Assembly (NCBI GenBank): GCA_029258795.1
Contig: JAPDKB010000002.1
Coordinates: 50,822 to 114,821 of the forward strand
DNA: 64,000 nucleotides
From: an archaeon
GTDB lineage: Archaea > EX4484-52 > WAPT01
Direction of reading: 5' to 3'
Part shown: positions 1 to 64,000 of the stretch, one piece after another
Layout of the letters: each line of letters begins with the position of its first letter
How positions within the stretch are numbered: the first letter of the stretch is position 1
The notes under the pieces: generated by a model
Told to the model about the DNA's origin: nothing
Seen by the model: the letters and a program-made list of their open reading frames with translations, nothing else
Database searches by the model: none
Program-made: the position numbers and the translations under genes

Positions 1-1656
1 AGAATAGTTATAACTGAAATTCCATATCAGGTCAACAAAGCGAGAATGATAGAGCACATAGCAGAGCTTGTGAAGGATGGAGTTATAAGCGGTATAAGAG
101 ACATAAGGGATGAATCGGATAGAGAGGGATTGCGCGTCGTTATAGAGCTGAGAAAGGATGCAGACCCCAACATAGTTCTCAATCAGCTCTACAAGCACAC
201 TCAACTTGAAACCAGCTATTCCATGCTGAATCTGGCTCTGGTTGACAACCAGCCGAAAATCCTCACACTCCGCCAGATGCTGGATGAGTTCATAAAGCAC
301 CGCTTCACCGTCATCAGGAGGAAAGCTTCTTACGAGCTGAAGCTTGCCAGAGACAGGGAGCACATAGTGGAGGGCTTGCTCATAGCTCTGGCCAACATAG
401 ATGAGGTTATAGACCTCATCAAGAAATCAAAGGACAGGAAGGAAGCCATGAGCTCACTCATCTCAAGATTCCAGCTGAGCGAGAAGCAGGCAGATGCCAT
501 CCTAACCATGCAGCTGCAGAAGCTGACCTCCATGGAAGTGGAGAAGCTGAAGGAAGAAAAGAAGGAGCTGGAGGAGAGAATAAAGAAGCTGCAGAAGATT
601 GTGAATGAAGATGATGAAGTTTACAGGATAATGAGAGAGGAGTTTGAGGAGATAAAGAAGAAGTATGGAAGGGAGAGGAGAACGAGAATAGAGGAAAGGT
701 ATGAAAGCATCGATATTGAGGACCTCGTGCAGGAGGAGGAGGTCATAGTTCTCTGCACAAAGGAAGGTTTCATAAAAAGGATGCCCGCAAAGCTTTACAG
801 AACGCAGAGGAGGGGTGGCGCTGGCATAATAGGATTGCGTGCTGGCGATCACGATTACACAAAACATCTGATAGCTTGTTCAACCCACGATATTCTGCTC
901 ATCTTTTCAAACAAAGGTGTGCTCCGCACAATCAAAGCTTACGAGATTCCGGAGGCGAGCAGATACAGCAAGGGAAGGCACATCTCACAGCTTTTGAAAA
1001 TGGGTGAGGATGAGAAGGCGGCTGCAATCATTCCTTACAGAAAATCAAACAATTACAAGTACCTCTTCATGTACACCAAAATGGGCATCGTTAAAAAATG
1101 CGAGCTTGAGCTTTTTGCCAACGCAAAGAGGAGCGGAGTTATAGCAATAAAGCTGAAAGAGGGAGATAAGTTGATGGGTGCAATGCTCACTACAGGAAAC
1201 AATACGATAATGCTCGCAACAAGGAAGGGCATGGCAATACTTTTCAATGAGCAGGACGTCAGACCCATGGGAAGGAGCGCGGTCGGAGTGGTTGGAGTCC
1301 GGCTTGGCAAGGGTGATGAGGTCGTTGCAGGAGCTGTGGTTGATGACGCGGATTACATCCTCACGGTTACATCGAAGGGTTATGTGAAGAAGAGCAGGAA
1401 GGAAGAGTACAGGGTGATCAAGCGCGGTGGAAAGGGTGTGACTAACATAAAGCTGAGCGAGAAGAATGGTGAGGTGGTGACGGCTTTTGGAGTTAGAGAT
1501 GAGGACGAGATTGTTGCGATAACCAAGAGCGGCATGACCATAAAGGTGAGTGTGAAGCAAATTCCATGTCACGGAAGAGCAACCATGGGTGTCAGGTTGA
1601 TCAAACTTAAAGATGGGGATGTCGTGGCGGACGCTGCAAAAATAATTAATATTTAG
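1..1656 (+). CDS. gyrA: DNA gyrase subunit A, C-terminal portion (5' end cut by window edge)
   Basis: Frame-1 translation is open from nt 1 (RIVITEIPYQVNKARMIEHIAELV...) and continuous with ORF 46..1656; repeated beta-pinwheel-like segments typical of the GyrA C-terminal domain; stop TAG at 1654-1656. Confidence 0.85.
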   Translation, partial: RIVITEIPYQVNKARMIEHIAELVKDGVISGIRDIRDESDREGLRVVIELRKDADPNIVLNQLYKHTQLETSYSMLNLALVDNQPKILTLRQMLDEFIKHRFTVIRRKASYELKLARDREHIVEGLLIALANIDEVIDLIKKSKDRKEAMSSLISRFQLSEKQADAILTMQLQKLTSMEVEKLKEEKKELEERIKKLQKIVNEDDEVYRIMREEFEEIKKKYGRERRTRIEERYESIDIEDLVQEEEVIVLCTKEGFIKRMPAKLYRTQRRGGAGIIGLRAGDHDYTKHLIACSTHDILLIFSNKGVLRTIKAYEIPEASRYSKGRHISQLLKMGEDEKAAAIIPYRKSNNYKYLFMYTKMGIVKKCELELFANAKRSGVIAIKLKEGDKLMGAMLTTGNNTIMLATRKGMAILFNEQDVRPMGRSAVGVVGVRLGKGDEVVAGAVVDDADYILTVTSKGYVKKSRKEEYRVIKRGGKGVTNIKLSEKNGEVVTAFGVRDEDEIVAITKSGMTIKVSVKQIPCHGRATMGVRLIKLKDGDVVADAAKIINI

Positions 1657-1681
1657 CGCCATAATACTTTCCCTGTTGCAA

Positions 1682-1803
1682 GGGCCGGTGGTCTAGCGGC
1701 TATCTGCGAAAACCGGAGGGCTCAGCTCTCTCCGGTCTTCCAGACCGAAGATGACGTCGCCCTCACGCGGCGAAGGTCGGCGGTTCGAATCCGCCCCGGC
1801 CCA
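1682..1803 (+). tRNA. tRNA-Val (anticodon CAC, tentative) with ~49-nt intron in the D-loop region
   Basis: Acceptor GGGCCGG pairs with CCGGCCC+A; intact T-arm GGCGG-TTCGAAT-CCGCC; anticodon arm TCGCC-CTCACGC-GGCGA; ~49 extra nt between the D-loop and the 3' D-stem strand form internal hairpins. Confidence 0.7.
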
Positions 1804-2262
1804 TAGAAATTATCCGAATCGCATGTTTACCTAATCGCCAACATAATGCGTTACGAATATCACAAGGAGTGCTATCATCACGTGTTCTGCTATCATGTTG
1901 ACCGGGGTTCATTTTTCATTCTGGCCATTCTGTAACTCAGAAATGAAAGGAGAGACAACTCCCAGAAAACGCTGACCAAAACAGCCTTCTCCAATTCCAG
2001 AAGCAACATGGGCACCAGAAAGCTGAGAGCGAAGATGCTTATTAGGGAGAAGGCTTGCTCTACCGTGGTTCATCACTCCATTAGCTTGTTTGATGAACAG
2101 GTGGAACAAGCCTCCCTATAAATGTTTTGTTATCGGGACAGTATCAAAATTCCGGACATGTCAACTTAAGAACCAATTTCTCCACTCTGGCATAAAAATC
2201 AAAATAAGGGGGCTCAGCATATCTTGATTTTGCAAAACACACCTTAAAGGAGGTGATATACC

Positions 2263-2893
2263 ATGCTGAGCCCCCATATAGATGAAATGTTCTCAAGGAT
2301 ATTTAAAAGAAACAAAAAGCTGAAAGAAAAACAAGATAAAGCCAGTATTGCTTTATTTCTCGGGATTATCATACAGAAAAGCAGGAGATGAAACAGATAT
2401 GAGCCATGAGAACGTGAGAAAGTTATTCAGAAAAACGAAAGAATTTCTCAGGGAAATAAAGCCAGTAAAAAGAAAAACGATAGCAATGGATGAGACGGTG
2501 ATAAAAACAAACGGGAGGAGATGTTACATTTACGCAGCTTACGCATGAGGGCTTATGCAGCAAGAAGTTATTTGGCAGCTCTGGATTTTGTAAAACGGGT
2601 TTTTGGAGTTGGGTAAGAAAATAATCTCCTGTTTGCTGTTGATAAGGCTCCGCGGCATTAGACGGGTTTTTGAAAGACCCGGGTTGAGATATGTGCATGA
2701 GACTTCTGGAATGAGGAATAAAGTGTGGAGGGGGATCTTTTGGTTATTTGAAGCAGGGAAGTGTTTTGTTTTATTCACGACAATTAATGTGAATTTGGGG
2801 TCTGTGTTTGGAAGAATGGATAAAAGGGTTGAGGGATGGAGAAGCTTTGAGGCATCTGAATTTGTTTTTGAAGTTGTTTATGGTTTATTATGA
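2263..2893 (+). pseudogene. Degraded IS6-like transposase (multiple frameshifts)
   Basis: Three consecutive frames together read like one IS6-type transposase: MLSPHIDEMF...ALFLGIIIQKSRR*, then LYFSGLSYRK...MDETVIKTNGRRCYIYAAYA*, then RSYLAALDFVKRV and LRYVHETSGMRNKV; no single intact ORF. Confidence 0.5.
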
Positions 2894-3282
2894 TTGGTTT
2901 GTCAGGAGGTGAGGCTTATCCGGATGCACTCCTTGCACATACCACAAACATTTATATATAACTTTTGCCAAAATATAAAGCCATGATTAAAGATGCAATA
3001 ATGTTGGTTTCTATAATGTGGGGTGGAAGGTCGAAACAATAAGAAAAGAAAGTGGAAAGAATCTTCTTTTGAAATTGACTTTATTTTATGTTGCGCTGGG
3101 TATTGCTATATTTTTTTACTATGTTCGGGACTTTTATGTATATAATCAGGCATTGGATTTTTTGTTCGGTAAAATAGGTGGAACATTCCATACAATTTCA
3201 TTCCTTTCCATTTTCCTCTTCTCCGTAGATATATTTTATTCAGAGAAGTGGAAGAGATAGATATGCTTACTTTCTGGGAATT

Positions 3283-3636
3283 TTGCTGATGACTGTTTTC
3301 GTGATTTTCCTGTGGAACGTAACGTTTGCCAGTGAAATTCAGGTGGTTAAGCTTGATAAGGAGTACGTCGTAACTCACGTTTATTTTCCAGATAAATCCG
3401 AAATGATGCTTTACGTTGTTTTAGTGAGTGTAATATCATTTTTACCTATTCTCTCATTTTTAGCTTACGGAATAAAGGTTCCGGCGAAAAGAAGAAAGGC
3501 TCTAACCTATTGTTTGGGAATAGCCGTTACCGCCTCAGGAACCATGCTTTGCCTCCTTATATCCCCAATACTTGCACGAGTTATGTATCTGCTGGGTGCA
3601 GTCATCTGCTATTATGCTTTCAAAATGAAGAGTTGA
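3283..3636 (+). CDS. Small hydrophobic membrane protein (hypothetical)
   Basis: 117-aa ORF with 3 predicted TM segments, in an AT-rich region; no recognisable family. Confidence 0.3.
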   Translation: MLMTVFVIFLWNVTFASEIQVVKLDKEYVVTHVYFPDKSEMMLYVVLVSVISFLPILSFLAYGIKVPAKRRKALTYCLGIAVTASGTMLCLLISPILARVMYLLGAVICYYAFKMKS

Positions 3637-3640
3637 GGTA

Positions 3641-4114
3641 ATGAACATGACTGTGCTGCGAAAAAAAGAAAGAAGCATATGTATATCCCAGAGAGAATGG
3701 GCGGTGATGACTAAAAGGTTGTATGAAGTTGCAGGAAAGGTTTTTGGTAGAGCGCTCTATGAAGGTGGACAGGTAAAAGGAAAGGAATTGGTAAAAAAAT
3801 ATGGCGTAAAGAAAGACGATTTGAAACAATTGCAAGAAGTAATAAAAAAAGAGGGCCTTGCAAGAAATGTGGAGATACATGATAGAGAAATATTGGTTGA
3901 AGGTTCTTTTGAAGGAGAAGCTCTAAAACCATACACAAGGCCTGTGTGTTTTTATCTCGCAGGGATCATTGCAACCATTTATTCAAAGATAGAAAAGGAA
4001 GATGTAAAAGTTGAAGAAACGGACTGCATCTCCACAGGTAAAAAAGTGTGCAGGTTTGTCGTCAGGCCGCTTGAGTGGTATGAAAAGATGAATGAAGTTA
4101 TGGAAATAATTTGA
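3641..4114 (+). CDS. V4R domain protein
   Basis: 157 aa; C-terminal motif CFYLAGIIATIYS...ETDCISTGKKVCRFVV matches the V4R (4-vinyl reductase) Cys pattern. Confidence 0.55.
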   Translation: MNMTVLRKKERSICISQREWAVMTKRLYEVAGKVFGRALYEGGQVKGKELVKKYGVKKDDLKQLQEVIKKEGLARNVEIHDREILVEGSFEGEALKPYTRPVCFYLAGIIATIYSKIEKEDVKVEETDCISTGKKVCRFVVRPLEWYEKMNEVMEII

Positions 4115-4345
4115 AAAAAGTAAGCATGTTTTGGCTTCGTTTCCTTATATAAAGGGACAAGCAATTGCGACTTACTTATTCATATTATATCGTTTGGATA
4201 GAGGATGCTTGGAACTTTTGAAGTGAGAGGCTTTGGGACACCTATGTAAGCCACCTCCAAACATTTTTATTGGTTATAAGCTATATATCTCTATCGAACA
4301 AACACCTATTCGCGGTCTAAGCCGCAGTATAGCATCTTCGTTCAT

Positions 4346-4419
4346 GGGGATAGGGAAAGCTTAATCAAAATGTCGCAGTCTTAAGCTGCATGTCCCAAGT
4401 CAAGCTTTTCCCTATCCCC
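4346..4419. repeat. 17-bp inverted repeat (GGGGATAGGGAAAGCTT / AAGCTTTTCCCTATCCCC) with ~40-bp spacer
   Basis: Direct reading of 4346-4362 against 4402-4419; additional short palindromes nearby (GCGGTCTAAGCCGC); non-coding stretch. Confidence 0.5.
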
Positions 4420-4562
4420 TAAACATTTCCTTTCTTTTAAGCATGAAGTAAATTGCAATGCATAACTTTCTTGCTGCAGCAACTATTGTTTTGTGTGCTT
4501 CATAAATACCCACGGTGAGAGTCTGGGTCTTCTGGTGGCTATGCCCGACCGGGTTTTTTGAT

Positions 4563-5443
4563 ATGAGAGTGTGCATTGTTGGTCCTGCGAATCCTGGCGA
4601 GACAGAGATAGCTCTCACCGAGGCCGCCAAAAAGCGCTATTCCAAGGTATTGTACGCGCCCTTTTCCCGTCTCAGGATAGAAATGGTTGCCGGAGAGCCG
4701 AGAGCCTTCTACAAGGAATAGACCTTTCAGAGTTTGACATTGTCATACCCCGCGTCAGGAGGAGCGACGCGGATTTCGCATACGTCCTCTTAGGGGTTCT
4801 CGAGGACCTGGGAGTCTATTCTCCAATCTCGAGGGACAGCATTCTCTACGGGTTCAACGAGTATCTCATACCTTTCATTCTCGGGAGGGCTGGGGTCGAG
4901 ACCCTCACAACCCTCCTGGGCTCTACCCGGGCCGCCCTCGAGAAATCGATCTCGAGGCTGAGGTTCCCCGTGGTGGTAAAACTCCCCCACAACAAGGACG
5001 GGGCAATGATAGTGGACAGCGAGAAGATCGCCAGGTGCGTGCTCGACACTCTCGAGAGCCTCGGAGAGCCGATAATAGTCCAGGAGATGCTCGAGGGATC
5101 TGAGAGCTTCAGCATCCTCTATATCGGGGAGAGAACATATTGCATAGAAAAGCACAACGGGACCGCGAGAAAGAGAAAGCTTGGCATAGAAGAAAAGCGG
5201 ACCGCGAGGCGCATGACATCCCTCCTGGGAGCGAGCGTGTGTCAGCTGAACGGAATGATCTCTGGAGATAGGCTCGTGGTCATAGACCTCAACATCAACC
5301 CCTGGGTGCACAGACTCCAGGAGCACTTCAAGACCAACCTGTTCGAAAAGATCCTGGACCACCTGGAGAGCGGGTACTCTTCCTCTCGACGGGGCACTAT
5401 CCTAGACAAGTTCCTGAAATGGTTCGAGGAGATGAGGTGGTAG
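4563..5443 (+). pseudogene. RimK-like ATP-grasp ligase interrupted by a frameshift at ~4715
   Basis: N-terminal part MRVCIVGPANPGETEIALTEAAKKRYSKVLYAPFSRLRIEMVAGEPRAFYKE* (ORF 4515..4721) continues in another frame as GIDLSEFDIVIPRVRRSDADFAYV...PVVVKLPHNKDGAMIV (ORF 4571..5443); junction sits at a GG run; region is markedly GC-rich versus flanks. Confidence 0.6.
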
Positions 5444-5613
5444 AGTGTACAACGTTCTCATTACGGCATCGCCAAGAGTCTTGTGGACTACCCGCCAGCT
5501 TATTGAGGAGGGCAGGAAGAAGTTCAACCTCCACGTTGTCTCTCTATATGTTATCAATATTGAGGTTTCTCCCGGGATCGTCTCGTGCAGGCACAAGCGC
5601 TATTTATAAACGT

Positions 5614-6954
5614 TTAGTTTTTGCGGGAGAATAAGTCCTTATAATGACCCCAGTCCAGAATCTCCTTTAAGAAATCATTTATTTTAGACTCCAACATTAT
5701 GAGCCTTCCATCAGGGTCATAAACCCTTTCCAGAATATTTATGCGCTCGTCCAAAGTATTCCCATTTAAGCCTTGATAAAGAGGAGAGGAAAGAACTTCA
5801 TACAGTTTTTTAAGAATTTGTTCTTCACAAGCAAGAGCTTTACATTCCCGGATTTCCGATTTATATTTTTTAATTTCTTCAACCCTATTCTTCATTATTG
5901 AAATGCTTTCGCTTATTTTCTTCAGTTTTTCTTCACAATCCTCTACTCCCTTTATACTGTATTTCTTAAGCCAGATTTTTAATATCTGTGGCGGGAAAGT
6001 TTTCGGATTCTCTAGTATAATCCCCGAAAGATTTTCATCTCTTACTACCGAATTAATTTCATTGAAGATATCATCTCTGTTTATAACGTAATCCCATTTT
6101 ATTTCTATACCTTCCCGTGTTTTTTTTCCAAATTTATTCAACATATTAACAAAACTTCTCGGCAGATTGTTTGAATGTTTCTCCCACATATACTCTATTT
6201 TTCTGTCAGCTTTCACTCTATAGACTGAAAATAGACACGAAGAAAGTGGAGGTTCTACGCAGATTGGAAGACCTGAGATGTCTTCCAGACCTGAGATCTC
6301 TTCCAGATTTTCAGATTCTATATAACGATTATACTCATAGATTGGGTTTTTTGTTGATATTATAATTCTCTTGCCTTCATCCCGTTGCTCAAGGGCTATT
6401 AATGCAAGTTCATTCATGACAGCTTTTCCTATGTCTCTTGTAGCTTCTCTTGCGACAAGATCTCCTACGTAGTCCCAGTTATCGATGCATACAACCTCTG
6501 CCTCATTTATAAGCTTTTTTGGGTCAGTTAGATCGGCTTTTAGGGTCCATTCCCATTTTTCTCTATTTTCCTCTGAAAGATATATTCTAGGGTCAAATGC
6601 CTTTATATCTCCTGTGAAGATATCGAAATATACTCCTGCAGGAAATATATCTTCTTCCGCTAAAATATTAAACGCAGCTAGAATTCTGGTGGTTTTTCCT
6701 ATACCTCTTGTTCCACGAAGTTCTATATTATCTGACTTGATCCTATCTGCTAATATTTTCGAGTCCAAATAATATACTTTACATTTTAGTATGTCATTCA
6801 ATAGATTATAGTCCATTTCTTCCGCTCTGAGCGGAATATTCGGAGAGTAATCTTCTGATGTCACTTGATTTGGACTTTTAATATCAGTTTCCTTCATAGA
6901 TAGAAATTTTTGACATAAAATTTTAAATAATTTTGGCTCCACGCCATAAAACAT
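5614..6954 (-). CDS. Orphan P-loop NTPase (archaeal ATPase-like), function unknown
   Basis: 446 aa; Walker A LRGTRGIGKTTRIL, Walker B-like VVCIDNWD; coiled-coil-rich C-terminus; AT-rich gene beside IS elements. Confidence 0.55.
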   Translation of the reverse strand: MFYGVEPKLFKILCQKFLSMKETDIKSPNQVTSEDYSPNIPLRAEEMDYNLLNDILKCKVYYLDSKILADRIKSDNIELRGTRGIGKTTRILAAFNILAEEDIFPAGVYFDIFTGDIKAFDPRIYLSEENREKWEWTLKADLTDPKKLINEAEVVCIDNWDYVGDLVAREATRDIGKAVMNELALIALEQRDEGKRIIISTKNPIYEYNRYIESENLEEISGLEDISGLPICVEPPLSSCLFSVYRVKADRKIEYMWEKHSNNLPRSFVNMLNKFGKKTREGIEIKWDYVINRDDIFNEINSVVRDENLSGIILENPKTFPPQILKIWLKKYSIKGVEDCEEKLKKISESISIMKNRVEEIKKYKSEIRECKALACEEQILKKLYEVLSSPLYQGLNGNTLDERINILERVYDPDGRLIMLESKINDFLKEILDWGHYKDLFSRKN

Positions 6955-6978
6955 ATAAAAAACATTTAATTCGGCAAG

Positions 6979-7819
6979 GATTCATAACAAAAACAAGAGC
7001 TTTCTCTATTCCATCATCCAATTAATTTCCCATAAATTCAAAAACGAAGAAAATTTTTTCATGTTCTTAAAACCGCGAAACTTTCTGTATCTGTTCCTGA
7101 GCCATGAGATCAAACCTTCTGCCCTGTTATTGCTAAGAAAATAAATCATACCTTTATGAAAAACAATCTTTTTTTCAAAATGAGCTATAACACGCTTAAT
7201 CTTTCTAATTCTTAACCCCTTTCTCAGGGTTTTACTATCATATCCATACCATCCATCCGTTACTATTATCTCAGGTTTGTATCCCGCATTCTCTATAGCT
7301 TTTCTAAGCAATCTAACAACTTCTTTGCTTTCCCTTCTATCACTAACATGCATTGCCATAATTCTTGATCTTTCATCGCAGCAAACATAAAGATAGTTCA
7401 TTCTTCCCTTAGCTTTAACATACATCTCATCCAAATGCCATACCTCTGCAATTTTTTCAAATTCCTTATTCTTTGCCTTAAGCTCTTTGAGAAACTTTTT
7501 ATCCTTTCCAAATTTATGTATCCAGTTAAGAACAGTTCTTGCAGGAACTCTTATTCCTTTAAATTTTTCCATAATCTTCTCAACATCATAGGTTGAAACA
7601 ACAAATCTTGAGTAAAGCCACAGGCAAAGCATAACAATCTCTTTATCATATCTTATCCTCGCAAATTCGTCCATACCTTTTTCTGAGAAAACGTAGAAAC
7701 ATTTTTTGCATCTGTATCTCTGGTATTTCTTATCTTTATGTTTGTAAAAACCCAGCTTCCATATATCTCTTGATGAGCATCTGGGACATGAAATCTTCAT
7801 GAATTTTTTATTATGAATG
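6979..7819. mobile_element. IS6-like insertion sequence (~840 bp) with imperfect terminal inverted repeats
   Basis: Left end ATTCATAACAAAAA (~6980-6993) versus reverse complement of right end ATTCATAATAAAAA (~7805-7818), 13/14 match, bracketing the transposase ORF 7006..7800. Confidence 0.5.
7006..7800 (-). CDS. DDE transposase, IS6-family-like, with N-terminal zinc finger
   Basis: 264 aa; CPRCSS...YRCKKC zinc ribbon; DDE region WHLDEMYVKAKGRMNYLYVCCDERSR...IIVTDGWYGYD resembles the IS6 DETYVK..G..YL..A.D motif (IS1-like is an alternative). Confidence 0.7.
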   Translation of the reverse strand: MKISCPRCSSRDIWKLGFYKHKDKKYQRYRCKKCFYVFSEKGMDEFARIRYDKEIVMLCLWLYSRFVVSTYDVEKIMEKFKGIRVPARTVLNWIHKFGKDKKFLKELKAKNKEFEKIAEVWHLDEMYVKAKGRMNYLYVCCDERSRIMAMHVSDRRESKEVVRLLRKAIENAGYKPEIIVTDGWYGYDSKTLRKGLRIRKIKRVIAHFEKKIVFHKGMIYFLSNNRAEGLISWLRNRYRKFRGFKNMKKFSSFLNLWEINWMME

Positions 7820-7826
7820 AGGTTAT

Positions 7827-8726
7827 TTATATGTTTTTTGGCGTAGAACCCATTAATTTCTCTATTACTGCCAGAGTTTTCCCTATTAAATTTGTTTTTA
7901 AATTAAGCAAAAATTCGAAAAAGCTTACCCATAAGCTAAGATATTTCTTGCTTATCCCCCTAAACACCCTATACCATGATTTTAAAAAAGAAAATCTATT
8001 CTCTGCATTGTTAATATGAACATTGCCTTCCGCAAACCTTTTCTTGTTATGCGGGATTATTCCATGTTTATAACCTTTTCTCTCTATTTCCTTTGTATAA
8101 ATAGGAAAGTCATCAGTATTTACTATAGAGCCTTTCTCAACATAAGTTTCGAGTAGCTCTAAAACAAGCTCTTCACTTAAGCCTTCCAGAGCTACGAAGA
8201 ATATGCTCTTACCTTTTCTTTCAGTTAAAACTATGACTGGAGTTTTGCCTTCTTTTAGCCCACCTCTACCTTTAATTCCAGTTCCACCCCTCTTCATAGG
8301 CTTTCTAGAAAGCCTTCTATTACCCTTTTCACCAGCTGTTAGATAGGTTTCATCCATCTCAACATTAACTTTTAGCTTGGAAGCTATTTGCCTTGCAAGC
8401 AAATCTTGCTTGATTTTCTTAGCTGCTTTCCAAACATGCTCATATTTTCTACCAAGATCGATTGCTATTGAATAAATGCTTCTTCCAGCCGAATGCTCTT
8501 TTATTATATAAGACCATTCCCAAATCGGTAGCTTTGATTTATCGAATATCGTTTTGGTTCTATTGTTGAAAGTTCTTTTGCATTTTTTGCAAAGATAGCG
8601 TTGAAAGCCTTTCTTATCCTCACCCCTCTTAACAACCTCCTTTGACCCGCAGAAAACGCACCTTACTCCTTCTTTCCATCTAAGCTTTTGGATTATTTCT
8701 ATGCACTTCTCATCACCTGGGGGCAA
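7827..8726 (-). CDS. IS1595-family-like transposase
   Basis: 299 aa; N-terminal zinc ribbon CVFCGS...QRYLCKKCKRTF; DDE motifs VEMDETYLTAGEKG and VNTDDFPIY; C-terminal NAENRFSFLKSWYRVFRGISKKYLSLWVSFFEF typical of IS1595/ISH4. Confidence 0.7.
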   Translation of the reverse strand: MPPGDEKCIEIIQKLRWKEGVRCVFCGSKEVVKRGEDKKGFQRYLCKKCKRTFNNRTKTIFDKSKLPIWEWSYIIKEHSAGRSIYSIAIDLGRKYEHVWKAAKKIKQDLLARQIASKLKVNVEMDETYLTAGEKGNRRLSRKPMKRGGTGIKGRGGLKEGKTPVIVLTERKGKSIFFVALEGLSEELVLELLETYVEKGSIVNTDDFPIYTKEIERKGYKHGIIPHNKKRFAEGNVHINNAENRFSFLKSWYRVFRGISKKYLSLWVSFFEFLLNLKTNLIGKTLAVIEKLMGSTPKNI

Positions 8727-8820
8727 AATCTCTTGCAGTCAGCATACATTGTTATTTTATAGTTTTCTATTTTCGTTATGAGATGTGAGCGAAAGCTTTT
8801 TGTAGTTGATTTTTTGAACT

Positions 8821-9636
8821 TTGTTTATGATGCCCGGTAAAAAAGCTGTGATTCTAATAGGAGGAATGATAATGGTTGTGGCAGTTCTGAGCTTATGCGT
8901 GCAGAAACCGGAAGAAGGGGCACCCACGATTCAGCCAGGAAAGGAATTAAAGCTTTCTGATTTCCCTGAAGTGTTTAGCGAGAGTACTTTGATTGTTGTT
9001 GGAGACAACGCTTCTGAGGTTGAAGTTCAAGCAGCTAATGAAATTGCTGAATATTTGGAGGATGAGACCGGGAATAAACCTTTGATAAAGAAGTATTCTG
9101 AGGTTAGTGAGGAAGATAAGAGAAATTACAACTTGATTATTGTTGGCGCTTCTAATTCTAACCCTATGCTAAGGAAAGTCTCTGAGGAATGTACAAGAAA
9201 GAACTTCAAAAAATTAGAATTTAAGGGAGTTAATAGTTATTGGCAGGGCACAGGTAAAGGATACATACTTATTTTAGAAAACTTATGGTCGACAAGTAAA
9301 TGTATGTTGATTGTTGATGGATATGACAGCAGCGGGCTAGAATCTGCAGTTAGCACCCTTTTAAATACAGATATAATTATGTCCATAAACAATAGCGGTA
9401 TTTTAGTAAAATTAGAGAGTAGTACTCGAATACAAACTCTTCCAGTGTCTAAACTTTCAAAAATAGTGGCTAAAGATATTGCAGCAGAGTATTTGATAAA
9501 ACGATGTCAAACTATTCCTGAGGATAGTTTTAAGCTGAAAGTGTCGGATTTTGGAGATTACTGGCTAATTGAAGGAGGCTGTATCAAACTTCTAGTAGAT
9601 AAAAATAATGGTTTTGTAGAGGAGGTGAAATCTTGA
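8821..9636 (+). CDS. Secreted protein with S-layer-like N-terminal domain
   Basis: 271 aa; N-terminal signal/TM; conserved block TLIVVGDNASEVEVQAANEIAEYLEDETGNKPLIKKYSEVSEEDKRNYNLIIVGASNSN resembles archaeal S-layer N-terminal domains; paralog of the 9757..10685 gene. Confidence 0.55.
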   Translation: MFMMPGKKAVILIGGMIMVVAVLSLCVQKPEEGAPTIQPGKELKLSDFPEVFSESTLIVVGDNASEVEVQAANEIAEYLEDETGNKPLIKKYSEVSEEDKRNYNLIIVGASNSNPMLRKVSEECTRKNFKKLEFKGVNSYWQGTGKGYILILENLWSTSKCMLIVDGYDSSGLESAVSTLLNTDIIMSINNSGILVKLESSTRIQTLPVSKLSKIVAKDIAAEYLIKRCQTIPEDSFKLKVSDFGDYWLIEGGCIKLLVDKNNGFVEEVKS

Positions 9637-9756
9637 AGGCCAATTAATGACCTTCTTTGTATTATTCGTTCTCTTGTGTCCTACTGCATACGACATTCTA
9701 TCATCGAGATACTCTCTAAAATTCTATAGTAGTAACCAACTTTTGAAAGTTCACAT

Positions 9757-10685
9757 TCATGTATTATCACCTCCTACTAACATGGAACCGTCGCTACATC
9801 CTTCAGCCTGGCATGGAACTTTTACATTTTTTAAACCCCAGTCGTGGATCACTACTAAATTTAGACTCTTATTTAGATTAATCACAGCACAACTATGGTT
9901 GACAATATAGTTCAGAGTTGGATAACCTACGAAATAAGTTTCGTTTGATGATAAAAAGCTCTTGTTAACAATTATTCTCCCGTAATATTTATCTTCGCCA
10001 ACCTGGTGTAAAGGTGCTGTAACTATTTCTTTAATCGACTCGAACGTTCTTGTACTTTTATTATATCCGATCAATTGATATAAAGTCACTACTTTAGGTG
10101 GCTCTCCACTTAACTCATATTTTGGATCTGATGGTTCATCTGTTAGAACTAAAACATCTATTCTGATCTTGTCCTTAATGCTTGGAGCAATTACTACACT
10201 GGTTTCATTTTTAATCAGTGCAATCGGGTTTAGTTCAAGTCCCGCACTATACACCCCCACTCATCCCACCCTTCAACCAGTAACATCGCCTTATTTTTAT
10301 TCCAAGGATTCCTCAAAATTTCCAAAACACCCTTACCCTCTCCCGGAAATGTATCATTAACTTCCAAAACATCAACCATAGAATAAACTTCTATCAGCAT
10401 GAGATTGGAATTCGGCGTGCCAACAACAACTAAATTGTGGTTTCTTTTATCTTTCTCCGTGATTTCAGAATATTTTTTTATTAAGGGTTTATCCCCTGTT
10501 TCATTTTCCAAATAAGAGGTAATCTCGTTTGCGGCTTGCAATTCAATCTCAGAAGCATTATCACCAACGATAATTAAGGTATTATTCCCGAAATTTTGCC
10601 AGAGGAAAATGCCTATTATCAAAAGGATTAAAATTACGGTTCCTGCAATAATTAAGATCTTTCTGTTCATCATAATGTTTATCAT
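9757..10685 (-). pseudogene. Frameshifted paralog of the S-layer-domain protein
   Basis: ORFs 10230..10685 and 9757..10260 overlap by 31 nt in different frames; together they align with the 8821..9636 protein (LLVEGWDE then SAGLELNPIALI versus LIVDGYDSSGLESAVSTLL); shift lies in a poly-C run near 10254-10258. Confidence 0.55.
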
Positions 10686-10843
10686 TAAGTCTCATTATGC
10701 TTTTTTAATTATAAAATTTACGGCTCCAAGCGGCTTCGAGACAAAATTCATAGCTTGAGTTTTCGAGCTATGAAGATCAGAACTCCATACCACAAAAATT
10801 AGTTAGCTAAAACATTTCCGTATAAAAAACCATATTATACAGC

Positions 10844-11848
10844 ATGGGGGATAAAAAGAAAAGAAAAATAACAACCGAGGAAATAAGAGACATTACAAAC
10901 AAACTTGATAAAATAATCAAATATTACAAAGAGAAATACGGGGAAGATAAGAGCAGGAGAGACTGGCGTACATATGAGCAGAGAAGAACATTAAGGATGA
11001 AGCAGGCAGGGAGAGAGCTAAAAAATCTTATAGAAAGGGCTGCAGAGAATATAGAAATAGCTAAGGATAACAACAGGGGAAGAAAGCCGAAGCTTACAGC
11101 CAAGGACAAAGCCCTGATCATTCTTATAAAGGAAATATTCGATCTGAGCAACAGAGAACTTGCTGATATGATATTCATCTTTTCCTTAATGGCAGGAGTT
11201 GATGTAAGTTATAAAACCATTGAGAGAGCTTACGATGATGAGCTTGTTAAGTTAAGCCTGCACAACTTATTCGTTCTCATGGTTAAGGAAAAGATTATAG
11301 ATGATGTTGAGCTTGCTGGAGATGGAACTGGATACAGCTTGAGCATTAAGAAGCAATATGCTGATATTGAGGATGAGGGAAAGCAAAGAAAGGATTTCGT
11401 TTATTACTTTGCTCTGCTCGATTTAAGAACAAATCTTTATGTTGGATATGGCTACAGTAAAAGGTCGGAGAGGGATGCTTTTGATAAGGCCATGAAAATT
11501 ATGAGTAAGCTCGGCATTAATGTTAAGAGTGTGAGGCTTGATAGATATTATTCAAGCAACGCTGTGGTTAAAGAATATTTTGATGATAAGGATGTTAAGC
11601 TTTATTTAATTCCCAAGAAGAATGCTTCTGTTAAAGGCTGTAAGAAATGGAAGGAAGTTATGCATGGCTTTGCTGATGATGTTTACGGGTTTTTGCGTGA
11701 GTATTTTAAAAGGAATAAAGTTGAAAGCATGTTTTCCTTTGATAAGCGTAAGTTTTCTTCTCGATTAAGGGTCAGGAAGGATGAGAGAATTGCTACGAGC
11801 TTGCTTGCAAGGACTGTCTTGCATAATTTGTTTTGGTTTTATGGTTAG
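10844..11848 (+). CDS. Putative DDE-type transposase (family uncertain)
   Basis: 334 aa; lysine-rich N-terminus with HTH-like region, LAGDGTGYSL and later acidic motifs; sits among IS elements; family assignment not verified. Confidence 0.45.
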   Translation: MGDKKKRKITTEEIRDITNKLDKIIKYYKEKYGEDKSRRDWRTYEQRRTLRMKQAGRELKNLIERAAENIEIAKDNNRGRKPKLTAKDKALIILIKEIFDLSNRELADMIFIFSLMAGVDVSYKTIERAYDDELVKLSLHNLFVLMVKEKIIDDVELAGDGTGYSLSIKKQYADIEDEGKQRKDFVYYFALLDLRTNLYVGYGYSKRSERDAFDKAMKIMSKLGINVKSVRLDRYYSSNAVVKEYFDDKDVKLYLIPKKNASVKGCKKWKEVMHGFADDVYGFLREYFKRNKVESMFSFDKRKFSSRLRVRKDERIATSLLARTVLHNLFWFYG

Positions 11849-11923
11849 CTATTGGGTTAATTTTGTCCCAAAGCCACCACAACCACAAACTTTATATACG
11901 ACGATCGCAATATTTCTATCTGG

Positions 11924-12952
11924 GTGATTTGGATGGCGGAGAATTCTCCTAATTACCGATATGATCCTCTCATAGGCGAGCTTTACTTGAATAAAATCTC
12001 GTGTGAGTTAACAACCAGAAAGTTTCACAATGACTTGAGGAGGGAGTTCGAGGCCATTCTGGGCGCGGTAGCTAAATCCATGTTCTACACGGTGGGTAAG
12101 GTAACGGGCATGATTGTTGCAAAGTACTTTGATGATATTGATGTGCTTTCGTGGATGGGTTGGGGTGTGCCTCTGGTTAAAAAAGATGGAAGCGTGGAAG
12201 TTAAAAATTCTTACATGACCATGTATCGGAGCGAGATAGGCAAGAAGTCATGCGATATCGTTGCAGGATTTCTGGCAGGGTGGTTCAGTAGGAAGGAAAA
12301 GGATAATGTCGATTTTATAGAATCGAGGTGCGCCTCAACCACTAAGTTCAAGACCTGCAGGTTTGAAAGGGTTGAAAAGAATGTGGCTGTCGAAGTACCT
12401 AAAATCAGGATGAAGAAGCCCAGAGAACACCTGAAAAATGTGAATATAAACCTGAAACCATCCAGTGGTGAGATAATTTATAGGGGAGATTCGTCTCTCA
12501 TCATTCCACGTGGCTTTACCGCGATCTTTCAGAGGGAATTTGAAAGGGTGATCGGGGCTGTTGCTTCCAGAAAAATGTACGAAGTTGTGAAGAAAATAAG
12601 TTATGAGGCAGTTGTGAAGGAGCAGGGGTTCAGGTTTATTGGACTTGCTATTCTTCCCAAATTCATCCGTGCAAAGCTGCTTCTTCATGAAGAGCTTGTG
12701 CAGCTACCCGAAAGAGGTTTTGGGAATGTCAGGGTTTTAAGACTGGATTTGAAGGAAGGGATTCTGCTGGAAATTGATAATTCTTACAACGCATTCACCT
12801 ACGGTAAGGTTGGCAAGCCCGTGTGTCACACGCTTGCAGGAGTTCTTGCGGGAGGTGCCAAGGCGGTGATTGGCGGAGATTGGGAATGCGTGGAGAATAA
12901 ATGCGTTGCTGCAGGAGATGGTGTCTGCGAGTTCGAGTTGAAGCCGGCGTGA
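11924..12952 (+). CDS. Tandem V4R domain protein
   Basis: 342 aa; two repeats ending in V4R-like Cys motifs (CDIVAGFLAGWFS...CASTTKFKTCRFE and CHTLAGVLAGG...WECVENKCVAAGDGVCEFEL). Confidence 0.55.
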   Translation: MIWMAENSPNYRYDPLIGELYLNKISCELTTRKFHNDLRREFEAILGAVAKSMFYTVGKVTGMIVAKYFDDIDVLSWMGWGVPLVKKDGSVEVKNSYMTMYRSEIGKKSCDIVAGFLAGWFSRKEKDNVDFIESRCASTTKFKTCRFERVEKNVAVEVPKIRMKKPREHLKNVNINLKPSSGEIIYRGDSSLIIPRGFTAIFQREFERVIGAVASRKMYEVVKKISYEAVVKEQGFRFIGLAILPKFIRAKLLLHEELVQLPERGFGNVRVLRLDLKEGILLEIDNSYNAFTYGKVGKPVCHTLAGVLAGGAKAVIGGDWECVENKCVAAGDGVCEFELKPA

Positions 12953-13011
12953 AAGTACTGCAAAATTTAAAAGTTAACGCTGTAAAATATTTTTCGTTCT
13001 CCTGCCCGGGT

Positions 13012-13181
13012 GCGGGGGTTGCCGAGCCTGGCCAAAGGCGCTGCCTTGAGGGGGCAGCCGCCGCGGTGTATGAGAGGTGGCGCCGCAGTGGCCCATTCCC
13101 TTAGTGGGTTCGAGGGTTCAAAAGCTTGGTCAAGCCGTCCTCCCTCGGCAGCTTAAATGGCTGGAAGTCCCTCCCCCCGCA
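13012..13181 (+). tRNA. tRNA-Leu (anticodon GAG, tentative) with two non-canonical introns (variable region and T-loop)
   Basis: GCGGGGG acceptor pairs with CCCCCGC+A+CCA; D-arm GCCGAGCCTGGCCAAAGGCG; anticodon arm CTGCC-TTGAGGG-GGCAG; T-stem GAGGG...CCCTC split by ~45 nt; ~40 extra nt before the variable arm (TCCCTTAGTGGGTTC). Confidence 0.6.
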
Positions 13182-13213
13182 CCACCATCATGCTTCATGT
13201 TCCTTACGTTCAT

Positions 13214-13351
13214 GCGGGGGTTGCCGAGCCTGGCCAAAGGCGCGGGGCTTAGGACTCCGTGGCTCAGTGCCTGCGTGGGTTCGAAGGCCGCTGTTCGGTG
13301 GCTGGGTTTTCAAGTCCGATCTTAACGCGGCCGGAACTCCCACCCCCCGCA
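13214..13351 (+). tRNA. tRNA-Leu (anticodon TAG) with T-loop intron
   Basis: Same 30-nt 5' end as the upstream Leu gene; anticodon arm CGGGG-CTTAGGA-CTCCG; long variable arm; T-stem GTGGG...CCCAC interrupted by ~50 nt after TTCGAA; CCA encoded. Confidence 0.65.
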
Positions 13352-13423
13352 CCAGCCCGAACCAGATTTCTGCCAAGAATTCACCATTAATTATATAAAC
13401 GATGAAATCCCCAACCTTTACTC

Positions 13424-15463
13424 ATGAAGAAAGTACCGATCATGAGCGCTCTTTTAATCTCCGTATTTGTTTTTATCCTATTTCTCCCAGCATCCCATGC
13501 GGTTCAGATAATCATAATCAACGAAACTGAGGAATTCGCGCCAGCAAACCTCGAAAAAATGGTTATCAGTGGCGATCTATTTGAGGGCATGCTGTATTTT
13601 AGCGCAGAAGGTTATGCGGCTGAAACCGGAGGGAAGGCAAAGGTTTACATAGCAGGAAAGCCCTCCGACATTCTTGTTGAAAGCGTGACAATCAACGGAA
13701 ATGAAGGAAAGGTGTTTTTTGACGAGCGGGGGTATTTTGTGGTTGTTGATACGCCCTCCTTCCATCTTGAAGGCAGGATAAAAGTGAGGAGCGGCGATAA
13801 CATTCTGTTTTTCCCCGGACCAATAAACAAGCTGGAGTTCCGGCTTAAACATGGCTATGCGATAAACGGTCCGGAGTTTTACGGTGTGGTGAACAAGACA
13901 ATCACCCTCAAGAAAACTTTCGTGGAAAGGTACATCTCTGTTACTGGCTCTGGCAAGATAACTGTCGAAAGCACAAATACTGTAAGGTTCAAGTACGTGT
14001 TCGAGGTTGCGGGATATGGAGGGGTTATAGGCACGCTATCAATACCTCTGAACAACGGCGAGCTTGTTAACATCATTGACGTGGATAACTGCGCTGGTTC
14101 CAGCTGGAACAAGAACGAGGAAGGCATAACCTTCCAGCTGCCGTGCGAGAAGGCAATAATCACGCTGGAAGGTGTGTTCTCCTGCGGGGAATGCAATTCT
14201 ATCCGCTTCACAAACCCGATAGACAGCTATATGAAAGTGATTGTGGAGGCAGTGCCGGAAAAGAAGCTCACAATCAGGACATATGCAACGGAGCTGGATG
14301 TGAGTGAAGCACCATTTCCCATGCAATATCCTAACGGCAGGGTCTTTCTGCTCAGCGGGCATCAAGCCATGACTATTGAGGTTGAGGAGCTTGAGAAACT
14401 TCCTGCTCTTGCCGCAACTATTGATAGGGCAAAATGTACGCAAGCCATAAATAAGGATGGTGCTGCACTGACGAGTTGCGAGTACCGCTACAAGAACAGC
14501 GGTATGGATTTCATAAAGTTTGAGCTGGAAGGCACGCCATTATATGCTGAAGCTAACGATAAGTCGCTCAGGCTTACGGTTGAAGATGATGACCTTTATC
14601 TCGCTTTTCCGAAGAGCAGGTATGGAGGAGATATGGAAATCATGTATTTCACGAGCATGTCAAGAATTCTACCTATTGATTTGATCAGCTTGCCCATCCC
14701 ATCCACAGAAGTTCCAACAACCGAAATGGCTGTCGATGTTTACCTGCCCAAGGACGTTTACGTTCTGGCAGCTTTTGGAGGGGACAGATTTACAAGCGAG
14801 CTTCCTGCTCTTGAGTTTGTTGTGGCGTTCACCATAGCAGTGCTTCTTGTTGGACTCGCGCTGTGGAACGATAAGAGGAAGCTTCTCATGTTTTATGTCG
14901 TTTCCGCAGCCATATACTTCATCTCCCAGCAGCTCTTCCTGATATGGCTTGCAATCTGCCTGCTTCCGTTTGTTAAGCGCAACCTGCCGACGGAGGAAAT
15001 AAAGAAGACGTGGAGGGTTATAAAGTTTCTTCTTGCTACGGGAATTGTCATAGCTGCTCTGTTTTTCGTTATTTCATGGCTGTTTTCCGGAACGGGTAGC
15101 TATATGGCAGCTAAGCAAGAAGCGGCAGTGTATAAAGCTACAGGTGAGCGATTCATTGGAAATATGCCGGTGGTGGAGGAGAAGAGTGTGCAGCTTGGCG
15201 AGGAGGGTAAGGGAACAATAACCATACAGCTGAAGGAGGGAATAAAGCCGGTGAAGATGGAGATACCGCAGCTGGGTAAGGTTGTCTCGCTGCACCGCGC
15301 TCTTGTGACAGCGGAAAGACCGGCAAGCTTTAAGCTGGTTGTGATTGACAGGCTTGTGATCTACATGTTGCTGCTGGTAGCTCTCTATTTCTTCCTCAAA
15401 CTGCTTCCCGATCTCAAGAAAGCGTACATCGATGCATTTCCCTCTCTCAGAAAAATAAGGTGA
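13424..15463 (+). CDS. Large secreted/membrane-anchored protein (hypothetical)
   Basis: 679 aa; N-terminal signal peptide MKKVPIMSALLISVFVFILFLPASHA; several C-terminal TM helices; no recognisable catalytic motifs. Confidence 0.5.
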   Translation: MKKVPIMSALLISVFVFILFLPASHAVQIIIINETEEFAPANLEKMVISGDLFEGMLYFSAEGYAAETGGKAKVYIAGKPSDILVESVTINGNEGKVFFDERGYFVVVDTPSFHLEGRIKVRSGDNILFFPGPINKLEFRLKHGYAINGPEFYGVVNKTITLKKTFVERYISVTGSGKITVESTNTVRFKYVFEVAGYGGVIGTLSIPLNNGELVNIIDVDNCAGSSWNKNEEGITFQLPCEKAIITLEGVFSCGECNSIRFTNPIDSYMKVIVEAVPEKKLTIRTYATELDVSEAPFPMQYPNGRVFLLSGHQAMTIEVEELEKLPALAATIDRAKCTQAINKDGAALTSCEYRYKNSGMDFIKFELEGTPLYAEANDKSLRLTVEDDDLYLAFPKSRYGGDMEIMYFTSMSRILPIDLISLPIPSTEVPTTEMAVDVYLPKDVYVLAAFGGDRFTSELPALEFVVAFTIAVLLVGLALWNDKRKLLMFYVVSAAIYFISQQLFLIWLAICLLPFVKRNLPTEEIKKTWRVIKFLLATGIVIAALFFVISWLFSGTGSYMAAKQEAAVYKATGERFIGNMPVVEEKSVQLGEEGKGTITIQLKEGIKPVKMEIPQLGKVVSLHRALVTAERPASFKLVVIDRLVIYMLLLVALYFFLKLLPDLKKAYIDAFPSLRKIR

Positions 15464-15466
15464 TCT

Positions 15467-16633
15467 TCACTGCTCTCTCTTGCTCCCGATCGTCACCAGC
15501 TCCGTGTTTTCAAGCGCTTTTTCCACAAGCCCTTCAACATCCATATTCTCCTCTATTCTCTTCACAACCTCCAGCTTTGCCCTTGTTTCGGGATGCTTCG
15601 CTATCATGAACGAGCAGCAATCGGGATATGGTTGAATTGAAATTTCGTACGTGCCGATCCTTTTTGCAAGATCTATGGTTTCCTCCTTGTCAAAGCCAGC
15701 TAGCGGTGTGAGCACGGGCATGCCTGTAGCTTCATAAATCGCTGCAAGATTGTCCAGAGTTTGCGATGCTACCTGCGCCACATTGTCTCCGGTGACAAGC
15801 GCGTTTGCTCCCTCCTTTCTCGCTATTTTTTCACCTATCCTCATCATGAACCGCCTGTAGATTATCATTCTGTAGGAGGCGGGCACAACCTTTATTATCT
15901 CGCGCTGCACATCTCCAAAATTCACCATGTAGAGCTTGCTCTCGCCCTGAAATTCTGCAAGCACCCTCACAATGCTCTCGATCTTCTTCCTCACCTCCCT
16001 GCTGTGCAGCGTTTCATTGAAGAAATGGACAAAAACAATTTTGCATCCGCGTTTCATGAGAAGGAATGATGCAACAGGGCTGTCTATACCGCCTGAAAGC
16101 AGGGACACCACCCTGCCGGAAACGCTGACCGGCAGACCGCCAACACCCTCAATTCTTTCCGTGTAGATGTACGCTTCCTTCTCACATATCTCGATGTGCA
16201 CCACAACATCCGGCTCTTTCATCTTCACCTTCTTGCCCAGCTTCTCCACCACCACACTCCCAACCATTCTGTTGATCTCCATCGAGTTGTATGGAAAGGA
16301 TTTGTTTGAGCGTGATGCCGCTATCTTGAACGTGCTGAACTTCATGTCCTGGAGAATGGCTACTGCAGCTTTCTTGATCGCCTCGATATCCAGCTTGCAA
16401 ACCCTTGCCAGCGCGAAATATCTTATGCCCGGAGTTTTGCTGAGCTTCTCCGCAATTTCATCAGCCTTGCTTTCATCTCTAATCTCCACTATTATCCTTC
16501 CAAACCTTCTCCTTGCCAGCGCGCCGGCCCCCTTCACCTTCCTGTTGATGTTCTCCACCAGCTTTTTCTCAAAGAATTCCCTGTTCTCTCCTTTCAACCC
16601 TATTTCGGAATAATGCACAACAAAAACCTTCAT
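15467..16633 (-). CDS. thiI: tRNA 4-thiouridine sulfurtransferase ThiI
   Basis: 388 aa; N-terminal THUMP-like region; PP-loop SGGIDSPVASFLL; overall ThiI architecture. Confidence 0.8.
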   Translation of the reverse strand: MKVFVVHYSEIGLKGENREFFEKKLVENINRKVKGAGALARRRFGRIIVEIRDESKADEIAEKLSKTPGIRYFALARVCKLDIEAIKKAAVAILQDMKFSTFKIAASRSNKSFPYNSMEINRMVGSVVVEKLGKKVKMKEPDVVVHIEICEKEAYIYTERIEGVGGLPVSVSGRVVSLLSGGIDSPVASFLLMKRGCKIVFVHFFNETLHSREVRKKIESIVRVLAEFQGESKLYMVNFGDVQREIIKVVPASYRMIIYRRFMMRIGEKIARKEGANALVTGDNVAQVASQTLDNLAAIYEATGMPVLTPLAGFDKEETIDLAKRIGTYEISIQPYPDCCSFMIAKHPETRAKLEVVKRIEENMDVEGLVEKALENTELVTIGSKREQ

Positions 16634-16679
16634 GGAGAAAAAGTATTGTGAGGAAAGGTTAAAAAGGATGAACCCGGGT

Positions 16680-17261
16680 TTACTTGCCCCTGCCCTGATT
16701 TGCTCTTATGCTCGGCCTTACCTTCTCAGCACCTTTACCCTTGTTTCTCAATCCTCTGGCTTTCTTGCCCGCTGAGGTCAGCCCTCTAAACACCCTGCCT
16801 TTGTGCGCCTTTCCCGCTATCCATCCGAGCTGTTCATCGTTCTTTATGGCCGGATGGTGTGGGTCGAGCATTATCACCTCATACCACACGTACTGTCCGT
16901 CCTCCCCCACATAATAGCTGTTCAGAACTTCGAGGTTTGGATAGTGCCTTGCTGCCCTCTCCTCAGCTATCCACTGCAAGCTTTTCTTCGGACTGAACAG
17001 AACGAAACCGTATCTCTTTGGTCTCCTACCCTGCCTGTGTCTCGGCCTCTCTCTTCCACCCCTCTTAACACGTACCCTGACAACAACCACACCCTGCTTT
17101 GCTTTATAGCCGAGCGATCTTGCCCTGTCTATTCTTGTGGGTCTCTCAACTCTAACCACGGCAGGTTCTCTCCTCCACTTTATCAATCTCTCCTGCCATA
17201 GCTTGCCCAAGCTTTCCTTCGGTCTCTTCCACAGGGTTCTGACGTACTGGTACATGCCCAT
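16680..17261 (-). CDS. rpl15e: Ribosomal protein L15e
   Basis: 193 aa starting [16 protein letters not shown]; basic, with the L15e-type [12 protein letters not shown]... segment. Confidence 0.85.
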
Positions 17262-17362
17262 AGAACATCACTCCATAAACAACTGACAAACTTTCTTCAT
17301 CCTCCGCAACATTTATATATTTAACTGCGCCGACTTCGTGAAGCAGTATGCCCTATACTCAA

Positions 17363-17710
17363 TCACTTTTTCTTGGAAGAGGTGCTTTTCTTCTTGGTTG
17401 TGCTTTTTGCTTTGGTTGCTGTTTTCTTTGTTTTCTTCTCCCCAACCTCGGCTTCAACCTCCTCCAGCTCGGCTTCTTCTTCCTCCAGCAGCTTGTTCAT
17501 CTTGTAATCATCCCACGCTATCCACGCTACAAGCATGCCCATGAAGAACAGGAATGCTCCGAAGACGCCCTCAAACACTATCTTGAGGCTTTTCCAGAGT
17601 GCCGCTCCAAAGTACGGGATGTTACCGATATACCAATAGATGCCAGCAGCCATCAGCAGGATACCTATGACCATCTTAACTCCATTGTTCATCCGACCAC
17701 CTCTAAGCAT
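17363..17710 (-). CDS. Small membrane protein with acidic linker and lysine-rich tail (hypothetical)
   Basis: 115 aa; two hydrophobic helices, then EEEEAELEEVEAEV, then KKTKKTATKAKSTTKKKSTSSKKK; lies in the gap between L15e and the helicase. Confidence 0.4.
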   Translation of the reverse strand: MLRGGRMNNGVKMVIGILLMAAGIYWYIGNIPYFGAALWKSLKIVFEGVFGAFLFFMGMLVAWIAWDDYKMNKLLEEEEAELEEVEAEVGEKKTKKTATKAKSTTKKKSTSSKKK

Positions 17711-17839
17711 TTTTCCAGCTTTTCTGAAATTAGCGAGGGAAATTTTAAAAATCTACCAACCGCGCTCAAAAGGTCAGAGAAACGGGGAGAGTGTAAGCTG
17801 GGTTTTCCTTTCGGCATCCATGTTCTGCTAACCTTAAAA

Positions 17840-19750
17840 ATGTTCCCTCTGCAGTTTTTCAACATGCGCTTCTTCCCGTTCTCAACGATCAGGCCCGGAC
17901 AAAAGGATATGGTGGAAGCTGTAAGGGATGCGTGCGAGCAGGGGAAAGTTCTGCTGGTGCACGCTCCAACCGGAATAGGAAAGACCGCAGCTTCGCTTGC
18001 TCCTTCCTTGGAATATGCGGTGGAGCATGACAAGAGAGTTGTGTTTTTAACTCCGAGGCACACGCAGCACAAGATAGCTATTGATACAGTCAGAAGGATA
18101 AATGCTCGTGCCAACGTGAATCTGAAAGTTGTGGATGTGATCGGTAAGAAGTGGCTTTGCAGGATGGAGGGAATAGAAAAGCTGAGCTCCGCTGAGTTCA
18201 ACGAGTACTGCAGAGCTCTGAAGAGAAACGAGGCCTGCCCTTTTTACAACAACACGTGGAACAGGAGAAGTGGAGGGCTTACCAAGAAAGCTGAGGCCAT
18301 GATAAAAAGCGTGAGGAGAGATGTACTCTATGCGGAAGAGGTCTATGAACTTTGCGATGACCTGTGCCCCTATGAGATCCTCATGCAGGCAGCCAGAAAT
18401 GCCAACCTGCTGATAGGAGACTATTATCATATCTTCCATGAAAGAATAAGGAAGAGCTTCCTCGGCAGGAGCAACACGAAGCTGGAGGATGTTGTTCTTG
18501 TGGTGGATGAAGCGCACAACTTGCCAGCAAGGATAAGGGAACTCATGTCATCATCAACAAGCCTGCTTGCAATGAAAAGAGCTGAGAGAGAAGCGGAGGT
18601 TTTTGGCTACGACGATCTGGCCGAGATCATAGCCACAATCAGAACGCATGTGAAAAAGAAGCTGAAGGAAAAGCTGGAGAAATCCGGAACACCTCAGCTT
18701 TACGTTGGAAGAAGTTTGCTGCTCGATGCAGCTGAAAATAGTGGTGCTGATCTGGAAGAGCTGCTGGACTACATGGAGGAGGTGGCTGACGAGGTCAGGG
18801 AGGAGAAAAAGCGCTCATATGTTGGCGGGTTTGCATCATTTTTGAGGAGGTGGAAGGATGAAGCTCCAATCTACTGCAGAATAGCGGAGAAGAAGCTGAC
18901 CAGAAAGGGCAGAACCAACTATGTTCTCACGCTTCACTGCCTTGACCCCGCTCCCATTGCCTCGGAGGTGTTTAAGGAAGCGCATGCCACAATTCTCATG
19001 TCCGGCACCTTGCTCCCGCTTGAAATGTATGCAGATGTGCTCGGCGCAACGGAACTTGATGCAGTCAGATTGAAACTGAGGTCGCACTTTCCGCGCAGCA
19101 ACAAGCTTGAGATCGTGGTGGATGATGTTACAACCCAGTACAACAGAAGGGAGGAAAGGAACTTCGAGAAAATAGCGAAATACATCATTTCAGTAGTTAA
19201 TGCCACTCCTGACAACGTTTGCGTTTTCTTCCCGAGCTATGAGCTCCGCGACACCATCGCAAGAATGGTTGAGCTCTCGCTTGAAAAGAAGGTGCTTCTG
19301 GAGAAGCAGGGGATGAGCAAGAGCAGGAAAGCGCAGCTATTCCATGAGTTTGTAAGCGCAGCTGAGCAGGGAGGAGCATGCCTGCTTGGTGTGATGGGTG
19401 GCAGCTTCGATCAGGGTGTTGACTTTCCGAACAACGTGGTGAAGTGTGTTATCGTGGTGGGGCTGCCACTCGAAAAACCGGATTTGCTGACCGAAGCGAT
19501 GATAAACTACTATGATGCTAAATTTGGCAAGGGATGGGATTATGCCTACACCTATCCCGCAGTCATAAAAGCGCAGCAAGCAGCTGGAAGAGCCATAAGG
19601 AGTGAGAAGGATAAAGCGGTTGTGGTTTATATGGACAAGCGTTATCTCTGGGCAAACTACAGAAAGTGCTTCCCTGCTGAAACAAGATTCATAGTGTCAA
19701 GAAATCCAGCAGAGCTCATAAAAAGGTTCTTCTCGGATAGCAAGAAGTGA
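17840..19750 (+). CDS. XPD/Rad3-like (DinG family) Fe-S helicase
   Basis: Walker A VHAPTGIGKTAAS, DEAH box VVDEAHNL, four-Cys cluster (CRMEG...EYC...CPFY...CDDLCP); start placed at first ATG after the upstream minus-strand gene (17840 or 17864). Confidence 0.8.
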   Translation: MFPLQFFNMRFFPFSTIRPGQKDMVEAVRDACEQGKVLLVHAPTGIGKTAASLAPSLEYAVEHDKRVVFLTPRHTQHKIAIDTVRRINARANVNLKVVDVIGKKWLCRMEGIEKLSSAEFNEYCRALKRNEACPFYNNTWNRRSGGLTKKAEAMIKSVRRDVLYAEEVYELCDDLCPYEILMQAARNANLLIGDYYHIFHERIRKSFLGRSNTKLEDVVLVVDEAHNLPARIRELMSSSTSLLAMKRAEREAEVFGYDDLAEIIATIRTHVKKKLKEKLEKSGTPQLYVGRSLLLDAAENSGADLEELLDYMEEVADEVREEKKRSYVGGFASFLRRWKDEAPIYCRIAEKKLTRKGRTNYVLTLHCLDPAPIASEVFKEAHATILMSGTLLPLEMYADVLGATELDAVRLKLRSHFPRSNKLEIVVDDVTTQYNRREERNFEKIAKYIISVVNATPDNVCVFFPSYELRDTIARMVELSLEKKVLLEKQGMSKSRKAQLFHEFVSAAEQGGACLLGVMGGSFDQGVDFPNNVVKCVIVVGLPLEKPDLLTEAMINYYDAKFGKGWDYAYTYPAVIKAQQAAGRAIRSEKDKAVVVYMDKRYLWANYRKCFPAETRFIVSRNPAELIKRFFSDSKK

Positions 19751-20063
19751 AGCCAAAAATCCTGTATTCCACACTCCTACGAAGCAACCGTTCTTTCCTA
19801 CTAATTTTCAATTCTTCCTCCATAGCCCTCCTCAAACATTCCATTGATGCGTGAAGATAATTAATGCGATATTTTAGCTTTTCTCGTGGAGTGTTCTGGG
19901 CGAGCTCATGAAAGCAGTCACTTAACCATTTCCAGCCATCTGGATCGTCGGGATGTTCGTCAACATACTTAAGAAAAAGGTCTTTTGCCGCTTTGTAATT
20001 CCCCTCAGCATAAAGCTGCTTTGCTATGTGGTAAGGCGAGGTTATCTCTCTTATCTCAGCCAT
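19716..20063 (-). CDS. Small helical (TPR-like) protein, hypothetical
   Basis: 115-aa ORF convergent with and overlapping the helicase 3' end by 35 nt; helical repeats; weak support. Confidence 0.3.
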   Translation of the reverse strand: MAEIREITSPYHIAKQLYAEGNYKAAKDLFLKYVDEHPDDPDGWKWLSDCFHELAQNTPREKLKYRINYLHASMECLRRAMEEELKISRKERLLRRSVEYRIFGFTSCYPRRTFL

Positions 20064-20201
20064 GAAAATGAAGTAAAAATCCGCAAGTTTTAAATTTTCA
20101 ACAGATATGTTTGGAATAACAGAGTTTTCTTCGCCATCTCCTACCCAAATTCTCTCGCGTTTTCAAAAATTTTGATGGACGTTATGAATAACCTTTTTAA
20201 A

Positions 20202-20223
20202 ATTATGAACATATGTTCATAAT
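20202..20223. promoter_or_regulatory. Perfect 22-bp palindrome ATTATGAACATATGTTCATAAT abutting the operon start codon (candidate operator)
   Basis: Direct reading; extra half-site TTATGAA at ~20182-20188; A/T-rich TATA-like TTTTTAAAA just upstream; ATG of the DUF134 gene at 20224. Confidence 0.5.
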
Positions 20224-20646
20224 ATGCCCCGCAGGAAGAAGTGCAGGATGATAGGAGAGATGCCAGGAGTGCTGTTCTTCAAGCCACGTGGCATTCCAAC
20301 GAGCGATTTGGAAATTGTGGAACTTAGCATGGATGAACTTGAGGCCATCAAGCTGAAGGACATGGTGGGGCTGGATCAGGAGGAATGCGCAGAAAAGATG
20401 GGCATCTCAAGACCAACATTTCATCGCATACTCACAAAAGCGAGGAGGAAAATTGCCGATGCGATGATCAACGGCAAGGCAATAAAGCTGGATGAAAATG
20501 TGAAGCTCATCAACGCGAGAAGATTCAGATGCAGAAACTGTATGCACGAATTCACCATACCGCACGGCAGGAGAGTCGTGGATGTTACTTGTCCATCCTG
20601 CGGGAGCGGCGAGTTTGAATCACTTCACAAAATTGTATGGGGGTGA
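20224..20646 (+). CDS. DUF134-family predicted DNA-binding protein
   Basis: 140 aa; HTH-like core LDQEECAEKMGISRPTFHRILTKARRKIADAM plus C-terminal CRNC...CPSCG zinc ribbon; first gene of the NifX/MinD cluster. Confidence 0.7.
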   Translation: MPRRKKCRMIGEMPGVLFFKPRGIPTSDLEIVELSMDELEAIKLKDMVGLDQEECAEKMGISRPTFHRILTKARRKIADAMINGKAIKLDENVKLINARRFRCRNCMHEFTIPHGRRVVDVTCPSCGSGEFESLHKIVWG

Positions 20647-20652
20647 TGTTTT

Positions 20653-20877
20653 ATGCCTTGGGGGAGAGGTCTTGGAAGAATGCGCGGATGGAGATGTTTT
20701 GGTAGAGGATGGAATTTCGCTTTCTGGAGGGGGAGGGGTAGAGGAATGAGAGCTGGACCTCCGGCTAAATGTGTTTGTCCTAACTGCGGATATGAGGTGG
20801 TGCATGTTAGGGGCAGGCCATGTTCATCAGAAATCTGTCCCAAGTGCGGCAGCAGGATGGTTGGGAAGTGGGAGTAA
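20653..20877 (+). CDS. Small RG-rich zinc-ribbon protein
   Basis: 74 aa; RG/GRG repeats (GRGLGRMRGWRCFGRGW...RGRGRG) followed by CPNCG...CPKCG. Confidence 0.5.
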   Translation: MPWGRGLGRMRGWRCFGRGWNFAFWRGRGRGMRAGPPAKCVCPNCGYEVVHVRGRPCSSEICPKCGSRMVGKWE

Positions 20878-20896
20878 ATTTTGGGGGTGAGGTTAC

Positions 20897-21316
20897 ATGA
20901 AAATCTGTGTTCCAGCAACAGGAGAGGGTCTTGAGGTAAGGATATGTCCTGTATTTGGCAGAGCACCTTACTTTGTTTTTGTGGAGGTGGATGATGGAGG
21001 AAACATAACCTCATGGAACGCGGAAAAGAACCCAGCCGAGTATGCGAGGGGTGGTGCGGGCATAATGGCATCCCAGAAGGTGGTGGATGCTGGCTGTGAT
21101 GCACTCATAACCATTTCAATCGGGCCTAAAGCCTATGATGTGCTGAGAGCATCGGGAGTGAAGGTTTATGCCGGGGTGGAGGCATCGGTAAAGGATAATG
21201 TTGAAAAGCTGGTTAGAAACGAGCTGAGCGAGATGGTTGAAGCTGTGCCTGGAAGGTTCGGAAGAGGATGGAGAGGAGTAAGGGGCTTTGGAGCAGGGAG
21301 AGGGTGGAGATGGTGA
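20897..21316 (+). CDS. NifX/NafY-like (dinitrogenase FeMo-cofactor-binding fold) protein with RG-rich tail
   Basis: 139 aa; MKICVPATGEGLEVRICPVFGRAPYFVFVEVDD...GCDALITISIGPKAYDVL resembles the Nitro_FeMo-Co domain; C-terminal GRGWRGVRGFGAGRGWRW. Confidence 0.65.
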   Translation: MKICVPATGEGLEVRICPVFGRAPYFVFVEVDDGGNITSWNAEKNPAEYARGGAGIMASQKVVDAGCDALITISIGPKAYDVLRASGVKVYAGVEASVKDNVEKLVRNELSEMVEAVPGRFGRGWRGVRGFGAGRGWRW

Positions 21317-22569
21317 AGAACAGACACGCTGCTTTACGTGAGGGAATTAGGGCTATGCGTAACGTTTCCGTAGCTCTATTGCTGCTTGCTGCCCTGAAAT
21401 TTGCAGTTGGAATCATTGCCAACGCTCCCGTGCTTGTAGCGGACTCGCTCCATACCCTTGTGGATCTTTCCGCGGTGCTTGCCGTGCTTTTAGGCATAAA
21501 GCTTGCTACAAGACCTCCCTCGGAAAGGTTTCCGTACGGTTATTACAAGGCCGAATCTCTGGCAGCGCTTTTCGTTTCGGTAATCATAATGTACGGCGCG
21601 TACGAACTGGTTGGTGGGGCATTGCACAGGTGGAAGGAAGGCGCAGCCATCAACATGGTTCCGCTGGCTTCGGTTGTTGCAGCTATATCTCTGGTGCTCT
21701 CTTATATCCTTTCCAAGTATGAGGAAAGGGCAGCATTGCTGACGGGATCGGATGCCATCTCTGCCACCTCAAAAGAAGCATTGCTTGACGTCTTTTCTTC
21801 GGGCATGGTTCTGGTTTCCATCTTGCTCTCGTCAGCAGGACTTGCGTTCGTTGAAAGCGCAGTTACCATCCTCATCAGCCTGCTGGTTTTCAAGCTCGCT
21901 TTTGAAAATGTGTATTCAAGCATCATGGCTTTGATGGATGTCAGCCCTAGCAGGAAGATGGAGCAAAATGTAAGAAAAGTTCTGGAGAGCATGCCCGCCA
22001 TAGTTGGTTATAGGGACATGCGTCTCAGAAAGGCGGGCCCGTTCATATTTGGGGAGGTAACCATAATTACGGATCCAAAGCTTGATGTCGAAAAAGCCCA
22101 CAGCATTGCTGACGAGGTTGAGAGGAAAGTTATGGAAGAGGTGCCGCAGATAGAGCATCTTGTGGTGCATCTCGAGCCGTATGAGAAAGAGAAGTTGAGA
22201 GTTATCGTGCCCGTTACAGGGAATGAGGGAATGAATTCAAAACTTGCAGAACACTTCGGAAGGGCTGAAGGGTTCCTCATCTTTGAGGTTGAAAAAAAGA
22301 AGGGGAAAATGAAATTGCTTGATTTTGTCAAGAACTTGCAAAAACAAAAGAAGGTGAGAGCGGGATTAGCTGCCGCAAAACAGCTGCTGAAAAATGTCGA
22401 GTTTGATGCAGTCATAACTAAAGAGATGGGAGAGATAGCGTTTCATGTCCTGAAGGATGAGGGTAAGGATGTTTACAGGGCAAAAGGCTCTACCGCTGAA
22501 GAGGCTGTGAAGCTTTTCATGAAGGATGAGCTTGAAAAACTGGATACGCCCACAAAGGAAAAGGAGTGA
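21310..22569 (+). CDS. Cation diffusion facilitator (CDF) transporter fused to a C-terminal NifX-like domain
   Basis: CDF signature ADSLHTLVDLSAVL...RPPSERFPYGYYKAESLAALF with multiple TM helices, then LRVIVPVTGNEGMNSKLAEHFGRAEGFLIFEVE (NifX-like); ATG at 21310 overlaps the upstream stop (ATGGTGA). Confidence 0.7.
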   Translation: MVKNRHAALREGIRAMRNVSVALLLLAALKFAVGIIANAPVLVADSLHTLVDLSAVLAVLLGIKLATRPPSERFPYGYYKAESLAALFVSVIIMYGAYELVGGALHRWKEGAAINMVPLASVVAAISLVLSYILSKYEERAALLTGSDAISATSKEALLDVFSSGMVLVSILLSSAGLAFVESAVTILISLLVFKLAFENVYSSIMALMDVSPSRKMEQNVRKVLESMPAIVGYRDMRLRKAGPFIFGEVTIITDPKLDVEKAHSIADEVERKVMEEVPQIEHLVVHLEPYEKEKLRVIVPVTGNEGMNSKLAEHFGRAEGFLIFEVEKKKGKMKLLDFVKNLQKQKKVRAGLAAAKQLLKNVEFDAVITKEMGEIAFHVLKDEGKDVYRAKGSTAEEAVKLFMKDELEKLDTPTKEKE

Positions 22570-22573
22570 GGTG

Positions 22574-22918
22574 ATGCGAATGAAAATTGCCATACCGCTT
22601 GAGGAAAATAAGGGGGTTGATTCAAGAGTTGCGGAGCACTTCGGAAGGGTGAGATTCTTTCTGATATATGATACGGAAAGCGGAAGTTTTGAGGTGGTTG
22701 ATTTTGAGAAGGAGGAGGAAGGAGTCTGCAGCCCTGCGAGCTTTCTCATAGAGAGAGGTGTGCATGCCGTTTATGTGCTTGGAATGGGTTACAAAGCGAG
22801 ATGCATGCTTGAGGAAGCAGGCGTGCAGGTTCTCACAGGAGAGTACACGATAGCGAGAGACATCCTCAAAAATCTCGACCGCTTGAATAAATTTGAGGGA
22901 GGGTGTACTCATCACTGA
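22574..22918 (+). CDS. NifX/NafY-like domain protein
   Basis: MKIAIPLEENKGVDSRVAEHFGRVRFFLIYD...GVHAVYVLGMGYKARCMLEEAGVQV; RBS-like AAGGAGTGAGGTG upstream. Confidence 0.6.
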   Translation: MRMKIAIPLEENKGVDSRVAEHFGRVRFFLIYDTESGSFEVVDFEKEEEGVCSPASFLIERGVHAVYVLGMGYKARCMLEEAGVQVLTGEYTIARDILKNLDRLNKFEGGCTHH

Positions 22919-22942
22919 AGTGGAAAGTGCGGTGTGTGTTCG

Positions 22943-23815
22943 ATGCCCTTTACGATATGTGTTGTTTCAGGTAAGGGTGGTGTTGGCAAGACAACGGTAG
23001 CCGCAGCTCTCTCCAAAATATTGGCAAGAAAGTACAGGGTACTTGCGGTTGATGCGGATGTTGAATGCCCAAACCTCCACATCCTTTTGAAGGCAGGAGA
23101 GCTTGAGAAGGTGAGGGACGTTTGCACCACGCTTCCCGAGATAGATGAGAAGCGATGCATCCAATGCGGCAGGTGTGTGGAAGTGTGCAGAAAAAACGCG
23201 CTTTTCAGGAGAAAAGAAGGAGTTCCTCTCCTAATAGAAGAGCAGTGCAACGGCTGCAAGGCATGCTTCATTGTGTGTCCCACCAAAGCTATAGGGGAGA
23301 AAAAAGTTGTGATGGGAACGATAAGGAAGCGCGTGATCGAAAATGACAGGCTGGTTTTGCTATCCGGAGAGTTAGAGGTGGGACAGGAGGAGCCGACACC
23401 TGTTGTCAGAGAGCTGATGAGGGAGGTTGAAGCTGTAAAGCGTGATTTCGATTTTGTGGTGGTGGATGCAGCTCCCGGCGTGAAGTGCAACGTGGCTGCA
23501 GCTCTCGAGGGATGCGATCACACCTTGCTTGTTGTGGAGCCGACACCTTTCGGTGTTGAAGATGCGAAGCGAGTTGCGGAGCTAATCAAAATTATAGGTG
23601 TGGATGCTCATGTTGTCATCAACAGGTCTGTAAAGCGGGAGGAAGATGAGAAGAGAGTAATGGGTAGCGTACCATTTTCTGTAATCTGTACTTTACCCTA
23701 CTCCACGGAAGCCGTTAGACTCTATGTGGCAGGAGATGTGGAAAAGATGGAAGGTATAGGGGATATCGCAAAAGCTGTGGAGAAGCTTGCGGAGCTTTCG
23801 GGTGAGGAGGGATGA
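22943..23815 (+). CDS. MinD/ParA-superfamily P-loop ATPase with inserted 4Fe-4S ferredoxin domain
   Basis: Deviant Walker A VVSGKGGVGKTT; two Cys clusters CIQCGRCVEVC and CNGCKACFIVCP. Confidence 0.75.
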   Translation: MPFTICVVSGKGGVGKTTVAAALSKILARKYRVLAVDADVECPNLHILLKAGELEKVRDVCTTLPEIDEKRCIQCGRCVEVCRKNALFRRKEGVPLLIEEQCNGCKACFIVCPTKAIGEKKVVMGTIRKRVIENDRLVLLSGELEVGQEEPTPVVRELMREVEAVKRDFDFVVVDAAPGVKCNVAAALEGCDHTLLVVEPTPFGVEDAKRVAELIKIIGVDAHVVINRSVKREEDEKRVMGSVPFSVICTLPYSTEAVRLYVAGDVEKMEGIGDIAKAVEKLAELSGEEG

Positions 23816-24693
23816 AGAAAGTTGTGGTTGCATCCGGAAAGGGAGGGACGGGCAAAACAACCATCGCGTCAAGCCTCGCGGTGACGGCAGCAAAGCATTG
23901 TAAAGTGGTGGTGGCTGACTGTGATGTTGACGCTCCCAACTTGAAGCTGATTCTGGGGAAAGATAATATGGATGGCTTTGATTTTGTGGAGGTCAGCACG
24001 TCGGAGAAGGCATGTGTGGGTGAGCAGCGCTGCATCAACTGCGGGAGGTGTGTTGAAGCGTGTCAGTTTAATGCCATGCAGTGGGACAACAAGAAAAAGC
24101 TACCGAAGGTCAAGAAGATTTACTGCGAGGGTTGCGGAGCATGCCAGCTTGTGTGTCCAGCTGGAGCCATAGAAATAAAGGCTGTTAGAAACGGTAGAGT
24201 GGGGTGGGGAAAGCTAAGCCCAAATCTCTGGCTGGTTTTCGGTGAGCTTTACGTGGGAGAGTCAGCAAGTGGTAAAATAGTGGTGGATGTGAAGAAGAAA
24301 GCTCTCGAGCTTGCAAGAAATATAAATGCTGACCTGTTCATTGTTGATGCTTCCGCAGGTATAGGATGTCCCGTGATAGCATCCATGGCGTTCATGGATC
24401 ACGCTCTCATCGTTGCGGAGCCCACACCCTCAAGCGTCAGCGACATGGAAAGGATGCTCATGCTGGCGGAACACTTCAGGATGGAAAAGAGCGTGGTGAT
24501 AAATAAAGCCGGGCTGAGCGAGAGATGGCGAAAGGAAATAGAGACCATGGCATCGAGATATGATGCGGAAATCATAGCCACAATTCCGCACGACATGAGA
24601 GTTATGAATTCTGTATCAAGGCTCGTTCCTCTTGTTGAATATGAAGCCTCTTATCTTCCTTTATTCGAAAAAATTCTGACAAGATTACTCTGA
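23812..24693 (+). CDS. MinD/ParA-superfamily P-loop ATPase with ferredoxin domain (paralog)
   Basis: VASGKGGTGKTT; CINCGRCVEAC and CEGCGACQLVCP; start overlaps upstream stop (ATGA). Confidence 0.75.
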   Translation: MKKVVVASGKGGTGKTTIASSLAVTAAKHCKVVVADCDVDAPNLKLILGKDNMDGFDFVEVSTSEKACVGEQRCINCGRCVEACQFNAMQWDNKKKLPKVKKIYCEGCGACQLVCPAGAIEIKAVRNGRVGWGKLSPNLWLVFGELYVGESASGKIVVDVKKKALELARNINADLFIVDASAGIGCPVIASMAFMDHALIVAEPTPSSVSDMERMLMLAEHFRMEKSVVINKAGLSERWRKEIETMASRYDAEIIATIPHDMRVMNSVSRLVPLVEYEASYLPLFEKILTRLL

Positions 24694-25173
24694 AAAGAAC
24701 AGCTTCCTGTAATTCTCTGCTAGCTTAACAACCACAACCTTCCCTTCTTTCTCCCTGCTCACCACCCCTCTCTTCTCCAGCCTCTGCACAGCCCTGAAAA
24801 CGCGCAGCTTATCAAGCCTTGCCTGCTTTGCTATCCTTGCCTGTGTACTCTCTCCACCGCTTTCAAGCAAGATCTTCATAACTCTGGCCTCATCATCTCT
24901 GAGCAAGCTAAGCAATAGCTTCTTTTGCTGCGTTTCATTTCTGAAGCGGGGAGAAAGAAGGTAGTAGGTCGTGGTGCCTATGAAAAGGCCGAGCACCCCT
25001 ATGAAAGGAATAAAGAGGTAAACGGGAATGGCACAGGCGCAAATATCTCCTTCGTACACATGTTCCTGCACGTAAAGGGAAGAGAGAGCAACTATAAAAA
25101 CAAAGATGGACAGAATAAGCATTGCAAGTATGATTTTTTTATGGAGAGTTTTGAATGATAACGAGCTGTCCAT
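24685..25173 (-). CDS. Membrane-anchored winged-helix transcriptional regulator (hypothetical)
   Basis: 162 aa; two N-terminal TM helices, then an HTH-like segment ARVMKILLESGGESTQARIAKQARLDKLRVFRAVQRLEKRGVV. Confidence 0.5.
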   Translation of the reverse strand: MDSSLSFKTLHKKIILAMLILSIFVFIVALSSLYVQEHVYEGDICACAIPVYLFIPFIGVLGLFIGTTTYYLLSPRFRNETQQKKLLLSLLRDDEARVMKILLESGGESTQARIAKQARLDKLRVFRAVQRLEKRGVVSREKEGKVVVVKLAENYRKLFFSE

Positions 25174-25231
25174 GTATCTGGCATGAGCGGAGAAAAACTT
25201 TTATATATATCTTTGGGTGCAATTAAAGGTA

Positions 25232-26164
25232 ATGCCCGCAAAAAAGCAGAGCTTTGGAGAATTTTTGAAGGATAATGTGGCAACGTCTTTCAAGCATGCG
25301 ATCCACAGCAGGAGTTTTGTGATAGTTTATCTTTTTCATCTCGTGTTTTTCTCGGCGATGATTTACACAGCATTAAAAATGGTTCCTTCTTTTCTCCAAC
25401 TGAGCATCGCTCAAGAAATGGGGATCGGGCTTGCTGCAGGCACGAACACAGCCGGAATTCTAATGACGCAGTTCGTATACTTGGGAGTGATATTTATCAT
25501 ATACTGGCTCCTCAGCTATGTCATAACGGTTGCAGTGCTGGTGGGATTTGATGAGATGAGACGCACCAAAAAAGAGGGAAGGTTTCTTGATCACTTCGTT
25601 TACGGGTTTTATCGGCTGCCCACATTGATAGGCATAGCTATCGTTTCCGCCTTGCTCATGCTTCCCGGTGCAATACTATCCGAGCTGGTCAAGAAGGTGT
25701 CATTGACTGCCGGAAGCTTTGTTTATGACGTTTATTCCATTGTTCTCACACTGACCATTTTGCTTGCTGTGCCATATGCCGTGCTGAAGAAGGAAGGCAT
25801 CCTGAGTTCCATCAAGAAATCCTACCGTGCCTTTAAGGACAATCCCGTCGAGATTCTGATCTCCTATCTTGTGGGGGTCGCGGTCTCGCTCTCTGTTGTG
25901 CTCGCATTTCTCGTGCCGGTTGGTGTTGTGCTGGTCATGAAGCTCTCTCCAGCCATATCACCACTCTTACAGCAGCTGGGTGGCGCAGCACAACAAAACC
26001 CGCAGCTTATGGTGGGTTCAATCTCCGGAATAGTAACCGCACTTTATCAGCACCGTTACTGGCTCATTGGAGGTTATGTTGTTGGCATTGTGGGTTTCAC
26101 ACTTTCTTACCTTTTCTGGGCTTCTTATCTAGTAGGGTTGTTCAGGAGGTACGGGAGAAAGTAA
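25232..26164 (+). CDS. Polytopic membrane protein (hypothetical)
   Basis: ~310 aa with at least 6 hydrophobic helices; ATG at 25232 within ORF 25217..26164. Confidence 0.45.
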   Translation: MPAKKQSFGEFLKDNVATSFKHAIHSRSFVIVYLFHLVFFSAMIYTALKMVPSFLQLSIAQEMGIGLAAGTNTAGILMTQFVYLGVIFIIYWLLSYVITVAVLVGFDEMRRTKKEGRFLDHFVYGFYRLPTLIGIAIVSALLMLPGAILSELVKKVSLTAGSFVYDVYSIVLTLTILLAVPYAVLKKEGILSSIKKSYRAFKDNPVEILISYLVGVAVSLSVVLAFLVPVGVVLVMKLSPAISPLLQQLGGAAQQNPQLMVGSISGIVTALYQHRYWLIGGYVVGIVGFTLSYLFWASYLVGLFRRYGRK

Positions 26165-26244
26165 TTCGTTGATTGACGGTATTCTCTGAAGGGTGAATTC
26201 TAATGTTTTAAAAATTTAAAGTGTAACTATCAAGCGGTGAAATT

Positions 26245-26874
26245 ATGAATGATGATCGGGTAAATAAAATTAAAATCATGTATGTTTTAATCCCGGTGCC
26301 TGTATCGAAATCTCCATTTATTGAAAATGAACACAAAACCTATTCTGAAAAGAGCAAGTCTGGTGTGATACATCCAGAAATACTTTCTGCTGGTTTTGCA
26401 GCATCCCTTTTTGAGGATAAGCATTTTGAGCGCATTTATAAAAAGGTCGCGCGAAGATTTGGGAATCATTTAGGAAGTAGAACGTATGATGTCAAAAACA
26501 GAGGTTCTCTTCCACTAATGGTCATTGAGGCATGCTCAAAAGCTGTGGGTCTAGATGCTTTGGATCCTGAAGAAATTTATATCCAGAATTTATTGGAATT
26601 CAAAAGAAACAAAGAATATCGAATTCAGGTTTTGAAAGAGTGTTCTGAGATGAGCAAGGGAGCGAGGTACAAAGACAAGTATGTGGAGGTCATACGCCAA
26701 TTCTTGGGCGATATACCTTGGTACAAGAGAATAACGGAGAAATTAAAGGGCAAGCAGGGTGACGATTTTGAGAATATGGAAGGACTGGGTAAAGAGATTC
26801 ATGAACACATTATCGATGGTTATTTCATCTTACATGATTACCTCCAACAAAAATCGTGTGAATGTTACGGGTGA
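26245..26874 (+). CDS. Hypothetical protein (ORFan, AT-rich island)
   Basis: 209-aa ORF, AT-rich codon usage distinct from neighbours; no recognisable motifs. Confidence 0.4.
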   Translation: MNDDRVNKIKIMYVLIPVPVSKSPFIENEHKTYSEKSKSGVIHPEILSAGFAASLFEDKHFERIYKKVARRFGNHLGSRTYDVKNRGSLPLMVIEACSKAVGLDALDPEEIYIQNLLEFKRNKEYRIQVLKECSEMSKGARYKDKYVEVIRQFLGDIPWYKRITEKLKGKQGDDFENMEGLGKEIHEHIIDGYFILHDYLQQKSCECYG

Positions 26875-27971
26875 TGCATATGCAGGCTATGGAGCTTCCA
26901 CCACTATTTAAGGAAACAGAGGAAAAATACGAAGTGCATAGGTTGCCTGAGTATATAATTACTGATAAAGAAGTTAAAGATGAGAAAAAAGCTAACTCAT
27001 ACCGTGATAGCGGATATTTCGTTGTAGAGGGTAAAGTATATTCACTACCTCCAGAAGTTCCGGCAGCAGGACTTGCTTCTTCAAGATGGGATGATGACGA
27101 GATAGTAGAATATTATCTAAACTACCTTATCAGAGATTTTATCCCTAAAGAAAAGAAAAAGTTCGTTGAACACTATATTGATAACCCATTATCTATAGCT
27201 AAAACCTTGGGTCCCGAAAATATAATTTTGAGAGTTTTTGGTAAGGAAAGTATGAAGGATAAAAAAATTTATGAAGAAAAGGTAAAAGACACGGATCAAG
27301 ATAAGCTGCGCGGATTACTTCCTGCTATCTGGGCAGAATATTATTTTCAGAATCCATTTTATCATATGTCCTACAGCCCGTATGAAGAGCTGAAAGAAGG
27401 AACAACGGCTAAAGACATATACCTTCTGTGTATTCACGGATTCCGTGACAATCCTAAATATAAGGAGAAAGCTCTACACACTTGGGGTAAGTGGAGCGAG
27501 CTTGTAGGGCACACGGATGATCCTCTTATCGAGAAATACCGCATTCTCAGTACAGACCCAGAAATGGAGACCAGACTGAGACGTGAGACCATGGAACTTC
27601 TGGCGGCACCTATTGCTGCCGGAACGATTCTCGGTGTCGGAACATTATCCACAGCGCTCCTCGCACAGACAGATGTGCTCAAGTGGGGCTTGAAGGCAGG
27701 ATTTGAAGCTTACAAACACACAGGTGTTACGGGTGCGATTCCAGCACTAGCATATGGAGCGGTCGCGATTCCCGGATTCATAATCGGCGGTACTGCAGGT
27801 TGGCTGGTCTACAACATCCTCGGAAAAATGGGTGGAGAGAAAATAAGTGAAGGAAAAATACGAAGGATAGAGGAGGATAAAAGCAGGGTGAGGACAGAGC
27901 TTGAAAAAGACATGGAAATCTATCAGAATCTTGCAGACAGTTACTACCGGATGTTAAGAGCTTTGGAATGA
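26862..27971 (+). CDS. Hypothetical protein with C-terminal glycine-zipper membrane segment
   Basis: 369 aa; soluble N-terminal part, then AAPIAAGTILGVGTLSTALLAQ...GVTGAIPALAYGAVAIPGFIIGGTAGWLVYNILG, then a charged coiled-coil tail. Confidence 0.45.
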   Translation: MLRVMHMQAMELPPLFKETEEKYEVHRLPEYIITDKEVKDEKKANSYRDSGYFVVEGKVYSLPPEVPAAGLASSRWDDDEIVEYYLNYLIRDFIPKEKKKFVEHYIDNPLSIAKTLGPENIILRVFGKESMKDKKIYEEKVKDTDQDKLRGLLPAIWAEYYFQNPFYHMSYSPYEELKEGTTAKDIYLLCIHGFRDNPKYKEKALHTWGKWSELVGHTDDPLIEKYRILSTDPEMETRLRRETMELLAAPIAAGTILGVGTLSTALLAQTDVLKWGLKAGFEAYKHTGVTGAIPALAYGAVAIPGFIIGGTAGWLVYNILGKMGGEKISEGKIRRIEEDKSRVRTELEKDMEIYQNLADSYYRMLRALE

Positions 27972-27972
27972 A

Positions 27973-30828
27973 TTAAGAGACGGGTAAGGAAGGGTTGTTG
28001 GGCCAGTAATACATGGCATCTATTTGTGCATATGCCCATTCCTCCGCCATACCCATTCCAAATTCTGCCACCGCAAGCCACGCACCAGCGGTAAAGTACG
28101 CTGCCACTACGTTAACCGCAGTCATGAAAGCGCTAACACCCAATTTCAAAGCCTGTTCTTGAAGGGTGCCGCTTCCATAGTAACAGAAGTTGTCAGTGTT
28201 TGTTGGAGCTCGAACAACCGAAACCGTGATTACGGGGTGAGTGGTTTTATCAATTAGCTGTTGAGGCACAATACCGTCTAAAGCACTTGTGAAGATATTG
28301 GGTGGATTACAGCTTCTTTTGACCTTAACGTTAGTCGGGAGGATATCAACATCTTCTCCAAGCCAATGCTTAAAGGAGCTGTAATCATAGAGTTCGTTAT
28401 TGGCACGACCGGTGGGCTCAAAAATACCCCATATCGGATTATTCTCTGGTGTCTTTCCCACACAGTAAACTTCCTCTCTTATGGGTAAGGGCATACCATT
28501 CTCTACTATTATTCCTCCAGCACCAGTAACTTTAGCCACATAAACACAGGATTTAGGCCAAGAGGCACATATGTCTCTTGGAGGTGGTGTGAACGGATTC
28601 ACGAAATCGGTAAACCAACTCCAGTCCGCACCAGAATAAGGTAACAAATTACACATTTGGATTAATGCCGCGCACTCCTCATACATTTTTCGAGTTTCAT
28701 TATTATCATCTTTTGTTACTACGTGGTCGATTACATGGTCTTGATAATATTTTTGGAGGTCATCAAGCACCTCGTCATCAGAGTGTGAGTCATCGAATAG
28801 AACTAATTCAGTATGCGTTTTAATATCTTCAGGAATTTTTTCGGTGTCACAATTAAGCTTTGTTTTGACATATTCCGCACACACATGTCTATCAAATCTA
28901 GTGACAGCACATTCTTTTGTGGCGGTTTTTGAAACCAGCAAGTCCGCTTTGCAGGGAGCGGCAAAATACATTCTTAAACTTGAACCTCCCTTGTCGATCT
29001 CCACAAAATAAGGTCTGACTTCATCCACCAGCTTTATGGTTTGAGTTGCCCTCTCCGGGCTGGCGGAAGCCGTGAGAATGTCCAGCAGGAACACTTTTTG
29101 AGGGGAGTAAACATGAAGTGTGTTATAGTCAGAAGGCAACTCCTTGACTTTGAGTGCCATGTCTATTTGCTGAGTGGTATAGAGGAGTGCAGCAAGAGCA
29201 CAGGTCGAAAATCTCTTGAAAGGTCTACCACTGCCTGTCAGAGCTGTGCACTCATAAGAGTTTTTCGCAACTTGTGCCCAGTAAGAATCTTCCGGTATGA
29301 TCTGATCCGCAAGTCCGGTATCATCAAGCGCTTCCAGCATCCAGAAGGAGAAATGTGCACCTTCTCGGTAAGCCAGAAACTTCATAACCTCCGGGAAATT
29401 CTTCCCCACCCCTTTCCAAAATTCCGGACTTAATTTTCGCTGACCCATGAAGCCATATTGATCGGCTAACTTTCTTATATTATTTTTGAGCGCTTGGTAT
29501 GTAGTTTCATCATTTAGAGCATCCTTGAGTATACCCATCGCCTCTTCTTTACTTCCAGCATTTTTTATCTTCTCCAAGGTTTCTTCCGGTAAGTCCTTCG
29601 CGATTGTCGATGCTATTTTGTTATCTGTTTTTAGAACTACCACTGCCAACTTGCTATCTAACTCACCACTTTTTACCCCCTTAACTATTTCATAGATTCT
29701 TTTCCATTGATCTCCCATTTCTTTTATGCTTAGAGTGTAACCTTTAGTGTTAAGATCTCCAAAAATTTCTCGAAAAACAACACTTCCGTCCTCTCCATTT
29801 CTAATAGCATTTTGCAGCTTTTCGGCTGCTTCTTTGGCAACGTTTTCACTCACGCCTTTATTTTTTAACCACTTTTCAAAACTCTCCGCCAGGATTTCGT
29901 CTCCATCCTTTCGTAGCGTCTTGGCAAATCCTTCCAAGCCCTCAGTACAGCTTTTTAGTGCAATTCTGGATAGAACCTTCCCTTCTCCTCCAAATATTCT
30001 GCCCAAAAAGTTCAGTTTTTTAAGCGCCTTAAAAGCCTTCCCAGCTATACCGCCGCCAACGTTCAAAAATCCCGCAAGCACCATACTTCCGAAGAGGTCT
30101 GCAGCTTCTTCAGACTCGAGCCATGCCTGCTCTTCTCCCTCTGGAAAAGAATTGTAATAAATTATGACATCAGGGTCGTAATATTTTGGTTTGATTCTCT
30201 CACCGAACTCAACTTTCCCGCTTTCATGCTGTTTCAAGTCAAAATTGAACACTTTACACTTGAATTCTGGTGTGTTCAGTTGAGAATAGTATTCAGTTAT
30301 CTTCTCATCCTTGCTGGCGGGATTGCTCCATAAAGCATCTTTTGATAGCAATGTGCTGTTCGCACACACAACAACACTATTACCGAACCTGTAAGCAACG
30401 GGTTTTTCCTCAGCATAGGCAAGCTCGATTCCAAATAATCCTGTTACAATGTTCTCAACCTTTCTCTTAACTCTTTTCATATCCCTTATCATCATCGCCG
30501 TTGGGTTGTTTTTTCCAGCTTCTATTGCATTTATTGCATCATCAAATGTGTATAGAGGCTCTATCGTTACTGATCCTGCATTGTTCGTTATTTCTGAATT
30601 TTCACAGGTATAGTCGTTAATGTATCCTGCAGCCTCACTGTTTATTGCGCAAGCTAACGCTAGAGCTGAAGCCTGGCTTATGGGGTCGATTTTGAACTCG
30701 AGAAGCTTGCTTAAGAATTCATTCAGGCCTATGATGAATGCCACAAGAAGAAACAATATGAAAATGAAGAGAAGTATTCTAAAAATAGGTTCTTCTTTCA
30801 ACGTGGCTTTGGTACGGGAGAGTTTCAT
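27973..30828 (-). CDS. Large (951 aa) signal-anchored extracellular protein, hypothetical
   Basis: N-terminal TM anchor FRILLFIFILFLLVAFIIGL; long Cys-containing C-terminal region; AT-rich; abuts the tRNA-Gly 3' end. Confidence 0.55.
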   Translation of the reverse strand: MKLSRTKATLKEEPIFRILLFIFILFLLVAFIIGLNEFLSKLLEFKIDPISQASALALACAINSEAAGYINDYTCENSEITNNAGSVTIEPLYTFDDAINAIEAGKNNPTAMMIRDMKRVKRKVENIVTGLFGIELAYAEEKPVAYRFGNSVVVCANSTLLSKDALWSNPASKDEKITEYYSQLNTPEFKCKVFNFDLKQHESGKVEFGERIKPKYYDPDVIIYYNSFPEGEEQAWLESEEAADLFGSMVLAGFLNVGGGIAGKAFKALKKLNFLGRIFGGEGKVLSRIALKSCTEGLEGFAKTLRKDGDEILAESFEKWLKNKGVSENVAKEAAEKLQNAIRNGEDGSVVFREIFGDLNTKGYTLSIKEMGDQWKRIYEIVKGVKSGELDSKLAVVVLKTDNKIASTIAKDLPEETLEKIKNAGSKEEAMGILKDALNDETTYQALKNNIRKLADQYGFMGQRKLSPEFWKGVGKNFPEVMKFLAYREGAHFSFWMLEALDDTGLADQIIPEDSYWAQVAKNSYECTALTGSGRPFKRFSTCALAALLYTTQQIDMALKVKELPSDYNTLHVYSPQKVFLLDILTASASPERATQTIKLVDEVRPYFVEIDKGGSSLRMYFAAPCKADLLVSKTATKECAVTRFDRHVCAEYVKTKLNCDTEKIPEDIKTHTELVLFDDSHSDDEVLDDLQKYYQDHVIDHVVTKDDNNETRKMYEECAALIQMCNLLPYSGADWSWFTDFVNPFTPPPRDICASWPKSCVYVAKVTGAGGIIVENGMPLPIREEVYCVGKTPENNPIWGIFEPTGRANNELYDYSSFKHWLGEDVDILPTNVKVKRSCNPPNIFTSALDGIVPQQLIDKTTHPVITVSVVRAPTNTDNFCYYGSGTLQEQALKLGVSAFMTAVNVVAAYFTAGAWLAVAEFGMGMAEEWAYAQIDAMYYWPNNPSLPVS

Positions 30829-30868
30829 AGTTATGGTTTTGATATTAAGTGGTATTTATTGATTTTGG

Positions 30869-30988
30869 TGCGCCGGCCGGGATTTCCTGCTGCGGAACAG
30901 CCGGAAATGTGAGGGAGTTTCTTCCGCAGCAATCGAACCCGGGTCAGCGGCTTGGGGGGCCGCTGTCATACCACTAGACCACCGGCGC
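30869..30988 (-). tRNA. tRNA-Gly (anticodon CCC, tentative) with T-loop intron
   Basis: Reverse complement gives GCGCCGG acceptor pairing with CCGGCGC+A+CCA; anticodon arm GCGGC-CCCCCAA-GCCGC (unusual C at position 33); T-stem CCGGG...CCCGG split by ~47 nt after TTCGA. Confidence 0.6.
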
Positions 30989-31067
30989 ACAATATCCAAT
31001 CTTCTGCAAGAATGTTTTTGCCGGTTCAACCTTTAAATTTATTAATGATGCAACCCACAATTTCGTC

Positions 31068-31583
31068 ATGACTGGAATAACGATTCGCGAACCAGAAATG
31101 AATGATGCCAAGCTTCTTCTTGAGTACTTTAACGAGCTGATGGAGGAGAGAACATATCTGGTTTATGATAGAAAGATGACGTTGCGAGAGGAGAGAAAGT
31201 GGTTGAAGGAACAGCTGGAGAAGATGAAGAAGGGCAAGCTGGTTTTTGTTGTTGCCGAAGCGGACGGGAGGATCGTCGGCACAGCGCGTATAGAAAGAAA
31301 GAATGGTAGAGAGAGTCATCTTGCAGAGTTCGGGATAGCGGTATCCAAGGACTACAGGAGCAAAGGCATCGGAAAAATGCTGTGGAATGCAGGTTATGAA
31401 CGCGCTAAAAAGCTATGGGGCGGAAAAGTGAGATACCTCATTCTGTATGTTTTTGAGAACAATGATATCGCACAAAATTTTTACAGAAAACTGGGCTTCA
31501 AGGAAGTTGCCCGCGTCCCGAATGCCATAAGATGGAACGACGGAAGTTTGATAGATGATATAGTGATGATGCGAGAATTCTGA
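31068..31583 (+). CDS. GNAT-family N-acetyltransferase
   Basis: 171 aa; acetyl-CoA-binding-like motif VSKDYRSKGIGKMLW and the NNDIAQNFYRKLGF block typical of GNAT. Confidence 0.75.
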   Translation: MTGITIREPEMNDAKLLLEYFNELMEERTYLVYDRKMTLREERKWLKEQLEKMKKGKLVFVVAEADGRIVGTARIERKNGRESHLAEFGIAVSKDYRSKGIGKMLWNAGYERAKKLWGGKVRYLILYVFENNDIAQNFYRKLGFKEVARVPNAIRWNDGSLIDDIVMMREF

Positions 31584-31590
31584 TGTTTCG

Positions 31591-32613
31591 TCATTTCCTC
31601 TTCTTTCCACACCACACATGCACCAGCATTTCTTCCCTGCTAATTCCACCATGAGCACCTATAAGCTCAGCACTTTTTTGCCTCTCAAACGGGTAAACGA
31701 ACCTTGCATTATTATCCGCTATTACCACCACATTTCCATACATCCTGTAACATCTTCTGCTTATTCTTCCTTCAAACAATTCGGATAGCGCACATATCTC
31801 CACATATTTATCCTGAGGCTTAAGCGCCTTCGACACAGTATCAACAGTTGTGTCCTTGTAAAAAGCCACTCTGCTACCGCCGACAGGCACACATCCGTCT
31901 ACTTCCGGCAGTTTGATTTTATGTGTGGTTTTTATCAAACCGTGATCGGATAAAATGATCAATTCCGACCCTTCAGGCATCTTTTTCCAGAGATGTTTTA
32001 CGAATACCTTTATCATTGCTCTCTCGACCGTCATGGCATCGTTATCAAAACTCTTGTGAAGTATGCGATCCACACCATCCCAATAGATGAGTGAGAAATC
32101 CGCTTCTCTGAGTGGGAACACCTCAGACAGTTGCTTTATCCCTACGATTTCGGCGTGCTTGCATGTCATTCTCGTGAAAATGCTATCTGGATATGGCGTG
32201 TAGTAGCATGCTTTCAGTCCCATCTCGTATAACATTTGGGATAATGGCTTGAAAGGAAAGACACGTCTTTTAAGAATCTTTTCATCAACTTCTACACTTT
32301 CGGGATAAGCTACGTGCCAAGGAGGGATCTCCATTATCAACTCCTCTCCATAAACTTCAACTCTCGCATACCATTCCAGATAGCCGTGCTGATGTGGATC
32401 CTTCAGTGAATGGAACGAGTATTGAAATGTGGGTGTGGATGACGGAAAGACAGTTCTATATAAGTGCCTTTTCAGGGACCTTAAGCCAAGCTCCCTTGTA
32501 CCAAACCCATCAATAAGAAAGAGTACAGTTGGGTGTTCCTTTGCAATTTCGGGAATATCTCGAATCAAATCCATCAATTTAGGTATCTCTTCATACCGGA
32601 ATGAGCTCCTCAT
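31591..32613 (-). CDS. Alkaline-phosphatase-superfamily protein (phosphodiesterase/pyrophosphatase-like)
   Basis: 340 aa; metal-ligand-like motifs LFLIDGFGT, ILSDHG and GAHGG. Confidence 0.5.
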   Translation of the reverse strand: MRSSFRYEEIPKLMDLIRDIPEIAKEHPTVLFLIDGFGTRELGLRSLKRHLYRTVFPSSTPTFQYSFHSLKDPHQHGYLEWYARVEVYGEELIMEIPPWHVAYPESVEVDEKILKRRVFPFKPLSQMLYEMGLKACYYTPYPDSIFTRMTCKHAEIVGIKQLSEVFPLREADFSLIYWDGVDRILHKSFDNDAMTVERAMIKVFVKHLWKKMPEGSELIILSDHGLIKTTHKIKLPEVDGCVPVGGSRVAFYKDTTVDTVSKALKPQDKYVEICALSELFEGRISRRCYRMYGNVVVIADNNARFVYPFERQKSAELIGAHGGISREEMLVHVWCGKKRK

Positions 32614-32721
32614 AATTTAGTGGGGGGTAAAAAACTATTTAATATAGTGCTCTGTGGAACATTGTCTCGACATCTCAATACACGCGAACCATTTTAAAGT
32701 TTGGTTTTGCTCTTCTAAGGT

Positions 32722-33219
32722 ATGGGCGATTCAATGAAAAATGGATTCGAGGCGGCAAAAGAGGTTTACGATCTCAAGCGCGAGAAATATGGTTTACCTC
32801 CTTTTGAGGTCATCTCAATTCTTTTCGATGTTTCCAATCTCGGAAGGCCGGCACGCTTCATTCTGTACGAGATAGCTCAGTGCATGACTCAAACCGTCAA
32901 CACCATGCTTGCTCTTATCGAAAGCCTGGTTTCAGGGATGAGGTTGGGCTCATCCTACGAGTACAAGATGCTCACGCTGGAGGAGAGAGAAGCGGTGAAA
33001 AAAATGTGGTTCAAGCTCCAGAGCAAGATGTGGATGCTTCACCGCATAAGCTCGAGCTTGGATGAGGAGGAATTGTGCAAGGGTATAAAGGAAGTGTACG
33101 ACTTCTGGGTGAACGAGTTCATACCGTTCAGGGATGTGGTGTTCAGGAAGCTGGAGGAAAGATGGGACAATCAGAAGGTGAAGAAGCTCGGACAGGAGAG
33201 TTTGGAAATATATGAGTAG
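32722..33219 (+). CDS. Hypothetical protein
   Basis: 165-aa ORF with typical local codon usage; no recognisable motifs. Confidence 0.4.
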   Translation: MGDSMKNGFEAAKEVYDLKREKYGLPPFEVISILFDVSNLGRPARFILYEIAQCMTQTVNTMLALIESLVSGMRLGSSYEYKMLTLEEREAVKKMWFKLQSKMWMLHRISSSLDEEELCKGIKEVYDFWVNEFIPFRDVVFRKLEERWDNQKVKKLGQESLEIYE

Positions 33220-33224
33220 CTTTC

Positions 33225-34253
33225 TCACAGCAGCTTGATTAGGATGTAAGGCAGGCTCAAATACGTCACAGGCAGAATGAAGAACATCAGCACAACCTCA
33301 AGCCATTTTCTCGTTTTCACATTGGAAGCCAGAGCAAAGAGGTTTAGAAAAATCACGAATTTAAGGGCGTTGAGACAGAAAGCAAGCACGTCCTTCCTGT
33401 CCATCCTCTTAAATGCTTCTTCAAAATTATATTTCACATGGATGGCTTCATCTACAAACTCCAGATTGATGAGCTTTTCATAGCTGAAGCGGAAAGCCAT
33501 ATCAAGCTCCATGGAGTTGAGGAACCTTGCTTTCAGCTTGACTTTTCTCTCCATGAGCTTCTCAAGCGCCTTCCTGTTCTTCTCCACCCCCACTTTAACA
33601 GGCTTGTCCATGAATAGCAGAGCAGATTCGATGGAATAAAGCACGGCTTTTGATGATAGCTTGAGGCAGAGCTTTGGAAAGAATAAGGCTCCCATCGAGC
33701 TTAGCAGGGTCATGTAGAAGGGTACCATTATGGCTTTGAACTTCTCCCATAGCGTCGGCTTGACACCTATCACCTTCCTTATATCCCTGCCGTACAGCAC
33801 CTTACCTTCTCTTTTCATCTTCAGAAACAGCATGGACTGGGAGGCAACAAGCTTTGCTCCAAGCTTGAGGTCAGGCCTTTTTATCTCCCCGTTTTTCCAG
33901 TCAATGTCCTCTGGACTGAACACCTCGAAGGGCACGTAGAGCTTGGCTTTCTGCAGAGCTTTATCCAGCTTTCCCCTTCCTGCGGTTGAGCAAACCTTGT
34001 GGAACATCGTGCCATGCTTCTTATCAAGCTCCCAGAAGAGTTTTTCAGCATAAACGCGCACGGGCCCAACATCCTCCTTTTTCTTTACTCCAATTATGAG
34101 GTCGACATCGCTTATACCTCGCTTCCACTCACCTCTCGCAGCGCTACCAAAAAGCAATATGAAGTCGATTTTGTCTGGATATTTTTGTGTTAATTCGTCC
34201 ACAAAATCCCTGAGGAAGTTTTCAACCAGCTGCTGTTCGGAAGGGTTCTGCAT
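33225..34253 (-). CDS. Nucleotidyltransferase-domain protein with C-terminal membrane segments
   Basis: N-terminal Pol-beta-type NTase motif LFGSAARGEWKRGISDVDLII; hydrophobic C-terminus. Confidence 0.55.
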   Translation of the reverse strand: MQNPSEQQLVENFLRDFVDELTQKYPDKIDFILLFGSAARGEWKRGISDVDLIIGVKKKEDVGPVRVYAEKLFWELDKKHGTMFHKVCSTAGRGKLDKALQKAKLYVPFEVFSPEDIDWKNGEIKRPDLKLGAKLVASQSMLFLKMKREGKVLYGRDIRKVIGVKPTLWEKFKAIMVPFYMTLLSSMGALFFPKLCLKLSSKAVLYSIESALLFMDKPVKVGVEKNRKALEKLMERKVKLKARFLNSMELDMAFRFSYEKLINLEFVDEAIHVKYNFEEAFKRMDRKDVLAFCLNALKFVIFLNLFALASNVKTRKWLEVVLMFFILPVTYLSLPYILIKLL

Positions 34254-34361
34254 GAACGAAAAATTAGTATGATGTGTATTTATTAATTACTCTTATCGCG
34301 ATAAGCACTTTGATGAAGCACCCAAAAATATATTAATCCCTTTGAACCCAAATTTTAAGGT

Positions 34362-35120
34362 ATGGCGAGAACAAGGATAAGAAGGGTGAAGTTCGGGATT
34401 CCGGGACTGGATGAGGCGCTTGGTGGTGGCATACCTAAAGGAAATGCTGTGGTGCTCTCAGGTCCACCAGGATCAGGAAAGACCATTCTGGGTTTGCAGT
34501 TCTTGATCAACGGAGCAACCATGTTTAAGGAGCCGGGAGTTTACATCACTCTGGAGGAAGAAAGAAAGGATGTTGTGGATCAGGCATCCGTTTTTGGATG
34601 GGATCTGGAAGAACTGGAGAAGAACGGCATGCTTAAGATAGTGGAGCTGAGAAGGGAGGACATTCCGACCTTCCTGAACGGATATCTCGATGAGCTCAAG
34701 AAAAAAATGAATCCCGCCAGAGTTGTTGTGGACTCGATAACCTTTTACTACGCTTACGCGCTCCTCCACACCTACACCAAAGAGTACATAAAGACGCAGC
34801 AGGAGCTGCTTTTACATGATGGGGACCGGATGACACATCCAATGGTGGCAAGAACGACCATAATGGATCTCGTGAGAAAATTGAAATCGATGGGTGTGAC
34901 GTCTTTACTCACTTCCGAAATTCCGGGTAGCTCCCGCTATTACACTCGAGATAAGCTTTCAGAGTTCATAGCAGATGGTGTCATCACACTGCACTCTGTG
35001 GAAGTTGGAGAAAAGAACTTCAGAAGCATAAAGATAGTCAAGATGAGGAAGACGGGTCACGAGTTCGGGTACATTCCATTTGAAATCACATCCAAAGGCA
35101 TAGAGATCAGAAAGATGTAG
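34362..35120 (+). CDS. KaiC-like RecA-superfamily ATPase
   Basis: GIPGLDEALGGGIPKGNAVVLSGPPGSGKTILGLQFL (KaiC/RadA-type Walker A context); Walker B-like VVVDSITF. Confidence 0.7.
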   Translation: MARTRIRRVKFGIPGLDEALGGGIPKGNAVVLSGPPGSGKTILGLQFLINGATMFKEPGVYITLEEERKDVVDQASVFGWDLEELEKNGMLKIVELRREDIPTFLNGYLDELKKKMNPARVVVDSITFYYAYALLHTYTKEYIKTQQELLLHDGDRMTHPMVARTTIMDLVRKLKSMGVTSLLTSEIPGSSRYYTRDKLSEFIADGVITLHSVEVGEKNFRSIKIVKMRKTGHEFGYIPFEITSKGIEIRKM

Positions 35121-35215
35121 GATAGAAGGAATGCAATTTATGAGGTTTATATATTTTCAGAAGATTTAAAACTGTTTGCCACATATCTATATTTCTGTCT
35201 TGGATGATTTGTCGT

Positions 35216-35365
35216 GGGCCGGTGGTCTAGCCTGGAAGGACGTCGCCTTGGCATCACACAGCTTTCACGGCTGTGTGCCAGTATGGCGGAGGCCCCGGGT
35301 TCAAAATGGCTGCTTACGCCGTTTTAAGAATCGGGCAAGCTTTCATGAAAATCCCGGCCGGTCCA
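35216..35365 (+). tRNA. tRNA-Ala (anticodon GGC) with a canonical anticodon-loop intron and a second intron in the T-loop
   Basis: Acceptor GGGCCGG/CCGGTCC gives the G3:U70 alanine identity pair; D-arm GTCT-AGCCTGGAA-GGAC; anticodon stem TCGCC...GGCGG with ~30-nt insert after TTGGCA containing a 9-bp hairpin; T-stem CCGGG...CCCGG split by ~45 nt; CCA encoded. Confidence 0.75.
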
Positions 35366-35403
35366 CCACATATAAATTTTTTTCTCTCCATCTTTAACTC
35401 TCA

Positions 35404-37182
35404 ATGACAAGAAAACTACCAACGATGTATGAGATAAAATCAATAAGGAATGAGACGCCTTCTATAAAGACGTTTTCATTTCACGCTCCCGAGATAGCGA
35501 AGCTAGCAAAACCCGGGCAGTTTCTCATGGTCTGGTTGCCCGATATTGATGAAATTCCAATAAGCGTTGCCTTTGCCGATGAGAAAAGCGGCACGGTGGA
35601 GCTGGCAATTGCAAAAGTGGGGGACTGTACATCCAAAATCCATGAGTTGAAAGAGGGTGATGTTCTGGGTTTGCGCGGTCCCTATGGTAACGGCTTCGAT
35701 ATTAATTATGGGATGGAGGAAGCTTGGCTCGTTGCAGGAGGGTGTGGCGCTGCCCCACTACGCTTTCTCGCAAGCAGGCTGAAGGAAAAGGGAGCGAGTG
35801 TTACAACTTTCATAGGCGCGAGAAATAGGAGTGAGCTTCTCTACCTTGCCAAGTTTAAGGAGATAGGTGAAGTTATGGTTGCCACAGATGATGGAAGCAC
35901 CGGCTACAAGGGTTTTGTGACCGAACTGCTGGAAAACGAGCTCAAAAACTGCAAGCCAGACATGATTTTCACTTGCGGACCCGAGCCCATGATGCGAAAG
36001 GTCTGTGAGGTGGCAGAAAAGGAAGGGGTAAGGGTGCAGGCATCGATAGAAAGGATGGTGAAGTGTGCAAGAGGCGCATGCGGAGCATGCGACATTTTTG
36101 GCTTTAGGGTCTGTAAGGAAGGTCCAGTGTTCGATGGAATGTTCCTGCTCAGGACAGAATTCGGCAGGTGGAAGCGCGACAAGAGCGGGAAGAGGATAGG
36201 GATTGCGGGCAACACAGACCTTTCCTCACCACCCATTCCCGAGTTCAGACCAACCATAAATCCCAAGCTGAGTATGAAGCTCCTCAACATCCAATTCCCG
36301 AATCCATTCATGAATGCTGCTGGTTTTGGTGTGTCCGGCATGCTTCTTTACCGCTACGTCAAAAACGGAGCTGGAGCAGTCGTTACAAAATCCGTGGGGA
36401 AGGAGGAGAGAGGAGGATTTCCCAACCCTACCTTTGGCGAGCTTGAAGATGGCACTTATTTCAACGCTATGGGTCTTCCCAACCCCGGCATAGATAATTA
36501 CCAGCTTGACATTCAGGATGCGAAGAAAGCTAACGTGCCCGTTGTGGTCAGCATATTTGGACAGAGTGAGGAGGAATGTGCTTACGTGGCGTCAAAAGCC
36601 ATTGAATATGGTGCAGATATGATCGAGATTAATGTTTCATGTCCTCATACGGAAATTTCAAGCGTGGAGAACGACCCCGAACTTGTGAAAAGCATAACAA
36701 GAGCTGTGGTTGAGATTGCAGGGAAAAACGGTGTGCCTGTAACCGTAAAACTATCTCCCAACGGTGATTACGTGAGCGTTGCCAAAGCCGCTGAGGAAGG
36801 AGGGGCAAGCGCCATAACCGCCATAAACACTGCACGAATAAGACCCACAATCGAGTTTGATGGCAAGGAGCTCAAAATCCTTGGAAATCCTACCGGCTAT
36901 GGCGGGATGTCGGGCAGGAAGCATAAGGAAACCGGAAAGAAGGTTGTGTACGAGCTTTATGAGGAGATAAGCATACCCATAATCGGCGTGGGAGGTATAT
37001 TCAACGGCAGGGACGCTTTTGAATACGCGGCATGTGGAGCTTCACTCTTCCAGATAGGTAGCGCTATGGTCCACAGAGGCTTAAGCGTGTTTTCAGCCAT
37101 CCAGAAGGAGCTTGAGGAAGAGCTTGAAAAGAATGGGTTTGAGAAGCTGGAGGATGTTGTGGGAGCTTATCACAAAAGGTGA
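35404..37182 (+). CDS. pyrD: Fused dihydroorotate dehydrogenase: electron-transfer subunit (PyrK-like) plus catalytic subunit (PyrD class 1B)
   Basis: N-terminal PyrK-like FAD/NAD and Fe-S region (GQFLMVWLPDIDEIPISVA...CARGACGACDIFG), C-terminal PyrD region (FPNPFMNAAGFGVSG...NPGIDNY...IGVGGI). Confidence 0.8.
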   Translation: MTRKLPTMYEIKSIRNETPSIKTFSFHAPEIAKLAKPGQFLMVWLPDIDEIPISVAFADEKSGTVELAIAKVGDCTSKIHELKEGDVLGLRGPYGNGFDINYGMEEAWLVAGGCGAAPLRFLASRLKEKGASVTTFIGARNRSELLYLAKFKEIGEVMVATDDGSTGYKGFVTELLENELKNCKPDMIFTCGPEPMMRKVCEVAEKEGVRVQASIERMVKCARGACGACDIFGFRVCKEGPVFDGMFLLRTEFGRWKRDKSGKRIGIAGNTDLSSPPIPEFRPTINPKLSMKLLNIQFPNPFMNAAGFGVSGMLLYRYVKNGAGAVVTKSVGKEERGGFPNPTFGELEDGTYFNAMGLPNPGIDNYQLDIQDAKKANVPVVVSIFGQSEEECAYVASKAIEYGADMIEINVSCPHTEISSVENDPELVKSITRAVVEIAGKNGVPVTVKLSPNGDYVSVAKAAEEGGASAITAINTARIRPTIEFDGKELKILGNPTGYGGMSGRKHKETGKKVVYELYEEISIPIIGVGGIFNGRDAFEYAACGASLFQIGSAMVHRGLSVFSAIQKELEEELEKNGFEKLEDVVGAYHKR

Positions 37183-38480
37183 TGGTTATGCACGAGCTTG
37201 TTATCGAGGGCAGGTTTGTAACACTTGATGGTGTGAAATCCGGTTACATCGGGATTGATGGTGACAGGATTTCTGAGGTATCGCTTAGCGCTATAAAAGG
37301 AAAGAACAAAAAGAGGTTTGCGCAGGAGTGCCTCATTTTTCCGGGATTTATCGATATTCATGTTCACCTCCGTGAGGATGAGAGCCGGAAGTGGGTGCAT
37401 AAGGAAGATTTTAAGACAGGGAGTTTAGCAGCCATTAACGGAGGCGTGACCCGTGTTGTTGACATGCCAAACACACCAGCCACAGGCACCACAAGAGAAA
37501 GGATTGAGAACAAGATTGAGCGTGCAAGAAAAGCCAAAATTCCGGTGCAGTTTTATGGCGGTATTGCAACAAACAATCTGGAAGACCTTGAAAAAATGAA
37601 AGATGTTGTGATCGGTTACAAGGGCTTTCTTTGCCAGAGCACGGGTGATATGACCATAAACTATGAGATTCTGGAAAGGGCCATCCAGAAGATCAGAGAT
37701 GCTGGTTTGCCATTAACTCTCCACTGCGAGGAGCAGAGCATGGTTGATGAACTACAGAAAAAATACGCGAACTCCAGTTTGGGTGTGCTTGCTCATCCAG
37801 AAATAAGGGCTCCAGAGACAGAGTATGTTTGCGTGGAGAAGGTGTTGAAGCTTGCGGAAAAATATGATGGTATGCATTTCAACATAGCTCACGTTTCCAC
37901 GCCGGAAGCAATGGAGATGGTTGAGAAAGCTAGGGAAAGGGGGCTTAAAGTTACGTGCGAGGTTACACCTCACCACCTCTTTTTCAGCAAGAGCGCGATG
38001 AAGAAGAAAGGAGCGTATCTCAAAATGAACCCTCCTTTAAGAGACGAGGAAAGGAGGAGGAAGCTTCTGAACATGGTTAAGGAGGGCAAAGCTGATTTTG
38101 TGGCAAGTGACCATGCACCCCACACCATAGAGGAGAAGGAAAGCGAAAATCCTCCGAGTGGGGTTCCGCAGCTTGATACCTACGGTATTTTTGCAGGGTG
38201 GCTGATCAGGGAGGAAAAACTCGACCCAGCCTTGATATTGAAAATGTGTTCCTACAACCCTGCAAGATTCCTCGGGCTTGAGGATGAGGGCAAAATAGAG
38301 GCAGGATGTAGAGCAAACCTGACCGTGCTTGACACGAAGCACAGTATTAAGGTGGAGAATGATATGGTTAAGAGCAAATGCGGATGGACACCATTCGATG
38401 GCTTAACATTTCCATCATGCGTCGCTGCTGTAATGTTGAATGGTGAGGTTCTTGCGGAATATCACGAGCTCTTCATGTGA
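37182..38480 (+). CDS. pyrC: Dihydroorotase (cyclic amidohydrolase)
   Basis: Metal-binding GFIDIHVHLRED, later HCEE and VASDHAPH; immediately follows the pyrK-pyrD fusion; start overlaps upstream stop. Confidence 0.75.
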   Translation: MVMHELVIEGRFVTLDGVKSGYIGIDGDRISEVSLSAIKGKNKKRFAQECLIFPGFIDIHVHLREDESRKWVHKEDFKTGSLAAINGGVTRVVDMPNTPATGTTRERIENKIERARKAKIPVQFYGGIATNNLEDLEKMKDVVIGYKGFLCQSTGDMTINYEILERAIQKIRDAGLPLTLHCEEQSMVDELQKKYANSSLGVLAHPEIRAPETEYVCVEKVLKLAEKYDGMHFNIAHVSTPEAMEMVEKARERGLKVTCEVTPHHLFFSKSAMKKKGAYLKMNPPLRDEERRRKLLNMVKEGKADFVASDHAPHTIEEKESENPPSGVPQLDTYGIFAGWLIREEKLDPALILKMCSYNPARFLGLEDEGKIEAGCRANLTVLDTKHSIKVENDMVKSKCGWTPFDGLTFPSCVAAVMLNGEVLAEYHELFM

Positions 38481-38593
38481 ACGACTTCTGCCGATTGTTT
38501 TGAAAAAAACGGTATAAGGGACGAAAACCTTTATATAATTCCGCATGCCTAAATAAACATAGCTAATCTTAAAACGGTTGAGGGGTGAATTAG

Positions 38594-38890
38594 ATGGCGA
38601 AGAAGGGAAAGAAGAGGTACTTTGTTTTGCTGGATGACAAGGGCAATGAAATCGGTGTCTTTACCGGAAGGCAGCCAAGACAGGCAGCTCTTAAGGCTGC
38701 TACAAGGGGTTACACCAAAATCAGATTGAGAGAGAGGGGAACAAACAAGATCCACATCTATCAGGGTAGTAGGAAGAAGGTGCCTGCTCCAGCCAACGCA
38801 CCAGAATGGATGGGTAAGGAAGTGTGGAAGCCAGTGGTTAAGAAGGTAGGAATCGAGAAGATCGAGAAGAAAAGGAAAAAGAAGAAGTAA
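38594..38890 (+). CDS. Chromosomal protein MC1
   Basis: 98 aa; RYFVLLDDKGNEIGVFTGRQPRQAALKAATRGYTKIRLRERGTNKIHIY closely matches MC1 as recalled from Methanosarcina. Confidence 0.75.
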   Translation: MAKKGKKRYFVLLDDKGNEIGVFTGRQPRQAALKAATRGYTKIRLRERGTNKIHIYQGSRKKVPAPANAPEWMGKEVWKPVVKKVGIEKIEKKRKKKK

Positions 38891-38936
38891 ATTTATTCAG
38901 GCGCTGACAACATAAGATGGTCAGCGCCCCTCTTTT

Positions 38937-40163
38937 CTATTTTTTCCATGCCACAAGTGTTGTTTGCCTTTCTTTAAGTTTGTTGAGGAGCTTGCTTATG
39001 CTTTTGAGATGGAGATTGCACTTCATTTCATTTTCAACGATTTTGATGGCTTGTTCCACACTTTCCATGATTCGTGGTTTCGTTCTCATCGCTTCCCTCA
39101 CAGTTTCCCTGACCACCCACACACCCAAAGGAGCCCAGTAGTCCGGCAGGATTTCCCTCACAATCAGCACACTCGCCTGCCTTTTTATCTTTGCAAGATG
39201 TTCCAGCACGGCAAGACGGGAAGCGTAGTAACCACCAGCGGTCTCATCCACATACTTTTTGCGGGAGGTGAAGTCCTCGTAATCCTTTGTGATGTAATAC
39301 CTCTTTCCAAATTTCTTCCACTCGCCAATCGGGTGGGCTATTTCCACCAGCTCGAATTTCCATGTGGAGGGAAAAAGCAGAACCCAGAATCGATTGCCGT
39401 TGTACTCAGCATAGTGAATCATCACGGAATCCACCACATCATATTGCCTTATCTCATTGATGAAGTGCTTCCCCAGCATGTCATCCACAGCCGTTATGCT
39501 CCACCTCGTGGGAACGAGCTTCCTCTGCTTTTTCACGCCCAGCATGCCAACAGAAAGCACCCTTGAGAGTACGTTTTCATCCACACCTCTCACATAAAGT
39601 TCAACTAAGGCATCGGTTGCTTTCAGGTCGGAATCGTAATATGCTTTCTCCACCCTTCTGTCAACTTTAGGATTTTCCGCGAGCACCATTCTTTTCAATT
39701 TACCCCTCAACCCCACAGGAGAAAAAACGTAGGAAAAGTTAACCTCTATGGATGGTTTTTTCATGAACTCCACTTCTGTTAGCACGCTTCTCCTTGCCAT
39801 CGCAATTTCGTGCACCATCTCCACAAGTTTGGAAGGGGTTTTAACACTTGTTTTGAAAGCGGGATTTATCATGCTCAACCTCTTGGCAAGTACTGAGGCG
39901 ACATCCAGCTTCTGCGTGAACCAGAGGCGTGGAGCATCATAGTATTCAGGAGAGTTATCCTTAACGCCCAGCGCACCAACATTAACAGCAGGATACCCGA
40001 ATCTCCCCACAAAGACAGAAGGAGGGGTGTAGAGCTCATCCCTCTCCTTTATTTGAGTTGCCCTCTCCTTCAGCTTCAGCGCTTCCACGAAGTAGCACGG
40101 CTTTCCGCAGAGGTTTTTACCCTTGCATTTAACACAGAGCGCGGGGTCTATTATCTTGCCCAT
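38937..40163 (-). CDS. Nre-family (NreA-like) protein, putative DNA repair
   Basis: 408 aa; N-terminal Cys motif CVKCKGKNLCGKPC; overall size and pattern recalled for archaeal Nre proteins; not verified. Confidence 0.5.
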   Translation of the reverse strand: MGKIIDPALCVKCKGKNLCGKPCYFVEALKLKERATQIKERDELYTPPSVFVGRFGYPAVNVGALGVKDNSPEYYDAPRLWFTQKLDVASVLAKRLSMINPAFKTSVKTPSKLVEMVHEIAMARRSVLTEVEFMKKPSIEVNFSYVFSPVGLRGKLKRMVLAENPKVDRRVEKAYYDSDLKATDALVELYVRGVDENVLSRVLSVGMLGVKKQRKLVPTRWSITAVDDMLGKHFINEIRQYDVVDSVMIHYAEYNGNRFWVLLFPSTWKFELVEIAHPIGEWKKFGKRYYITKDYEDFTSRKKYVDETAGGYYASRLAVLEHLAKIKRQASVLIVREILPDYWAPLGVWVVRETVREAMRTKPRIMESVEQAIKIVENEMKCNLHLKSISKLLNKLKERQTTLVAWKK

Positions 40164-40255
40164 AGGGAAATGTAGGGCGCGCAGTTTTTAATTAGTAAAA
40201 CCAAAACTAGGACATATCCAAAAATATTTAATAGTGTTATCCCAATTCATCTCCT

Positions 40256-40537
40256 GCGGCAGGGCTAGGCCGGGGAGCTAGCCCCTCCCTGTAACCGCAA
40301 ACGGGCTAACGGCGGGGCCGAAAACCGGGGGGCGGGCGATTGGCGGCTCGCTGGGCAGCTTGCTGCTGAACAATGACTCTCTGCCCCCGAAGGCCGCTGT
40401 ACCGGTGAACCGGGTCAGGCCCGGAAGGGAGCAGCCCTAAGCCGGTACTTCGGTGCTTCGGGATCAGCGGAGAGGAGGTAGGCAGCATCTCTGCCCGCGA
40501 GCTTAGCCGCGCTCCACCCCCGGGAAGCCCTGCCGCG
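40256..40537 (+). ncRNA. Signal recognition particle RNA (7S/SRP RNA)
   Basis: Helix-8 core GGUGAACCGGGUCAGGCCCGGAAGGGAGCAGCCCUAAGCC; 5' GCGGCAGGGCUAGGCCGGGG pairs with 3' CCCCGGGAAGCCCUGCCGC; GC-rich ~280 nt; TATA-like AAAATATTTAA about 30 nt upstream. Confidence 0.75.
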
Positions 40538-40564
40538 TAATTTTGCAAAAGGGTGTGGAGTTGC

Positions 40565-41368
40565 ATGAAGCGCGAGAAAAGGAGTATGACCGCAAGAAGG
40601 GTGGAGATGGTTGTTTTTATTTTGCTTGTGTTCGCTTTCTCACTTGGTCTTATGATGGGAAGCGCAGGTTATCTTGCAGAACTCATGATTAAAAGTGGTT
40701 TGGAGCAGCAAAAAGAGGTTAAGAGTGTGGAGGAGCTGACGGGGAGCAGAGCTTTTGAGGGTAACAACACCGCAAGCGTGACTATACCTGCTGTTATGGC
40801 AAACGATACGGGAGTTTACGCAACTCTCGTTGTAAGGGCCGTGCCTGGAACCGGAAAGATTTTCGTGCAGATGAACAACTTGCTTGTGAATGATGACACG
40901 CAGCAGTCCATAAGGAAAGCGGCACTGGTGGCTTCAAAGCTCGCGGATGTCAATCTAAGCACCGTTGATCTTTATTACGAGATTAACGCCCCAGCCACCG
41001 AGCTTGAAGGAGGGAGTGGAGGAGCAACAATCGCTGTTGCGACTTATGCAGCACTTACCGGCAAGAAGCTTCGAGACGATGTGATGATGACCGGGAGCAT
41101 AAATCACGATGGCACGGTGAGCATAGCGAGCAAGGTGATAGAAAAGGCAAAGGTTGCAGAGAGTTTGGGGATGAAGTACTTTCTCGTGCCCAAAGGCATG
41201 AAAATGCTTTACGATTACAAGCCCACAACTTTTTGCTATGAGTGGCAAGATGGTGTGGAGTTCTGCGATACAGAATACGAGCGCGTCAAAACAGAGCTTT
41301 GGAACTTGAGCGTTGAAGTCGTGGAGGTAAGCACGCTTCGGGAAGCTCTGAAGTATTTTTTGGAGTGA
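40565..41368 (+). CDS. Membrane-anchored Lon-like (S16 family) protease domain protein without AAA+ module
   Basis: N-terminal TM helix; C-terminal EGGSGGATIAVATYAALTGKKLRDDVMMTGSINHDGTVSIASKVIEKAKVAESLGMKYFLVP resembles the Lon proteolytic domain. Confidence 0.6.
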   Translation: MKREKRSMTARRVEMVVFILLVFAFSLGLMMGSAGYLAELMIKSGLEQQKEVKSVEELTGSRAFEGNNTASVTIPAVMANDTGVYATLVVRAVPGTGKIFVQMNNLLVNDDTQQSIRKAALVASKLADVNLSTVDLYYEINAPATELEGGSGGATIAVATYAALTGKKLRDDVMMTGSINHDGTVSIASKVIEKAKVAESLGMKYFLVPKGMKMLYDYKPTTFCYEWQDGVEFCDTEYERVKTELWNLSVEVVEVSTLREALKYFLE

Positions 41369-41457
41369 TAAGTTTTTGCAAGAAATTGCCAATATTATGC
41401 AAAAACTGTGAAATCGAAAACTCAGAACTTTAAACATTCTTGAGATCCATGAATTGG

Positions 41458-41588
41458 CGCCGCGGGCCGGATTTTCACTTCTCAAAGAGCAGGTTTCCTC
41501 TTTTATTCCCAGCTCCGCTTCGAACCGGCGCGCCCTTGCGGGCAGTGGCTCTCGAGGCCACCGCACTACCTGGCTATGCGACCGCGGC
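41458..41588 (-). tRNA. tRNA-Ser (anticodon CGA, tentative) with T-loop intron
   Basis: Reverse complement: acceptor GCCGCGG/CCGCGGC+G+CCA; anticodon arm GTGGC-CTCGAGA-GCCAC; long variable arm TGCCCGCAAGGGCGC; T-stem GCCGG...CCGGC split by ~48 nt. Confidence 0.6.
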
Positions 41589-41641
41589 GCGAAGAATACC
41601 ACTACTCAATTAACATACTATTGGGTGGAGCTTTAAAATCT

Positions 41642-42115
41642 TTACTCCTTGATCTTCTTCTCAAACTCCAGAATCTGGTGTTTGAGCCTCACAAGCACAT
41701 CGGTGGTTTTGCTGAGCGATTCCTTCAACTTCTCCTTTTCTTTCTCAAGCTCTTTTATCTCTTCCTCTAAGGTTGCTTTTTCAGCGGTAAGCTTTGCGAC
41801 TTCATCCTTCAAACTCTTCAGTTCTATCTCCATCTGTTCCTTTTCCTTTGTTAGCTTGCTGACCTTCTGGCTCAGCTCTTTTCTCGTATGCTCAAGCTCT
41901 TCAACCTCAAGCTTCAGCTGTTGCTCTTCCGTGGTAAGTTCCTTCAACTTGTTTTCAAGCCGCTTTTTCTCTTCCTTTATCTTTATTGCTTCTTCTATGC
42001 TTTTTTCAAGCACATCCAGAATGTTCGCGAGCTCTTTCTCATACTCCCCAGACATCTGCGCTTCTTGTTTCTTGGAACCTCCGTTTCCCATTAGCTCACC
42101 TCCATCTGAAAACAC
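41642..42115 (-). CDS. Coiled-coil protein (hypothetical)
   Basis: 157 aa, heptad-rich E/K/L sequence (KRLENKLKELTTEEQQLKLEVEELE...). Confidence 0.45.
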   Translation of the reverse strand: MFSDGGELMGNGGSKKQEAQMSGEYEKELANILDVLEKSIEEAIKIKEEKKRLENKLKELTTEEQQLKLEVEELEHTRKELSQKVSKLTKEKEQMEIELKSLKDEVAKLTAEKATLEEEIKELEKEKEKLKESLSKTTDVLVRLKHQILEFEKKIKE

Positions 42116-42206
42116 TGCCTGAGAATTAAGTATTGTTCACCCCTATAAATAATTTTCGAAAAAATACTCAAAAAATATAATAGGGTGTTTCACCACAAAA
42201 CAACTC

Positions 42207-43193
42207 ATGGAAATTCAGTACACTTACGAGAACCTGAACTGGATAATACTGACAGCAGGGATCATAATCATTCTACACCTTCTCGTGCTGAAAAAAAGCA
42301 GGGAGCGCGTGATTCTCTTTGCAAATTACGAAACGCTCAGAAAGGTTACTGGAGGTGAGCTAATACATCGCAATCTTGTGCCTCTTACCCTAAGAGTTCT
42401 GGCAGTTATATGTCTTTTGCTCGCGATTTCCAACCTAAAGATTATCGTGATAAAGCCGGTTTCCGATGTGGACTTCGTCATTACAATAGATACTTCCCCC
42501 ACCATGCTCAGCTCTGATGGAGGCAATTTCACCCCCAGCAGGTTGGAAGTGGCTAAAATGGCTGCCGAGCAGGTTGTGGATGTGCTGCCCGAAACCACCA
42601 AGGTGGGTGTAGTAACATTTGCGGGCAAAGCCAAATTGAAACTTCAACTCACCAACAATAAAGAAGTCATAAAGAAAACGCTTGATTCCATCTCTCTTGA
42701 GGGGCCTGCGGGCACAGCCATTGGTGATGCAGTAATTGTGGCCTCAATGCTCCTCTCCAACTCAACCAAGGACAAAAAGGTTGTGGTGCTGATCACAGAC
42801 GGTAAATCGAATAAGGGCGTATCTATCAACGAATCCGCAAAGTTCGCCCTTGACCATGGTGTGCGCGTCAACGCTATAGGTGTGGGAAAAAAGAACGTCA
42901 CTGTGCCCTTCAACATTACAGAGCTGAATTTGACCGAGCTAATCAACGAAAATGCCACCATTTATATGGGAGAGGCGCTGGATGAACAAGCCCTGCAGTA
43001 CCTTGCAAACATGACGGGAGGCAAGTACTTCTACGTTCAGAACAGCACGCAGATGCTGGAAGCTTTCAAGGAATCCGTGCTGAAAGCCAATGCCGTTGAG
43101 CTGAATGTGAGAAAGTGGGCCATAATTATTGGCGTCATACTTCTCATTCTCGAATGGGCGCTTGGCGCAACCAAATACAAAACTTTACCCTGA
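42207..43193 (+). CDS. von Willebrand factor A (vWA) domain membrane protein (BatA-like)
   Basis: N-terminal TM helices; MIDAS-like DTSPTMLSSDG, later TAIGDAV and VLITDGKSN. Confidence 0.65.
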   Translation: MEIQYTYENLNWIILTAGIIIILHLLVLKKSRERVILFANYETLRKVTGGELIHRNLVPLTLRVLAVICLLLAISNLKIIVIKPVSDVDFVITIDTSPTMLSSDGGNFTPSRLEVAKMAAEQVVDVLPETTKVGVVTFAGKAKLKLQLTNNKEVIKKTLDSISLEGPAGTAIGDAVIVASMLLSNSTKDKKVVVLITDGKSNKGVSINESAKFALDHGVRVNAIGVGKKNVTVPFNITELNLTELINENATIYMGEALDEQALQYLANMTGGKYFYVQNSTQMLEAFKESVLKANAVELNVRKWAIIIGVILLILEWALGATKYKTLP

Positions 43194-43197
43194 AAAA

Positions 43198-44193
43198 CTA
43201 TAACCCCCTTCCTGCAGCCCACACATCCAGCCAGTGTATAATCGGCTTGACGAAGGGCTCGTCCGTTATGTATTTCAGGAGATGTACTCCCGCCCTGTGA
43301 AATCCTTTCTCTACCATCTTCATTTGCTTTAAGGCCTCTCTCTTGTATTCTTCAGCATACTTATCCAGATCCACCTCCATGACTTTACCTGTCAGCGGAT
43401 CTTTTAATCTATAATAACCAGTACCCTTGGGAAGCTCGATGTCGCGTCGGTCACGCACCATTATGCCCAGAACACCCTCAAATTTGGATGACGCCATCCT
43501 TAACTTATCCTCCCAATCCCCCTGCAAACCGATAAAATCGGAGATGATGAAGAGCATGGTTTCCCTTCTGAGGATCTTCACAGCGAAATCCAGAGCTGAA
43601 GAGAAGTCCTTTTTTCCTTTCCAGTTTCTTCTGTCGAGCATGGCTGAAAGGATGCGGTAATAGTGTGCGCTCTCTTTTAACGGAGGTACAAATCTATTTA
43701 TCTTATCAGAAAACATGATGATCCCGGCATTATCTCCATTCTCAAGCGTGGCGTAGGTAATGGCGCCAGCTATAAGCGTTGCGTACTCACTTTTCAGCCG
43801 TTTAGCGGTGCCAAAAAGCATGGTGGGGGAGGCATCAACCATTACAACTACATCAAGATCACGTTCCTGTTCAAAAACCTTAACGTAAAGCTTTGTAATT
43901 GTGCCACCAGCGTTGACCCTCAGAGTCGATTTCCAGTCGATAAGGGAAGCGTCATCACCTTCCTCATACTGCCTGAGTCCGTAGAACTCAAGACCCTTGC
44001 CCCTGAAAACCACCTTGTACTTCAAAACCAGCCTGAAAATGTCCGCAAGTTTCTTGACTTCAACATCTATTTCCTTAACAAGCTTCTTGACTTCCTCAGG
44101 AACTTCACGCCTTCTTTTTGCTTTTTCCAGCTCTCTTTCCAACTTTTTCTTGTGCGCTTTTCTGTTAACAAGCTTCTTTATTTTTGGGCTCAT
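43198..44193 (-). CDS. DUF58-family protein (vWA-like fold)
   Basis: 331 aa; SLIDWKSTLRV and VVVMVDASPTMLFG motifs characteristic of DUF58. Confidence 0.6.
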   Translation of the reverse strand: MSPKIKKLVNRKAHKKKLERELEKAKRRREVPEEVKKLVKEIDVEVKKLADIFRLVLKYKVVFRGKGLEFYGLRQYEEGDDASLIDWKSTLRVNAGGTITKLYVKVFEQERDLDVVVMVDASPTMLFGTAKRLKSEYATLIAGAITYATLENGDNAGIIMFSDKINRFVPPLKESAHYYRILSAMLDRRNWKGKKDFSSALDFAVKILRRETMLFIISDFIGLQGDWEDKLRMASSKFEGVLGIMVRDRRDIELPKGTGYYRLKDPLTGKVMEVDLDKYAEEYKREALKQMKMVEKGFHRAGVHLLKYITDEPFVKPIIHWLDVWAAGRGL

Positions 44194-44319
44194 GCAAGAT
44201 GATTTGGTTAAGCTTCCCTAAAAAAGTTTCTCTAATTTTGTGGCTCTGAGATTAAGTATCATAACTTCGTTCACCGAAAAATATATATAGAATGTTAATC
44301 CAATTTTAAAGTAATTCGG

Positions 44320-44946
44320 TTGGGTGAGATGAAAATGCCATCTCGTAGAGCAATTAAAGATGAAGAATACGAAATACCCTATGATGATTATGAAGTAATG
44401 CCTATAAATCCGTTGCGCAGACTTGAGAAAAGGTTGGAAGCTCTGGAGGAGTCAAGAACACTCTCCAATCTCGAAAGATTTATAGACAAGATAATCGATA
44501 TGACTGAGCTAAATCAAAAGATTGTTGAGGAGGTTGTAAGGTCTAATCAGGGTTTGAGAGAAGAGATTGAAGTGCTTGTGGGCAAGCTGGATAAGCTTGA
44601 GGAAAAAATAGAGCAGTTCGTGGACATTTTGAAAATGCTTGGTGAGGAGGAAGCCAGAAGTGGTGGAGAGGAAGTCATGATGAAGATTGCAGAGAAATTT
44701 GATGATATCGCCAACAAAATAGCGGAGAGTAACACAAACGTTCTGCAGGCTTTGACATCCATCGATAAGCGTCTGAAGAAGCTCGCGAGTGAAGGGTCAC
44801 ACATCCACGCAATGCACAAGCCGTCCGCACCACCCGCATCTCCGGCACCACACGGAATGGGGTCGGGAATGCCGCCCACTCCATCAGAATTTGGAGCACC
44901 CCAACCAACCTCTCCAGGTCCTACTCCTCCACTCAAAAGAATATGA
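44320..44946 (+). CDS. Coiled-coil protein with proline-rich C-terminus (hypothetical)
   Basis: 208 aa; coiled-coil core and PSAPPASPAPHGMGSGMPPTPSEFGAPQPTSPGPTPP tail. Confidence 0.45.
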   Translation: MGEMKMPSRRAIKDEEYEIPYDDYEVMPINPLRRLEKRLEALEESRTLSNLERFIDKIIDMTELNQKIVEEVVRSNQGLREEIEVLVGKLDKLEEKIEQFVDILKMLGEEEARSGGEEVMMKIAEKFDDIANKIAESNTNVLQALTSIDKRLKKLASEGSHIHAMHKPSAPPASPAPHGMGSGMPPTPSEFGAPQPTSPGPTPPLKRI

Positions 44947-44952
44947 TAAGGG

Positions 44953-45165
44953 GTGATGATGATGGATAAGCAGACGAAAAAAATAATAGAATCGATTGAA
45001 TATTTCGTGCTTCTGCTGGCTCTGGCCATGATAGGTGTGCTGATGGGTATGATGAGTGTTGTGCAGAATCAGCAGGATATGCTCGTGATAATTTCGATGA
45101 TGAATGTGATGGGAATACTGCTTGCGGACATGTTGCTGTTCAAGATTTACAGAGAGAAGAAATGA
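44953..45165 (+). CDS. Small membrane protein (hypothetical)
   Basis: 70 aa with two hydrophobic helices, between the coiled-coil gene and the pilin genes. Confidence 0.3.
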   Translation: MMMMDKQTKKIIESIEYFVLLLALAMIGVLMGMMSVVQNQQDMLVIISMMNVMGILLADMLLFKIYREKK

Positions 45166-45184
45166 TAATTGAGAGGTGGATTAA

Positions 45185-45646
45185 ATGATGAGGAAAGGTC
45201 TGACGCCTATCATAGCGATGGTTTTGCTTTTAATGCTGGCTATAGCCGCAGGAGGTATGCTTTTTGTTTTTGCACAAAAGATGCAGTCGAGTTTACAGGA
45301 AAATGTCCAAAAAGAAATGTTGTCTGAAGCAGAGAGGCAGGCGATGAGGGTTGCTATAGTTAGTGTCTACAAGACAAGTGAGGGTAAAATTGGTGTGGCT
45401 GTAAGAAATATAGGAAGGAAAGATATTCCTACAGATTACATAAGTCTTTATCTAAATGGACAACCCGTATCCGATGTTACCTTCAATTGCGACGGCACAA
45501 TTCAAGTTTTTAAAACCTGTGGATTGAAATTAGACAACATGGACTTTCCGGGAGATGGTGAGCGGTTTACTATCAGAGTGGATGCTCCCGGGAACACTGA
45601 TACTAAAGTATGTAAATCAGAGGGCGGGATGTGCGTTCCTCCATAA
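45185..45646 (+). CDS. Archaeal type IV pilin-like protein (class III signal peptide)
   Basis: MMRKGLTPIIAMVLLLMLAIAAGG: RKG followed by hydrophobic helix is the prepilin-peptidase substrate pattern. Confidence 0.6.
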   Translation: MMRKGLTPIIAMVLLLMLAIAAGGMLFVFAQKMQSSLQENVQKEMLSEAERQAMRVAIVSVYKTSEGKIGVAVRNIGRKDIPTDYISLYLNGQPVSDVTFNCDGTIQVFKTCGLKLDNMDFPGDGERFTIRVDAPGNTDTKVCKSEGGMCVPP

Positions 45647-45658
45647 ACCTTTTATTTT

Positions 45659-46315
45659 GTGGTGTTGAGTATGAGGCCGAAAGCTCAGGTTCAGGCAGTT
45701 TCCTATGTATTGGTGTTGGGAATAATCTTAGCCACGGTATCAGCAACCTATTTTTGGGGGTTACCCCTTCTTCAGAAAGGAGAGGCGACAAGCAAGCTCG
45801 AATCTGCAAAAAATACAGCAATGGAAATAGCAGACACTCTTAATGATGTTGCTACAACTGGCTCTCAGAAAACCCTGACCTTTAATCTTTACGGGATGGT
45901 TAAAATAGATCCAAACGATAATTCCATTTATTACATTATCAGGTCTCAAAAAAGCCCCTATGCCCTGAATGTGTGGATTCCGCTGGGTAGTGATGAACCA
46001 CATGGTGTGAAAGGTACGGAATGGGAAAATTCAACCGCGGTTTTGGGTCAGGATCCACCAGCAACTGTTCTTGTCAGGGCTGAAAGGTATGGTTCAGAAT
46101 ATGTTATTCTCTACAGGATCGCATTTAGAGAACTTTACGATTTGGATAGTGGGGAGAGTTATTATTATAATCTAACAGCAGGAGGTAATACTCAGGTGAC
46201 GGCAGGAAGGGCCACATTAACTCTTACTAAAGGAGAACCAACAAGAAGTGGAAGCAACAGTTTAGGCGGCAAAAGGATAAATGTACCGATCTATGCAGGA
46301 GTGAATTCTGGATAG
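45659..46315 (+). CDS. Pilin-like protein
   Basis: N-terminus MRPKAQVQAVSYVLVLGIILATV fits a class III signal peptide (K-A then Q and hydrophobic stretch). Confidence 0.45.
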   Translation: MVLSMRPKAQVQAVSYVLVLGIILATVSATYFWGLPLLQKGEATSKLESAKNTAMEIADTLNDVATTGSQKTLTFNLYGMVKIDPNDNSIYYIIRSQKSPYALNVWIPLGSDEPHGVKGTEWENSTAVLGQDPPATVLVRAERYGSEYVILYRIAFRELYDLDSGESYYYNLTAGGNTQVTAGRATLTLTKGEPTRSGSNSLGGKRINVPIYAGVNSG

Positions 46316-46332
46316 TTTTTTTTAGTTTTAAG

Positions 46333-46767
46333 TTGGTGAGTGAATTGAAAAGAAAGGGTCAGACTTTAACCCTAGAACAGGTGCTCGTTTTCAGTATAGG
46401 TATTACTATGATTATATCTCTTTTAATTTTAGTTTCCAATATTTATCAGCAGTTGGGGAGAGAAGCCGATGCCGTAATGGGAGAAACAACGCTCATGTAC
46501 ATTTACGCTGCAGCAAGCCAGCTGGATAAAGAATCATTGCAGAATTACATAAAGATTCCACTTCCAACAACTTCCACATTTAGAGATTACCGAATAACAG
46601 GGATGGGAGAACTAGGTATAGGAATAGAATTACCCACCTATTCCATCGGTCTGCATTTATCGCTTCATGGAATTAAGGGCTTTTACGGAGCGGTTGAGAG
46701 TGATGATAAATATGCTGTGATTTCGACTGGTGGGGGTTCTCAATTTGTGGGGATCTCCCCACCATAG
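46333..46767 (+). CDS. Pilin-like protein
   Basis: N-terminus LKRKGQTLTLEQVLVFSIGITMIISLLILV (KG-Q class III signal pattern). Confidence 0.45.
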   Translation: MVSELKRKGQTLTLEQVLVFSIGITMIISLLILVSNIYQQLGREADAVMGETTLMYIYAAASQLDKESLQNYIKIPLPTTSTFRDYRITGMGELGIGIELPTYSIGLHLSLHGIKGFYGAVESDDKYAVISTGGGSQFVGISPP

Positions 46768-46769
46768 TT

Positions 46770-47444
46770 CTATTTAACAATGGAAAGAAGGTCTTCTATG
46801 TCATCGATAATATAGTCGGGCTCAACCTTTCCTTCAAACTTCATCCCCCCATATTTTGCAAAACAGGTTTTCATCCCAACGGCTTTAGCTCCGGCTATGT
46901 CCACTTCTTCTCTGTCCCCGACATAAAGCGATTCTTCTGGATTTACTCCTGCAATTTTTAAACCAAGCATGAATGGTTCCGGAGAAGGTTTTCTCTTTCC
47001 AGTGTCATCCAGCGTGACCACTATCTTGAAAAAGTGATGTAACTTGAGAGTGCACAATCTTATCCATGCTTTGAGGCGCGGAGCATCCGTTATTATACCC
47101 AGCTTGACTCCACGCCTCATTAGCTCAAGTAATGTGGGTATCACGTGTGGATATGGCTCAAGAAAGCTAACCCTTCTTTGTCTGTATGCAACGATGGCAG
47201 CAGCCAGAATTTTTGGATCGGGCGTGTCCATCACTTCCTTAAGGAAATCATCGAAGATGTGTTTGTACTCCATGCCGTGCTTATCATAAAGTTTGTAGAG
47301 GAGTTCCATCGCCTTATCCCTCTCTATTTTCAGCCCTGCATCCACCATCGCTTCCACACTTCCCTCGAGACACATTCTCTTGAATCGCATGAAATCCACA
47401 AGCGTGTTGTCCAGATCGAAAAACACCGCCTTGATTCGAGTCAT
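46770..47444 (-). CDS. HAD-superfamily hydrolase
   Basis: Motif I VFFDLDNTLVDF at N-terminus; later GIITDAP and YVGD motifs. Confidence 0.75.
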   Translation of the reverse strand: MTRIKAVFFDLDNTLVDFMRFKRMCLEGSVEAMVDAGLKIERDKAMELLYKLYDKHGMEYKHIFDDFLKEVMDTPDPKILAAAIVAYRQRRVSFLEPYPHVIPTLLELMRRGVKLGIITDAPRLKAWIRLCTLKLHHFFKIVVTLDDTGKRKPSPEPFMLGLKIAGVNPEESLYVGDREEVDIAGAKAVGMKTCFAKYGGMKFEGKVEPDYIIDDIEDLLSIVK

Positions 47445-47501
47445 AAATTTTTAAGAGTGAACAACATTCTTAAAATTATAATAACTACAGAAAGATAGAG
47501 G

Positions 47502-48077
47502 GTGGATAATGTGGGTCTGCCGTCGGTCATAAAGGTTAAGGGATACAGGTTGGTGAGGAACGACAGTTATGACGAGCCTCTTTACTCTGTAGTTTTGGAA
47601 GCCAGAGCCAAGTCGCTGTCTTCAGCTATAACTAGGTGTATAAGTAAAGCAAAATCAATCGAGGAGATGATACAAGACAGCTACGGCCTTATATACTATG
47701 GATTTGAGGTGCTAACTCAAGTTAAGGATGAGAATTGCTGGCATGCGGTGGTTAGAGCGGACTACATCCCTGATGAATCAATAAATGACGAAAGTGAGGA
47801 GTACGATTACAAGGAATTGTATGATGGGAGGGACGATCTCAGCGTCAAGAAAACCAAGATTGATGTGCGTGGCCAGGCAGATATAGTCGAATCGATGATT
47901 CTTCTCAACATAATCGATGAGCTGGAAATGATATTGATGAGGCCACCACTCATCAGAGATGTTACGCAGGTGGCTAGGGATTTAGGTATCAGGAATGCCG
48001 CATCTAAACTCATTAATTTATCCAAGAAAGGATTGGTAAGTATAAAAAAAGGGAGAGTGTCCAGAGAGAATTTGTAA
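47502..48077 (+). CDS. Hypothetical protein with possible C-terminal HTH
   Basis: 191-aa ORF; acidic central region; C-terminal VTQVARDLGIRNAASKLINLSKKGLV. Confidence 0.4.
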   Translation: MDNVGLPSVIKVKGYRLVRNDSYDEPLYSVVLEARAKSLSSAITRCISKAKSIEEMIQDSYGLIYYGFEVLTQVKDENCWHAVVRADYIPDESINDESEEYDYKELYDGRDDLSVKKTKIDVRGQADIVESMILLNIIDELEMILMRPPLIRDVTQVARDLGIRNAASKLINLSKKGLVSIKKGRVSRENL

Positions 48078-48084
48078 GTTGAGA

Positions 48085-48489
48085 TTATTGTTGCTTCTTC
48101 TTTTTTTCGTACTCCTCAATAAGCTTCTGTAACCCTTCAACAGCCATTTTTGTGCAGTGGACCTTTACTGGAGGCAATCCACCGAGCTCCTTAACCAGCG
48201 ATTCGTACGAGAGTTTCTTCGCTTCTTCAATCGTTTTTCCCTTTGCAAGCTCCGCCAGTATGTCGCTGCTTGCTATGGCTGCAGCACATCCAAATGTTTT
48301 GAATTTGATGTCTTCAATTATCTCCTTATCTCCCTCTTTCCTGACTTTCATTGTGAAGCTCATCACATCTCCACACACAGGATTTCCAACTGTCACTTTG
48401 GCATCTGCATCCTCAATTTCTCCTGTATTTCTGGGATTGCGGAAGTGTTCTATGAGCTTCTCAGTGTAAACATCACTCAATATTATCAC
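48085..48489 (-). CDS. iscU: Fe-S cluster assembly scaffold protein IscU/NifU-like
   Basis: 134 aa; NPVCGDVM and FGCAAAIASSD motifs with conserved Cys. Confidence 0.8.
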   Translation of the reverse strand: MIILSDVYTEKLIEHFRNPRNTGEIEDADAKVTVGNPVCGDVMSFTMKVRKEGDKEIIEDIKFKTFGCAAAIASSDILAELAKGKTIEEAKKLSYESLVKELGGLPPVKVHCTKMAVEGLQKLIEEYEKKKKQQ

Positions 48490-48502
48490 CCCTCTTTATG
48501 TT

Positions 48503-49705
48503 TCACCCTTTCCATAGCGGCGAGATTTCACGCAACTTATTAACGACTTCCGGAAAGACCTCGAGGAAATAATCCACATCCTCATCCGTGTTGAATCTTC
48601 CGGCACTTATTCTGATTGAGCCATGCGCTATCTCCGGCCTCAACCCTATCGCTATGAGGACGTGGGACGGCACGAGCTTGGTGGAAGAGCAAGCGGAGCC
48701 AGTGGATACCTCTATTCCGTACTCATCAAGCATCATGACCGTGCTCTCCCCTTCCACCCCCTCTATTGAAAAGTTAACGTTTCCCGGCAATCTTTTGTTG
48801 AGGTCAGAAGGACCATTGAGATAAACCTTTTCCAATCTGCTTGTAATACCTTCTATTATCCTCTTCTGAAGTCTTCTCAACTTTTCCTTGTCCTTGCTCA
48901 CTTCCTCCATAACAAGCTCTGCGGCCTTCCCCATACCGACTATACCCGCAACGTTCTCCGTTCCTGACCTCCTGCCCTTTTCCTGTCCACCTCCATGCAA
49001 GAGAGGGTCGATTTTCACACCGTTCCTGATGTACAAAGCGCCTATTCCTTTCGGAGCGTAGAATTTGTGCCCGCTTATCGTCATCAAATCCACGCCCAGC
49101 TCTTCAACATCCACCTCCGTCTTACCAATTGCCTGACACGCATCCGTATGGAAGTACGCGTCGCTTTTTTCCTTTACAATCTGGCACGCTTCCTTCACGG
49201 GTTCAAGCGTACCTATCTCATTATTGGCAAGCATTATGGAAACGAGAATTGTATCCTTCCTAAGCGCGTTCTCCAGCTCTTCCAAGTTTATGAACCCTTC
49301 CTTATCCACCTTAAGATACGTGATGTCAAATCCCTGCTTCTCAAGCCACTTGCATGTGTTGAGTATGCATTTGTGCTCTATTGGTGTGGCGATTATGTGC
49401 TTTCCTTTATCCTTATTGGCAAAAGCAACCCCTTTCAATGCCCAGTTGTTGCTTTCAGTACCGCCGCTGGTAAAGTAAACACCACCATCCTTACAGTTTA
49501 TCATCTTCTCCACCTTTTCCCTGGCATCCTCAACAGCTTCTCTGGCTTCCCTTCCCTTTCTGTGAACATTGTTTGGATTACCCCATTTTTCCTTTAGAAA
49601 GGGCAACATAGCATCCAAAACTCTCGGATCAACGGGTGTGGTTGAGTTATTGTCCAGATAAACATATCTGTTCATGGTGAGTTCACCTATAACACTGTTA
49701 TACAA
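48503..49705 (-). CDS. iscS: Cysteine desulfurase IscS/NifS
   Basis: PLP-dependent class V aminotransferase pattern (SGGTESNN, PLP lysine context SGHKFYAPKGIGALY, active-site SACSS); likely start at internal MNRYVYLD. Confidence 0.8.
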   Translation of the reverse strand: MYNSVIGELTMNRYVYLDNNSTTPVDPRVLDAMLPFLKEKWGNPNNVHRKGREAREAVEDAREKVEKMINCKDGGVYFTSGGTESNNWALKGVAFANKDKGKHIIATPIEHKCILNTCKWLEKQGFDITYLKVDKEGFINLEELENALRKDTILVSIMLANNEIGTLEPVKEACQIVKEKSDAYFHTDACQAIGKTEVDVEELGVDLMTISGHKFYAPKGIGALYIRNGVKIDPLLHGGGQEKGRRSGTENVAGIVGMGKAAELVMEEVSKDKEKLRRLQKRIIEGITSRLEKVYLNGPSDLNKRLPGNVNFSIEGVEGESTVMMLDEYGIEVSTGSACSSTKLVPSHVLIAIGLRPEIAHGSIRISAGRFNTDEDVDYFLEVFPEVVNKLREISPLWKG

Positions 49706-49740
49706 AAAGCTTATATCGTAAAAATTTATAAATGTGTGTA

Positions 49741-51300
49741 TCAGAGAAACGCGCTCACATCCTCCTGCTTTTTCTTCTTTTCCTCAACCCATTTTCTGAC
49801 CGCATCTTCCAGCGTGTCCTCAAACAAACTTGCACTGCATTTCCTCTTCCTGATTTTAACGAACACAGGGACATTCACAGCTTCTCCAACCATCACCGCT
49901 TCTCCCGGCTGGAGGGAGGTTATGAGTTCAAGCGCTTCTCTCGTGAGACCTTCCGAACTCTCCTTTATATGATTGAGGTCGTTCGGGTTTGTTATTCTCA
50001 TTATGATGTGTGTGTTGCACTGTGCAAGTGCTGTCTGTGAGAGATAGTAGGGGCGCTGAGACACGAGGCATAGACATGCATAAAACTTCCTTCCCTCCCT
50101 TGCCAGCGTTTCTATGGGCTCCTTTGCCAGCGCTTCATATTTGCTGGCTATAGAAGGGACAAAATTATGTGCTTCCTCCACCACCAGCAGGAACGGAGGA
50201 ACGACACCAGTTACTCTCATCCTGAAAAGCTGCTGTGTGAGGAGCCGCACAATCAGCAGCTTCTTTCTCACGTTTTCCGTATCGCTCAGATCTATCACGT
50301 AGAGATGTGCATGCATTATATCCCTCAGGTTTGGATACGCAACTTTTGAAAACAGGTTTAAGGAAGCAAGAGCGTTCATTATTTCTTCCCCCACTTCTCG
50401 CTCCTTCTTCTCCAACCCCATGGAATCAAGATTTGCAAGCACGTCTTCCACATCATAACTGCCGTGTTCTTTGAAAAACTCTCTTACTTTTGAAATGAAG
50501 GAGGATGCTGCCCTTCTTTTTTTGTCTTTTAAGTCAGGAAAAAGCAGTTTTATGAGCTCGACATCCACCACGTCAGTAAGGGAAAATGACACCTCCCTAC
50601 CTTTAATTACTGTTGTCATTCTAGCATAATTTGCATCTTCCGCATAGACAGTGTATTCTCCGTGGGGGTCCACAACCACCACAGCCGGAACATATCCTCC
50701 GTTTTTAGCGATGTCGAACAATTCTTCTATGATCACACTTACCGTGTGGCTTTTACCAGCTCCAGACATCGCAAGAATCGCAAGGTGTTTCCGAAGCAGT
50801 TTTGTCGGATCAACCACCAGGTCTACCTCAGGCTGGAAAAGGAACTTACCGAGCTTAATCCCCGATTCAGCCGTACCTGTCAGCTTTTTCACATGGTTTG
50901 GTGGAGATGGCACCACTTTATCTCCAGGTATGGGTGGAGAAAAACACTTGACGAGATAAAAATCACCATCTCCTTCTTTTATTTCCCCGATAATTCTGGC
51001 ATTAGCATATACGGATTGCCATCTCTGCAGATAGGAGCTGCTGCTTGAACTCTCATCAAGCATGTCCGTCATAACAACTTTATCTTCCATATAGGGGTTA
51101 TATGCAACTATATCTTCAACAACTGCAACGATTCTATGCCCACGAGAGGTAAGGACCTCCACATACTGATTCTTTCTCACTGTATTCATTTCATCTTCAT
51201 TCTCCTTTATCACGAAAGTAAGGTTTGTGGTGGATGGAGACTTTTCGGCTGACACCACATATCCTATGACTTGATCATCTTGTAACTCTTTCCCTTTCAT
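49741..51300 (-). CDS. HerA-like (FtsK/HerA superfamily, DUF87) ATPase
   Basis: 519 aa; Walker A LAILAMSGAGKSHTV; Walker B VVEEAHNF; no NurA-like nuclease gene adjacent. Confidence 0.65.
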   Translation of the reverse strand: MKGKELQDDQVIGYVVSAEKSPSTTNLTFVIKENEDEMNTVRKNQYVEVLTSRGHRIVAVVEDIVAYNPYMEDKVVMTDMLDESSSSSSYLQRWQSVYANARIIGEIKEGDGDFYLVKCFSPPIPGDKVVPSPPNHVKKLTGTAESGIKLGKFLFQPEVDLVVDPTKLLRKHLAILAMSGAGKSHTVSVIIEELFDIAKNGGYVPAVVVVDPHGEYTVYAEDANYARMTTVIKGREVSFSLTDVVDVELIKLLFPDLKDKKRRAASSFISKVREFFKEHGSYDVEDVLANLDSMGLEKKEREVGEEIMNALASLNLFSKVAYPNLRDIMHAHLYVIDLSDTENVRKKLLIVRLLTQQLFRMRVTGVVPPFLLVVEEAHNFVPSIASKYEALAKEPIETLAREGRKFYACLCLVSQRPYYLSQTALAQCNTHIIMRITNPNDLNHIKESSEGLTREALELITSLQPGEAVMVGEAVNVPVFVKIRKRKCSASLFEDTLEDAVRKWVEEKKKKQEDVSAFL

Positions 51301-51425
51301 AAAGAGAGATGTTGCACGTCAAAATTTTTAAACAGAATATACCCTCTCGACATATTTGCAGTCGCAACTTTTATATATGGGCAAATCCATAAACATCAGT
51401 AAGCTAAGCCCAAAGAGGTGAGTGA

Positions 51426-51854
51426 ATGATGGCAAGGAAAGGTATATCTCCATTGATAGCGGTAGTGTTGCTCGTGGTCTTTACAGTGGGTATTAGTGTA
51501 GTGATATCCAGCTGGCTGAGCAGCTATGCCAAGCAAACCACAGAACAGGCAGGACAGGGCACACAGCAGGCCATAGAGTGTGCAAAAGCTGTGGTTGACA
51601 TAACCGATGCAACGAACAACGGCGTGTTTGTGGCAAATGTGGGTGCTACAGACATAACGGTTACGAGATTATACCTCTACGACGATAACAACAATATCTG
51701 TTCGCAGGATGTGAATCAGAACCTCCAGATAGGAGAAGAAGTGTACATCAACTATAACTTCACAGGATGTCCTGCAGGCTTTAACAGCGCAGCACTAACA
51801 AAGGTCAGAGCAGTGACGAACTGCCCAGGAGTAACAGATGAATACACTTACTAA
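51426..51854 (+). CDS. Archaeal type IV pilin-like protein
   Basis: MMARKGISPLIAVVLLVVFTVGISVVI class III signal peptide. Confidence 0.6.
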   Translation: MMARKGISPLIAVVLLVVFTVGISVVISSWLSSYAKQTTEQAGQGTQQAIECAKAVVDITDATNNGVFVANVGATDITVTRLYLYDDNNNICSQDVNQNLQIGEEVYINYNFTGCPAGFNSAALTKVRAVTNCPGVTDEYTY

Positions 51855-51984
51855 CCGACAAAAATTAGAAAGCAAGATTTTTCCTCTTTTCTTCTTTTTC
51901 ATTTATTTTGTGGAGCATCCCATACGGAGTTTCAAAAACTTTAAATACCTTATTGCAATTATAAGAAATATCATCTTCTGCAGA

Positions 51985-52105
51985 CCCGCCGTAGCTTAGT
52001 CTGGTAGAGCGCTCGGCTGTAGGTCTGTGCCGCGTGGTATGGCGCAGCCACGCAGCCAGTTGCTCAGAAACCGAGAGGTCCCCGGTTCGAATCCGGGCGG
52101 CGGGA
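51985..52105 (+). tRNA. tRNA-Tyr (anticodon GTA) with canonical anticodon-loop intron (~47 nt)
   Basis: Acceptor CCCGCCG/CGGCGGG+A+CCA; D-arm GCTT-AGTCTGGTA-GAGC; anticodon stem CTCGG...CCGAG with CTGTAG then intron; intact T-arm CCCGG-TTCGAAT-CCGGG. Confidence 0.75.
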
Positions 52106-52432
52106 CCAAATTGAAAATGCTAGATTTTTCATAACAAACATGTATTCAAAATCCAATCGGTAATTTTTTATAAGTAAAAATGAACGGATATGAAAGGGGA
52201 TTTGAACACTTCTGACTGTTCAAGAAATATTCTGAAAAAGATTAGAAATATTTCCACCTTATCTATGAGACCACAAAACTTATTAAGCACTTTTTGACGA
52301 ATTATGAGAAAAGCTAGTTATTTAGAAGTGAATAACTCATTTTGTAAAGGACTCCCCACAAAAGAAATTAGAAACACAGAGGGAAAATTAAACATTTTTT
52401 ACAAATGGTCTATTAAGTAATGAATGAGGAAA

Positions 52433-53863
52433 CTACCCAAAGGGTGAGTTAGGAATATTCAGCTTTTTGTACAAATATGCGCAACTTTCTCCTTTACATA
52501 TTTCTTTTATAATTTTTAATGAAGAGTCGTTACACCTGAAAAATGCTATCTTATATTCAATTGGAGATTCTAAAAATTCTTTCTCAGAATATACCACATG
52601 TATCTTTTTATTTGAATAGAATGCAATTGGAGGACAATTTCCAATACAGACAACTTCAGGAATATTAGTGGTGTTGAGATAGAGACCCATTTCTTTAGTA
52701 ACATATCTTAATCCTTGCTCAAATTCTATTTGAGGAGTGTAACATCTTTGGTATTGTGTAATTAAAAAAGAAAATGAAAACAGAATAAAAAATGAAAATA
52801 TAATAAAGAATATTGGGCGATCCAACTTAAAATATTTTCCAAACTCTACAAAAAAATAAGATATGAAACACACTAGAAAAGATACCAGAAGAAGAAAAAA
52901 CCTTTCTACTTCCCAAGGAATTGTAGGAGGCTTCGCAACATTTCTAAAAACTATACTTGAAGAGTATACAAATAGTGTCAAAGAGGCATAGATTAGAATA
53001 AGATTATATTTTCTTTCATATGGAGATAATTGTCTGTTGAATATTTTTTCTTTCATAAAAATAAGTATTCCAAGAAAAGAAAAAAGCACAAAACCAGTTC
53101 CTAGAGAATCGTTAAAAAGATAAACTAAAAAACTAAGCTCAGACTTGTCTCCTTCGGAAATTACATGTGATGCCTTTATGAAGGTATAGAAAGGGTTTCC
53201 AAATTTTAGATAATTGAACAATATATACGGTAACATTCCCATGAAAAAGATAAAAATGAAGAAAAATATCTCTTTTATTTTCTTTCTTCTAATTAATTCT
53301 AGAACTAGTGGCAATATTAGAACCCAAATCAAAAGATTTGTGAATTTCATCAAAACTGCTAAACTCAAGAACAATGCACTTGCATAAATATGTACTGGGT
53401 TTTGGTTTTTTGTTCCATAATACATAAGAATGAAACTCATTAAACCAAGAACACACGCGGGATGATCTGTAAGGACATACCTACTGTGGAGTATGCTAAG
53501 CGGAAATATCGCAATAAGAGAGGAACTAAATCTTGCAACTCTTTCATCAAATAATTTACCTAAATAGTATACAGGAAAAACAATTAAAGAATTAAAAAAG
53601 GCAAGAAACACTTTAGAATATACGAGATAATTTTGTGGAGATAATTTCCATATAATGGCTAAGAATAGAGATATCAATGGAGGCCTTAAAGAGATTTCTT
53701 CATACCCAATTTCTTCCCCTCCAAATAATTTTCCGTGGAGTAAATATACGGCTTCGTCCCATATCACATACGTTGTATCTATAAATGTGAGTCTCAAAAA
53801 TAAAGCTATTCCAAAAATAAATAGGAGGAATGTCACATCCTTTCTGCCCATCTTCAATCTCAT
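52433..53863 (-). CDS. GT-C type glycosyltransferase (PMT/ArnT-like, family 39/83-like)
   Basis: 476 aa, polytopic; N-terminal YVIWDEAVYLLHGKLFGG...RPPL motif typical of PMT_2/ArnT; strongly AT-rich gene. Confidence 0.55.
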   Translation of the reverse strand: MRLKMGRKDVTFLLFIFGIALFLRLTFIDTTYVIWDEAVYLLHGKLFGGEEIGYEEISLRPPLISLFLAIIWKLSPQNYLVYSKVFLAFFNSLIVFPVYYLGKLFDERVARFSSSLIAIFPLSILHSRYVLTDHPACVLGLMSFILMYYGTKNQNPVHIYASALFLSLAVLMKFTNLLIWVLILPLVLELIRRKKIKEIFFFIFIFFMGMLPYILFNYLKFGNPFYTFIKASHVISEGDKSELSFLVYLFNDSLGTGFVLFSFLGILIFMKEKIFNRQLSPYERKYNLILIYASLTLFVYSSSIVFRNVAKPPTIPWEVERFFLLLVSFLVCFISYFFVEFGKYFKLDRPIFFIIFSFFILFSFSFLITQYQRCYTPQIEFEQGLRYVTKEMGLYLNTTNIPEVVCIGNCPPIAFYSNKKIHVVYSEKEFLESPIEYKIAFFRCNDSSLKIIKEICKGESCAYLYKKLNIPNSPFG

Positions 53864-54090
53864 AATAGTTTGTTTTTCGTTCGTTTAAATTAATTATAAT
53901 TATCACGGAAATTATCGACCTGTTCTCTGAAATTCAATTTATGGGATAAATGATATTAATTGAATCTAGATTTTTGGAGATGACAAAATAAAATAAATTC
54001 GTAACGATTAAATCCAAGAGGAGAGGATAAGAGTGCTGGCATTATGATATAATTACCAGAAGTAGGTTTAGAAGCGCCTTCTCATTTTCA

Positions 54091-55515
54091 TCATTCAATC
54101 ATTATCTCAGAACTTCTGGTTCTTATCTTTCTTCTTCCAACCTGTGCTCGCACTTCTACTGGTGGAAGCTTTATTTTGCCCTCCACGTGCAAAAGCGGCT
54201 TTATTTTGTAAGCGAGCACCTTCTCCTCTCCCGGTTTCAAACTTGCGAATCTCCACACTATTCTTGTCTTTCCATGCAATTTTTTGATTTCCACGGGCTT
54301 TCCAGCCTCAAATTCTCTTATCACCTGGAACATTCCGGGCACGTCATCCACGACTTCAACGTTCTTAAGCGTGCGTTTGCCACGGTTTCTTATGGTTACA
54401 TAAACTTTGTGTATGTCCTCATGTCTCCTGTGTTTTTTATGCACACGCGGATATTGCACGACCTCAAAAACAATGAAAAAGATGATAAGTGCAGCCAGAA
54501 TCATGAACAAGAACGGCCAGTAGTTTATTCCGTATCGTATCGTGCATGATTCAAGCGGTTTTAGTTTGCATTCCCACACGAAATAAGTGCTTCCATCCTC
54601 CTCCACAATCTCTGGCTTGGTGATTATTATGTACGCAAAGTCAGGATATCTTTTTGGTTCTTGAATAGTGAATGTTCCTTCCTCATTACCTTTGTTGGTT
54701 ACAGTTATGATTATTTCTTTCTCCATGAACTTTTTCTCCACTGCTTTGGATTTATCCATCACAGCTTTGCTCTCGATGGTAAAGGATGTTCTTTTTTCAT
54801 CCAGCGTGTCACCTATATCATCAACGAGTTTTGCCACCACACTATATTCTCCCTTTGCTTTATACGGATCGAGGGTGAAGTTGAAAGTCAGTAACTTTGT
54901 CTCGTTGACCTTTAGATCAGGCACACGTTTTTTCGCAACTTCTTTGCCAGTTATACCTTCAACCTCAACAACCACGTAGATGTTGTAGCCTTCTGTGCTC
55001 TCAGAACCCTCGTTTTTGACACCCACCATAACCGTTATCGGCTCGCCCATCGAATAAAGTTGCTTGGATGTTTCGAGCTTTTTCATCACGAGCTTTATAG
55101 ATTTTTCCACGTAGACAGTGTCTTTAATTTCTATTTTCTGAGCATGATTATTTTTGTTCCTGACTATAATTATGAACTGGTAAAGACCGGACGGTGTTCC
55201 TTCGGGAGGAGAGATGGTGATGGAGACCTTTTTAGTTTCATGGGGCGCAAGTCGCAGGTATGATGGCTCGACATTATACCACGCGATCTGAGAAGCGCTC
55301 AGAAGCACCTCCAGTTCTAAAGGTGTGTCTTCAAGGTTGGTTATAATCGCGGTGTATTTTACGCTTTCAGGTGGTTTGACAACCTTCACATCCGCTAAAA
55401 TTTTCACCTGAAACGGATTTGTTTGAGAAAAACCAACAGGCATCAGGTTAACTATGAAAATCCCCAGCACCGCGAATAGCAAAATATACCTCTTCACATC
55501 GCTCCCCTCAATCAT
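54091..55515 (-). CDS. Secreted/membrane-anchored protein with beta-sandwich-like repeats (hypothetical)
   Basis: N-terminal hydrophobic signal, TM helix near residue 340, repetitive V/K/E/T-rich segments; start set at internal Met so as not to overlap the upstream small gene. Confidence 0.45.
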   Translation of the reverse strand: MIEGSDVKRYILLFAVLGIFIVNLMPVGFSQTNPFQVKILADVKVVKPPESVKYTAIITNLEDTPLELEVLLSASQIAWYNVEPSYLRLAPHETKKVSITISPPEGTPSGLYQFIIIVRNKNNHAQKIEIKDTVYVEKSIKLVMKKLETSKQLYSMGEPITVMVGVKNEGSESTEGYNIYVVVEVEGITGKEVAKKRVPDLKVNETKLLTFNFTLDPYKAKGEYSVVAKLVDDIGDTLDEKRTSFTIESKAVMDKSKAVEKKFMEKEIIITVTNKGNEEGTFTIQEPKRYPDFAYIIITKPEIVEEDGSTYFVWECKLKPLESCTIRYGINYWPFLFMILAALIIFFIVFEVVQYPRVHKKHRRHEDIHKVYVTIRNRGKRTLKNVEVVDDVPGMFQVIREFEAGKPVEIKKLHGKTRIVWRFASLKPGEEKVLAYKIKPLLHVEGKIKLPPVEVRAQVGRRKIRTRSSEIMIE

Positions 55516-55703
55516 TCTGTGGGCGAGTAGTAGCATCTCTTGGGAACACATACCAATCCTTTCTTTTTAAGCTTGCTCATTATTCTGGACACCTCCTTGA
55601 CTTCCATCCCCGGCATTCTGGCCACTTCTCCCGGTCTAACGGGTTTGCCAGCTTTTTTCATGGCGTCCAGCAACAACTTTTCCTCCTCGCTTATGTTGCT
55701 CAT
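55512..55703 (-). CDS. Small winged-helix DNA-binding protein (hypothetical regulator)
   Basis: 63 aa; KAGKPVRPGEVARMPGMEVKEVSRIMSKLKKKGLV resembles a compact HTH; stop overlaps downstream gene start. Confidence 0.45.
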   Translation of the reverse strand: MSNISEEEKLLLDAMKKAGKPVRPGEVARMPGMEVKEVSRIMSKLKKKGLVCVPKRCYYSPTE

Positions 55704-55852
55704 TAACTCGCCCCCACTTTACATAGAAAATTGCCAGCAAAATGATAAATATGTTTTGTCATGTTTTGAAAGAAGATGAGATTCGAAATATCGGTTAGGA
55801 CCTAAGGCGGGAGTGATGGTCTAAAATTAGGAAAAATCCGTGATATGATTGG

Positions 55853-55973
55853 AGCCCCGGCCGGGATTTTCATGGAAGATTACTCGACCCTTAAAGCGGC
55901 GTCGAGCAGCCATTTTGAACCCGGGACCTCTTCCTTACCAGGGAAGCGCTCCACCAGGCTGAGCTACCGGGGC
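55853..55973 (-). tRNA. tRNA-Thr (anticodon GGT) with T-loop intron
   Basis: Reverse complement: acceptor GCCCCGG/CCGGGGC+T+CCA; D-arm GCTC-AGCCTGGTGGA-GAGC; anticodon arm CTTCC-CTGGTAA-GGAAG; T-stem CCGGG...CCCGG split by ~45 nt. Confidence 0.7.
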
Positions 55974-56034
55974 GTAAATGAAAGACATTTCAACAAACGA
56001 GACGAAATTTTAAAATAGTTTTTATGTTTTTGCG

Positions 56035-56814
56035 TCAGGCTGCAAGGGCTTCTATGAAAAGTGCAGCCAGCATGAATATGGAAAAGGACGCTCCCAAAAC
56101 ATAACTTTCCTTTGCATATTTTTCGGGGTCAAGCAACATTTTGTAAGCACAGTAAAAAAGCACAGCCATAAAAATAGCTCCAACCTTCACATGCACCATC
56201 CCGAACAACTTGACCGGGAGCAGAAGGATTGTTCCGCCCACGAAAAGAAAAATAGAAGCCACCATGCCCGTAATTTTCTCACCGTACAGCGCTGAGAGGG
56301 TCTCATAGCGGTATTTATCAGTATCTAACGACACCTCCCACATGAGTTCCAAAGCCGCGAAAACGAAAAATATGGTAATGCTGAGCAACGCAAGTGTTTC
56401 ATTTATTCCAAAAACAGAACCTCCAGCCAGAAAGATCAGAGCTGCTGCAAAAGAGCGGAGGATGAAAGATAGCCATTTATCTCGGAGCAGAAAGTGAAGC
56501 ATACTCATCACAAAGAGGAGCGAGTATAACAATCCAGATGTTGTGGAGATTGTGAAGAACATGAGGATCATCGCAAATGGAAGGGCGAGTAACGCAATTC
56601 CGGGAACCCATTTGAACTTTTCTCCGTTTCTCATTCTTGAATCCAGAATGATGAGGAATCCTATTGAGATCAGACCCAGCGGAATCACATGCAGCGTGTC
56701 CCTCACACCAATTCCGGAATTTCTTGCACTCACCAAAGCACCAGTAATGAATAAAGAAAGAGCAAGAAGCATCTTTTCTATTGTGTGTCCATTACTGCTT
56801 TCAGCATCGTCCAT
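56035..56814 (-). CDS. Polytopic membrane protein (hypothetical)
   Basis: ~260 aa with at least 7 hydrophobic helices; ATG at 56814 inside ORF 56035..56832. Confidence 0.45.
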   Translation of the reverse strand: MDDAESSNGHTIEKMLLALSLFITGALVSARNSGIGVRDTLHVIPLGLISIGFLIILDSRMRNGEKFKWVPGIALLALPFAMILMFFTISTTSGLLYSLLFVMSMLHFLLRDKWLSFILRSFAAALIFLAGGSVFGINETLALLSITIFFVFAALELMWEVSLDTDKYRYETLSALYGEKITGMVASIFLFVGGTILLLPVKLFGMVHVKVGAIFMAVLFYCAYKMLLDPEKYAKESYVLGASFSIFMLAALFIEALAA

Positions 56815-56847
56815 GATCCCCACTCTTTCCAAATAAAATAGCAGGAA

Positions 56848-57024
56848 TTACTTCTTGGATGCTCCTCTCATCTGTTTCTTCTTCGGTCTTAATCTTTTAG
56901 AACCACATTTCCTGCACTTCGCTTTAGCAGGATTCTTAACCCTGATTCTCGCATTGCACCTCATGCAAACATAAACATTCCTGAACATTCTCTCCTCCAC
57001 AACTTCCGGTCTGGGCGTGGCCAT
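56848..57024 (-). CDS. rpl40e: Ribosomal protein L40e
   Basis: Hand translation of the minus strand: MATPRPEVVEERMFRNVYVCMRCNARIRVKNPAKAKCRKCGSKRLRPKKKQMRGASKK*; C-x2-C...C-x2-C zinc ribbon; below the 60-aa ORF-track cutoff. Confidence 0.75.
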   Translation of the reverse strand: MATPRPEVVEERMFRNVYVCMRCNARIRVKNPAKAKCRKCGSKRLRPKKKQMRGASKK

Positions 57025-57101
57025 GAGACATCACCATCAAAAACTGAACACGGAGTTTGAACACAATTATGCTGTTGTGTAAATTTTATAAATATTTGGC
57101 A

Positions 57102-57689
57102 TTATGGCTGTCCTTTTTCATGTTTCTCATTCCTCACCAGCTTCTCAAGCTCATCGGACCAGCTAACCGATCCAATTTCGTACTCTTCCTCTTTTACCCC
57201 GCGCTCAAGGAGAGCAAGCATAACTTCCACCACGTCATCAGGCGGGGTGGATGTGGTGTCTATTTCGTAAGCCATTTTCCATCTTTTCAAGTGATACGCT
57301 TCTTGAGTTATCACATCCAGTATCTCCGCCTCAACGTTTTCCCTGATTTTTTCCGGACCCCATCCTTTCGCTTCAAGACGTTTTCTAAGTTCATTCGGGT
57401 GGCACCTTAGAATGAAAAGAGCATCGACCTTTATGAAGTGCGCCAGGTGTCCCTCTACCACAACATGTCTGGAAAGGTTAGCCTTTTCCAGCGCGTTTTC
57501 CAGCTTTTCAACATCAACAATATAGCATTTTCTTTTCTTATCATAACCTTCTATTGCTTTAAGTTTCTCAGCAAGCTCATTAACTTCAACTACTTTCCAT
57601 CCCAGCCTTCTTGCAAGTTTTTGGGCAAGAGTGGTCTTACCAGTTCCGGGAGTGCCTGTTATCCCGATGCTTTTTACGTTCACATCCAT
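57102..57689 (-). CDS. Putative adenylate kinase (AK6/Fap7-like)
   Basis: Walker A IGITGTPGTGKTTLAQKLARRLG near N-terminus; ~190 aa; first ATG at 57689. Confidence 0.6.
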   Translation of the reverse strand: MDVNVKSIGITGTPGTGKTTLAQKLARRLGWKVVEVNELAEKLKAIEGYDKKRKCYIVDVEKLENALEKANLSRHVVVEGHLAHFIKVDALFILRCHPNELRKRLEAKGWGPEKIRENVEAEILDVITQEAYHLKRWKMAYEIDTTSTPPDDVVEVMLALLERGVKEEEYEIGSVSWSDELEKLVRNEKHEKGQP

Positions 57690-57697
57690 AGACGTTC

Positions 57698-59911
57698 TCA
57701 ACCTCTTATTGTTTGAAAAATGAGCTTGATGATTGTGTTCAGCTGTTGAATTAATTCAGATAATAAGGTGGAAATGTTTTCTTTCATCTGACCGATGAAA
57801 ATGCGGACCCCATTACCTTTCAATTCTCCCCGCCACACAACTTTTGACCCCACTTCATCAAAACATACAATCTCAGCGTTCTTTCCGGAGAGAGGCGCAT
57901 CTATCATCACTCTGTTATCTCCAGCCAAAAGTTTGTTAGGGATGGGAACATAGTTTTTGCCATCAACCAAAACACTCAGATTGTGACATACATTGTTGAT
58001 GGAAATTAACAGGAATGTTCTGTTATCGCGTGCATACACATCTTTAACTTTCATCTCAGTCTTCTCTATGATCTTGTATACAACGGGTATGGCATCAACG
58101 ACCTCATCATTCATTAGGAGCTTCACCCAAACCATTCTTTCACCAGTTCCTCTGGGTTTGATGTTTGCCTCAAGCTCATTTTTACCATTTTCGAGTTTGA
58201 ATTCTTCAGCACCGATTTTGATGGTTAGATTTTGGGCTTTGGAAGGGTTGAAAATCTCAACTTTGATGGTGATCTCGCTTCCGTTATACACAGTACTGGG
58301 ATGGAACACACTACCAATGTACGGAAGCTTAACATCGCTGGTGGTGTAGCTTAGCACTTGATAACCACCATGTTCATCGAACACAAACATCCTCTGGGAT
58401 GGAGTTTGGGGGAGGTAAAATATTCGAGACTCACTTTGAAGATCATAAGATTCCAGCATGACATCATTACCCACATATAATTTGAGGGGAGTTACACACC
58501 CTTCTGCGTTCACAATAACACCCACATCCGCATTACTTTGCACCTCTTGCCTGAGAAGTGATGCACGCCAGCATTTTGCATGCGGTTTTTGGAGCGGTGA
58601 TACTTTAATTTCAACCGGCAGGGCTCGTGGTTCAGTGTAGTATGTGTTGAGCGTGAGGGGGCAGATGTATTCGTAGTGGGGGTCCAGCTGATTTGAGGCT
58701 TTGACGATCCAGTAGTGGTATGCATTCTTTCCCGCCGCTTCCGTAACATATGCTGTGCTGTCCTCAATTTCCAAAATGCTGGCGCCTTTACATGGCAGAA
58801 GAATGAGTTTATCCACTTTTGTCGTGGTTGGAGTTATCTTAACCCATACAACACCCGAGCCACCAAGAGGTAAGGTTAAAGGGGCAGCGTACAGCGCAAC
58901 ATCATCTCTTGGAAACTGCTTTTCAACCAAGCTTACTTCAAATTGGGGTTCTTCCGAGTTCCAGTTTATATCTCGTATGTTGTACCCTTCCACTTTTATG
59001 TTGTTCGATATCTTGTTGTCCAGATACGATCCCATATATATGTGGGTTGCATCCACATTACCCACTTCAAGCCATAAGACATCCACGGGAATCCATCTAT
59101 CACCCACATAGACCTCTGCTATGGCATGACTTTCCCATCCATTTTTGCCAAAAGCATAAACATGAGCATATCTTGCAGGAATGCCTATTGCTCTTGCAAG
59201 CGCTATGAAAAGGGTTGTATATTCAGCGCACACACCTCTCCTGTTTTTCAGAACCCACAACGCATCTTTGTTTTCATCAGCATATCCCTCATCATACTCA
59301 ACATTTTCGTTTACCCAGATAGCCAACGCTGCAACCTTCTCAAAATCATTTGTGGCATTTTGCGTTAATCTCCGGGCCAGCGATCGGATTTCGGGGGCGT
59401 TGCTTTGAATGTTCTCTGTCGGCAGGAGGTACTGCTGAATTTCTGCAGGATATGCGCTACCGATTAGATTGCTGCTTTCCAATGGGTGTTTCACCTCAAA
59501 GGATTTCGAAACCACATGAAACTTGAGTTCATATCTGTAAGTGTTGGGCGGATTCTTTATTTTCAGGCTGCATATTGTGTTCCCATCCTTATCCTTCAAC
59601 AACTCACATTCCGAAGGGTATGAAATTACGTTCTGCCATTTGTTGCTGTAAGGTATGCTCAGGTTGATTTCGAGAAGTTTACCTTCTCCATGAAAGCTTA
59701 CCTCTCCTTTAAACGTGATCCACGCATCCAGCTCTGACACATACCTTGCCTCAGTTGAATTTAAAACAACATTTTCCCGAGCCAAGGATAAATTGCTCAC
59801 AAAACTCAGGAAAATCATTGCTGCAAAGACGGATAAAATGGAGATGTTAATCCATCTACGGTTCCAGATAACAGATTTAAAAGTTAAGCACTCACTTACT
59901 ATCATACGCAT
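57698..59911 (-). CDS. Secreted transglutaminase-like domain protein
   Basis: 737 aa; signal anchor; catalytic-core-like GVCAEYTTLFIALARAIGIPARYAHVY...HAIAEVYVGDRWIPVD (Cys-His-Asp). Confidence 0.65.
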   Translation of the reverse strand: MRMIVSECLTFKSVIWNRRWINISILSVFAAMIFLSFVSNLSLARENVVLNSTEARYVSELDAWITFKGEVSFHGEGKLLEINLSIPYSNKWQNVISYPSECELLKDKDGNTICSLKIKNPPNTYRYELKFHVVSKSFEVKHPLESSNLIGSAYPAEIQQYLLPTENIQSNAPEIRSLARRLTQNATNDFEKVAALAIWVNENVEYDEGYADENKDALWVLKNRRGVCAEYTTLFIALARAIGIPARYAHVYAFGKNGWESHAIAEVYVGDRWIPVDVLWLEVGNVDATHIYMGSYLDNKISNNIKVEGYNIRDINWNSEEPQFEVSLVEKQFPRDDVALYAAPLTLPLGGSGVVWVKITPTTTKVDKLILLPCKGASILEIEDSTAYVTEAAGKNAYHYWIVKASNQLDPHYEYICPLTLNTYYTEPRALPVEIKVSPLQKPHAKCWRASLLRQEVQSNADVGVIVNAEGCVTPLKLYVGNDVMLESYDLQSESRIFYLPQTPSQRMFVFDEHGGYQVLSYTTSDVKLPYIGSVFHPSTVYNGSEITIKVEIFNPSKAQNLTIKIGAEEFKLENGKNELEANIKPRGTGERMVWVKLLMNDEVVDAIPVVYKIIEKTEMKVKDVYARDNRTFLLISINNVCHNLSVLVDGKNYVPIPNKLLAGDNRVMIDAPLSGKNAEIVCFDEVGSKVVWRGELKGNGVRIFIGQMKENISTLLSELIQQLNTIIKLIFQTIRG

Positions 59912-59941
59912 ATCAATTTATGTTCGCGAGGTGATTAATAA

Positions 59942-60907
59942 ATGTTTGAGATATGGACCGAAAAATACCGACCAAAACGACTGGATGAAGTTATCGGACA
60001 GGAACATGTTGTCTCACGTCTCAAAGCTTTTGTAAAAAGCAAGAACATACCAAACATGCTTTTTGCTGGGCCAGCGGGTGTAGGTAAGACAACATGTGCT
60101 ATCGCCCTCGCAAGAGAGCTTTATGGAGAGGAGAACTGGAAACAGAACTTTCTGGAAACAAATGCTTCAGACGAGAGAGGCATAAATGTTATAAGGGGTA
60201 AGATCAAAGAATTCGCGAGAACAAAGCCCATAGGAGATGTGGGCTTCAAGATAATCTTTCTGGATGAGAGCGATGCTCTCACACAGGAAGCTCAGCAGGC
60301 GTTAAGGAGAACCATGGAAAAATACGCCAACACAACTCGCTTTATCCTTTCCTGTAATTATTCATCTAAGATTATTCCTCCAATACAATCGAGGTGTGCT
60401 GTTTTTCGCTTCAAACCGATAGATCCGGAGAAGATGAAAGCACACCTGAAGAAGATATGCGAATCCGAGGGTATTGAGGTGACGGAGGAAGGACTGGATG
60501 CGGTGGTGAGGGTTTCAGAGGGGGACATGAGGCAGGCGATAAACATTCTTCAGGCGGTTTCCATCACCACCAAAAAGCTTACAGTCCAAAACGTTTACGA
60601 GGTGGCAGCTTCCCTTAAACCAGAGGAAGTAAAGGAGATACTGGAACTTGCTTTAAAGGGTAATTTCACTCAGGCGAGAGATAAGCTCATCGAGGTTATG
60701 GTTGAGCGTGGTATGTCGGGAGTGGATGTGATTAAGGGGATACACAGGGAGATTCTCGGCCTGAACATAGAGGAAAGAGAGAAGGCGCATCTTATTGATA
60801 GACTTGGGGAATATGAGTTCAGAATTGTAGAGGGGGGTAGTGAGGATCTGCAAATTGAAGCATTTCTTGCAGAAGTGGTAGCGCTAAAATCAAAATTGAT
60901 TAGATGA
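59942..60907 (+). CDS. rfcS: Replication factor C small subunit
   Basis: WTEKYRPKRLDEVIGQEHVV, Walker A GPAGVGKTT, DEAD-like FLDESDAL, SRC motif IQSRCAVFRF. Confidence 0.85.
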   Translation: MFEIWTEKYRPKRLDEVIGQEHVVSRLKAFVKSKNIPNMLFAGPAGVGKTTCAIALARELYGEENWKQNFLETNASDERGINVIRGKIKEFARTKPIGDVGFKIIFLDESDALTQEAQQALRRTMEKYANTTRFILSCNYSSKIIPPIQSRCAVFRFKPIDPEKMKAHLKKICESEGIEVTEEGLDAVVRVSEGDMRQAINILQAVSITTKKLTVQNVYEVAASLKPEEVKEILELALKGNFTQARDKLIEVMVERGMSGVDVIKGIHREILGLNIEEREKAHLIDRLGEYEFRIVEGGSEDLQIEAFLAEVVALKSKLIR

Positions 60908-61002
60908 TACTGCTCCTCAAAAGACCTCTTCTTTTCTTTTTAATCTTCGTGTCAAAATAAAATAAAAAGAAAGAGAAATTCAGTGCTTGCCCTTTATCTC
61001 GT

Positions 61003-61467
61003 TTAAGCGTACTTGCCGCTCAAGGTTCCTGTGTTCGCTATATCCTGAGTAAATCCTTCAGGTGTGTAGTATATTGTTGTTTGCAATGTGTAGCACTTTC
61101 CTTCCTTTGCATCGGAAATAGTTGCTGACCCCGAAATAACCGCTTTGCTTCCTGGCTGTAGGTTGGTTCCTCCGTTTATGTTCGTTACCTCAACATCACC
61201 CAGCTTCACTCGGGTGATATTCACCACTCTATCCATTCTGTTTTCCACTTCAATCTGAAAAGTCACTGTACCGGTATTGTCAGCATCCAAGGAAAATGTC
61301 CCTGTAGGAACAACTGCATTCACCATTTCAAAGCCATTCGCTCCTCCCGGTCCACAGGCCCTGTTAGAGAACACTTGGGTATAGAGTAAAGCACCCACTA
61401 TTGCTATCGCTAGCAACGCCCAGCCATACGTCATTAAGTATTCGGTTGCTGCCTGACCTTTTCTCAT
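61003..61467 (-). CDS. Archaeal type IV pilin (class III signal peptide)
   Basis: MRKGQAATEYLMTYGWALLAIAIVGAL: KG-Q cleavage motif with hydrophobic helix. Confidence 0.65.
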   Translation of the reverse strand: MRKGQAATEYLMTYGWALLAIAIVGALLYTQVFSNRACGPGGANGFEMVNAVVPTGTFSLDADNTGTVTFQIEVENRMDRVVNITRVKLGDVEVTNINGGTNLQPGSKAVISGSATISDAKEGKCYTLQTTIYYTPEGFTQDIANTGTLSGKYA

Positions 61468-61561
61468 GCTAACACCTCCTAAGAGCTGCTTAATGTTTTT
61501 ATGCCATAAACCCCTATATAAATCTTTTCCGCGGATATCTTCTCATTCGACAGCCAACTAA

Positions 61562-62611
61562 TTACAATATGATGCTGAATATCTTTTCCATAACCTTTAT
61601 CGTGCCATAATATATGCTGAGCGAAAGGATTATGAAGGGAGGTATGTATTTTATTGCCTCTTTTGCAGAACCGTTCTGAATTATGGAAATCAGTATGCTG
61701 GCGAATATTATGTTTATGACCAAACAGAGAATGGAGAAAATGGAAAAGCTATGGACATCCAGCTGAACAGGTTTCATGGTTATGAACCCTCCTCCCAAGA
61801 ATTGAGACGCTTCCTCCCCTATGGTTACACCACCCCACACAGACGTTGTGGTGGATAACAACACATTAGAAATCGCGAAAAGAAATGGAGCTGCTATGAC
61901 TCCTGCTATGAATATAAACATCATGTACATGGAAACATTCGACCTTATTTCCCGCTGGAGCACCTCAGCAGTCCTTAAATCGTTGGCAGTTTCCTCAAGC
62001 AAATTTGCTATTGTTCCACCTGATTTTATACCTTCAAGCAGCAGTTTTACTGTTCTTTCAAGGGATACAGATTTTACTCTATTAACCAGTTTTTTAAACG
62101 CCGTGCCGACATCCTCTCCTCCATAAATCTCGAATGCGACCTTCTTAAACTCCTGGGCAAGCTCCCCAAACTCGGGACGGGAAGCGAAAAGAATGGCACG
62201 GTCTATGGTAAGCCCTGACTTTATGTTGGCCGCTATCAGCATCAGGATGTCGGGAAGCACCGCTTCCATCCTTTTTCTTCTCCCCTCAGCCATGTAGGTG
62301 AAGAGAAGGTAAGGTAGGTAGTATCCGAAGGGAAGCATGATGAATGAAGGAATCAGGGCAAGATGAATCGGTACATGAAATGTAACGAAAAGAACAGCAC
62401 TTTCTATCAATCCCACGAGCCACATTATGAGAATTAAAGCTCCACAAAAAACACTTTTATCTCCCTCTATCCCCGCATATATTTTTTCTTTTTCAATCTT
62501 TTTCCTGTATTTTCTTGGCAGATAAGAGTAGAAGGTGTACGCTATATCCTTTAAATTCTGTTTTACATTCAATTTCCTTATCTTCCTGTGTGTGAATTTC
62601 AATTGCTTCAT
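61562..62611 (-). CDS. Pilus assembly membrane platform protein (T2SS-F domain, TadC/FlaJ-like)
   Basis: 349 aa polytopic; central cytoplasmic domain AVLPDILMLIAANIKSGLTIDRAILFAS...LLEGIKSGGTIANLLEE. Confidence 0.55.
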   Translation of the reverse strand: MKQLKFTHRKIRKLNVKQNLKDIAYTFYSYLPRKYRKKIEKEKIYAGIEGDKSVFCGALILIMWLVGLIESAVLFVTFHVPIHLALIPSFIMLPFGYYLPYLLFTYMAEGRRKRMEAVLPDILMLIAANIKSGLTIDRAILFASRPEFGELAQEFKKVAFEIYGGEDVGTAFKKLVNRVKSVSLERTVKLLLEGIKSGGTIANLLEETANDLRTAEVLQREIRSNVSMYMMFIFIAGVIAAPFLFAISNVLLSTTTSVWGGVTIGEEASQFLGGGFITMKPVQLDVHSFSIFSILCLVINIIFASILISIIQNGSAKEAIKYIPPFIILSLSIYYGTIKVMEKIFSIIL

Positions 62612-63471
62612 ATTTTCACCGATGGACGTTTACTTCTAACCACCTGAACGAACATGTACTGAAAGACGAGCAGGGTGAACAAACCCACCGCAAGCATACT
62701 CTTATCCACCACCAAACCGACAAATGATGAAAGTATCATGAGGAAAGTTATGCCCAGCGAAGGCACGATTATCCCGAACATCATGTACATCAGGGTCCAT
62801 GGGTTGAGTTCCTGTCCGTATTTCTTTATCGCGATGAGCTGCTCTTTCAAAATTTCATCCACCACTGCTTCAAGCGATTTGGTGAGGTCTGCTCCGGTCT
62901 TCACGGCAGTGAGCAGCTGCCACAGAGCCCTTCTTAAAGGGAGAGACGGATTTTTGGATATGCTGTCCTCAAGCGCTTCCACCTGACTCTTACCGGCATT
63001 TATGTTCTCGATTATATGTCTGAACTCCTTTGACGCTTCTCCATACCCTTCGGAGACGGCAACCATGGCATGGTAGAGAGGCACACCCGCTTTAACCTGA
63101 ATCAGCAAATGCCTCAGAGCGTAGGGGAGATCCTCCTCTATCTTTCTGCCGCGCTTTCTCACGAGGAGTCGTGGATAGTAAAGTGAGGAATAGAAGTTGA
63201 CCAGAAAAAATAGAGGATATGAAATTAACCCCACTTTTATGATGAGGTTATCCTGCATTATAATTCCTCCAAGCAGAATGATGGTGCCAATCATGAATGA
63301 AGTATATACACCTTTGTAAAGCGAGACGGCTATATGCTCAACCAAATTAAGCTTTGATCTGGCTTTGACGAGATCGGCATTGAGATGAAAGAGGGATGGC
63401 TCGAGCTTCTTTGCAAGCGGAAAGAACTTCCTCGCTTTTTTGAGCATTATCTCATCATCGACACGAGGCAT
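62608..63471 (-). CDS. Pilus assembly membrane platform protein (T2SS-F domain, TadB-like)
   Basis: 287 aa; EDLPYALRHLLIQVKAGVPLYHAMVAVSEG...LLTAVKTGADLTKSLE; 4-nt overlap with the downstream paralog. Confidence 0.55.
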   Translation of the reverse strand: MPRVDDEIMLKKARKFFPLAKKLEPSLFHLNADLVKARSKLNLVEHIAVSLYKGVYTSFMIGTIILLGGIIMQDNLIIKVGLISYPLFFLVNFYSSLYYPRLLVRKRGRKIEEDLPYALRHLLIQVKAGVPLYHAMVAVSEGYGEASKEFRHIIENINAGKSQVEALEDSISKNPSLPLRRALWQLLTAVKTGADLTKSLEAVVDEILKEQLIAIKKYGQELNPWTLMYMMFGIIVPSLGITFLMILSSFVGLVVDKSMLAVGLFTLLVFQYMFVQVVRSKRPSVKI

Positions 63472-63477
63472 CGCACA

Positions 63478-64000
63478 TCACAGCGCTATAATTTTGAGTT
63501 CTTCAAGCAGGTCTTCGTCCAGAAGCACTCTTGGGTCTTCATCTTTCTGTGCCATCCTCACTATTTCCTCTTCATTTCTGTAGTATTCTGCCGTTATCTT
63601 GCCTATGGTGTTCACGGTTTTAATTCCATGTTTTTTCAACCACTCCAGAATCATCACTTTCTTTCGTATGTCTTCATCAATTTCTCGCTCAGTTAAGCCG
63701 GTGTAAAGATTTATCTCTCTGTAAATGCGCCAGCATTTGTTGAGCCGCTTAAAGGTATCATTTCCAGCATTCCATCTATAAATCACATTAAGACCAAGTT
63801 CCTTATCACCCGGCATTATCTCAACCATTTCCAGAGTTTTTCTAACTCCCAACCTCCTGTGACGGAACTGCACAACTATCATGTGCAGAGCACTGAGTAT
63901 GGAGGGTGGCAGTTCCATGGGGGGATTTGTGAGTCTTTTCACAACCTCCTCAGCCCTGTCTCCATGGAAGGTGGCGTAAGCGCTGTGACCCGTCCTTATG
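63478..64000 (-). CDS. Type II/IV secretion-family ATPase (FlaI/TadA-like), C-terminal part (5' end beyond window)
   Basis: Frame stays open to the window edge (...TGHSAYATFHGDRAEEVVKRLTNPPMELPPSILSALHMIVVQFR...), matching the C-terminal region of archaeal pilus/archaellum ATPases. Confidence 0.65.
   Translation of the reverse strand, partial: IRTGHSAYATFHGDRAEEVVKRLTNPPMELPPSILSALHMIVVQFRHRRLGVRKTLEMVEIMPGDKELGLNVIYRWNAGNDTFKRLNKCWRIYREINLYTGLTEREIDEDIRKKVMILEWLKKHGIKTVNTIGKITAEYYRNEEEIVRMAQKDEDPRVLLDEDLLEELKIIAL

Follow-up and report, generated by a model that had tools for sequence, protein, structure and literature searches.

Predicted bulge-helix-bulge introns interrupt all eight tRNA genes in a 64-kb stretch of DNA from a DPANN-labelled archaeal lineage

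Heavy disruption of tRNA genes has been described in several archaeal groups. In ARMAN-2 (Candidatus Micrarchaeum acidiphilum) 56% of the tRNA genes are disrupted (PMC3239211), and an intron located in the T-loop, between positions 59 and 60, is cleaved in vitro by the organism's own epsilon2 EndA (Fujishima et al. 2011, PMC3239211). Increased tRNA disruption has also been described for DPANN lineages with an L3-loop EndA (PMC5829648). For the Thermoproteales, PMC8450103 gives a mean of 0.84 introns per tRNA gene, with 71 introns in 46 genes of P. calidifontis, reports an (alpha-beta)2 EndA with a CSL loop, and cites work on tRNA genes that have several introns and on the transposition of introns (Sugahara et al. 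2008; Fujishima et al. 2010). In Methanopyrus kandleri, pre-tRNA-Glu(UUC) combines a D-loop HBh' intron with a canonical one, the former being presented as a special case that is cleaved poorly by the organism's own EndA (Kaneta et al. 2018, PMC5829648), and split or permuted tRNA genes are found in Nanoarchaeum equitans, Caldivirga and Thermofilum (PMC3218864).

The 64-kb stretch of archaeal DNA analysed here (the window) contains eight tRNA genes, all of them interrupted (8/8), which together with the SRP RNA make up its only GC-rich intergenic islands. The ten introns, 30-52 nt long, correspond to 1.25 per tRNA gene, a density comparable to the Thermoproteales mean of 0.84, and are located at 59/60 in the T-loop (n=6), at the canonical 37/38 (n=2), at 20a/21 in the D-loop (n=1) and at 43/44 (n=1). 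An earlier note on this DNA had placed the genes between 1682, the first base of the first gene, and 55973, where the last, minus-strand gene begins, seven of them interrupted at non-canonical positions and only tRNA-Tyr purely canonical; it had also described a D-loop insert of ~49 nt in Val, a further insert before the variable arm of Leu-GAG and an additional canonical intron in Ala, and in all these points it agrees with the coordinates below. The T-loop inserts that it reported in Leu-GAG, Leu-UAG, Gly, Ala, Ser and Thr are all present, with the splice point lying after TTCRAN (59/60) and not immediately behind TTCRA.

1682..1803, plus strand: tRNA-Val(CAC), CCA not encoded; exons 1682-1701 and 1751-1803; intron 1702-1750 (49 nt) in the D-loop, between 20a and A21
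13012..13184, plus strand: tRNA-Leu(GAG); exons 13012-13057, 13097-13122 and 13168-13184; introns 13058-13096 (39 nt, 43/44, before the variable arm) and 13123-13167 (45 nt, T-loop 59/60)
13214..13354, plus strand: tRNA-Leu(UAG); exons 13214-13285 and 13338-13354; intron 13286-13337 (52 nt, T-loop 59/60)
30866..30988, minus strand: tRNA-Gly(CCC), with an unusual C33; exons 30988-30932 and 30882-30866; intron 30931-30883 (49 nt, T-loop 59/60)
35216..35368, plus strand: tRNA-Ala(GGC); exons 35216-35253, 35284-35305 and 35352-35368; introns 35254-35283 (30 nt, canonical 37/38) and 35306-35351 (46 nt, T-loop 59/60)
41455..41588, minus strand: tRNA-Ser(CGA); exons 41588-41519 and 41471-41455; intron 41518-41472 (47 nt, T-loop 59/60, relaxed motif)
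51985..52108, plus strand: tRNA-Tyr(GUA); exons 51985-52022 and 52070-52108; intron 52023-52069 (47 nt, canonical 37/38)
55850..55973, minus strand: tRNA-Thr(GGU); exons 55973-55914 and 55866-55850; intron 55913-55867 (47 nt, T-loop 59/60)

Most of these genes escape standard tools as long as the introns are in place. On the unspliced window ARAGORN made a single, wrongly bounded tRNA call, and Rfam returned a full match only for Tyr (57 bits, with a 50-nt gap), besides a truncated Thr and two fragments below threshold, the two programs missing or truncating 7/8 genes. After in-silico excision at the predicted sites, ARAGORN called 8/8 as normal tRNAs with the expected anticodons, including an 89-nt tRNA-Leu(GAG), and each regained a canonical cloverleaf whose T-loop and anticodon loop have 7 nt. 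Split or permuted genes, which share with the window's genes the logic of tRNA pieces joined via a bulge-helix-bulge (BHB) and EndA, were ruled out, given that the exons of all eight genes are colinear and contiguous within 122-173 nt.

The BHB motif that characterizes archaeal EndA-dependent tRNA introns was found by a motif scan in its strict hBHBh' form at 5/10 junctions (Leu-GAG 59/60, Leu-UAG, both Ala junctions, 37/38 and 59/60, and Thr). When at least 3/4 pairs of the central helix, 3/3 of the inner helix and an intron-shuffle p<=0.01 were required, 8/10 junctions showed a BHB in the correct register, with p values from 0.0007 to 0.01: Leu-UAG (p=0.003), Ala (p=0.003 and 0.0007), Thr (p=0.0009), Leu-GAG 43/44 (central helix GGGC/GCCC, p=0.0024), Val (p=0.0098, its BHB-like fold being the local MFE) and Gly, whose central helix UUCG/AGGA contains one G.A mismatch beside a perfect inner helix of 9-10 bp (p=0.009), in addition to Leu-GAG 59/60. 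Strict BHBs occur in the window at ~7.7e-5 per position-and-length combination (353 matches), and their presence at half of the cloverleaf-defined junctions is a ~6500-fold excess; with the shuffle values at 8/10 junctions, this excludes a chance origin. The Ser and Tyr junctions fit the strict rule poorly and are relaxed. Ser (hBH/BHL-like, p=0.03) retains an intact central helix UUCG/UGAA and a well-formed 3' bulge AAU with the inner helix not adjacent, and Tyr has a U.U mismatch within the central helix. An internal strict BHB lies in the Ser intron at 41516-41481, and two-step splicing could be possible there.

Folds constrained to the BHB differ from the local MFE by 0-5.8 kcal/mol; left unconstrained, most T-loop introns have an MFE structure that lacks the weak central helix of 4 bp. 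Comparative data point in the same direction as the motif scan: in 12 T-loop introns from the window and its relatives, 92.3% of the BHB cells are paired versus 72.5% in shuffles (0/500 reach 92.3%), and pairing of the same helices with the register slid is 31-59%. The R57 pair covaries in this set (A-U in 7, G-C in 3), and 4/4 pairs of the inner helix have changes on both sides. The 4-bp central helix of Val, whose intron occupies the identical site in the relatives L121 and L120, shows compensatory changes among the three (GCGG/CCGA, GUGG/CUGU and UUGG/CCGA). These patterns support the view that all three BHB helices are backed by covariation. Beyond this set, removal of the T-loop insert gave a valid tRNA for 64/73 archaeal pattern matches, mostly DPANN, versus 1/43 bacterial ones; a 3-bp inner helix in adjacent position was not enriched among 64 T-loop introns of other genomes (13/64 vs 7/52 controls), and therefore the strict motif is not general among them.

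Orthologues corroborate the predicted exon boundaries. The intronless Val, Leu-UAG and Ser genes of the nearest assembly, GCA_027038505.1, agree with the predicted mature sequences; spliced Val is identical at 72/73 positions to the intronless orthologue adjoining gyrA in L118, and spliced Leu-UAG at 87/89 to that of L118. Spliced Ser shares 90% identity with a Ser(UGA) gene of L112 that has no intron, and spliced Gly 89% with an intronless Gly-UCC relative in L121. The boundaries of both Leu-GAG introns are fixed because L121 has no 43/44 intron (GGCAG followed directly by TCCCTAAG) and L118 is without the T-loop intron.

Chimeric joins within tRNA genes, produced by assembly or binning, are conceivable in a metagenome-assembled genome, in which tRNA genes are repeats potentially prone to misassembly. 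However, an independent Logan assembly of SRR22064148 (L001, which starts at window position 13217) reproduces the Leu-UAG locus and its entire intron with 100% identity, four further assemblies of related organisms carry introns at the same positions, and the inserts are short, BHB-forming and placed between both halves of one gene in the right order, making the probability of an artefact negligible. It could also be supposed that the genes are decaying pseudogenes or relics with insertions, functional intronless copies being present elsewhere in the genome, given that most of the eight are rejected by standard finders, that tRNA-Gly(CCC) has its unusual C33, and that further copies may lie beyond the 64 kb examined. 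Such decay would have to affect every one of the window's eight tRNA genes simultaneously, and yet their exons show no damage and share 98-100% identity with orthologues, the inserts being diverged or replaced; moreover, each insert lies in BHB register, which random insertion would not be expected to produce, and the helices are maintained by compensatory changes. We regard pseudogenes as very improbable. Functional genes that need multi-site splicing, as the earlier note had proposed, are supported by the BHBs in register, the restored cloverleafs, the matching intronless orthologues and the compensatory changes. The reading that we prefer, with a probability of about 0.9, is that these are eight functional archaeal tRNA genes with ten BHB introns of the archaeal endonuclease type.

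According to the established archaeal scheme, each exon-intron junction of the pre-tRNA would fold into two 3-nt bulges with a 4-bp helix between them, EndA, the tRNA-splicing endonuclease, would cleave behind the second nucleotide of every bulge, the exons would presumably be joined by an RtcB-type ligase and the excised intron would probably leave as a circle. In the six T-loop introns the T-stem would serve as the outer helix, and the central 4 bp would be formed by the invariant U54-U55-C56-R57 and a YGRA/AGGA tetramer near the intron 3' end, a pairing that would place the cut between 59 and 60. Because the T-arm and the anticodon arm share a 5-bp stem and a 7-nt loop, 59/60 is the exact positional analogue of 37/38, and because UUCR is common to every tRNA, a single intron sequence would be workable in the T-loop of any of them. 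We infer that this universal T-loop docking accounts for the preference for 59/60 and for the related introns in different tRNAs. The relaxed motifs of Ser, Tyr, Val and Gly would imply an endonuclease of broadened specificity. EndA (tRNA_int_endo) and RtcB had no Pfam match in the ~60 scanned of the 64 window ORFs taken as genes.

Intron content differs widely between close relatives, orthologous genes having from 0 to 3 introns. Leu-GAG carries 1, 2, 2 and 3 introns in four genomes; its 3' half seemed to be missing in L120 and L121, an interpretation that was rejected since a long intron (86-94 nt) is present instead. The Tyr orthologue of L124 shares the 37/38 intron and has an extra T-loop intron, and exon 1 of Thr is identical at 60/60 positions in the window and L124, where the intron at that site has 126 nt and is unrelated. 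Homologous introns were also found in non-orthologous tRNAs: the Ala and Thr T-loop introns of the window match in 37/47 aligned columns (z=17.5), the Gly T-loop intron is homologous to that of tRNA-Glu(CUC) in L112 (z=9.4), and the L124 Thr intron is related to the L121 Leu-GAG intron (z=12.9). Judging from these comparisons, introns are gained and lost fast between close relatives in this lineage, and related introns in different tRNAs, combined with presence and absence at orthologous sites, point to intron mobility.

How the introns spread can be read in more than one way. They could be real BHB introns that are essentially static, their similarity arising from gene conversion, or from entire T-arm segments being duplicated, and not from transposition or homing; the T-arms of Ala and Thr are identical (CCGGGTTCAAATCCCGG+CCGG) around their homologous introns, and therefore recombination between similar tRNA 3' halves could copy an intron. 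Nevertheless, next to near-identical exons the intron may be absent, unrelated, or of a family that resides in a different isoacceptor of a different genome (compare Thr of the window with Thr of L124, Thr of L124 with Leu-GAG of L121, and Gly of the window with Glu of L112), which requires repeated gain, loss or replacement, recombination and reverse splicing both being compatible with the data. We consider static introns somewhat doubtful. The further proposition that the clade hosts actively mobile BHB intron families, homing to 59/60 of any tRNA by docking to U54-R57 and spreading or swapping faster than the genomes diverge, is speculative and on present data unlikely; a reversed EndA/ligase reaction may be one candidate mechanism for such homing, and, equally speculatively, the clade may possess a kind of EndA that has yet to be described. 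The introns could also be retained for a function of their own, such as tRNA-modification guide sRNAs or protection of the T-arm as an integration target of mobile elements, considering that long T-loop introns of relatives contain a conserved, covarying hairpin module and that integrases classically use the 3' part of the tRNA, T-arm included, as an attachment site. Against this, 0/10 window introns have a C box or a D box, intron interiors are weakly conserved between orthologues and sister genomes evidently tolerate alleles that lack the intron, and a function of this kind seems improbable.

The host may belong to DPANN, judging from the submitter label of GCA_027038505.1 ('Nanobdellati archaeon') and from best named matches: RFC-S has Nanohaloarchaeota at 70% and a 'DPANN group archaeon' at 66%, whereas the best named matches of ThiI are Archaeoglobaceae and Thermoplasmata. 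GC-rich RNAs in a genome of 44% GC give it a thermophile-like character. The earlier note had called the intron density unexpected beside gyrase and MC1; the density is real but the surprise was overstated, since GCA_027038505.1 encodes gyrA, gyrB and an MC1 89% identical to that of the window, genomes named Aenigmarchaeota, Nanoarchaeota and 'DPANN group' have MC1 homologues, and a DPANN precedent is published (PMC3239211, PMC5829648). With ARMAN-2 the window shares the 59/60 position, strict motifs beside relaxed hBH/BHL ones, genes that hold several introns and a large proportion of disrupted genes; going by its label, it would also share the DPANN affiliation. In contrast to ARMAN-2, it belongs to a different lineage, thermophile-like and with RFC matches to Nanohaloarchaeota, 59/60 dominates (6/10 introns), and its T-loop introns have 45-52 nt versus 13 nt for the tested tRNA-Cys intron. 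Up to three introns per gene (in the window's relatives), homologous introns in different tRNAs and relaxed BHBs resemble the Thermoproteales, although those belong to TACK and the window to a DPANN-labelled lineage. Thermoproteales introns are perhaps spread over more positions. As in M. kandleri, a relaxed D-loop intron (Val) occurs alongside canonical introns in a probable thermophile, but non-canonical introns are the rule in the window and a special case there.

Other archaea are known to have this gene structure, and for DPANN (ARMAN-2) both introns at 59/60 and a heavy load of disrupted tRNA genes have been published; no new kind of mechanism is revealed. For annotation, genomes of this lineage would look tRNA-poor without a BHB-aware finder. 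In terms of distribution, a thermophile-like, DPANN-labelled lineage with gyrase and MC1 is added to those in which introns outnumber tRNA genes, with a strong bias to the T-loop site in the window. The close relatives, with 0-3 introns per orthologue and introns swapped at identical exons, are good material for studying gain, loss and movement of protein-spliced introns and the co-evolution of endonuclease specificity with them; if mobile families homing to 59/60 do exist, the clade would be a natural system in which to watch the gain of protein-spliced introns under way.

Ten introns interrupt the eight tRNA genes of the window, and eight of the ten lie at non-canonical positions, in the T-loop (59/60), in the D-loop (20a/21) or before the variable arm (43/44). 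Direct reading of the loci revealed both halves of all stems in each gene and inserts of 30-52 nt, as listed here.

tRNA genes of the window and their introns
1682-1803 (+), Val-CAC: intron 1702-1750, 49 nt, D-loop 20a/21
13012-13184 (+), Leu-GAG: introns 13058-13096, 39 nt, 43/44, and 13123-13167, 45 nt, 59/60
13214-13354 (+), Leu-UAG: intron 13286-13337, 52 nt, 59/60
30988-30866 (-), Gly-CCC: intron 30931-30883, 49 nt, 59/60
35216-35368 (+), Ala-GGC: introns 35254-35283, 30 nt, canonical 37/38, and 35306-35351, 46 nt, 59/60
41588-41455 (-), Ser-CGA: intron 41518-41472, 47 nt, 59/60
51985-52108 (+), Tyr-GUA: intron 52023-52069, 47 nt, canonical 37/38
55973-55850 (-), Thr-GGU: intron 55913-55867, 47 nt, 59/60

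Exon boundaries were set by the cloverleaf and by orthologues. In the unspliced window ARAGORN made a single, mis-bounded tRNA call, and Rfam returned tRNA-Tyr with a 50-nt anticodon-loop insertion, Thr in truncated form and, below threshold, two fragments; such near-empty output is expected with non-canonical introns and is no argument against the genes. After splicing in silico, all eight were recognized by ARAGORN as normal tRNAs with the listed anticodons. What an earlier note had stated gene by gene about these interruptions is borne out throughout, with one refinement: the T-loop is cut after TTCRAN (59/60) and not directly after TTCRA. A 3' CCA is encoded in seven of the genes, Leu-GAG ending in CCACCA and Val being without it. 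U33 is almost universal in tRNAs, and tRNA-Gly(CCC) has a C at this position (anticodon loop CCCCCAA), which could be a genuine oddity or an error, six C standing in a row here; in L121, a locus in the assembly of a related organism, the related Gly(UCC) gene has the normal loop CUUCCAA.

The junctions, which the earlier note had suggested folding for bulge-helix-bulge (BHB) motifs, were examined with a strict hBHBh' scanner that requires a 4-bp central helix, two 3-nt bulges and a flanking helix of at least 3 bp on each side, and places cleavage after the second bulge base. Strict motifs were found in exact register at five junctions (the T-loop junctions of Leu-GAG, Leu-UAG, Ala and Thr, and Ala 37/38), against about 0.0008 expected at ten fixed junctions from the background of the whole window (353 motifs in ~4.6 million position-and-length combinations). 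When introns were shuffled with the junctions fixed, eight of the ten gave p=0.0007-0.01, and the two relaxed junctions, Ser and Tyr, gave p=0.03 and p=0.2. Folds forced to contain the BHB lay 0-5.8 kcal/mol above the local MFE and followed the textbook pattern. At the T-loop junctions the outer helix is the T-stem, U54-U55-C56-R57 pairs with UGGA, CGGA, AGGA or UGAA near the intron 3' end to form the central helix, and one bulge is made up of bases 58 and 59 with the first base of the intron, the other of the intron's last two bases with base 60. A strict BHB also occurs inside the relaxed Ser intron (41516-41481, -); if this motif were cut first, a mini-intron of 11 nt and bulge-helix-loop form would remain at 59/60, which suggests that splicing may take two nested steps.

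The closest genomes were reached via ThiI and RFC homologues; GCA_027038505.1, GCA_054030615.1, GCA_053998655.1 and GCA_054011715.1 are sister assemblies. In the sister genome GCA_027038505.1 the Val gene adjoining gyrA is intronless and identical at 72 of 73 positions to the predicted spliced Val, Leu-UAG is likewise intronless (87/89 against the predicted spliced sequence), one Ser gene has no intron, and Leu-GAG has the 43/44 intron only. With BHB motifs in register, normal spliced tRNAs and matching orthologues, the main reading of the earlier note, real genes that need splicing, is right.

In L121 and in L120, another locus of a related organism, the D-loop of Val is interrupted where it is in the window, and the central helix has changed in a compensatory manner among the three (GCGG/CCGA, GUGG/CUGU and UUGG/CCGA). 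Leu-GAG has a D-loop intron and a T-loop intron of 86-94 nt in both; the 43/44 intron is not present in both. A split tRNA-Leu at these two loci was ruled out, the 3' exon being found 86-94 nt downstream. At a third such locus, L124, exon 1 of Thr is identical to that of the window (60/60) and its T-loop intron, 126 nt long, is unrelated to the window's; Tyr has a T-loop intron additional to what is seen in the window. Across 12 aligned T-loop introns, 92.3% of the cells in the BHB cores are paired, compared with 72.5% in column shuffles (0/500 attain 92.3%) and 31-59% in slid controls; R57 and its partner covary, and four of four inner-helix pairs vary on both sides. The exons are strongly constrained, and the introns vary freely provided the BHB stays.

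The long T-loop introns of the relatives have in common a ~48-nt module, AAGGGCGRGTTRAC-loop-GTYAACCCACCA, whose 10-bp hairpin keeps its pairing through two-strand changes in the two Leu-GAG introns; the motif is not present in the window.

Module-bearing introns
L121 12319-12410 (-), Leu-GAG
L120 2991-3080 (-), Leu-GAG
L124 5653-5790 (-), Thr

Related introns were also found in different tRNAs. Although the Ala and Thr genes of the window stand on opposite strands at a distance of 20 kb, their T-loop introns agree in 37 of 47 aligned columns (z=17.5), and the Gly intron is homologous to the T-loop intron of Glu(CUC) in the sister genome (z=9.4). The 48-nt module of the L124 Thr intron recurs in the Leu-GAG intron of L121 (z=12.9), whereas the L124 Thr intron has nothing in common with the window Thr intron. 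Since such kinship is combined with differences in presence and absence, tRNA introns in this clade must have been gained, lost and replaced repeatedly. Because the UUCR that forms one strand of the docking helix is universally conserved, one intron would suit any tRNA, and we infer that this is why 59/60 is favoured. A metagenome scan with the 17-mer of the Ala/Thr intron junction gave 94 matches, none with a downstream T-stem, and all are therefore considered chance. A role of the introns as C/D-box sRNAs was ruled out, given that the window introns have no C or D boxes.

No gene for the tRNA-splicing endonuclease EndA, the ligase RtcB or other splicing functions was found in the 64-kb window, where Pfam scans covered about 60 of the 64 ORFs taken as genes. 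Other genes of the window have features of their own.

Other features of the window
7006-8726 (-): two adjoining transposase ORFs, DDE IS240/rve-like and IS1595-like with a zinc ribbon
35404-37182 (+): unusual fusion of a PyrK-like FAD/NAD/Fe-S module and dihydroorotate dehydrogenase
21268-22569 (+): unusual fusion of a cation-efflux transporter and a dinitrogenase FeMo-cofactor-binding domain
17348-19750 (+): XPD/Rad3-like helicase, 800 aa versus 626-646 aa in relatives
27973-30828 (-), 951 aa; 13424-15463 (+), 679 aa; 5614-6954 (-), 446 aa: large ORFs without Pfam match
40258-40534 (+): archaeal SRP RNA, Rfam 139 bits, helix region shortened relative to the model
46-1656: GyrA, C-terminal part
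38594-38890: MC1 gene, Pfam E=8e-35

Around the transposase pair GC falls to 36-40% over 4-12 kb, which may mark an island that is mobile or of foreign origin. The Pfam domains of the helicase start near residue 180, so that either the protein is extended at its N-terminus or its start is mis-called, and the 679-aa protein has an exact match in one other assembly only.

The window is archaeal. Among its intergenic regions only the SRP RNA and the eight tRNA loci stand out as GC-rich islands; genome GC is ~44% and that of the structural RNAs ~65%, a richness usual in thermophiles. The nearest assembly, GCA_027038505.1, is titled "Nanobdellati archaeon", i.e. DPANN, the best named matches are Nanohaloarchaeota for RFC and Archaeoglobaceae for ThiI, and MC1 homologues carry the names Aenigmarchaeota, Nanoarchaeota, "DPANN group" MAGs and also Methanotrichaceae. 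Placement in DPANN on this title and these matches is provisional. A close relative, GCA_054030615.1, has genes of the MtrA and MtrH families in the neighbourhood of RFC (L125 5655-7173, L126 443-1961), which seems unexpected in a DPANN-labelled genome. The earlier note had considered such intron density unexpected beside gyrase and MC1; the co-occurrence is not anomalous in the clade, given that the sister genome encodes GyrA, GyrB and an MC1 89% identical to that of the window, and L120 and L121, too, have genes for both gyrase subunits. In the literature collection searched there was no description of the host lineage, and a search on the accession GCA_027038505.1 found no mention of it.

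A scan of species-representative genomes with the pattern CCGGGTTCRA-N37-62-GRAAATCCCGG gave at least 116 matches, a partial taxonomic picture and no census. Among the matches listed, 64 of 73 archaeal and 1 of 43 bacterial ones give a valid tRNA once the insert is removed; the valid archaeal ones listed belong to Micrarchaeota, Aenigmatarchaeota, Nanoarchaeota, Woesearchaeota, Nanohalarchaeota and Thermoplasmata MAGs, plus one Helarchaeota, and neither the window's own genome nor any Thermoproteales is among the matches listed. The 64 foreign T-loop introns listed showed no enrichment of an adjacent inner helix over controls, and were left out of the BHB support. In ARMAN-2, 59/60 introns are known, one of them cleaved in vitro, and 56% of tRNA genes are disrupted (PMC3239211); tRNA disruption is also increased in several DPANN lineages with L3-loop EndA (PMC5829648). 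Thermoproteales have 0.84 introns per gene, and P. calidifontis has 71 introns spread over 46 genes (PMC8450103), compared with which the 1.25 introns per tRNA gene of the window are high yet inside the known range. The window introns belong to a class already known, BHB introns of archaea that occupy non-canonical positions and show signs of mobility, and the finding matters somewhat more for annotation practice and for the study of intron turnover than for mechanism.

Follow-up and report, generated by a model that had tools for sequence, protein, structure and literature searches.

Between a tRNA-Val gene and a pair of tRNA-Leu genes, the 64-kb window (the whole stretch of archaeal DNA that was analysed) carries an 11-kb island that is genuine but ordinary: AT-rich and packed with insertion sequences (IS), broken genes, and a few orphans. 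We consider it probable that this is a lineage-specific island that grew stepwise in a permissive tRNA spacer, through IS insertion, capture of DNA by IS, and decay. The tRNA genes flank the island (1804–13011) exactly as the sequence-only reading had it, 1804 being the first base after tRNA-Val and 13011 the last before tRNA-Leu. The border features are as follows:

1682–1803, forward strand: tRNA-Val(CAC), the left anchor, with a 49-nt D-loop insertion (about 1702–1752)
1804–2329, no strand: AT-rich stretch without an assignable gene, holding a 66-aa ORF (1909–2109, reverse strand) and a hairpin
12960–12998, forward strand: tRNA-Leu(GAG) upstream region, promoter-like and conserved; CAAAATTTAAAA...TTTCGTT aligns with related genomes L034 and L036
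13012–13184, forward strand: tRNA-Leu(GAG), with encoded CCA, aligned to L034 and L036
13214–13354, forward strand: tRNA-Leu(TAG), with encoded CCA and an additional 52-nt T-loop insertion, aligned to L034 and L036
13424–15463, forward strand: second variable slot, encoding a 679-aa protein, between tRNA-Leu and thiI

The exons of the three tRNA genes were placed by alignment to near-identical, intron-poor orthologues of related genomes; ARAGORN and Rfam mostly missed these genes. On the left, likeness to the relatives ends directly past tRNA-Val, and 1804–2329 showed no similarity to their Val-Leu spacer in the alignment. This stretch contains a 17-nt hairpin (2204–2220/2263–2279), and its 66-aa ORF had no match in Pfam or NCBIfam at E ≤ 1. 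On the right, the tRNA-Leu promoter region is kept to 12960, and the conserved stretch 12960–12998 marks the right limit of the insertion. The tRNA-Leu genes do border the island, but variability extends beyond them: the 679-aa membrane protein, which had no family match and shows a signal peptide and multiple transmembrane segments in its translation, is also lineage-specific, being absent from L034, L036, and the more distant relative L037, where thiI follows after 0.04–1.7 kb of other content.

The closest relatives found were three genomes (L034, L035, and L036; about 71%–76% GyrA identity), including “Ca. Marinivulcanus frater” of the DPANN phylum EX4484-52. Their gene order is gyrA, tRNA-Val, 125 bp, tRNA-Leu, about 130 bp, tRNA-Leu, and thiI, with a gyrA-to-thiI span of 0.66–1.5 kb and no island. 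In L037, both tRNA-framed slots (Val-Leu and Leu-thiI) are filled by other, non-IS, housekeeping-type genes; the EamA, VIT1-like, and YjeF_N genes there do not match the island genes. The Val-Leu slot thus differs from lineage to lineage, and the presence/absence comparison found no IS-free conserved gene order. No relative closer than about 71%–76% in GyrA identity was found, so when the event took place and in which direction is judged from parsimony plus composition.

The composition is distinctive. The sharp GC swings noted earlier are real: the island is mostly 31%–40% GC with a 55% patch at 4500–5600, against a backbone of about 45%–49%, and GC by gene forms a mosaic (33%–40%, 46%, and 55%). 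The suggested codon-usage profiling also separates the island from 43 backbone ORFs, with a GC at third codon positions (GC3) of 0.29–0.41 for island genes and 0.75 (z = +3.4) for a RimK-like gene, compared with 0.50 ± 0.075 for the backbone. Absence from relatives together with its own composition and third-position usage supports the description of a variable, IS-rich accessory region. The alternative of an ancestral region that the Marinivulcanus lineage lost by deletion, with an unusual composition due to AT drift and relaxed selection near the IS, would agree with the presence of genes in the L037 Val-Leu slot and with the backbone-like composition of one island gene (V4R342, below). We regard this as very unlikely, since the L037 genes are unrelated to those of the island, neither the GC3 shift of intact genes nor the RimK-like value is expected from drift, and for most island proteins homologues are scarce or absent everywhere.

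The stepwise growth that we favour is suggested by the mobile elements of the island:

2330–2900, forward strand: degraded IS6-family transposase pseudogene with at least 3 stops, in three frames
4415–4498, reverse strand: possible IS110-family transposase remnant (C-terminus), weak
6935–7850, reverse strand: complete 916-bp IS6-family element; terminal inverted repeats (TIRs) 6935–6963 and 7822–7850, transposase 7006–7800
7851–8800, reverse strand: IS1595-family transposase gene (ORF 7827–8726)
10732–11875, forward strand: 1,144-bp IS5-like element; TIRs 10732–10748 and 11859–11875, transposase 10844–11848

The stitched translation of the degraded copy matched NF033587 (IS6; E = 4.4e-8, model positions 17–148) and PF13610 (E = 0.007), which bears out the IS6-like assignment; its catalytic E is substituted, and at the DNA level it does not resemble the intact IS6. 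The latter proved complete, as had been read from the sequence, with 29-nt TIRs matching at 25/29 positions and tipped by GG, and its transposase, which carries an N-terminal zinc ribbon, scored 75 bits with PF13610 and 109 bits with NF033587. We take its DDE triad to be intact, judging from the translation by comparison with IS26. The IS1595 family assignment holds (NF033547, 140 bits over a cut-off of 75; PF12762 and PF12760 also matched), but the copy is incomplete: the last 8 codons and the stop of the ORF are supplied by the IS6 TIR, the downstream end of the element is gone, and a search for a TIR partner found none. The IS6 element is therefore nested in the 3′ end of IS1595. The third transposase of the earlier reading belongs to the IS5-like element, whose 17-nt TIRs match at 15/17 positions and whose transposase hit NF033579 (E = 4.5e-16, 59 bits) lies under the cut-off of that model. 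The IS110-like remnant is a possible match, weakly supported by the final 24 positions of NF033542 (E = 0.036), and Pfam gave no match.

The three transposase families have no further copies inside the window. IS6 and IS1595 appear to be single-copy in the sample, since Logan contig L031 runs unbroken through both. No 8-bp target duplication flanks the IS6 element and none was seen for the IS5-like element, so no single insertion event is directly documented.

Members of the IS6 family normally generate 8-bp repeats and have GG tips (PMC7986276), and they typically measure 700–890 bp (Varani et al. 2021, PMC7986276). The window element resembles IS6/IS26 in its single DDE transposase, IS240-type domain, HTH, short GG-tipped TIRs, and near-family size, and is slightly larger than typical (916 bp, 264 aa, 29-nt TIR). 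It has the N-terminal zinc ribbon described mainly for clostridial clades (PMC7986276), shares only 25%–33% identity with plasmid-borne members, and is not part of a pseudo-compound transposon, as a second identical copy is absent. IS26-type replicative or intramolecular events leave a truncated neighbour and no target duplication, as here (Varani et al. 2021, PMC7986276).

We propose that the starting point would have been a spacer of about 125 bp, from the terminator side of tRNA-Val to the tRNA-Leu promoter, in a DPANN EX4484-52 archaeon, and that assembly would have proceeded piecemeal by transposition and not by site-specific integration. IS of at least 3 DDE families (IS6, IS1595, and IS5-like) may have entered this spacer, where insertion would be harmless, each new element offering more harmless target DNA for later ones, as the IS6 within the IS1595 3′ end may illustrate. 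The IS, and above all the IS6-family element, could then have joined or deleted DNA and so brought in foreign or paralogous sequence; relatives of that element form cointegrates replicatively, and no target duplication flanks this copy. Among the DNA so acquired would be the AT-rich genes and the single GC-rich RimK-like gene, together with a copy of the nearby membrane-plus-V4R cassette. Much of what the island contains is in decay: one IS6 copy is dead, IS1595 is truncated, and three genes carry frameshifts. The remaining genes are as follows:

3018–3636, forward strand: membrane-protein gene, split by a frameshift at about 3255–3283
3641–4114, forward strand: V4R-domain protein, 157 aa (V4R157), apparently intact (PF02830, E = 3e-16)
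4515–5443, forward strand: GC-rich RimK-family ATP-grasp gene with one frameshift at about 4715 (GGG to GG)
5614–6897, reverse strand: orphan AAA+ P-loop ATPase, 427 aa (Walker A GTRGIGKTT, Walker B VVCIDN)
8821–9636, forward strand: S-layer-like copy 1, secreted or anchored; PF05124 outer domain below threshold (E = 4e-4)
9757–10685, reverse strand: S-layer-like copy 2, with a frameshift in a G5 run at about 10245 (PF05124, E = 9e-4)
11924–12952, forward strand: double-V4R protein (V4R342), with PF02830 in two stretches, adjoining the tRNA-Leu promoter

The frameshifted rimK-like gene was correctly recognised, its repaired frame matching PF18030 (Rimk_N) and PF08443 (RimK); a search of 5.8 billion clusters gave, apart from the gene itself, a best homologue of 22%–25% identity. 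Both V4R proteins were likewise called correctly. The split membrane gene is 47%–58% identical in amino acids to positions 202–864 of contig L032 over two frames, and is a paralogue of an intact 220-aa gene upstream of gyrB; V4R157 is a paralogue, with 57% identity, of a 152-aa V4R gene, also upstream of gyrB (L032 872–1330). The unit 3018–4114 and a cassette that the same genome carries 5 kb away are thus diverged paralogues, and the unit is not exotic DNA. V4R342 has a single non-self homologue (42% identity), and because both it (GC3 0.51) and the 679-aa protein have a backbone-like composition, they may be older residents rather than imports. The two S-layer-like genes are convergent paralogues (54% amino acid identity over residues 52–172, the N-terminal domains), one of them frameshifted, but their S-layer identity falls under the Pfam threshold. 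Accessory genes are present, but the “novel cargo” anticipated earlier is modest, largely decaying, and in part a local paralogous cassette. The genes of the island serve no common function. Those that look intact encode the IS6 and IS5-like transposases, V4R157, the double V4R, the AAA+ ATPase, and S-layer-like copy 1, and each acts on its own, if it acts at all.

The island resembles tRNA-associated islands (pNOB8-type, SSV-type, and P4-like) in lying directly 3′ of a tRNA, in being missing from relatives, and in its deviant base composition and orphan and accessory genes. A single integrative element (plasmid or provirus) that recombined site-specifically into the tRNA-Val 3′ end, and whose integrase and att sites IS activity has since removed, would fit the start at the first base past tRNA-Val, the foreign composition, and an ATPase whose fold resembles that of initiators and loaders (DnaA, Cdc6/Orc1, and DnaC) and which could be a replicon gene. 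We consider such an origin unlikely. No tyrosine or serine recombinase was found by Pfam, NCBIfam, or PDB sequence search, ORFs beside the tRNA included, and PDB matches for the translation flanking tRNA-Val (2110–2180 included) contained no recombinase. The anticipated direct repeat of the tRNA-Val 3′ end at the distal boundary was not found: its 3′ half has no repeat of at least 9 nt within 1807–16000, and no repeat joins both borders. PHROGs gave nothing convincing for the proteins scanned (best E = 0.016), and the four proteins scanned against IMG/VR (the AAA+ ATPase, the IS1595 and IS5-like transposases, and S-layer-like copy 1) had no relatives there. The GC mosaic argues for several sources. 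Unlike the known islands, this one has no integrase (whole or partitioned), duplicated tRNA segment, or att repeats, and it occupies the space between two tRNA genes rather than the inside of one. Without an integrase or a tRNA-Val 3′-end repeat, it is not a classical tRNA-integrated element.

The ATPase was confirmed as an orphan P-loop NTPase without a sequence-family match; a start at 6954 was set aside for the real start at 6897. Its gene is located beyond the TIRs of the IS6 element and is thus not a helper gene of that IS. Compared with the AAA+ initiator/loader clade (DnaA domain III, Cdc6/Orc1, IstB, TnsC, and MuB), it shows 8%–16% identity, has N after Walker B instead of E or D, and contains no recognised winged-helix or DNA-binding domain; its C-terminus is predicted, at low model confidence, to form a long helix (DSSP helix 303–369). 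The family is very rare.

The least probable of the explanations weighed is an assembly or binning artefact, in which AT-rich contigs of another organism were joined at repeated tRNA sequences. Coverage of the source assembly is about 3×, the two tRNA-Leu genes have a 31-nt exact repeat in common, and independent Logan contigs end at 2136, 3074, 9387, 9521, 11885, and 13217; only the low-coverage assembly of the window itself spans 2137–3073 and 9388–9520. However, independent assemblies tie both island ends to the backbone: L033 (1–2136) and L032 join gyrBA and tRNA-Val to about 250–330 bp of island DNA, and L043 (11022–14529), from a different assembler, runs from the IS5-like element through V4R342 and both tRNA-Leu genes into the 679-aa gene. 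Coverage is similar for backbone and island contigs (3.36 versus 3.09), and the island contains a paralogue of a same-genome cassette. Sequence error could account for two of the three frameshifts, which fall in G-runs.

IS-rich plasticity zones (“IS graveyards”) occur in archaeal chromosomes, such as those of Sulfolobales and Halobacteria. The present island resembles them in that decaying IS copies from several families lie clustered and nested, along with pseudogenes, in a dispensable region, and differs in occupying one 11-kb tRNA spacer of a small-genome DPANN lineage, with each IS apparently single-copy.

The border tRNA genes also carry additional putative introns. The exons of tRNA-Val differ from the 73-nt tRNA-Val of L034 and L036 at one D-loop position, where the window has C and they have T, and its D-loop insertion, a putative non-canonical intron, is not present in their aligned genes; Rfam gave a 24-bit partial match and ARAGORN missed the gene. 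ARAGORN found only a fragment (13223–13300) of tRNA-Leu(TAG). In tRNA-Leu(GAG), a variable-region insertion is common to the relatives and a 45-nt T-loop insertion is additional; the T-loop insertions of both tRNA-Leu genes were placed at 59/60 by reading the alignment by eye.

Positions 1804–13011, which separate the tRNA-Val gene from the first of two tRNA-Leu genes, form a lineage-specific, partly decayed genomic island, built by insertion sequences (ISs) in a spacer between tRNA genes of an archaeon from EX4484-52 (DPANN). Three properties mark the region as a genomic island: it is absent from the relatives, deviates in base composition (except for the double-V4R protein V4R342), and carries mobility genes of the IS6, IS1595, and IS5-like types. 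The sequence-only reading had described a variable, IS-rich region here; that reading is supported, and nearly every item it listed was recovered in HMM searches. The window is archaeal and begins within gyrA (46–1656), and housekeeping genes (thiI, L15e, helicases, and archaeal SRP RNA) are found from 13.4 kb on. The island and the tRNA genes that frame it contain the following features:

Features of the island and its framing tRNA genes (strand given where assigned)
1682–1803, tRNA-Val(CAC)
about 2330–2900, degraded IS6-like copy, its coding sequence spread over three frames and broken by several stops; once stitched, it still matches the IS6 model (E = 4e-8)
3018–3636, membrane gene split by a frameshift
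3641–4114, V4R gene (V4R157) that appears intact
4415–4498, possible IS110 remnant
4515–5443, RimK-like ATP-grasp gene (Rimk_N and RimK domains) whose halves join on repair of one frameshift in a GGG/GG run
5614–6897, P-loop protein (orphan AAA+ ATPase) with no family match
6935–7850, IS6-family element of 916 bp; 29-nt terminal inverted repeats (TIRs; 25/29 match) with GG tips
7827–8726, IS1595-family DDE transposase with an N-terminal zinc ribbon (NF033547, score 140 bits, cut-off 75; PF12762; PF12760)
8821–9636 (+) and 10685–9757 (−), convergent paralogue pair, N-terminal domain 54% identical
10732–11875, IS5-like element; 17-nt TIRs (10732–10748 and 11859–11875; 15/17 match) flank the transposase gene
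11924–12952, double-V4R protein (V4R342)
13012–13184, tRNA-Leu(GAG)
13214–13354, tRNA-Leu(TAG)

When protein sequences were searched with the GyrA fragment, the matches comprised the source contig and relatives with identities of 71%, 61%, and 56–58% (fragment) or 76% and 66% (full length); a scan of genome contigs with the same fragment gave, among the matches listed, only distant gyrases (about 45%) from bacteria and Woesearchaeota. One of these relatives, ‘Candidatus Marinivulcanus frater’ (type genome GCA_015520605.1), belongs to the phylum EX4484-52/‘Terrarchaeota’, DPANN cluster 2 (PMC13195033), and the window thus derives from a related DPANN archaeon. In the 3 closest relatives found (GCA_015520605.1, GCA_027056545.1, and GCA_054011715.1), the order is gyrB, gyrA, about 60 bp, tRNA-Val, 125 bp, tRNA-Leu(GAG), about 130 bp, tRNA-Leu(TAG), thiI, and L15e, with an extra 238-aa ORF before thiI in GCA_015520605.1. 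The island is therefore absent from all 3 while its gyrA and thiI flanks are conserved. Similarity to the relatives stops no more than 2 bases past tRNA-Val, and the tRNA-Leu upstream region (CAAAATTTAAAA...TTTCGTT) is kept at 12960–12998, right after the V4R342 stop codon; the 11.2 kb between these points thus represents an insertion into, or a replacement of, the roughly 125-bp spacer. In L037, a relative at a greater distance, tRNA-Val and tRNA-Leu are separated by 3 kb that contain EamA, a VIT1-like gene, a 272-aa gene, and YjeF_N, and NUDIX and Fe-ADH genes lie between tRNA-Leu and thiI; no gene of either set resembles an island gene. The tRNA framework is conserved, and the slots between the tRNAs are filled differently in each lineage examined. 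The second slot of the window (13424–15463) holds a 679-aa membrane protein, so the variable region reaches past the right boundary originally proposed. The locus is a clean, well-bounded, tRNA-framed insertion hotspot in a little-studied DPANN lineage.

Source coverage was thin (about 3x); independent contigs span 1–2136, 3074–9387, 9521–11885, 11022–14529, and 13217–25463, so that both island–backbone junctions are supported twice, the right one having been confirmed through protein P0136. The interior links 2137–3073 and 9388–9520 are given by the window assembly alone. Across 11022–14529, an ENA assembly of the same organism (L043) shows 15 clustered differences, mostly G/T, and 2 of these substitutions put stops into V4R342. 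These differences probably reflect errors due to low coverage, and they show that calls at single bases are uncertain in this MAG; 2 of the 3 candidate frameshifts lie in G-runs.

The tRNA limits proposed for the region are real: the exons of all 3 framing tRNA genes align almost base for base with the intron-poor orthologues of related genomes, and 1804–13011 is the exact interval from tRNA-Val to the first tRNA-Leu. Each of the 3 genes contains an extra insertion of 45–52 nt that the orthologues in Marinivulcanus genomes lack. In tRNA-Val, the insertion is located in the D-loop (about position 20–23); in both tRNA-Leu genes, it is located in the T-loop (59/60), and the 3′ ends of these 2 insertions are alike (GGCYGGAAS). 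Because the exons are intact, the insertions are probably non-canonical introns. MFE folds did not establish a strict bulge-helix-bulge motif at the insertions. Owing to the insertions, standard tools miss or truncate these genes: ARAGORN reported a single truncated tRNA-Leu for the 3, and Rfam at gathering thresholds made no call within the first 16 kb. Intron-laden tRNAs overlooked in this way are an annotation lesson, as are the several island ORFs that are pseudogenes or IS debris. ‘Ca. Marinivulcanus frater’ has a low tRNA count of 15/20 (PMC13195033), to which missed intron-laden tRNAs might contribute; however, its copies of these 3 genes are intron-poor and mostly detected. Over-long tRNA-like genes also occur at about 35216–35368 (+), 51985–52105 (+), and 55850–55973 (−); 2 of these coincide with inverted-repeat pairs (I1 and I3), and 1 has the first 16 nt of tRNA-Val. 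The heavy tRNA intron load therefore looks genome-wide, not island-specific. The spacer between the 2 tRNA-Leu genes (13185–13213) is 29 nt long versus about 130 nt in the relatives, which leaves the second gene without an upstream region of its own; it may be co-transcribed with the first.

The sharp swings in GC content reported in the sequence-only reading are also real. Backbone GC at codon position 3 (GC3) is 0.50 ± 0.075 (43 ORFs), compared with 0.29–0.41 (z −1.1 to −2.8) for island genes and 0.75 (z +3.4) for the RimK-like gene; V4R342 has a backbone-like composition, as does the 679-aa protein on the far side of the tRNA-Leu genes. This mosaic argues against a single donor, as an element integrated into tRNA-Val as one unit would have. 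The sequence-only reading had suggested a search for direct repeats of the tRNA-Val 3′ end at the distal boundary, and none was found. BLAST (word size 7), 10-mer comparison, and ungapped extension with a shuffle control revealed no attL/attR-like repeat, with no 10-mer shared beyond chance. In the ungapped scoring (+1 per match, −3 per mismatch; threshold 9), no match reached 9 when the two boundaries were compared with each other, nor when the 3′ half of tRNA-Val was compared with 1807–16000, and no repeat of either tRNA-Leu occurs within the island or at its distal end. Pfam, NCBIfam, and PDB sequence searches detected no domain of a tyrosine or serine recombinase, either among the ORFs or in the frames stitched together beside tRNA-Val. 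An ORF at 1909–2109 (−) beside tRNA-Val resembled a recombinase by eye (H-x-x-R and L-G-H motifs) and was discarded, since it had no support from any of these 3 resources. A PHROGs scan of island proteins gave nothing convincing, and IMG/VR contained no relatives of the IS1595 transposase, the IS5-like transposase, the first S-layer-like copy, or the ATPase family. The island is not strictly a tRNA-integrated element, nor is it a functional system.

The IS6 transposase (264 aa, with a zinc ribbon) is a DDE enzyme of the IS6/IS240 type with an HTH; it matches PF13610 with 75 bits (GA 27) and NF033587 with 109 bits, under the strict cut-off of 125, and its D, D, and E residues are readable (HLDEMY, IVTDGW, and NNRAEG). 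The length and TIRs of the element fit the short TIRs with GG tips and the length of about 0.7–0.9 kb of the IS6 family, whose members move by replicative cointegrate formation, normally leaving 8-bp repeats (PMC7986276). No 8-bp direct target repeat is present at this copy, which is flanked by ATAATTTT and CATTAATT; this fits a cointegrate or deletion history and does not prove it. Plasmid database matches of the transposase were at 25–33% identity only. In the IS1595 element, the IS6 TIR stands in place of the 3′ end, and a search for paired TIRs was negative; this copy is not a complete element. HMM searches confirmed both of these transposases and the degraded IS6-like copy. The third transposase that had been noticed appears to be IS5-like: in addition to its TIRs, it matches NF033579 over the full model (E = 4.5e-16), with 59 bits against a cut-off of 140; it has no Pfam DDE match, and no target duplication was seen. 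For the proposed IS110-like C-terminal remnant, a weak match was indeed found (24 residues against the last 24 model positions at the extreme C-terminus of the transposase, E = 0.036, with no Pfam match), which leaves the assignment unproven. A pseudo-compound transposon made of the dead and live IS6 copies was rejected, because the 2 copies have no DNA similarity and opposite orientations. A Logan contig (L031) runs straight through IS6 and IS1595, so these copies are apparently single-copy in the sample; together with the lack of other copies of the 3 transposase families in the 64-kb window, this gives no evidence of current IS activity.

In the simplest account, ISs would have transposed serially into a harmless spacer, earlier copies serving as landing pads for later ones, and the IS6-family element would then have rearranged the result. 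We infer an IS26-type intramolecular event or cointegrate resolution, which would leave no repeat and would account for the two flanks of the element, one with truncated IS1595 and one with unrelated DNA. The region is of a well-known type, and the island adds nothing new as to mechanism.

Among the remaining genes, the 2 V4R proteins and the rimK-like gene with its candidate frameshift were recovered in HMM searches, the latter after frame repair. The membrane gene and V4R157 share 47–58% identity with an intact pair (220 and 152 aa) of the same genome. The intact pair is situated between tRNA(CAT) and gyrB, some 5 kb upstream from the copy in the island and just beyond the window. On contig L032 (57–1330) of this genome, the order is tRNA(CAT), the 220-aa membrane gene, the 152-aa V4R gene, and gyrB. 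Only 134 nt separate tRNA(CAT) from gyrB in Marinivulcanus, and the upstream pair is therefore another lineage-specific insertion adjacent to a tRNA. The island carries a diverged second copy of this cassette, and a region of about 20 kb around gyrBA contains 3 V4R genes. V4R342 has one non-self homologue (42% identity). The convergent pair was recovered, with a candidate frameshift in a G5 run of its second copy; of the S-layer assignment, only a sub-threshold signal was found, as PF05124 (S-layer outer domain) matches the same profile region in both paralogues (E = 4e-4 and 9e-4) below the gathering score. The repaired RimK-like frame matches PF18030 (33.7 bits, GA 26.4) and PF08443 (35.6 bits, GA 21), which gives it the PreATP-grasp and ATP-grasp domains of the RimK/ATP-grasp alpha-L-glutamate ligase family. 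Its score of 38 bits against the TIGR00768 cut-off of 143 is too low to assign a subfamily or substrate, and its closest relative among 5.8 billion clusters has 22–25% identity. The non-coding island DNA contains 2 near-perfect hairpins, one at 2204–2279 (17-nt arms, 16/17 match) and one at 4346–4419 (13-nt arms, perfect match); their loops measure 42–48 nt, and they could be terminators or miniature element remnants.

The P-loop NTPase had been called an orphan, and it is present and family-less in HMM searches. Its true start is at 6897, in agreement with a 427-aa gene call in an independent assembly; the 19 codons that seemed to open the gene are read from the IS6 TIRs, and so are the 8 codons that close the IS1595 ORF. 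The family has 11 representatives among 1.84 billion proteins. A BFVD structure search gave generic AAA+ matches only (TM below 0.35), the plasmid database gave no match, and a metagenome scan with the single protein found nothing. A scan with a 4-sequence alignment found one locus, on a JGI contig of 33% GC (L044, Ga0180302_10001062, 146–10915): a type-4 BREX operon (BrxP, BrxC/PglY, PglZ, and BrxL), followed about 360 nt downstream by a 287-aa homologue, the one relative with genomic context. This is the sole defence link of the island, and PADLOC gave no defence match for 6 island or neighbouring proteins. It is unlikely that this very rare family has a mobile-element or defence function of its own and that the island keeps a fragment of a DPANN mobile element; if so, the ATPase could serve replication or target selection in an archaeal element not yet described, or its gene could be an accessory to defence. 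Of everything described here, only the rare AAA+ family, the GC-rich RimK-like gene with its high divergence, and the additional tRNA introns might merit more work.

Elsewhere in the window, a PMT_2-like membrane glycosyltransferase gene at 52433–53863 (−), with 30% GC and a GC3 of 0.26, lies about 330 nt from the over-long tRNA-like gene at 51985–52105 and may be a second small tRNA-adjacent acquisition.

Follow-up and report, generated by a model that had tools for sequence, protein, structure and literature searches.

The window (the whole 64,000-nt stretch of archaeal DNA that was analysed) holds at 4563-5443 a broken gene, here called R1, followed by a short piece of a second gene, R2, by an AT-rich open reading frame on the opposite strand and by an insertion sequence. 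Positions are those of the window unless another sequence is named, and L003 stands for the locus in the metagenome-assembled genome (MAG) GCA_054010815.1 in which R1 and R2 are complete. The features of the region are as follows:

4484 to 4562, plus strand: region upstream of R1 (promoter and 5' leader), apparently transferred together with it; blastn homology to L003 starts at 4484
4563 to 4721, plus strand: N-terminal piece of R1, 52 codons (MRVCIVG...FYKE) and then a premature TAG; equal to residues 1-52 of P0004, the intact protein encoded in L003, except for S17A
4717 to 4718, plus strand: frameshift site, AA in the window (TACAAGGAATAGAC) against AAA in L003 (TACAAGGAAATAGAC), from DNA alignment
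4718 to 5443, plus strand: C-terminal piece of R1 in the shifted frame, IDLSEFD...EEMRW*
5445 to 5609, plus strand: stub of R2, a canonical RimK; its first 52 codons are homologous to the 294-aa RimK of L003 (87% nucleotide identity), after which the ORF crosses the junction and runs to a stop
5594 to 5600, no strand: deletion junction, with one CAAGCGC kept and the roughly 4.5 kb between the L003 repeat copies absent
5601 to 6930, minus strand: ORFan segment with a 427-aa P-loop coding sequence at 5614-6897, 99.2% identical to L003 15592-16921; right part of the block shared with L003
6935 to 7850, minus strand: IS6-family insertion sequence with a transposase gene at 7006-7800 (DDE_Tnp_IS240, transpos_IS6) and 29-nt terminal inverted repeats at 6935-6963 and 7822-7850

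Translation from the ATG at 4563 reads MRVCIVGPANPGETEIALTEAAKKRYSKVLYAPFSRLRIEMVAGEPRAFYKE (MRVCIVG...PRAFYKE) and ends at the TAG at 4719-4721; the other frame, from 4715/4718, reads ..IDLSEFDIVIPRV...EEMRW* and ends at the TAG at 5441-5443. Joined into a protein of 293 aa, the two pieces match two Pfam models above their gathering cut-offs: Rimk_N over residues 1-92, a match that spans the break (33.7 bits; cut-off, 26.4), and RimK over residues 106-267 (35.6 bits; cut-off, 21). With both models passing, N-domain first and ATP-grasp domain second, R1 belongs to the RimK-like ATP-grasp proteins (Pfam PF08443 and PF18030), as the first-pass annotation of this DNA had proposed. That annotation had also called the stretch clearly more GC-rich than its flanks, which is right (the flanks have 38% GC at 3600-4483 and 34% at 5601-6930), and had put its GC content in the high 50s, which is slightly too high: 4563-5443 has 54.7%, and 300-nt windows reach 58%. 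This GC content lies 2.2 SD above the norm for the window, and equally GC-rich 881-nt windows make up only 0.2% of the 64 kb; the sole other locus as GC-rich is an archaeal SRP RNA gene (40258-40534; 139 bits).

When 5.8 billion proteins were searched with a word index, the only matches were the window's own protein record, P0001, and two canonical RimKs with 22-25% identity. P0001 shares its 90% cluster with one other protein, P0004, which is uninterrupted, 293 aa long, and from NCBI assembly GCA_054010815.1; its locus is L003, and the same intact gene is carried by two Logan contigs, L004 and L005. Repaired R1 has 97% protein identity to P0004 over both pieces, confirming that the two ORF pieces together rebuild one RimK-like protein. 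Base-by-base alignment sets TACAAGG-AATAGAC in the window against TACAAGGAAATAGAC in L003 (orthologous DNA, AAGGAAATAGAC). By this comparison, one A has dropped out of an AAA in the window, and FYKEIDLSEFD (FYKEIDL) is the ancestral peptide. The single-base frameshift that had been proposed is therefore real in the alignment, AA against AAA, but its proposed repair is not the ancestral state: an extra G (AAGGGAATA, giving FYKGIDLSEFD) would restore the frame too, but the AAA of the intact orthologue encodes Glu-Ile. There is a second 1-nt indel at about 4550, where the window has GGG and L003 has GGGG.

The window copy of R1 thus cannot be read through between the start and the stop that its orthologue uses, since a premature TAG at 4719-4721 follows the 1-nt deletion relative to L003. 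As judged from assemblies, the same lesion is found in the window and in two further contigs, L001 and L002, against an intact gene in the close orthologues L003, L004, and L005, and R1 is accordingly classed as a pseudogene. The public databases (NCBI, Logan, and ENA) carry the shifted-frame ORF at 4571-5443, with a GTG start at 4571, as the 290-aa protein P0001. Its first 48 residues (MHCWSCESWRDRDSS...) are an out-of-frame translation of the real N terminus of R1, and we flag P0001 as a mis-annotated public protein.

The first-pass annotation had offered two explanations for the break, recent inactivation of a horizontally acquired gene or a homopolymer sequencing error. A sequencing or assembly error, which would leave R1 intact in the organism, is made conceivable by the nature of the change, 1 nt in the length of a short A run, and by the source of the window, which comes from a MAG. 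L001, a Logan contig of 6,314 nt from SRR22064148, is 100% identical to window positions 3074-9387; being identical over 6.3 kb, it may derive from the same reads as the MAG, in which case L002 would be the only truly independent witness (2.6x coverage, one SNP). L002 is a SPAdes-style ENA contig of 1,638 nt from ERZ25515926 that is identical to the window across 4400-5700 and differs from it by one internal SNP, at position 4310, which suggests a separate read set. Both contigs are 100% identical to the window over 1,301 nt around R1, a stretch that includes the site of the missing A as well as the left junction and the deletion junction. With the identical base missing from three assemblies made by at least two different assemblers, one of them with an SNP elsewhere, an error is unlikely; in addition, a run of only 2 to 3 bases, here AAA to AA, is not a place where errors are common, which makes homopolymer error a weak alternative. 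Elsewhere in the window (outside the AT-rich island described below), ORFs of 300 aa or longer add up to about 32.7 kb and are unbroken, indicating that the assembly is not indel-prone, and the partner gene R2 was destroyed independently by the 4.5-kb deletion, so the locus is decaying either way. Scanning of JGI metagenome contigs for the intact and the frameshifted R1 alleles gave no match.

A full-length R1 could also still be made if the break were a site of programmed -1 ribosomal frameshifting or of transcriptional slippage: the two frames overlap, and the -1 shift would be needed at GAA-UAG, beside a stop codon able to pause the ribosome. We give this next to no credence. Positions 4709-4721 (C UAC AAG GAA UAG) contain no X XXY YYZ slippery heptamer, the A run of only 2 nt is far below the length at which polymerases slip, and the closest orthologues (L003, L004, and L005) as well as the more distant P0007 to P0014 are all in frame here. 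On the evidence of these in-frame orthologues, a programmed frameshift appears effectively refuted, and we keep to the reading of a real, inactivating mutation.

R1 is not a lone gene but part of a truncated operon remnant, a point that the first-pass annotation had missed. Blastn aligns the region with L003 in two matches. The first, a 1.1-kb fragment, pairs window positions 4484-5600 with L003 9921-11039 at 95.7% identity; in L003, it takes in R1 (10001-10882) with 79 nt upstream of it and R2 (10884-11768) as far as codon 52. R2 overlaps the R1 stop in L003, and the arrangement is the same in the window at 5441-5447. The second match pairs window positions 5588-6930 with L003 15578-16921 at 99.0% identity and corresponds to a P-loop ORFan of 427 aa, AT-rich and encoded on the opposite strand. 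What separates the two matches in L003 is the remainder of R2 together with the genes for a 277-aa membrane protein, a YgjP-like protein, and an XPD-like helicase. A 9-bp repeat, CAAGCGCCA, is present at both L003 breakpoints (11031-11039 and 15583-15591) and in a single copy in the window, which is the signature of a microhomology deletion of about 4.5 kb; the chance of a 9-nt match at the given breakpoints is about 4e-6 to 8e-5. The deletion fused the R2 stub, cut to 52 codons, to the AT-rich ORFan segment.

Assemblers can be misled by repeats such as the 1.3-kb segment that the two genomes share at 99% identity, and the GC-rich piece might for this reason be an assembly or binning chimera of two co-occurring archaea, joined across the shared ORFan. 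We consider this highly improbable, because joining through the ORFan would have brought in the full set of upstream genes of the donor and not a 9-bp microhomology junction 4.5 kb away, and because the left junction at 4484 and the deletion junction at 5600 both lie inside single contigs of L001 and L002. A true deletion in the organism's genome is the reading that we retain.

Divergence from L003 is uneven along the block. Nucleotide identity is 97.4% in R1, 87% in the R2 stub, and 99.2% in the ORFan segment; in other words, the stub (5445-5600 against L003 10884-11039) has diverged by 13%, with a dS of about 0.29, against 2.6% for R1 and 0.8% for the ORFan segment. Such abrupt changes over 2.4 kb suggest either that the donor population was mosaic or that exchange took place more than once; the reading of one import from one donor would need to be widened in one of these ways.

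The ORFan itself carries the motifs GTRGIGKTT and VVCIDNWD and has a GC content at third codon positions (GC3) of 0.31; two archaeal genomes that differ in composition carry it at 99% identity, and in L003 it forms a discrete AT-rich insert of 1.3 kb. Its only other relative among the 5.8 billion proteins is a Micrarchaeota protein with 26% identity. It has no match in Pfam, PADLOC, or PHROG, and a scan against IMG/VR found no relative. A longer ORF of 446 aa, extending to 6954, was rejected as an artefact, since it runs into the IS6 inverted repeat.

Base composition bears on where the block came from. GC3 values were as follows:

Window core genes: 0.45 to 0.60 (30 or more ORFs; maximum, 0.60)
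Island genes of the window (about 2 to 12 kb): 0.29 to 0.41
Repaired R1 of the window: 0.72
L003 genes other than the ORFan: 0.66 to 0.75 in 22 of 24, including ribosomal proteins, Spt4, RpoE, eRF1, R1, and R2
L003 genes below that range: 2 of 24, ArgRS (0.61) and an unnamed gene at 17973-18683 (0.51)
L003 ORFan: 0.31

By this pattern, the composition of R1 is that of the L003 lineage and is foreign to the window; a comparison of GC3 with that of core genes was one of the checks suggested in the first-pass annotation, and it sets R1, at 0.72, apart from the core genes of the window. XPD is the one housekeeping gene that the two sequences have in common; its protein identity is 42%, against 95.7-99% for the shared DNA. 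Together with GC3, this one pair of helicases (which could be paralogues) suggests that the two genomes are distantly related. The GyrA of the window, used as a query, matched only bacterial-type proteins at about 45% identity, and a concatenated query of L15e and RpoE matched at no more than 70% identity, across many archaeal phyla. The composition of R1 is therefore unlike that of its host and like that of the candidate donor, and nearly identical DNA lies in an otherwise dissimilar genome, as expected after horizontal acquisition. In L003, the operon is complete and stands among ribosomal protein, Spt4, RpoE, and eRF1 genes of matching composition; in the window, a fragment of it stands in an island rich in mobile elements. 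We infer that transfer was from an L003-like donor into the window lineage.

For the operon to be native to the window lineage and merely decaying there, its similarity to L003 would have to come from vertical descent or from transfer in the opposite direction. The core GC content of the window (45-50%) is admittedly not very far from 54.7%. This reading is nevertheless improbable, for the GC3 of R1 is outside the range of all window core ORFs and inside the tight range of L003, the operon is complete among housekeeping genes in L003 and a fragment beside IS6 and IS1595 elements in the window, and XPD is only 42% identical. An acquired origin remains our interpretation. No relative of the window lineage with an empty site was found; when the upstream V4R gene and the ORFan were looked up by exact sequence, only L001 came back. 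Two adjacent 293-aa ORFs at 22934-24693, considered as native RimK paralogues, were rejected as MinD/ParA-type 4Fe-4S proteins.

The right-hand end of the block abuts the IS6 element, whose terminal inverted repeats are imperfect and start 4 nt beyond the end of L003 homology at 6930. No clean target-site duplication was found for the element. A second IS6 end or a solo inverted repeat was searched for at the left boundary (4484) and not found, and tblastn with the IS6 transposase revealed no degraded second copy. In the biology of IS26, replicative cointegrate formation and later deletion leave junctions that have no clean target duplication, as is seen at the IS6 edge here. The block resembles passenger DNA captured by IS6/IS26 elements in that a foreign segment ends 4 nt from an IS6 terminal inverted repeat with no clean target duplication; it differs in that the window has one IS6 copy only and that the left edge at 4484 has no IS end. 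The position of the IS6 element at the boundary suggests that it had a role in capture or rearrangement, by a mechanism that would resemble that of IS26.

Around the block, an AT-rich island extends from about 2000 to 12000, with 33-39% GC and GC3 of 0.29-0.41 in a genome of 45-50% GC. It contains a V4R/MsvR-like gene, small membrane ORFs, and IS remnants (2348-2893). An IS1595-family transposase gene (7827-8726) adjoins the IS6 element, its 3' end overlapping the right inverted repeat, and a possible further transposase-like ORF with no Pfam match is located at 10844-11848. Two paralogous membrane-anchored proteins (8821-9636 and 10230-10685) are 54% identical, and 10230-10685 and 9757-10260 may be parts of a split gene. 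Neither PADLOC nor PHROGs gave any relevant match to the island genes or R1, which leaves a defence island or provirus unsupported. In the 370-nt spacer to the left of the foreign fragment, there is a strong, nearly perfect hairpin of about 75 nt at 4345-4420 (GGGGATAGGGAAAGCTT...AAGCTTTTCCCTATCCCC) with a folding z-score of -6.2; it has no other copy in the window, no match in Rfam, and none in JGI metagenome contigs, and the two matches of a 17-mer from it in IMG/VR are consistent with chance. Rfam identified no RNA family in or beside the region.

The first-pass annotation had further called R1 a ligase. Family membership stands, but catalysis is doubtful even for the intact form, from which several RimK nucleotide-binding residues are absent. 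Full-length R2 of L003 is a canonical RimK, matching Pseudomonas RimK 7QYR at 1.6e-39 and carrying the motifs KLLSGSGGKGV, RSNLASGG, GVD, and EVN. The best match of R1 to a solved structure is the same protein, at 9.4e-10 over residues 17-269 (PDB phmmer), and R1 shares with the characterized RimKs (E. coli 4IWX and Pseudomonas 7QYR/7QYS, poly-alpha-L-glutamate ligases of RpsF) the layout of Rimk_N followed by ATP-grasp. It falls below the cut-offs of the RimK alpha-L-glutamate ligase families (TIGR00768, 38.1 against 143.4 bits; PRK10446, 28.7 against 331). In 7QYR numbering, the nucleotide-binding core of RimK consists of K141, E178, I180, F210, S212, and N213, with D248, E260, and N262 as acidic and amide residues (PMC10092738). 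Aligned with 7QYR, R1 retains K141, E178, I180 (as Leu), and N262 and has Asp for E260, D248 is changed to Asn and R189 to Ser, the segment carrying F210, R211, S212, and N213 is missing, and the glycine-rich loop EGTQGIGV is replaced by PHNKDGAM; R1 therefore does not have the residue set of a RimK ligase. The closest relatives of R1 (P0007, P0008, P0009, P0011, P0012, and P0014) share these losses. Judging by these residues, ancestral R1 was probably a non-catalytic partner rather than a ligase.

R1-like proteins are few. An exhaustive HMMER scan with R1 of 1.84 billion representatives found only 334 proteins at an E value of 1e-3 or lower, the closest 37% identical, and a scan of GTDB representative genomes with P0004 found no relative. 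Other archaeal ligases of the ATP-grasp superfamily, namely MptN, CofF, and LysX/ArgX, are of similar size (about 280-300 aa) and match R1 weakly (MptN, NF040720, E = 0.01; LysX/ArgX, 3VPB, E = 0.064). R1 scores 14.9 bits against the MptN cut-off of 350, however, and no genes for a LysW-type carrier or for methanopterin or F420 pathways lie nearby in L003.

A canonical RimK gene follows the R1 relative directly in L003, L036, L039, and L040. Upstream, a RimB-like retropepsin is encoded in L037, L039, and L040; a MATCAP-like protease (peptidase) is encoded nearby, on the downstream side, in L040 and L041, where DUF72 also lies downstream. In L003 (neighbourhood 10001-12608), R1 and R2 are followed by the gene for the 277-aa membrane protein, which has a weak MscS beta-domain match. 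In bacterial rimABK systems, the ligase extends the C-terminal tail of a protein and the protease trims it (PMC7343187, PMC11957791). The Pseudomonas rimABK operon offers a parallel in that a RimB-like retropepsin precedes the R1-R2 pair in the more distant relatives (PMC7343187, PMC11957791). Unlike that operon, the copy in the window is frameshifted, its partner gene is truncated, the host is an archaeon, there is no RimA or c-di-GMP component, and the archaeal neighbourhood has an added paralogue that is probably non-catalytic. A tentative wider proposal, which we think may well not hold, is that R1 belongs to a small, undescribed group of archaeal RimK paralogues that have degenerated catalytically and would act as non-enzymatic partners of the downstream RimK. 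The two, often joined by a RimB-like retropepsin and in some cases by a MATCAP-type carboxypeptidase, would form a module that writes and trims C-terminal amino-acid tails of a target protein; the module and the 99%-conserved P-loop ORFan would have been exchanged between distantly related uncultured archaea. Apart from the pseudogene, a subfamily that has lost nucleotide-binding residues and is yet conserved beside a canonical RimK could merit biochemical study.

Comparison of R1 with its orthologue in L003 gives some indication of when it was inactivated. The two differ at 22 sites (Sd, 12.5; Nd, 9.5), with a dS of 0.064, a dN of 0.014, and a dN/dS of 0.22; with 12.5 of the 22 synonymous, the departure from neutrality has a binomial P of 0.0003-0.0015. 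The ratio suggests that most of the divergence arose under constraint and that inactivation was recent relative to the split from L003. With the same frameshift in three assemblies and a donor-like composition, it also favours recent inactivation of a horizontally acquired gene over error. Outgroup comparison shows that at least five of the nine amino-acid changes arose on the window branch, including three (S156I, R248W, and F252L) at sites conserved in the subfamily, and these few sites hint at relaxed constraint on the window copy. GC-to-AT changes are in excess in the window copy (13 against 8), as amelioration would predict, but not significantly so (P = 0.38).

Taken together, the segment at 4484-6930 appears to be a foreign piece of chromosome whose donor would have been a more GC-rich archaeon close to MAG GCA_054010815.1, and which today lies inside the AT-rich, IS-laden island of about 10 kb in the window's archaeon. 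In the donor lineage, the block would have read degenerate RimK-like R1 (293 aa), canonical RimK R2 (294 aa), the 277-aa membrane protein, the YgjP-like gene, the XPD-like helicase, and the AT-rich 427-aa ORFan. Two lesions would then account for the present state: the deletion of about 4.5 kb between the two copies of the 9-bp repeat, which would have removed everything from R2 codon 53 to just past the ORFan stop, and the loss of a single A from the AAA at R1 codon 52/53, which would have put a stop after 52 codons. R2, the likely catalytic partner of R1, would thereby also be gone from the window copy, and its loss may have relaxed selection on R1 before the frameshift or together with it; deletion of the presumed partner is a simple reason for the decay of R1. 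We regard it as likely that 4563-5443 is a non-functional pseudogene of a RimK-like protein and the remnant of a two-gene RimK-type operon acquired horizontally from an archaeon richer in GC. As a pseudogene beside insertion sequences it is ordinary, neither a working nor an unusual gene, and what is new here is one dead member of a known superfamily. The window itself is of little significance, being a textbook case of acquired DNA that decays beside insertion sequences; it does document that two poorly sampled archaeal lineages of different base composition exchanged DNA very recently (95.7-99% identity).

Some further features were observed elsewhere in the window. At the right edge of the island, a 31-nt exact direct repeat (13011-13041 and 13213-13243) consists of the 5' part of a tRNA-Leu gene (13223-13300) and the 10 nt upstream of it; the outer copy lies 200 nt before the gene and may have been left by an old integration event. 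A second AT-rich patch at 52000-54000 (ORF 52433-53863), with 30-33% GC and a GC3 of 0.26, lies directly beside a 121-nt, apparently intron-containing tRNA gene (51985-52105) and may be another island. Finally, a single 592-aa ORF at 35404-37182 appears to be a PyrK-PyrD fusion that unites the electron-transfer and catalytic subunits of dihydroorotate dehydrogenase.

Follow-up and report, generated by a model that had tools for sequence, protein, structure and literature searches.

The minus-strand open reading frame at positions 5614 to 6897 of the window (the whole 64,000-nt stretch of DNA analyzed here) is a real gene and a member of a tiny, previously undescribed archaeal AAA+ family. Its ATPase module is predicted to adopt the fold of the replication initiator/loader group, which includes Hda/DnaA, Orc1/Cdc6, DnaC/DnaI, and IstB. 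The best explanation, which we advance tentatively, is that this small archaeal family supplies an ATP switch built on the initiator/loader fold and is carried as a mobile single gene. We regard the gene as real because relatives with 22 to 45% amino acid identity share its motifs and because its N-terminal domain was confidently modeled.

An uninterrupted frame of 446 codons is present at 5614 to 6954 on the minus strand, and the original prediction described a 446-aa product. The native protein is 427 aa, because the first ATG of the long frame lies in the repeat of an insertion sequence (IS) and because no upstream start codon is found in L013, an IS-free copy with 99.0% nucleotide identity, whose translated in-frame upstream stretch contains no ATG, GTG, or TTG. 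A length of 427 aa is likewise given by the database gene call, the homology of L013 to the window ends at 6930 (blastn), and aligned homologues start 5 to 25 residues ahead of the IPLRAE motif. The features of this end of the gene are as follows.

5614 to 6897, minus strand: native AAA+ gene, coding for 427 aa and including the stop codon, with its ATG at 6895 to 6897; the database protein is 100% identical.
6898 to 6954, minus strand: spurious 19-codon 5' extension of the frame, with its ATG (6952 to 6954) within the IS inverted-repeat arm at 6935 to 6963.
6921 to 6928, minus strand: TATA-box-like ATTTAAAA, read from the sequence, 24 to 31 nt upstream of the native ATG.
6935 to 7850, minus strand: IS6/IS240-type insertion sequence of 916 bp, with 29-nt terminal inverted repeats (25 of 29 positions complementary) and a transposase matching PF13610 (6e-21).

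The element ATTTAAAA might serve as the promoter of a leaderless transcript, and the end of the IS6-like element lies 7 nt beyond it on the upstream side. The gene is AT rich, as had been claimed, with a GC content of 35.2% versus 44.1% in the rest of the window, and no second copy of the family was found within the 64,000 nt.

Both Walker motifs were located in the N-terminal half of the protein, where the original prediction had placed them. The motifs and segments of the protein, in 427-aa numbering, are given below.

6820 to 6837, minus strand: conserved N-terminal motif IPLRAE (residues 21 to 26), from alignments; model pLDDT of about 90.
6691 to 6714, minus strand: Walker A (P-loop) GTRGIGKT (residues 62 to 69), with family-invariant G65, G67, K68, and T69.
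6478 to 6495, minus strand: Walker B strand VVCIDN (residues 135 to 140), with D139-N140 invariant and without the catalytic Glu; strand 135 to 139 in the model.
6349 to 6369, minus strand: β4/sensor-1 region RIIISTK (residues 177 to 183), with T, S, or D at the sensor-1 position across the family; strand 177 to 182 in the model.
6269 to 6304, minus strand: 18-nt tandem duplication giving LEEISG-LEDISG, from repeat analysis and alignment.
6124 to 6162, minus strand: lid-domain motif PRSFVNMLNKFGK (residues 246 to 258), with invariant R247, F249, N254, and G257; helix 246 to 256 in the model.
5842 to 5955, minus strand: coiled-coil-like helix (residues 315 to 352) of about five heptads, from heptad periodicity; helix 318 to 346 in the model.
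5626 to 5775, minus strand: conserved C-terminal tail (about residues 375 to 424), from alignment; low-confidence helices in the model.

Structural comparisons were made with an alignment-based model, as single-sequence AlphaFold reached a pLDDT of only 36. The closest neighbors in a fold search were members of the initiator/helicase-loader clade, and the BFVD viral fold library returned generic DnaC- and RFC-like matches and nothing else. The model has the α-β-α core and C-terminal helical lid of AAA+ proteins, and GTRGIGKT conforms to the Walker A consensus GxxxxGK[ST]. The Walker B segment departs from hhhhD[DE]: the hydrophobic strand leads to D139, the Mg-binding Asp, but the residue after it is an Asn that is invariant in all members. 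A polar sensor-1 residue and a lid sensor-2 Arg were assigned by position in the model, with R247 of helix 246 to 256 at the sensor-2-like position. No Arg or Lys that could represent the box VII arginine finger is conserved in the alignment between sensor 1 and β5; the loop where it would be expected is occupied in the window protein by the LEEISG-LEDISG duplication, which is confined to the window lineage. An insertion of about 40 residues between β2 and β3, modeled as a β-hairpin (residues 86 to 100) and three short helices (residues 109 to 132), lies in the model where the initiator-specific helical insertion (ISM) would be expected and may correspond to it. Besides the P-loop residues, D139, and N140, the invariant columns of the family are Y143, D146, K176, R247, N254, and G257, and F249 of the lid motif is likewise invariant. 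The window protein departs from the alignment at two near-invariant positions, H142D and E183K.

The C terminus had been described as a long coiled coil. This is an overstatement, as only one 38-residue segment, residues 315 to 352, shows heptad periodicity above that of shuffled controls: its home-made heptad score (not COILS or MARCOIL) of 0.78 was reached by 0 of 300 shuffles, whose 95th percentile was 0.68; the remainder of the C-terminal 150 aa is modeled as helical at a pLDDT of 35 to 57. By the same home-made score, four of six relatives have one or two heptad segments of 28 to 33 residues each, at varying positions. The tail follows the family pattern ...L..L.rvYd...(F/I)LnEiN.GsY..eLl. 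Neither Pfam nor a PDB profile search nor a fold search revealed a DNA-binding domain of the winged-helix or DnaA domain IV type at the C terminus.

Sequence databases place the protein in no described family. Pfam and NCBIfam gave no above-threshold family for the window protein or any of the 13 members, and the Bac_DnaA, IstB_IS21, and Cdc6-type profiles among them matched no member. Weak AAA_22 matches were found in 4 of the 13 members, none of them reaching the Pfam threshold (best E value, 3e-4), and PDB sequence and profile searches aligned the P-loop alone. A word-indexed homologue search with the single protein returned only itself, and a search with the full-length alignment was flooded by Lys/Glu-rich words and was therefore rerun with the ATPase domain alone. 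Family matches numbered 11 among 1.84 billion representatives, 2 among 185,579 species representative genomes (motif scan), and 1 in JGI metagenomes. In PHROGs nothing scored above threshold for the window protein or the 13 members, and no relative was found in IMG/VR, in INPHARED phages (tblastn), or among PLSDB plasmids. The label of orphan P-loop NTPase thus stands, since no curated family was matched and the family is tiny, and we found no confident housekeeping family with a conserved non-island context.

The gene appears to be an accessory gene that moves horizontally on its own, without a conserved partner. It is AT rich relative to the host in most genomes, is sometimes bracketed by direct repeats, and is often decayed, with broken copies at 4 of 11 loci (L009, L012, L017, and L018). 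No neighboring gene was shared in an all-against-all comparison of seven neighborhoods or in a later one covering two more, which bears out the earlier remark that no partner nuclease or effector is evident. At six of eight loci the GC content of the gene is 7 to 17 points under that of its flanks, and at L013 the low-GC stretch comprises the gene and its intergenic regions. Flanking direct repeats were found at L006 (47 nt, 45 of 47 matching; score of 84 versus a shuffle maximum of 33) and L002 (26 nt; score of 37 versus 30 in shuffles), and those at L007 and L013 were borderline. None of the fetched loci showed the site of the L006 cassette in an unoccupied state. A 21-nt repeat in the window is not a tRNA att site; it consists of the 5' end that two tandem tRNA-Leu-like genes have in common.

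Contexts vary among relatives. In L020, a single 2.7-kb contig on which the PCNA adjacency rests, the order is PCNA, a 63-aa ORF, and then the AAA+ gene, with overlap; the PCNA is host-like and nearest to that of A. fulgidus. In L002, the 42.5-kb contig CAYXDX010000005.1, the AAA+ gene is the first of a long one-directional run of small unannotated ORFs, with a 17-nt repeat occurring three times upstream and a helix-turn-helix protein with weak replication-initiator matches nearby. These replication-type or element-like contexts are the loci where the GC content of the gene equals that of its surroundings. The copies in L005, L012, and L018 sit amid housekeeping genes.

It is proposed that the AAA+ protein binds ATP and that the bound state would act as a switch, through lid closure and binding of a partner or DNA. 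By motif logic, hydrolysis would most likely be slow or absent, because Asn invariably replaces the catalytic Glu of Walker B and the family lacks a conserved arginine finger; D146 could serve as an alternative catalytic residue. In its mode of action the protein would be less a motor than a small AAA+ adaptor of the kind represented by Hda, DnaC, and IstB, and the short coiled coil and conserved C-terminal tail may supply a dimerization or docking surface. A role as a replication-type adaptor of archaeal mobile-element origin, acting on DNA or on part of the replisome (the clamp or helicase, for example), seems to us plausible but falls short of probable. Chromosomal copies such as that of the window, which lies in an IS-scrambled, AT-rich stretch, would then be lone survivors in variable regions. 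Several observations speak against this role: no DNA-binding domain was recognized, and the model is poor over the last 150 aa; no relative was found in IMG/VR, PHROGs, INPHARED, or PLSDB; other mobile-element genes are absent beside the gene in most loci; and a number of relatives are found inside or beside defense clusters, which is equally consistent with defense.

Membership in a defense or abortive-infection system was the suggestion of the original prediction, and in its present form it would make the protein a stand-alone or loosely associated antivirus or antiplasmid protein, an invader-triggered ORC-like AAA+ sensor or switch that oligomerizes through its coiled coil, possibly interferes with replication, and is rapidly gained and lost. 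In favor of this reading, defense genes lie near four loci, although they differ from locus to locus. In L017, the gene is directly downstream of, and on the same strand as, a BREX type 4 operon (BrxP-BrxC-PglZ-BrxL); in L013, whose copy is 99% identical to the window gene, BrxP and BrxC are 5.4 to 10 kb away; in L007, the gene is beside PDC-S01 (AAA_14/DUF4143), HicA, HerA-like, and DruA genes; and in L002, a DndC-like gene is 1.2 kb upstream. Foreign composition, patchy distribution, and frequent decay would also fit. However, the window protein matched no PADLOC-DB v2 model, the family yielded one lone LmuB match (4e-5) in one member, and the protein has neither an effector domain nor a conserved partner or neighbor. 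A relationship to BrxC was ruled out by hhalign against BrxC N termini, in which the P-loop alone aligned (probability of 1.3%). A premature stop and a truncation disrupt the very copy that adjoins the BREX operon in L017, defense genes within 10 kb at four of nine loci are not clearly over expectation, and defense islands gather unrelated mobile DNA too. Further copies lie among ribosomal, translation, or PCNA genes, and the fold is nearest to replication initiator and loader ATPases. We consider a defense function somewhat unlikely.

The immediate surroundings of the window gene invite another reading, in which the gene is a functionless relic in its source genome, a passenger of IS-mediated rearrangements that is intact only because those events are recent. 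The relevant features are the following.

7827 to 8726, minus strand: IS1595-type transposase gene, 299 aa (PF12762, 4e-22; PF12760).
4571 to 5443: RimK-like gene, apparently intact; a 293-aa orthologue exists.
5445 to 5600, plus strand: 5' fragment of a second RimK paralogue, 156 bp or about 52 codons, a truncated pseudogene.
5588 to 5600, no strand: junction at which the AAA+ segment meets the RimK segment, with a 13-nt overlap (blastn of L013 versus the window).

The IS6-like element, with inverted repeats at 6935 to 6963 and 7822 to 7850 and a 264-aa transposase at 7006 to 7800, has its insertion point 38 nt ahead of the native ATG, and its right inverted repeat overlaps the 3' end of the IS1595-type transposase gene. 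The gene had been described as sandwiched between a pseudogene and two IS elements; the two transposase genes are indeed immediately upstream, whereas downstream an apparently intact RimK-like gene stands beside the 156-bp RimK fragment. By blastn, L013 positions 9968 to 11311 correspond to window positions 6930 to 5588 at 99.0% and L013 positions 15850 to 16968 to window positions 5600 to 4484 at 95.7%, so that the AAA+ gene is closer to its L013 counterpart than is the adjacent RimK gene. The approximately 4.5 kb of L013 that is absent from the window contains an XPD-like helicase, a YgjP-like gene, a 277-aa gene, and most of one RimK paralogue; the RimK 5' fragment is the remnant of this deletion, whose junction is 14 to 26 nt downstream of the AAA+ stop.

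On either side, rearrangements come to within 40 nt of the coding sequence, and the broken copies at other loci and the H142D and E183K substitutions would likewise fit a relic; dN/dS between the window and L013 copies is uninformative, the 6 nonsynonymous and 3 synonymous differences being too few. Against this, the 427-codon frame is intact, the TATA-like element is kept at -24 to -31, and every invariant motif is present. H142D and E183K form a reciprocal charge swap on neighboring model strands, which looks compensatory rather than degenerative, and the same IS-gene junction was found in another sample, on the independent metagenome contig L014. Loss of function in the source genome is judged unlikely.

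A more elaborate proposal is a self-contained genome-conflict module, in which an ATP-locked ORC/Hda-like switch docks on a replisome component (e.g., PCNA), blocks or hijacks competing replicons, and spreads as a 1.4- to 1.8-kb cassette with 16- to 47-nt target duplications and without a recombinase of its own. We give this proposal little credence; if true, it would represent a new kind of archaeal defense or counterdefense protein and a new kind of trans-mobilized cassette.

That the gene encodes a housekeeping replication factor, such as a host Orc1/Cdc6, RFC, or Hda-like paralogue, is suggested by the fold clade and by the relative directly after a host-like PCNA in L020, but it is very improbable given that the family was picked up by motif scan in just 2 of the 185,579 species representative genomes, has a foreign GC content in most hosts, lies in nonsyntenic contexts, frequently forms pseudogenes, and matches no Pfam or NCBIfam replication family. 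An IstB-like helper ATPase of the adjacent insertion sequences is hardly credible, since no IS lies near the L013 copy; no other locus pairs the gene with a transposase, the IS6- and IS1595-type neighbors each own a single transposase and inverted repeats that exclude the ATPase gene, and no member scores against Pfam IstB_IS21.

If the preferred reading of a mobile, single-gene ATP switch is true, the family would be an unrecognized archaeal branch of the AAA+ initiator/loader group with a naturally hydrolysis-impaired active site, traveling between genomes as a lone gene, and would count as one more family among the unannotated genes of variable regions in archaea. Testable ideas would include PCNA, MCM, or DNA binding and an influence on how viruses or plasmids replicate. 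A route for single-gene mobility in archaea is hinted at by the direct repeats that flank the gene in some genomes. At present, the protein is an uncharacterized accessory ATPase, useful for annotation and as a lead and in itself unsurprising.

Several known systems can be compared with the family. DnaA is the bacterial AAA+ initiator and Hda its regulator. In contrast to Hda and DnaA domain III, the present family is archaeal, has no sequence-profile match, carries D-N rather than D-D or D-E in Walker B, lacks the box VII arginine, and has an extra C-terminal helical and coiled-coil region; neither DnaA domain IV nor a recognized clamp-binding motif is present. Unlike archaeal Orc1/Cdc6, it has no recognized winged-helix domain, catalytic Glu, or Arg finger, and its Cdc6/AAA_22 Pfam matches are below threshold. 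The helicase-binding or IstA-binding N-terminal domain of DnaC/DnaI and IstB is missing, as is genetic linkage to a helicase or an IS21-type transposase. With BrxC/PglY of BREX, the likeness is confined to the P-loop, and the family is far smaller than BrxC/PglY and STAND-type defense ATPases, without sensor repeats or an effector domain. SSV-type DnaA-like AAA+ ATPases are a marker of archaeal mobile elements (PMC6563490). Compared by sequence only, they show no detectable relationship to the family (PHROGs, INPHARED tblastn, and IMG/VR). Like these ATPases of archaeal viruses and plasmids, the family is archaeal, mobile-element associated, and DnaA-like, and its L002 member heads an element-like gene string.

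The minus-strand gene is real and intact, and its product belongs to a new archaeal AAA+ family that has very few members, a fold like that of initiators and loaders, and a catalytic site that is degenerate. The gene stands alone and behaves like horizontally acquired accessory DNA. The window is archaeal, with an archaeal SRP RNA and the 3′ part of gyrA at its left edge. The features at and around the gene are the following:

5614 to 6954, minus strand: uninterrupted ORF of 446 codons
6935 to 6963 and 7822 to 7850: 29-nt inverted repeats, the ends of an IS6-like element
7006 to 7800: IS6/IS240-type transposase gene, upstream of the ORF
7827 to 8726: IS1595-type transposase gene
5588 to 5600: deletion junction with a 13-nt overlap
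5445 to 5600: 156-bp 5′ remnant of a lost RimK paralog

The two IS neighbors and the AT-richness named in the original prediction were both found, the GC content being 35.2% in the gene and 44.1% in the remainder of the window. Its protein of 446 aa corresponds to the ORF but not to the native product. The first ATG of the ORF (6952 to 6954) lies inside the left inverted repeat of the IS6-like element. The same gene occurs without any IS, at 99.0% nucleotide identity, on another contig (L013, from GCA_054010815.1), where homology to the window ends at 6930, five bases short of the IS end, and where the in-frame upstream stretch contains no ATG, GTG, or TTG. Because the first ATG sits in the IS repeat and the L013 copy has no start codon upstream, the native product is 427 aa, starting at 6897; the database gene call is likewise 427 aa, and residues are numbered here on this form. 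Reading the sequence upstream, we found a TATA-like ATTTAAAA kept 24 to 31 nt from the native ATG, with the IS end just past it; this element may be the promoter of the 427-aa gene.

Relatives of this protein are few. No model in Pfam, NCBIfam, or PADLOC and, by sequence, no PDB chain matched it, and a word-indexed search of 5.8 billion clusters returned only the protein itself. Exhaustive phmmer comparison with 1.84 billion cluster representatives yielded 11 relatives (8 of them at <1e-10), a profile search yielded one further relative, and JGI metagenomes yielded one additional locus. Among 185,579 species, each represented by one genome, scanning for the motifs identified two carriers: Archaeoglobus sp. 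GB_MAG2_100 and an uncultured Archaeoglobaceae MAG. There were no relatives in IMG/VR, PHROGs, INPHARED phages, or PLSDB plasmids. The named hosts are Archaeoglobus or Archaeoglobaceae, plus a Micrarchaeota MAG.

Elements of the family alignment, in order
1: N-terminal IPLRAE
2: Walker A, xPKGxGKT
3: GIYFDPxTG
4: Walker B, hhhhDNxHYxxD
5: GKxIIhx(T/S/D)E
6: hxhxPPxxxxLxxIYxV
7: SDxxPRSFVNMxNxFGK
8: variable, helical, Lys/Glu-rich region
9: conserved tail, EhNxGSYxxELL

AlphaFold gave a pLDDT of 36 from the single sequence and, with a 13-sequence alignment, 85 to 95 over residues 20 to 270 (pTM, 0.65). When placed on this predicted model, the motifs are standard AAA+ elements: β1 and the P-loop, β3 carrying D139, β4 ending in a polar sensor-1 residue (T, S, or D), and a lid after β5 with the invariant R247 of the lid helix at the sensor-2 position. 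As originally predicted, the Walker motifs lie in the N-terminal half (P-loop GTRGIGKT and Walker B-like strand VVCIDN). The Walker B Asp is directly followed by Asn in every member, instead of Glu or Asp, and the family alignment has no conserved Arg at the expected arginine-finger position. From these sequences, the protein is probably an ATP-binding switch with slow or absent hydrolysis, and the invariant D146 could conceivably be a substitute catalytic residue. Residue 142 (window 6472 to 6474; Walker B +3) is Asp in the window protein and in that of L013, its 99% twin, and His in all others; residue 183 (6349 to 6351; sensor-1 +1) is Lys in these two and Glu in all others. In the model the two residues lie on adjacent strands, which looks like a reciprocal, possibly compensatory charge swap. 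The predicted long coiled-coil C terminus was overstated, because heptad periodicity above shuffled controls is limited to residues 315 to 352 and the helical C-terminal third is poorly modeled (pLDDT, 35 to 57).

Against L013, the gene is kept at 99.0% identity together with 33 nt of upstream and 26 nt of downstream sequence. Past those 26 nt the window switches to a RimK-like gene (95.7% identical to that of L013), skipping ~4.5 kb in which L013 has genes for an XPD/DinG-like helicase, a YgjP-like protein, and a 277-aa product, as well as the greater part of one RimK paralog. Upstream of the ATPase gene, the IS6-like element and adjoining IS1595-type transposase gene stand in place of a TrmB-like gene and all beyond; the same IS-gene junction is present in L014, an independent metagenome contig. 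The gene is thus intact, yet its surroundings are trimmed to ≤40 nt on either side. The identities of the ATPase segment (6930 to 5588; 99.0%) versus the adjoining RimK segment (5600 to 4484; 95.7%) suggest that the ATPase gene may have been exchanged later than its chromosomal flank.

The wider region from gyrA to the tRNA-Leu genes (1.7 to 12 kb) is strewn with IS throughout. Further features of the window are these:

2348 to 2548: short ORF resembling a transposase remnant, with a weak DDE_Tnp_IS240 match (E, 0.008)
4412 to 4630: short ORF resembling a transposase remnant, its end presumably similar to an IS110-type transposase C terminus
8821 to 9636 (plus) and 10230 to 10685 (minus): diverged paralogs with weak S-layer-like domain matches
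10844 to 11848: 334-aa ORF between 17-nt inverted repeats (10732 to 10748 and 11859 to 11875; 88% complementary)
12990 to 13360: two tandem tRNA-Leu-like genes (about 13012 to 13186 and about 13216 to 13354) sharing their first 21 nt and both terminating in ...CCCCCCGCACCA
52000 to 54000: second strongly AT-rich stretch (GC, 30 to 33% versus about 44%)

The S-layer-like paralogs, in the same AT-rich stretch, are inverted about a 167-aa ORF, with 195-nt arms that are 73% complementary, and may have arisen by inversion or duplication. The 334-aa ORF had no match in Pfam or PADLOC, and members of its 90% cluster are found on several short contigs; 10732 to 11875 may be an undescribed insertion sequence. 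Each tRNA-Leu-like gene appears to have a long insertion or intron; the only ARAGORN call is 13223 to 13300, in which the anticodon is oddly placed, and neither gene was found by Rfam even at an E value of ≤1. The second AT-rich stretch starts directly after an intron-containing tRNA (51985 to 52105), contains a 476-aa PMT_2-like glycosyltransferase gene (52433 to 53863), and may be another acquired segment.

Across genomes, all-against-all comparison of the ORFs around seven loci, and a later comparison that took in L018 and L020, found no neighbor family in common. The GC content of the gene is 7 to 17 points below that of its flanks in six of eight loci, and the low-GC stretch of L013 (about 9800 to 11600) matches the gene and its intergenic regions. 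In locus L006, a 47-nt direct repeat (45/47) brackets the gene at 5140 to 5186 and 6701 to 6747, with a local alignment score of 84, whereas 200 shuffles reached at most 33; the first copy forms the end of the upstream MobB/AAA_28-like gene, including its stop codon. In L002 the bracketing repeat is 26 nt long (23/26), at 9956 to 9981 and 11364 to 11389 (score, 37 versus 30). Borderline repeats occur in L007 (36 nt; 28/36) and L013 (15 to 16 nt, overlapping the TrmB start codon), and loci L005 and L012 have none. The bracketing repeats, which enclose no recombinase, look like insertion of a 1.5-kb single-gene unit with long target duplication. L007 and L009 carry close relatives (85% identity), each with a different tRNA gene nearby, and two paralogs in GCA_054010815.1 are only 24% identical. 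Four of 11 loci hold broken copies (L009, frameshift and early stop; L012, split into 271 and 135 aa; L017, in-frame stop and 3′ truncation; L018, four pieces). Taken together, these observations describe an accessory gene that is acquired horizontally as a unit of one gene and frequently lost.

Clues to its role point in different directions, toward replication and mobile-element contexts or toward defense neighborhoods. A mobile-element-derived, replication-type role is plausible and tentatively favored. Such contexts occur in the two loci where the GC of the gene equals that of its surroundings, L020 and L002. On the 2.7-kb contig L020 (24 to 2379), a 63-aa ORF and, overlapping it, the family member P0007 come after a PCNA gene whose product most resembles A. 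fulgidus PCNA (1rwz; 3.5e-45), all three at 57% GC; this arrangement is the sole hint of a sliding-clamp link. The L002 gene is the first in a long unidirectional run of small unannotated ORFs, and an AT-rich intergenic region about 550 nt upstream of family member P0005 carries three iteron-like 17-nt repeats (9380 to 9446; CAAACGAAACTTAACAA-like; spacings, 28 and 22 nt). A nearby HTH protein has weak replication-initiator matches, and in two other assemblies the sequence breaks off immediately upstream of the gene. SSV-type DnaA-like AAA+ ATPases are a recognized signature of archaeal mobile elements (PMC6563490); no sequence link between them and this family was found here. The copies of L005, L012, and L018 lie among ribosomal or translation genes.

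A role in defense, which the original prediction had raised with suitable caution in a largely correct account, is unlikely. BrxP-BrxC-PglZ-BrxL (BREX type 4) lies directly upstream on the same strand in L017 (146 to 9688), BrxP and BrxC lie 5.4 to 10 kb from the gene in L013 (BREX type 4 genes at 1 to 4583), PDC-S01, HicA, a HerA-like gene, and DruA all lie within 7 kb in L007, and a DndC-like gene lies 1.2 kb upstream in L002. These systems differ from locus to locus, foreign DNA of any sort also accumulates in variable regions, PADLOC models gave the family no match beyond one isolated LmuB hit in a single member, and hhalign comparison with BrxC N termini aligned only the P-loop. The BREX type 4 sets of L013 and L017 are on Archaeoglobaceae-type contigs, and the family copy immediately next to the L017 operon is a broken one.

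That the gene is a functionless relic in this genome is improbable. The labels DnaA, Orc1/Cdc6, IstB, and any PADLOC defense protein were rejected because the defining features of each were looked for and not found, and an IstB-like helper role was ruled out because the IS elements adjoin the gene as neighbors and not partners. The product is probably an ATP-gated adaptor or switch, and we propose for it a switch logic similar to that of Hda, DnaC, and IstB, which are small AAA+ adaptors.
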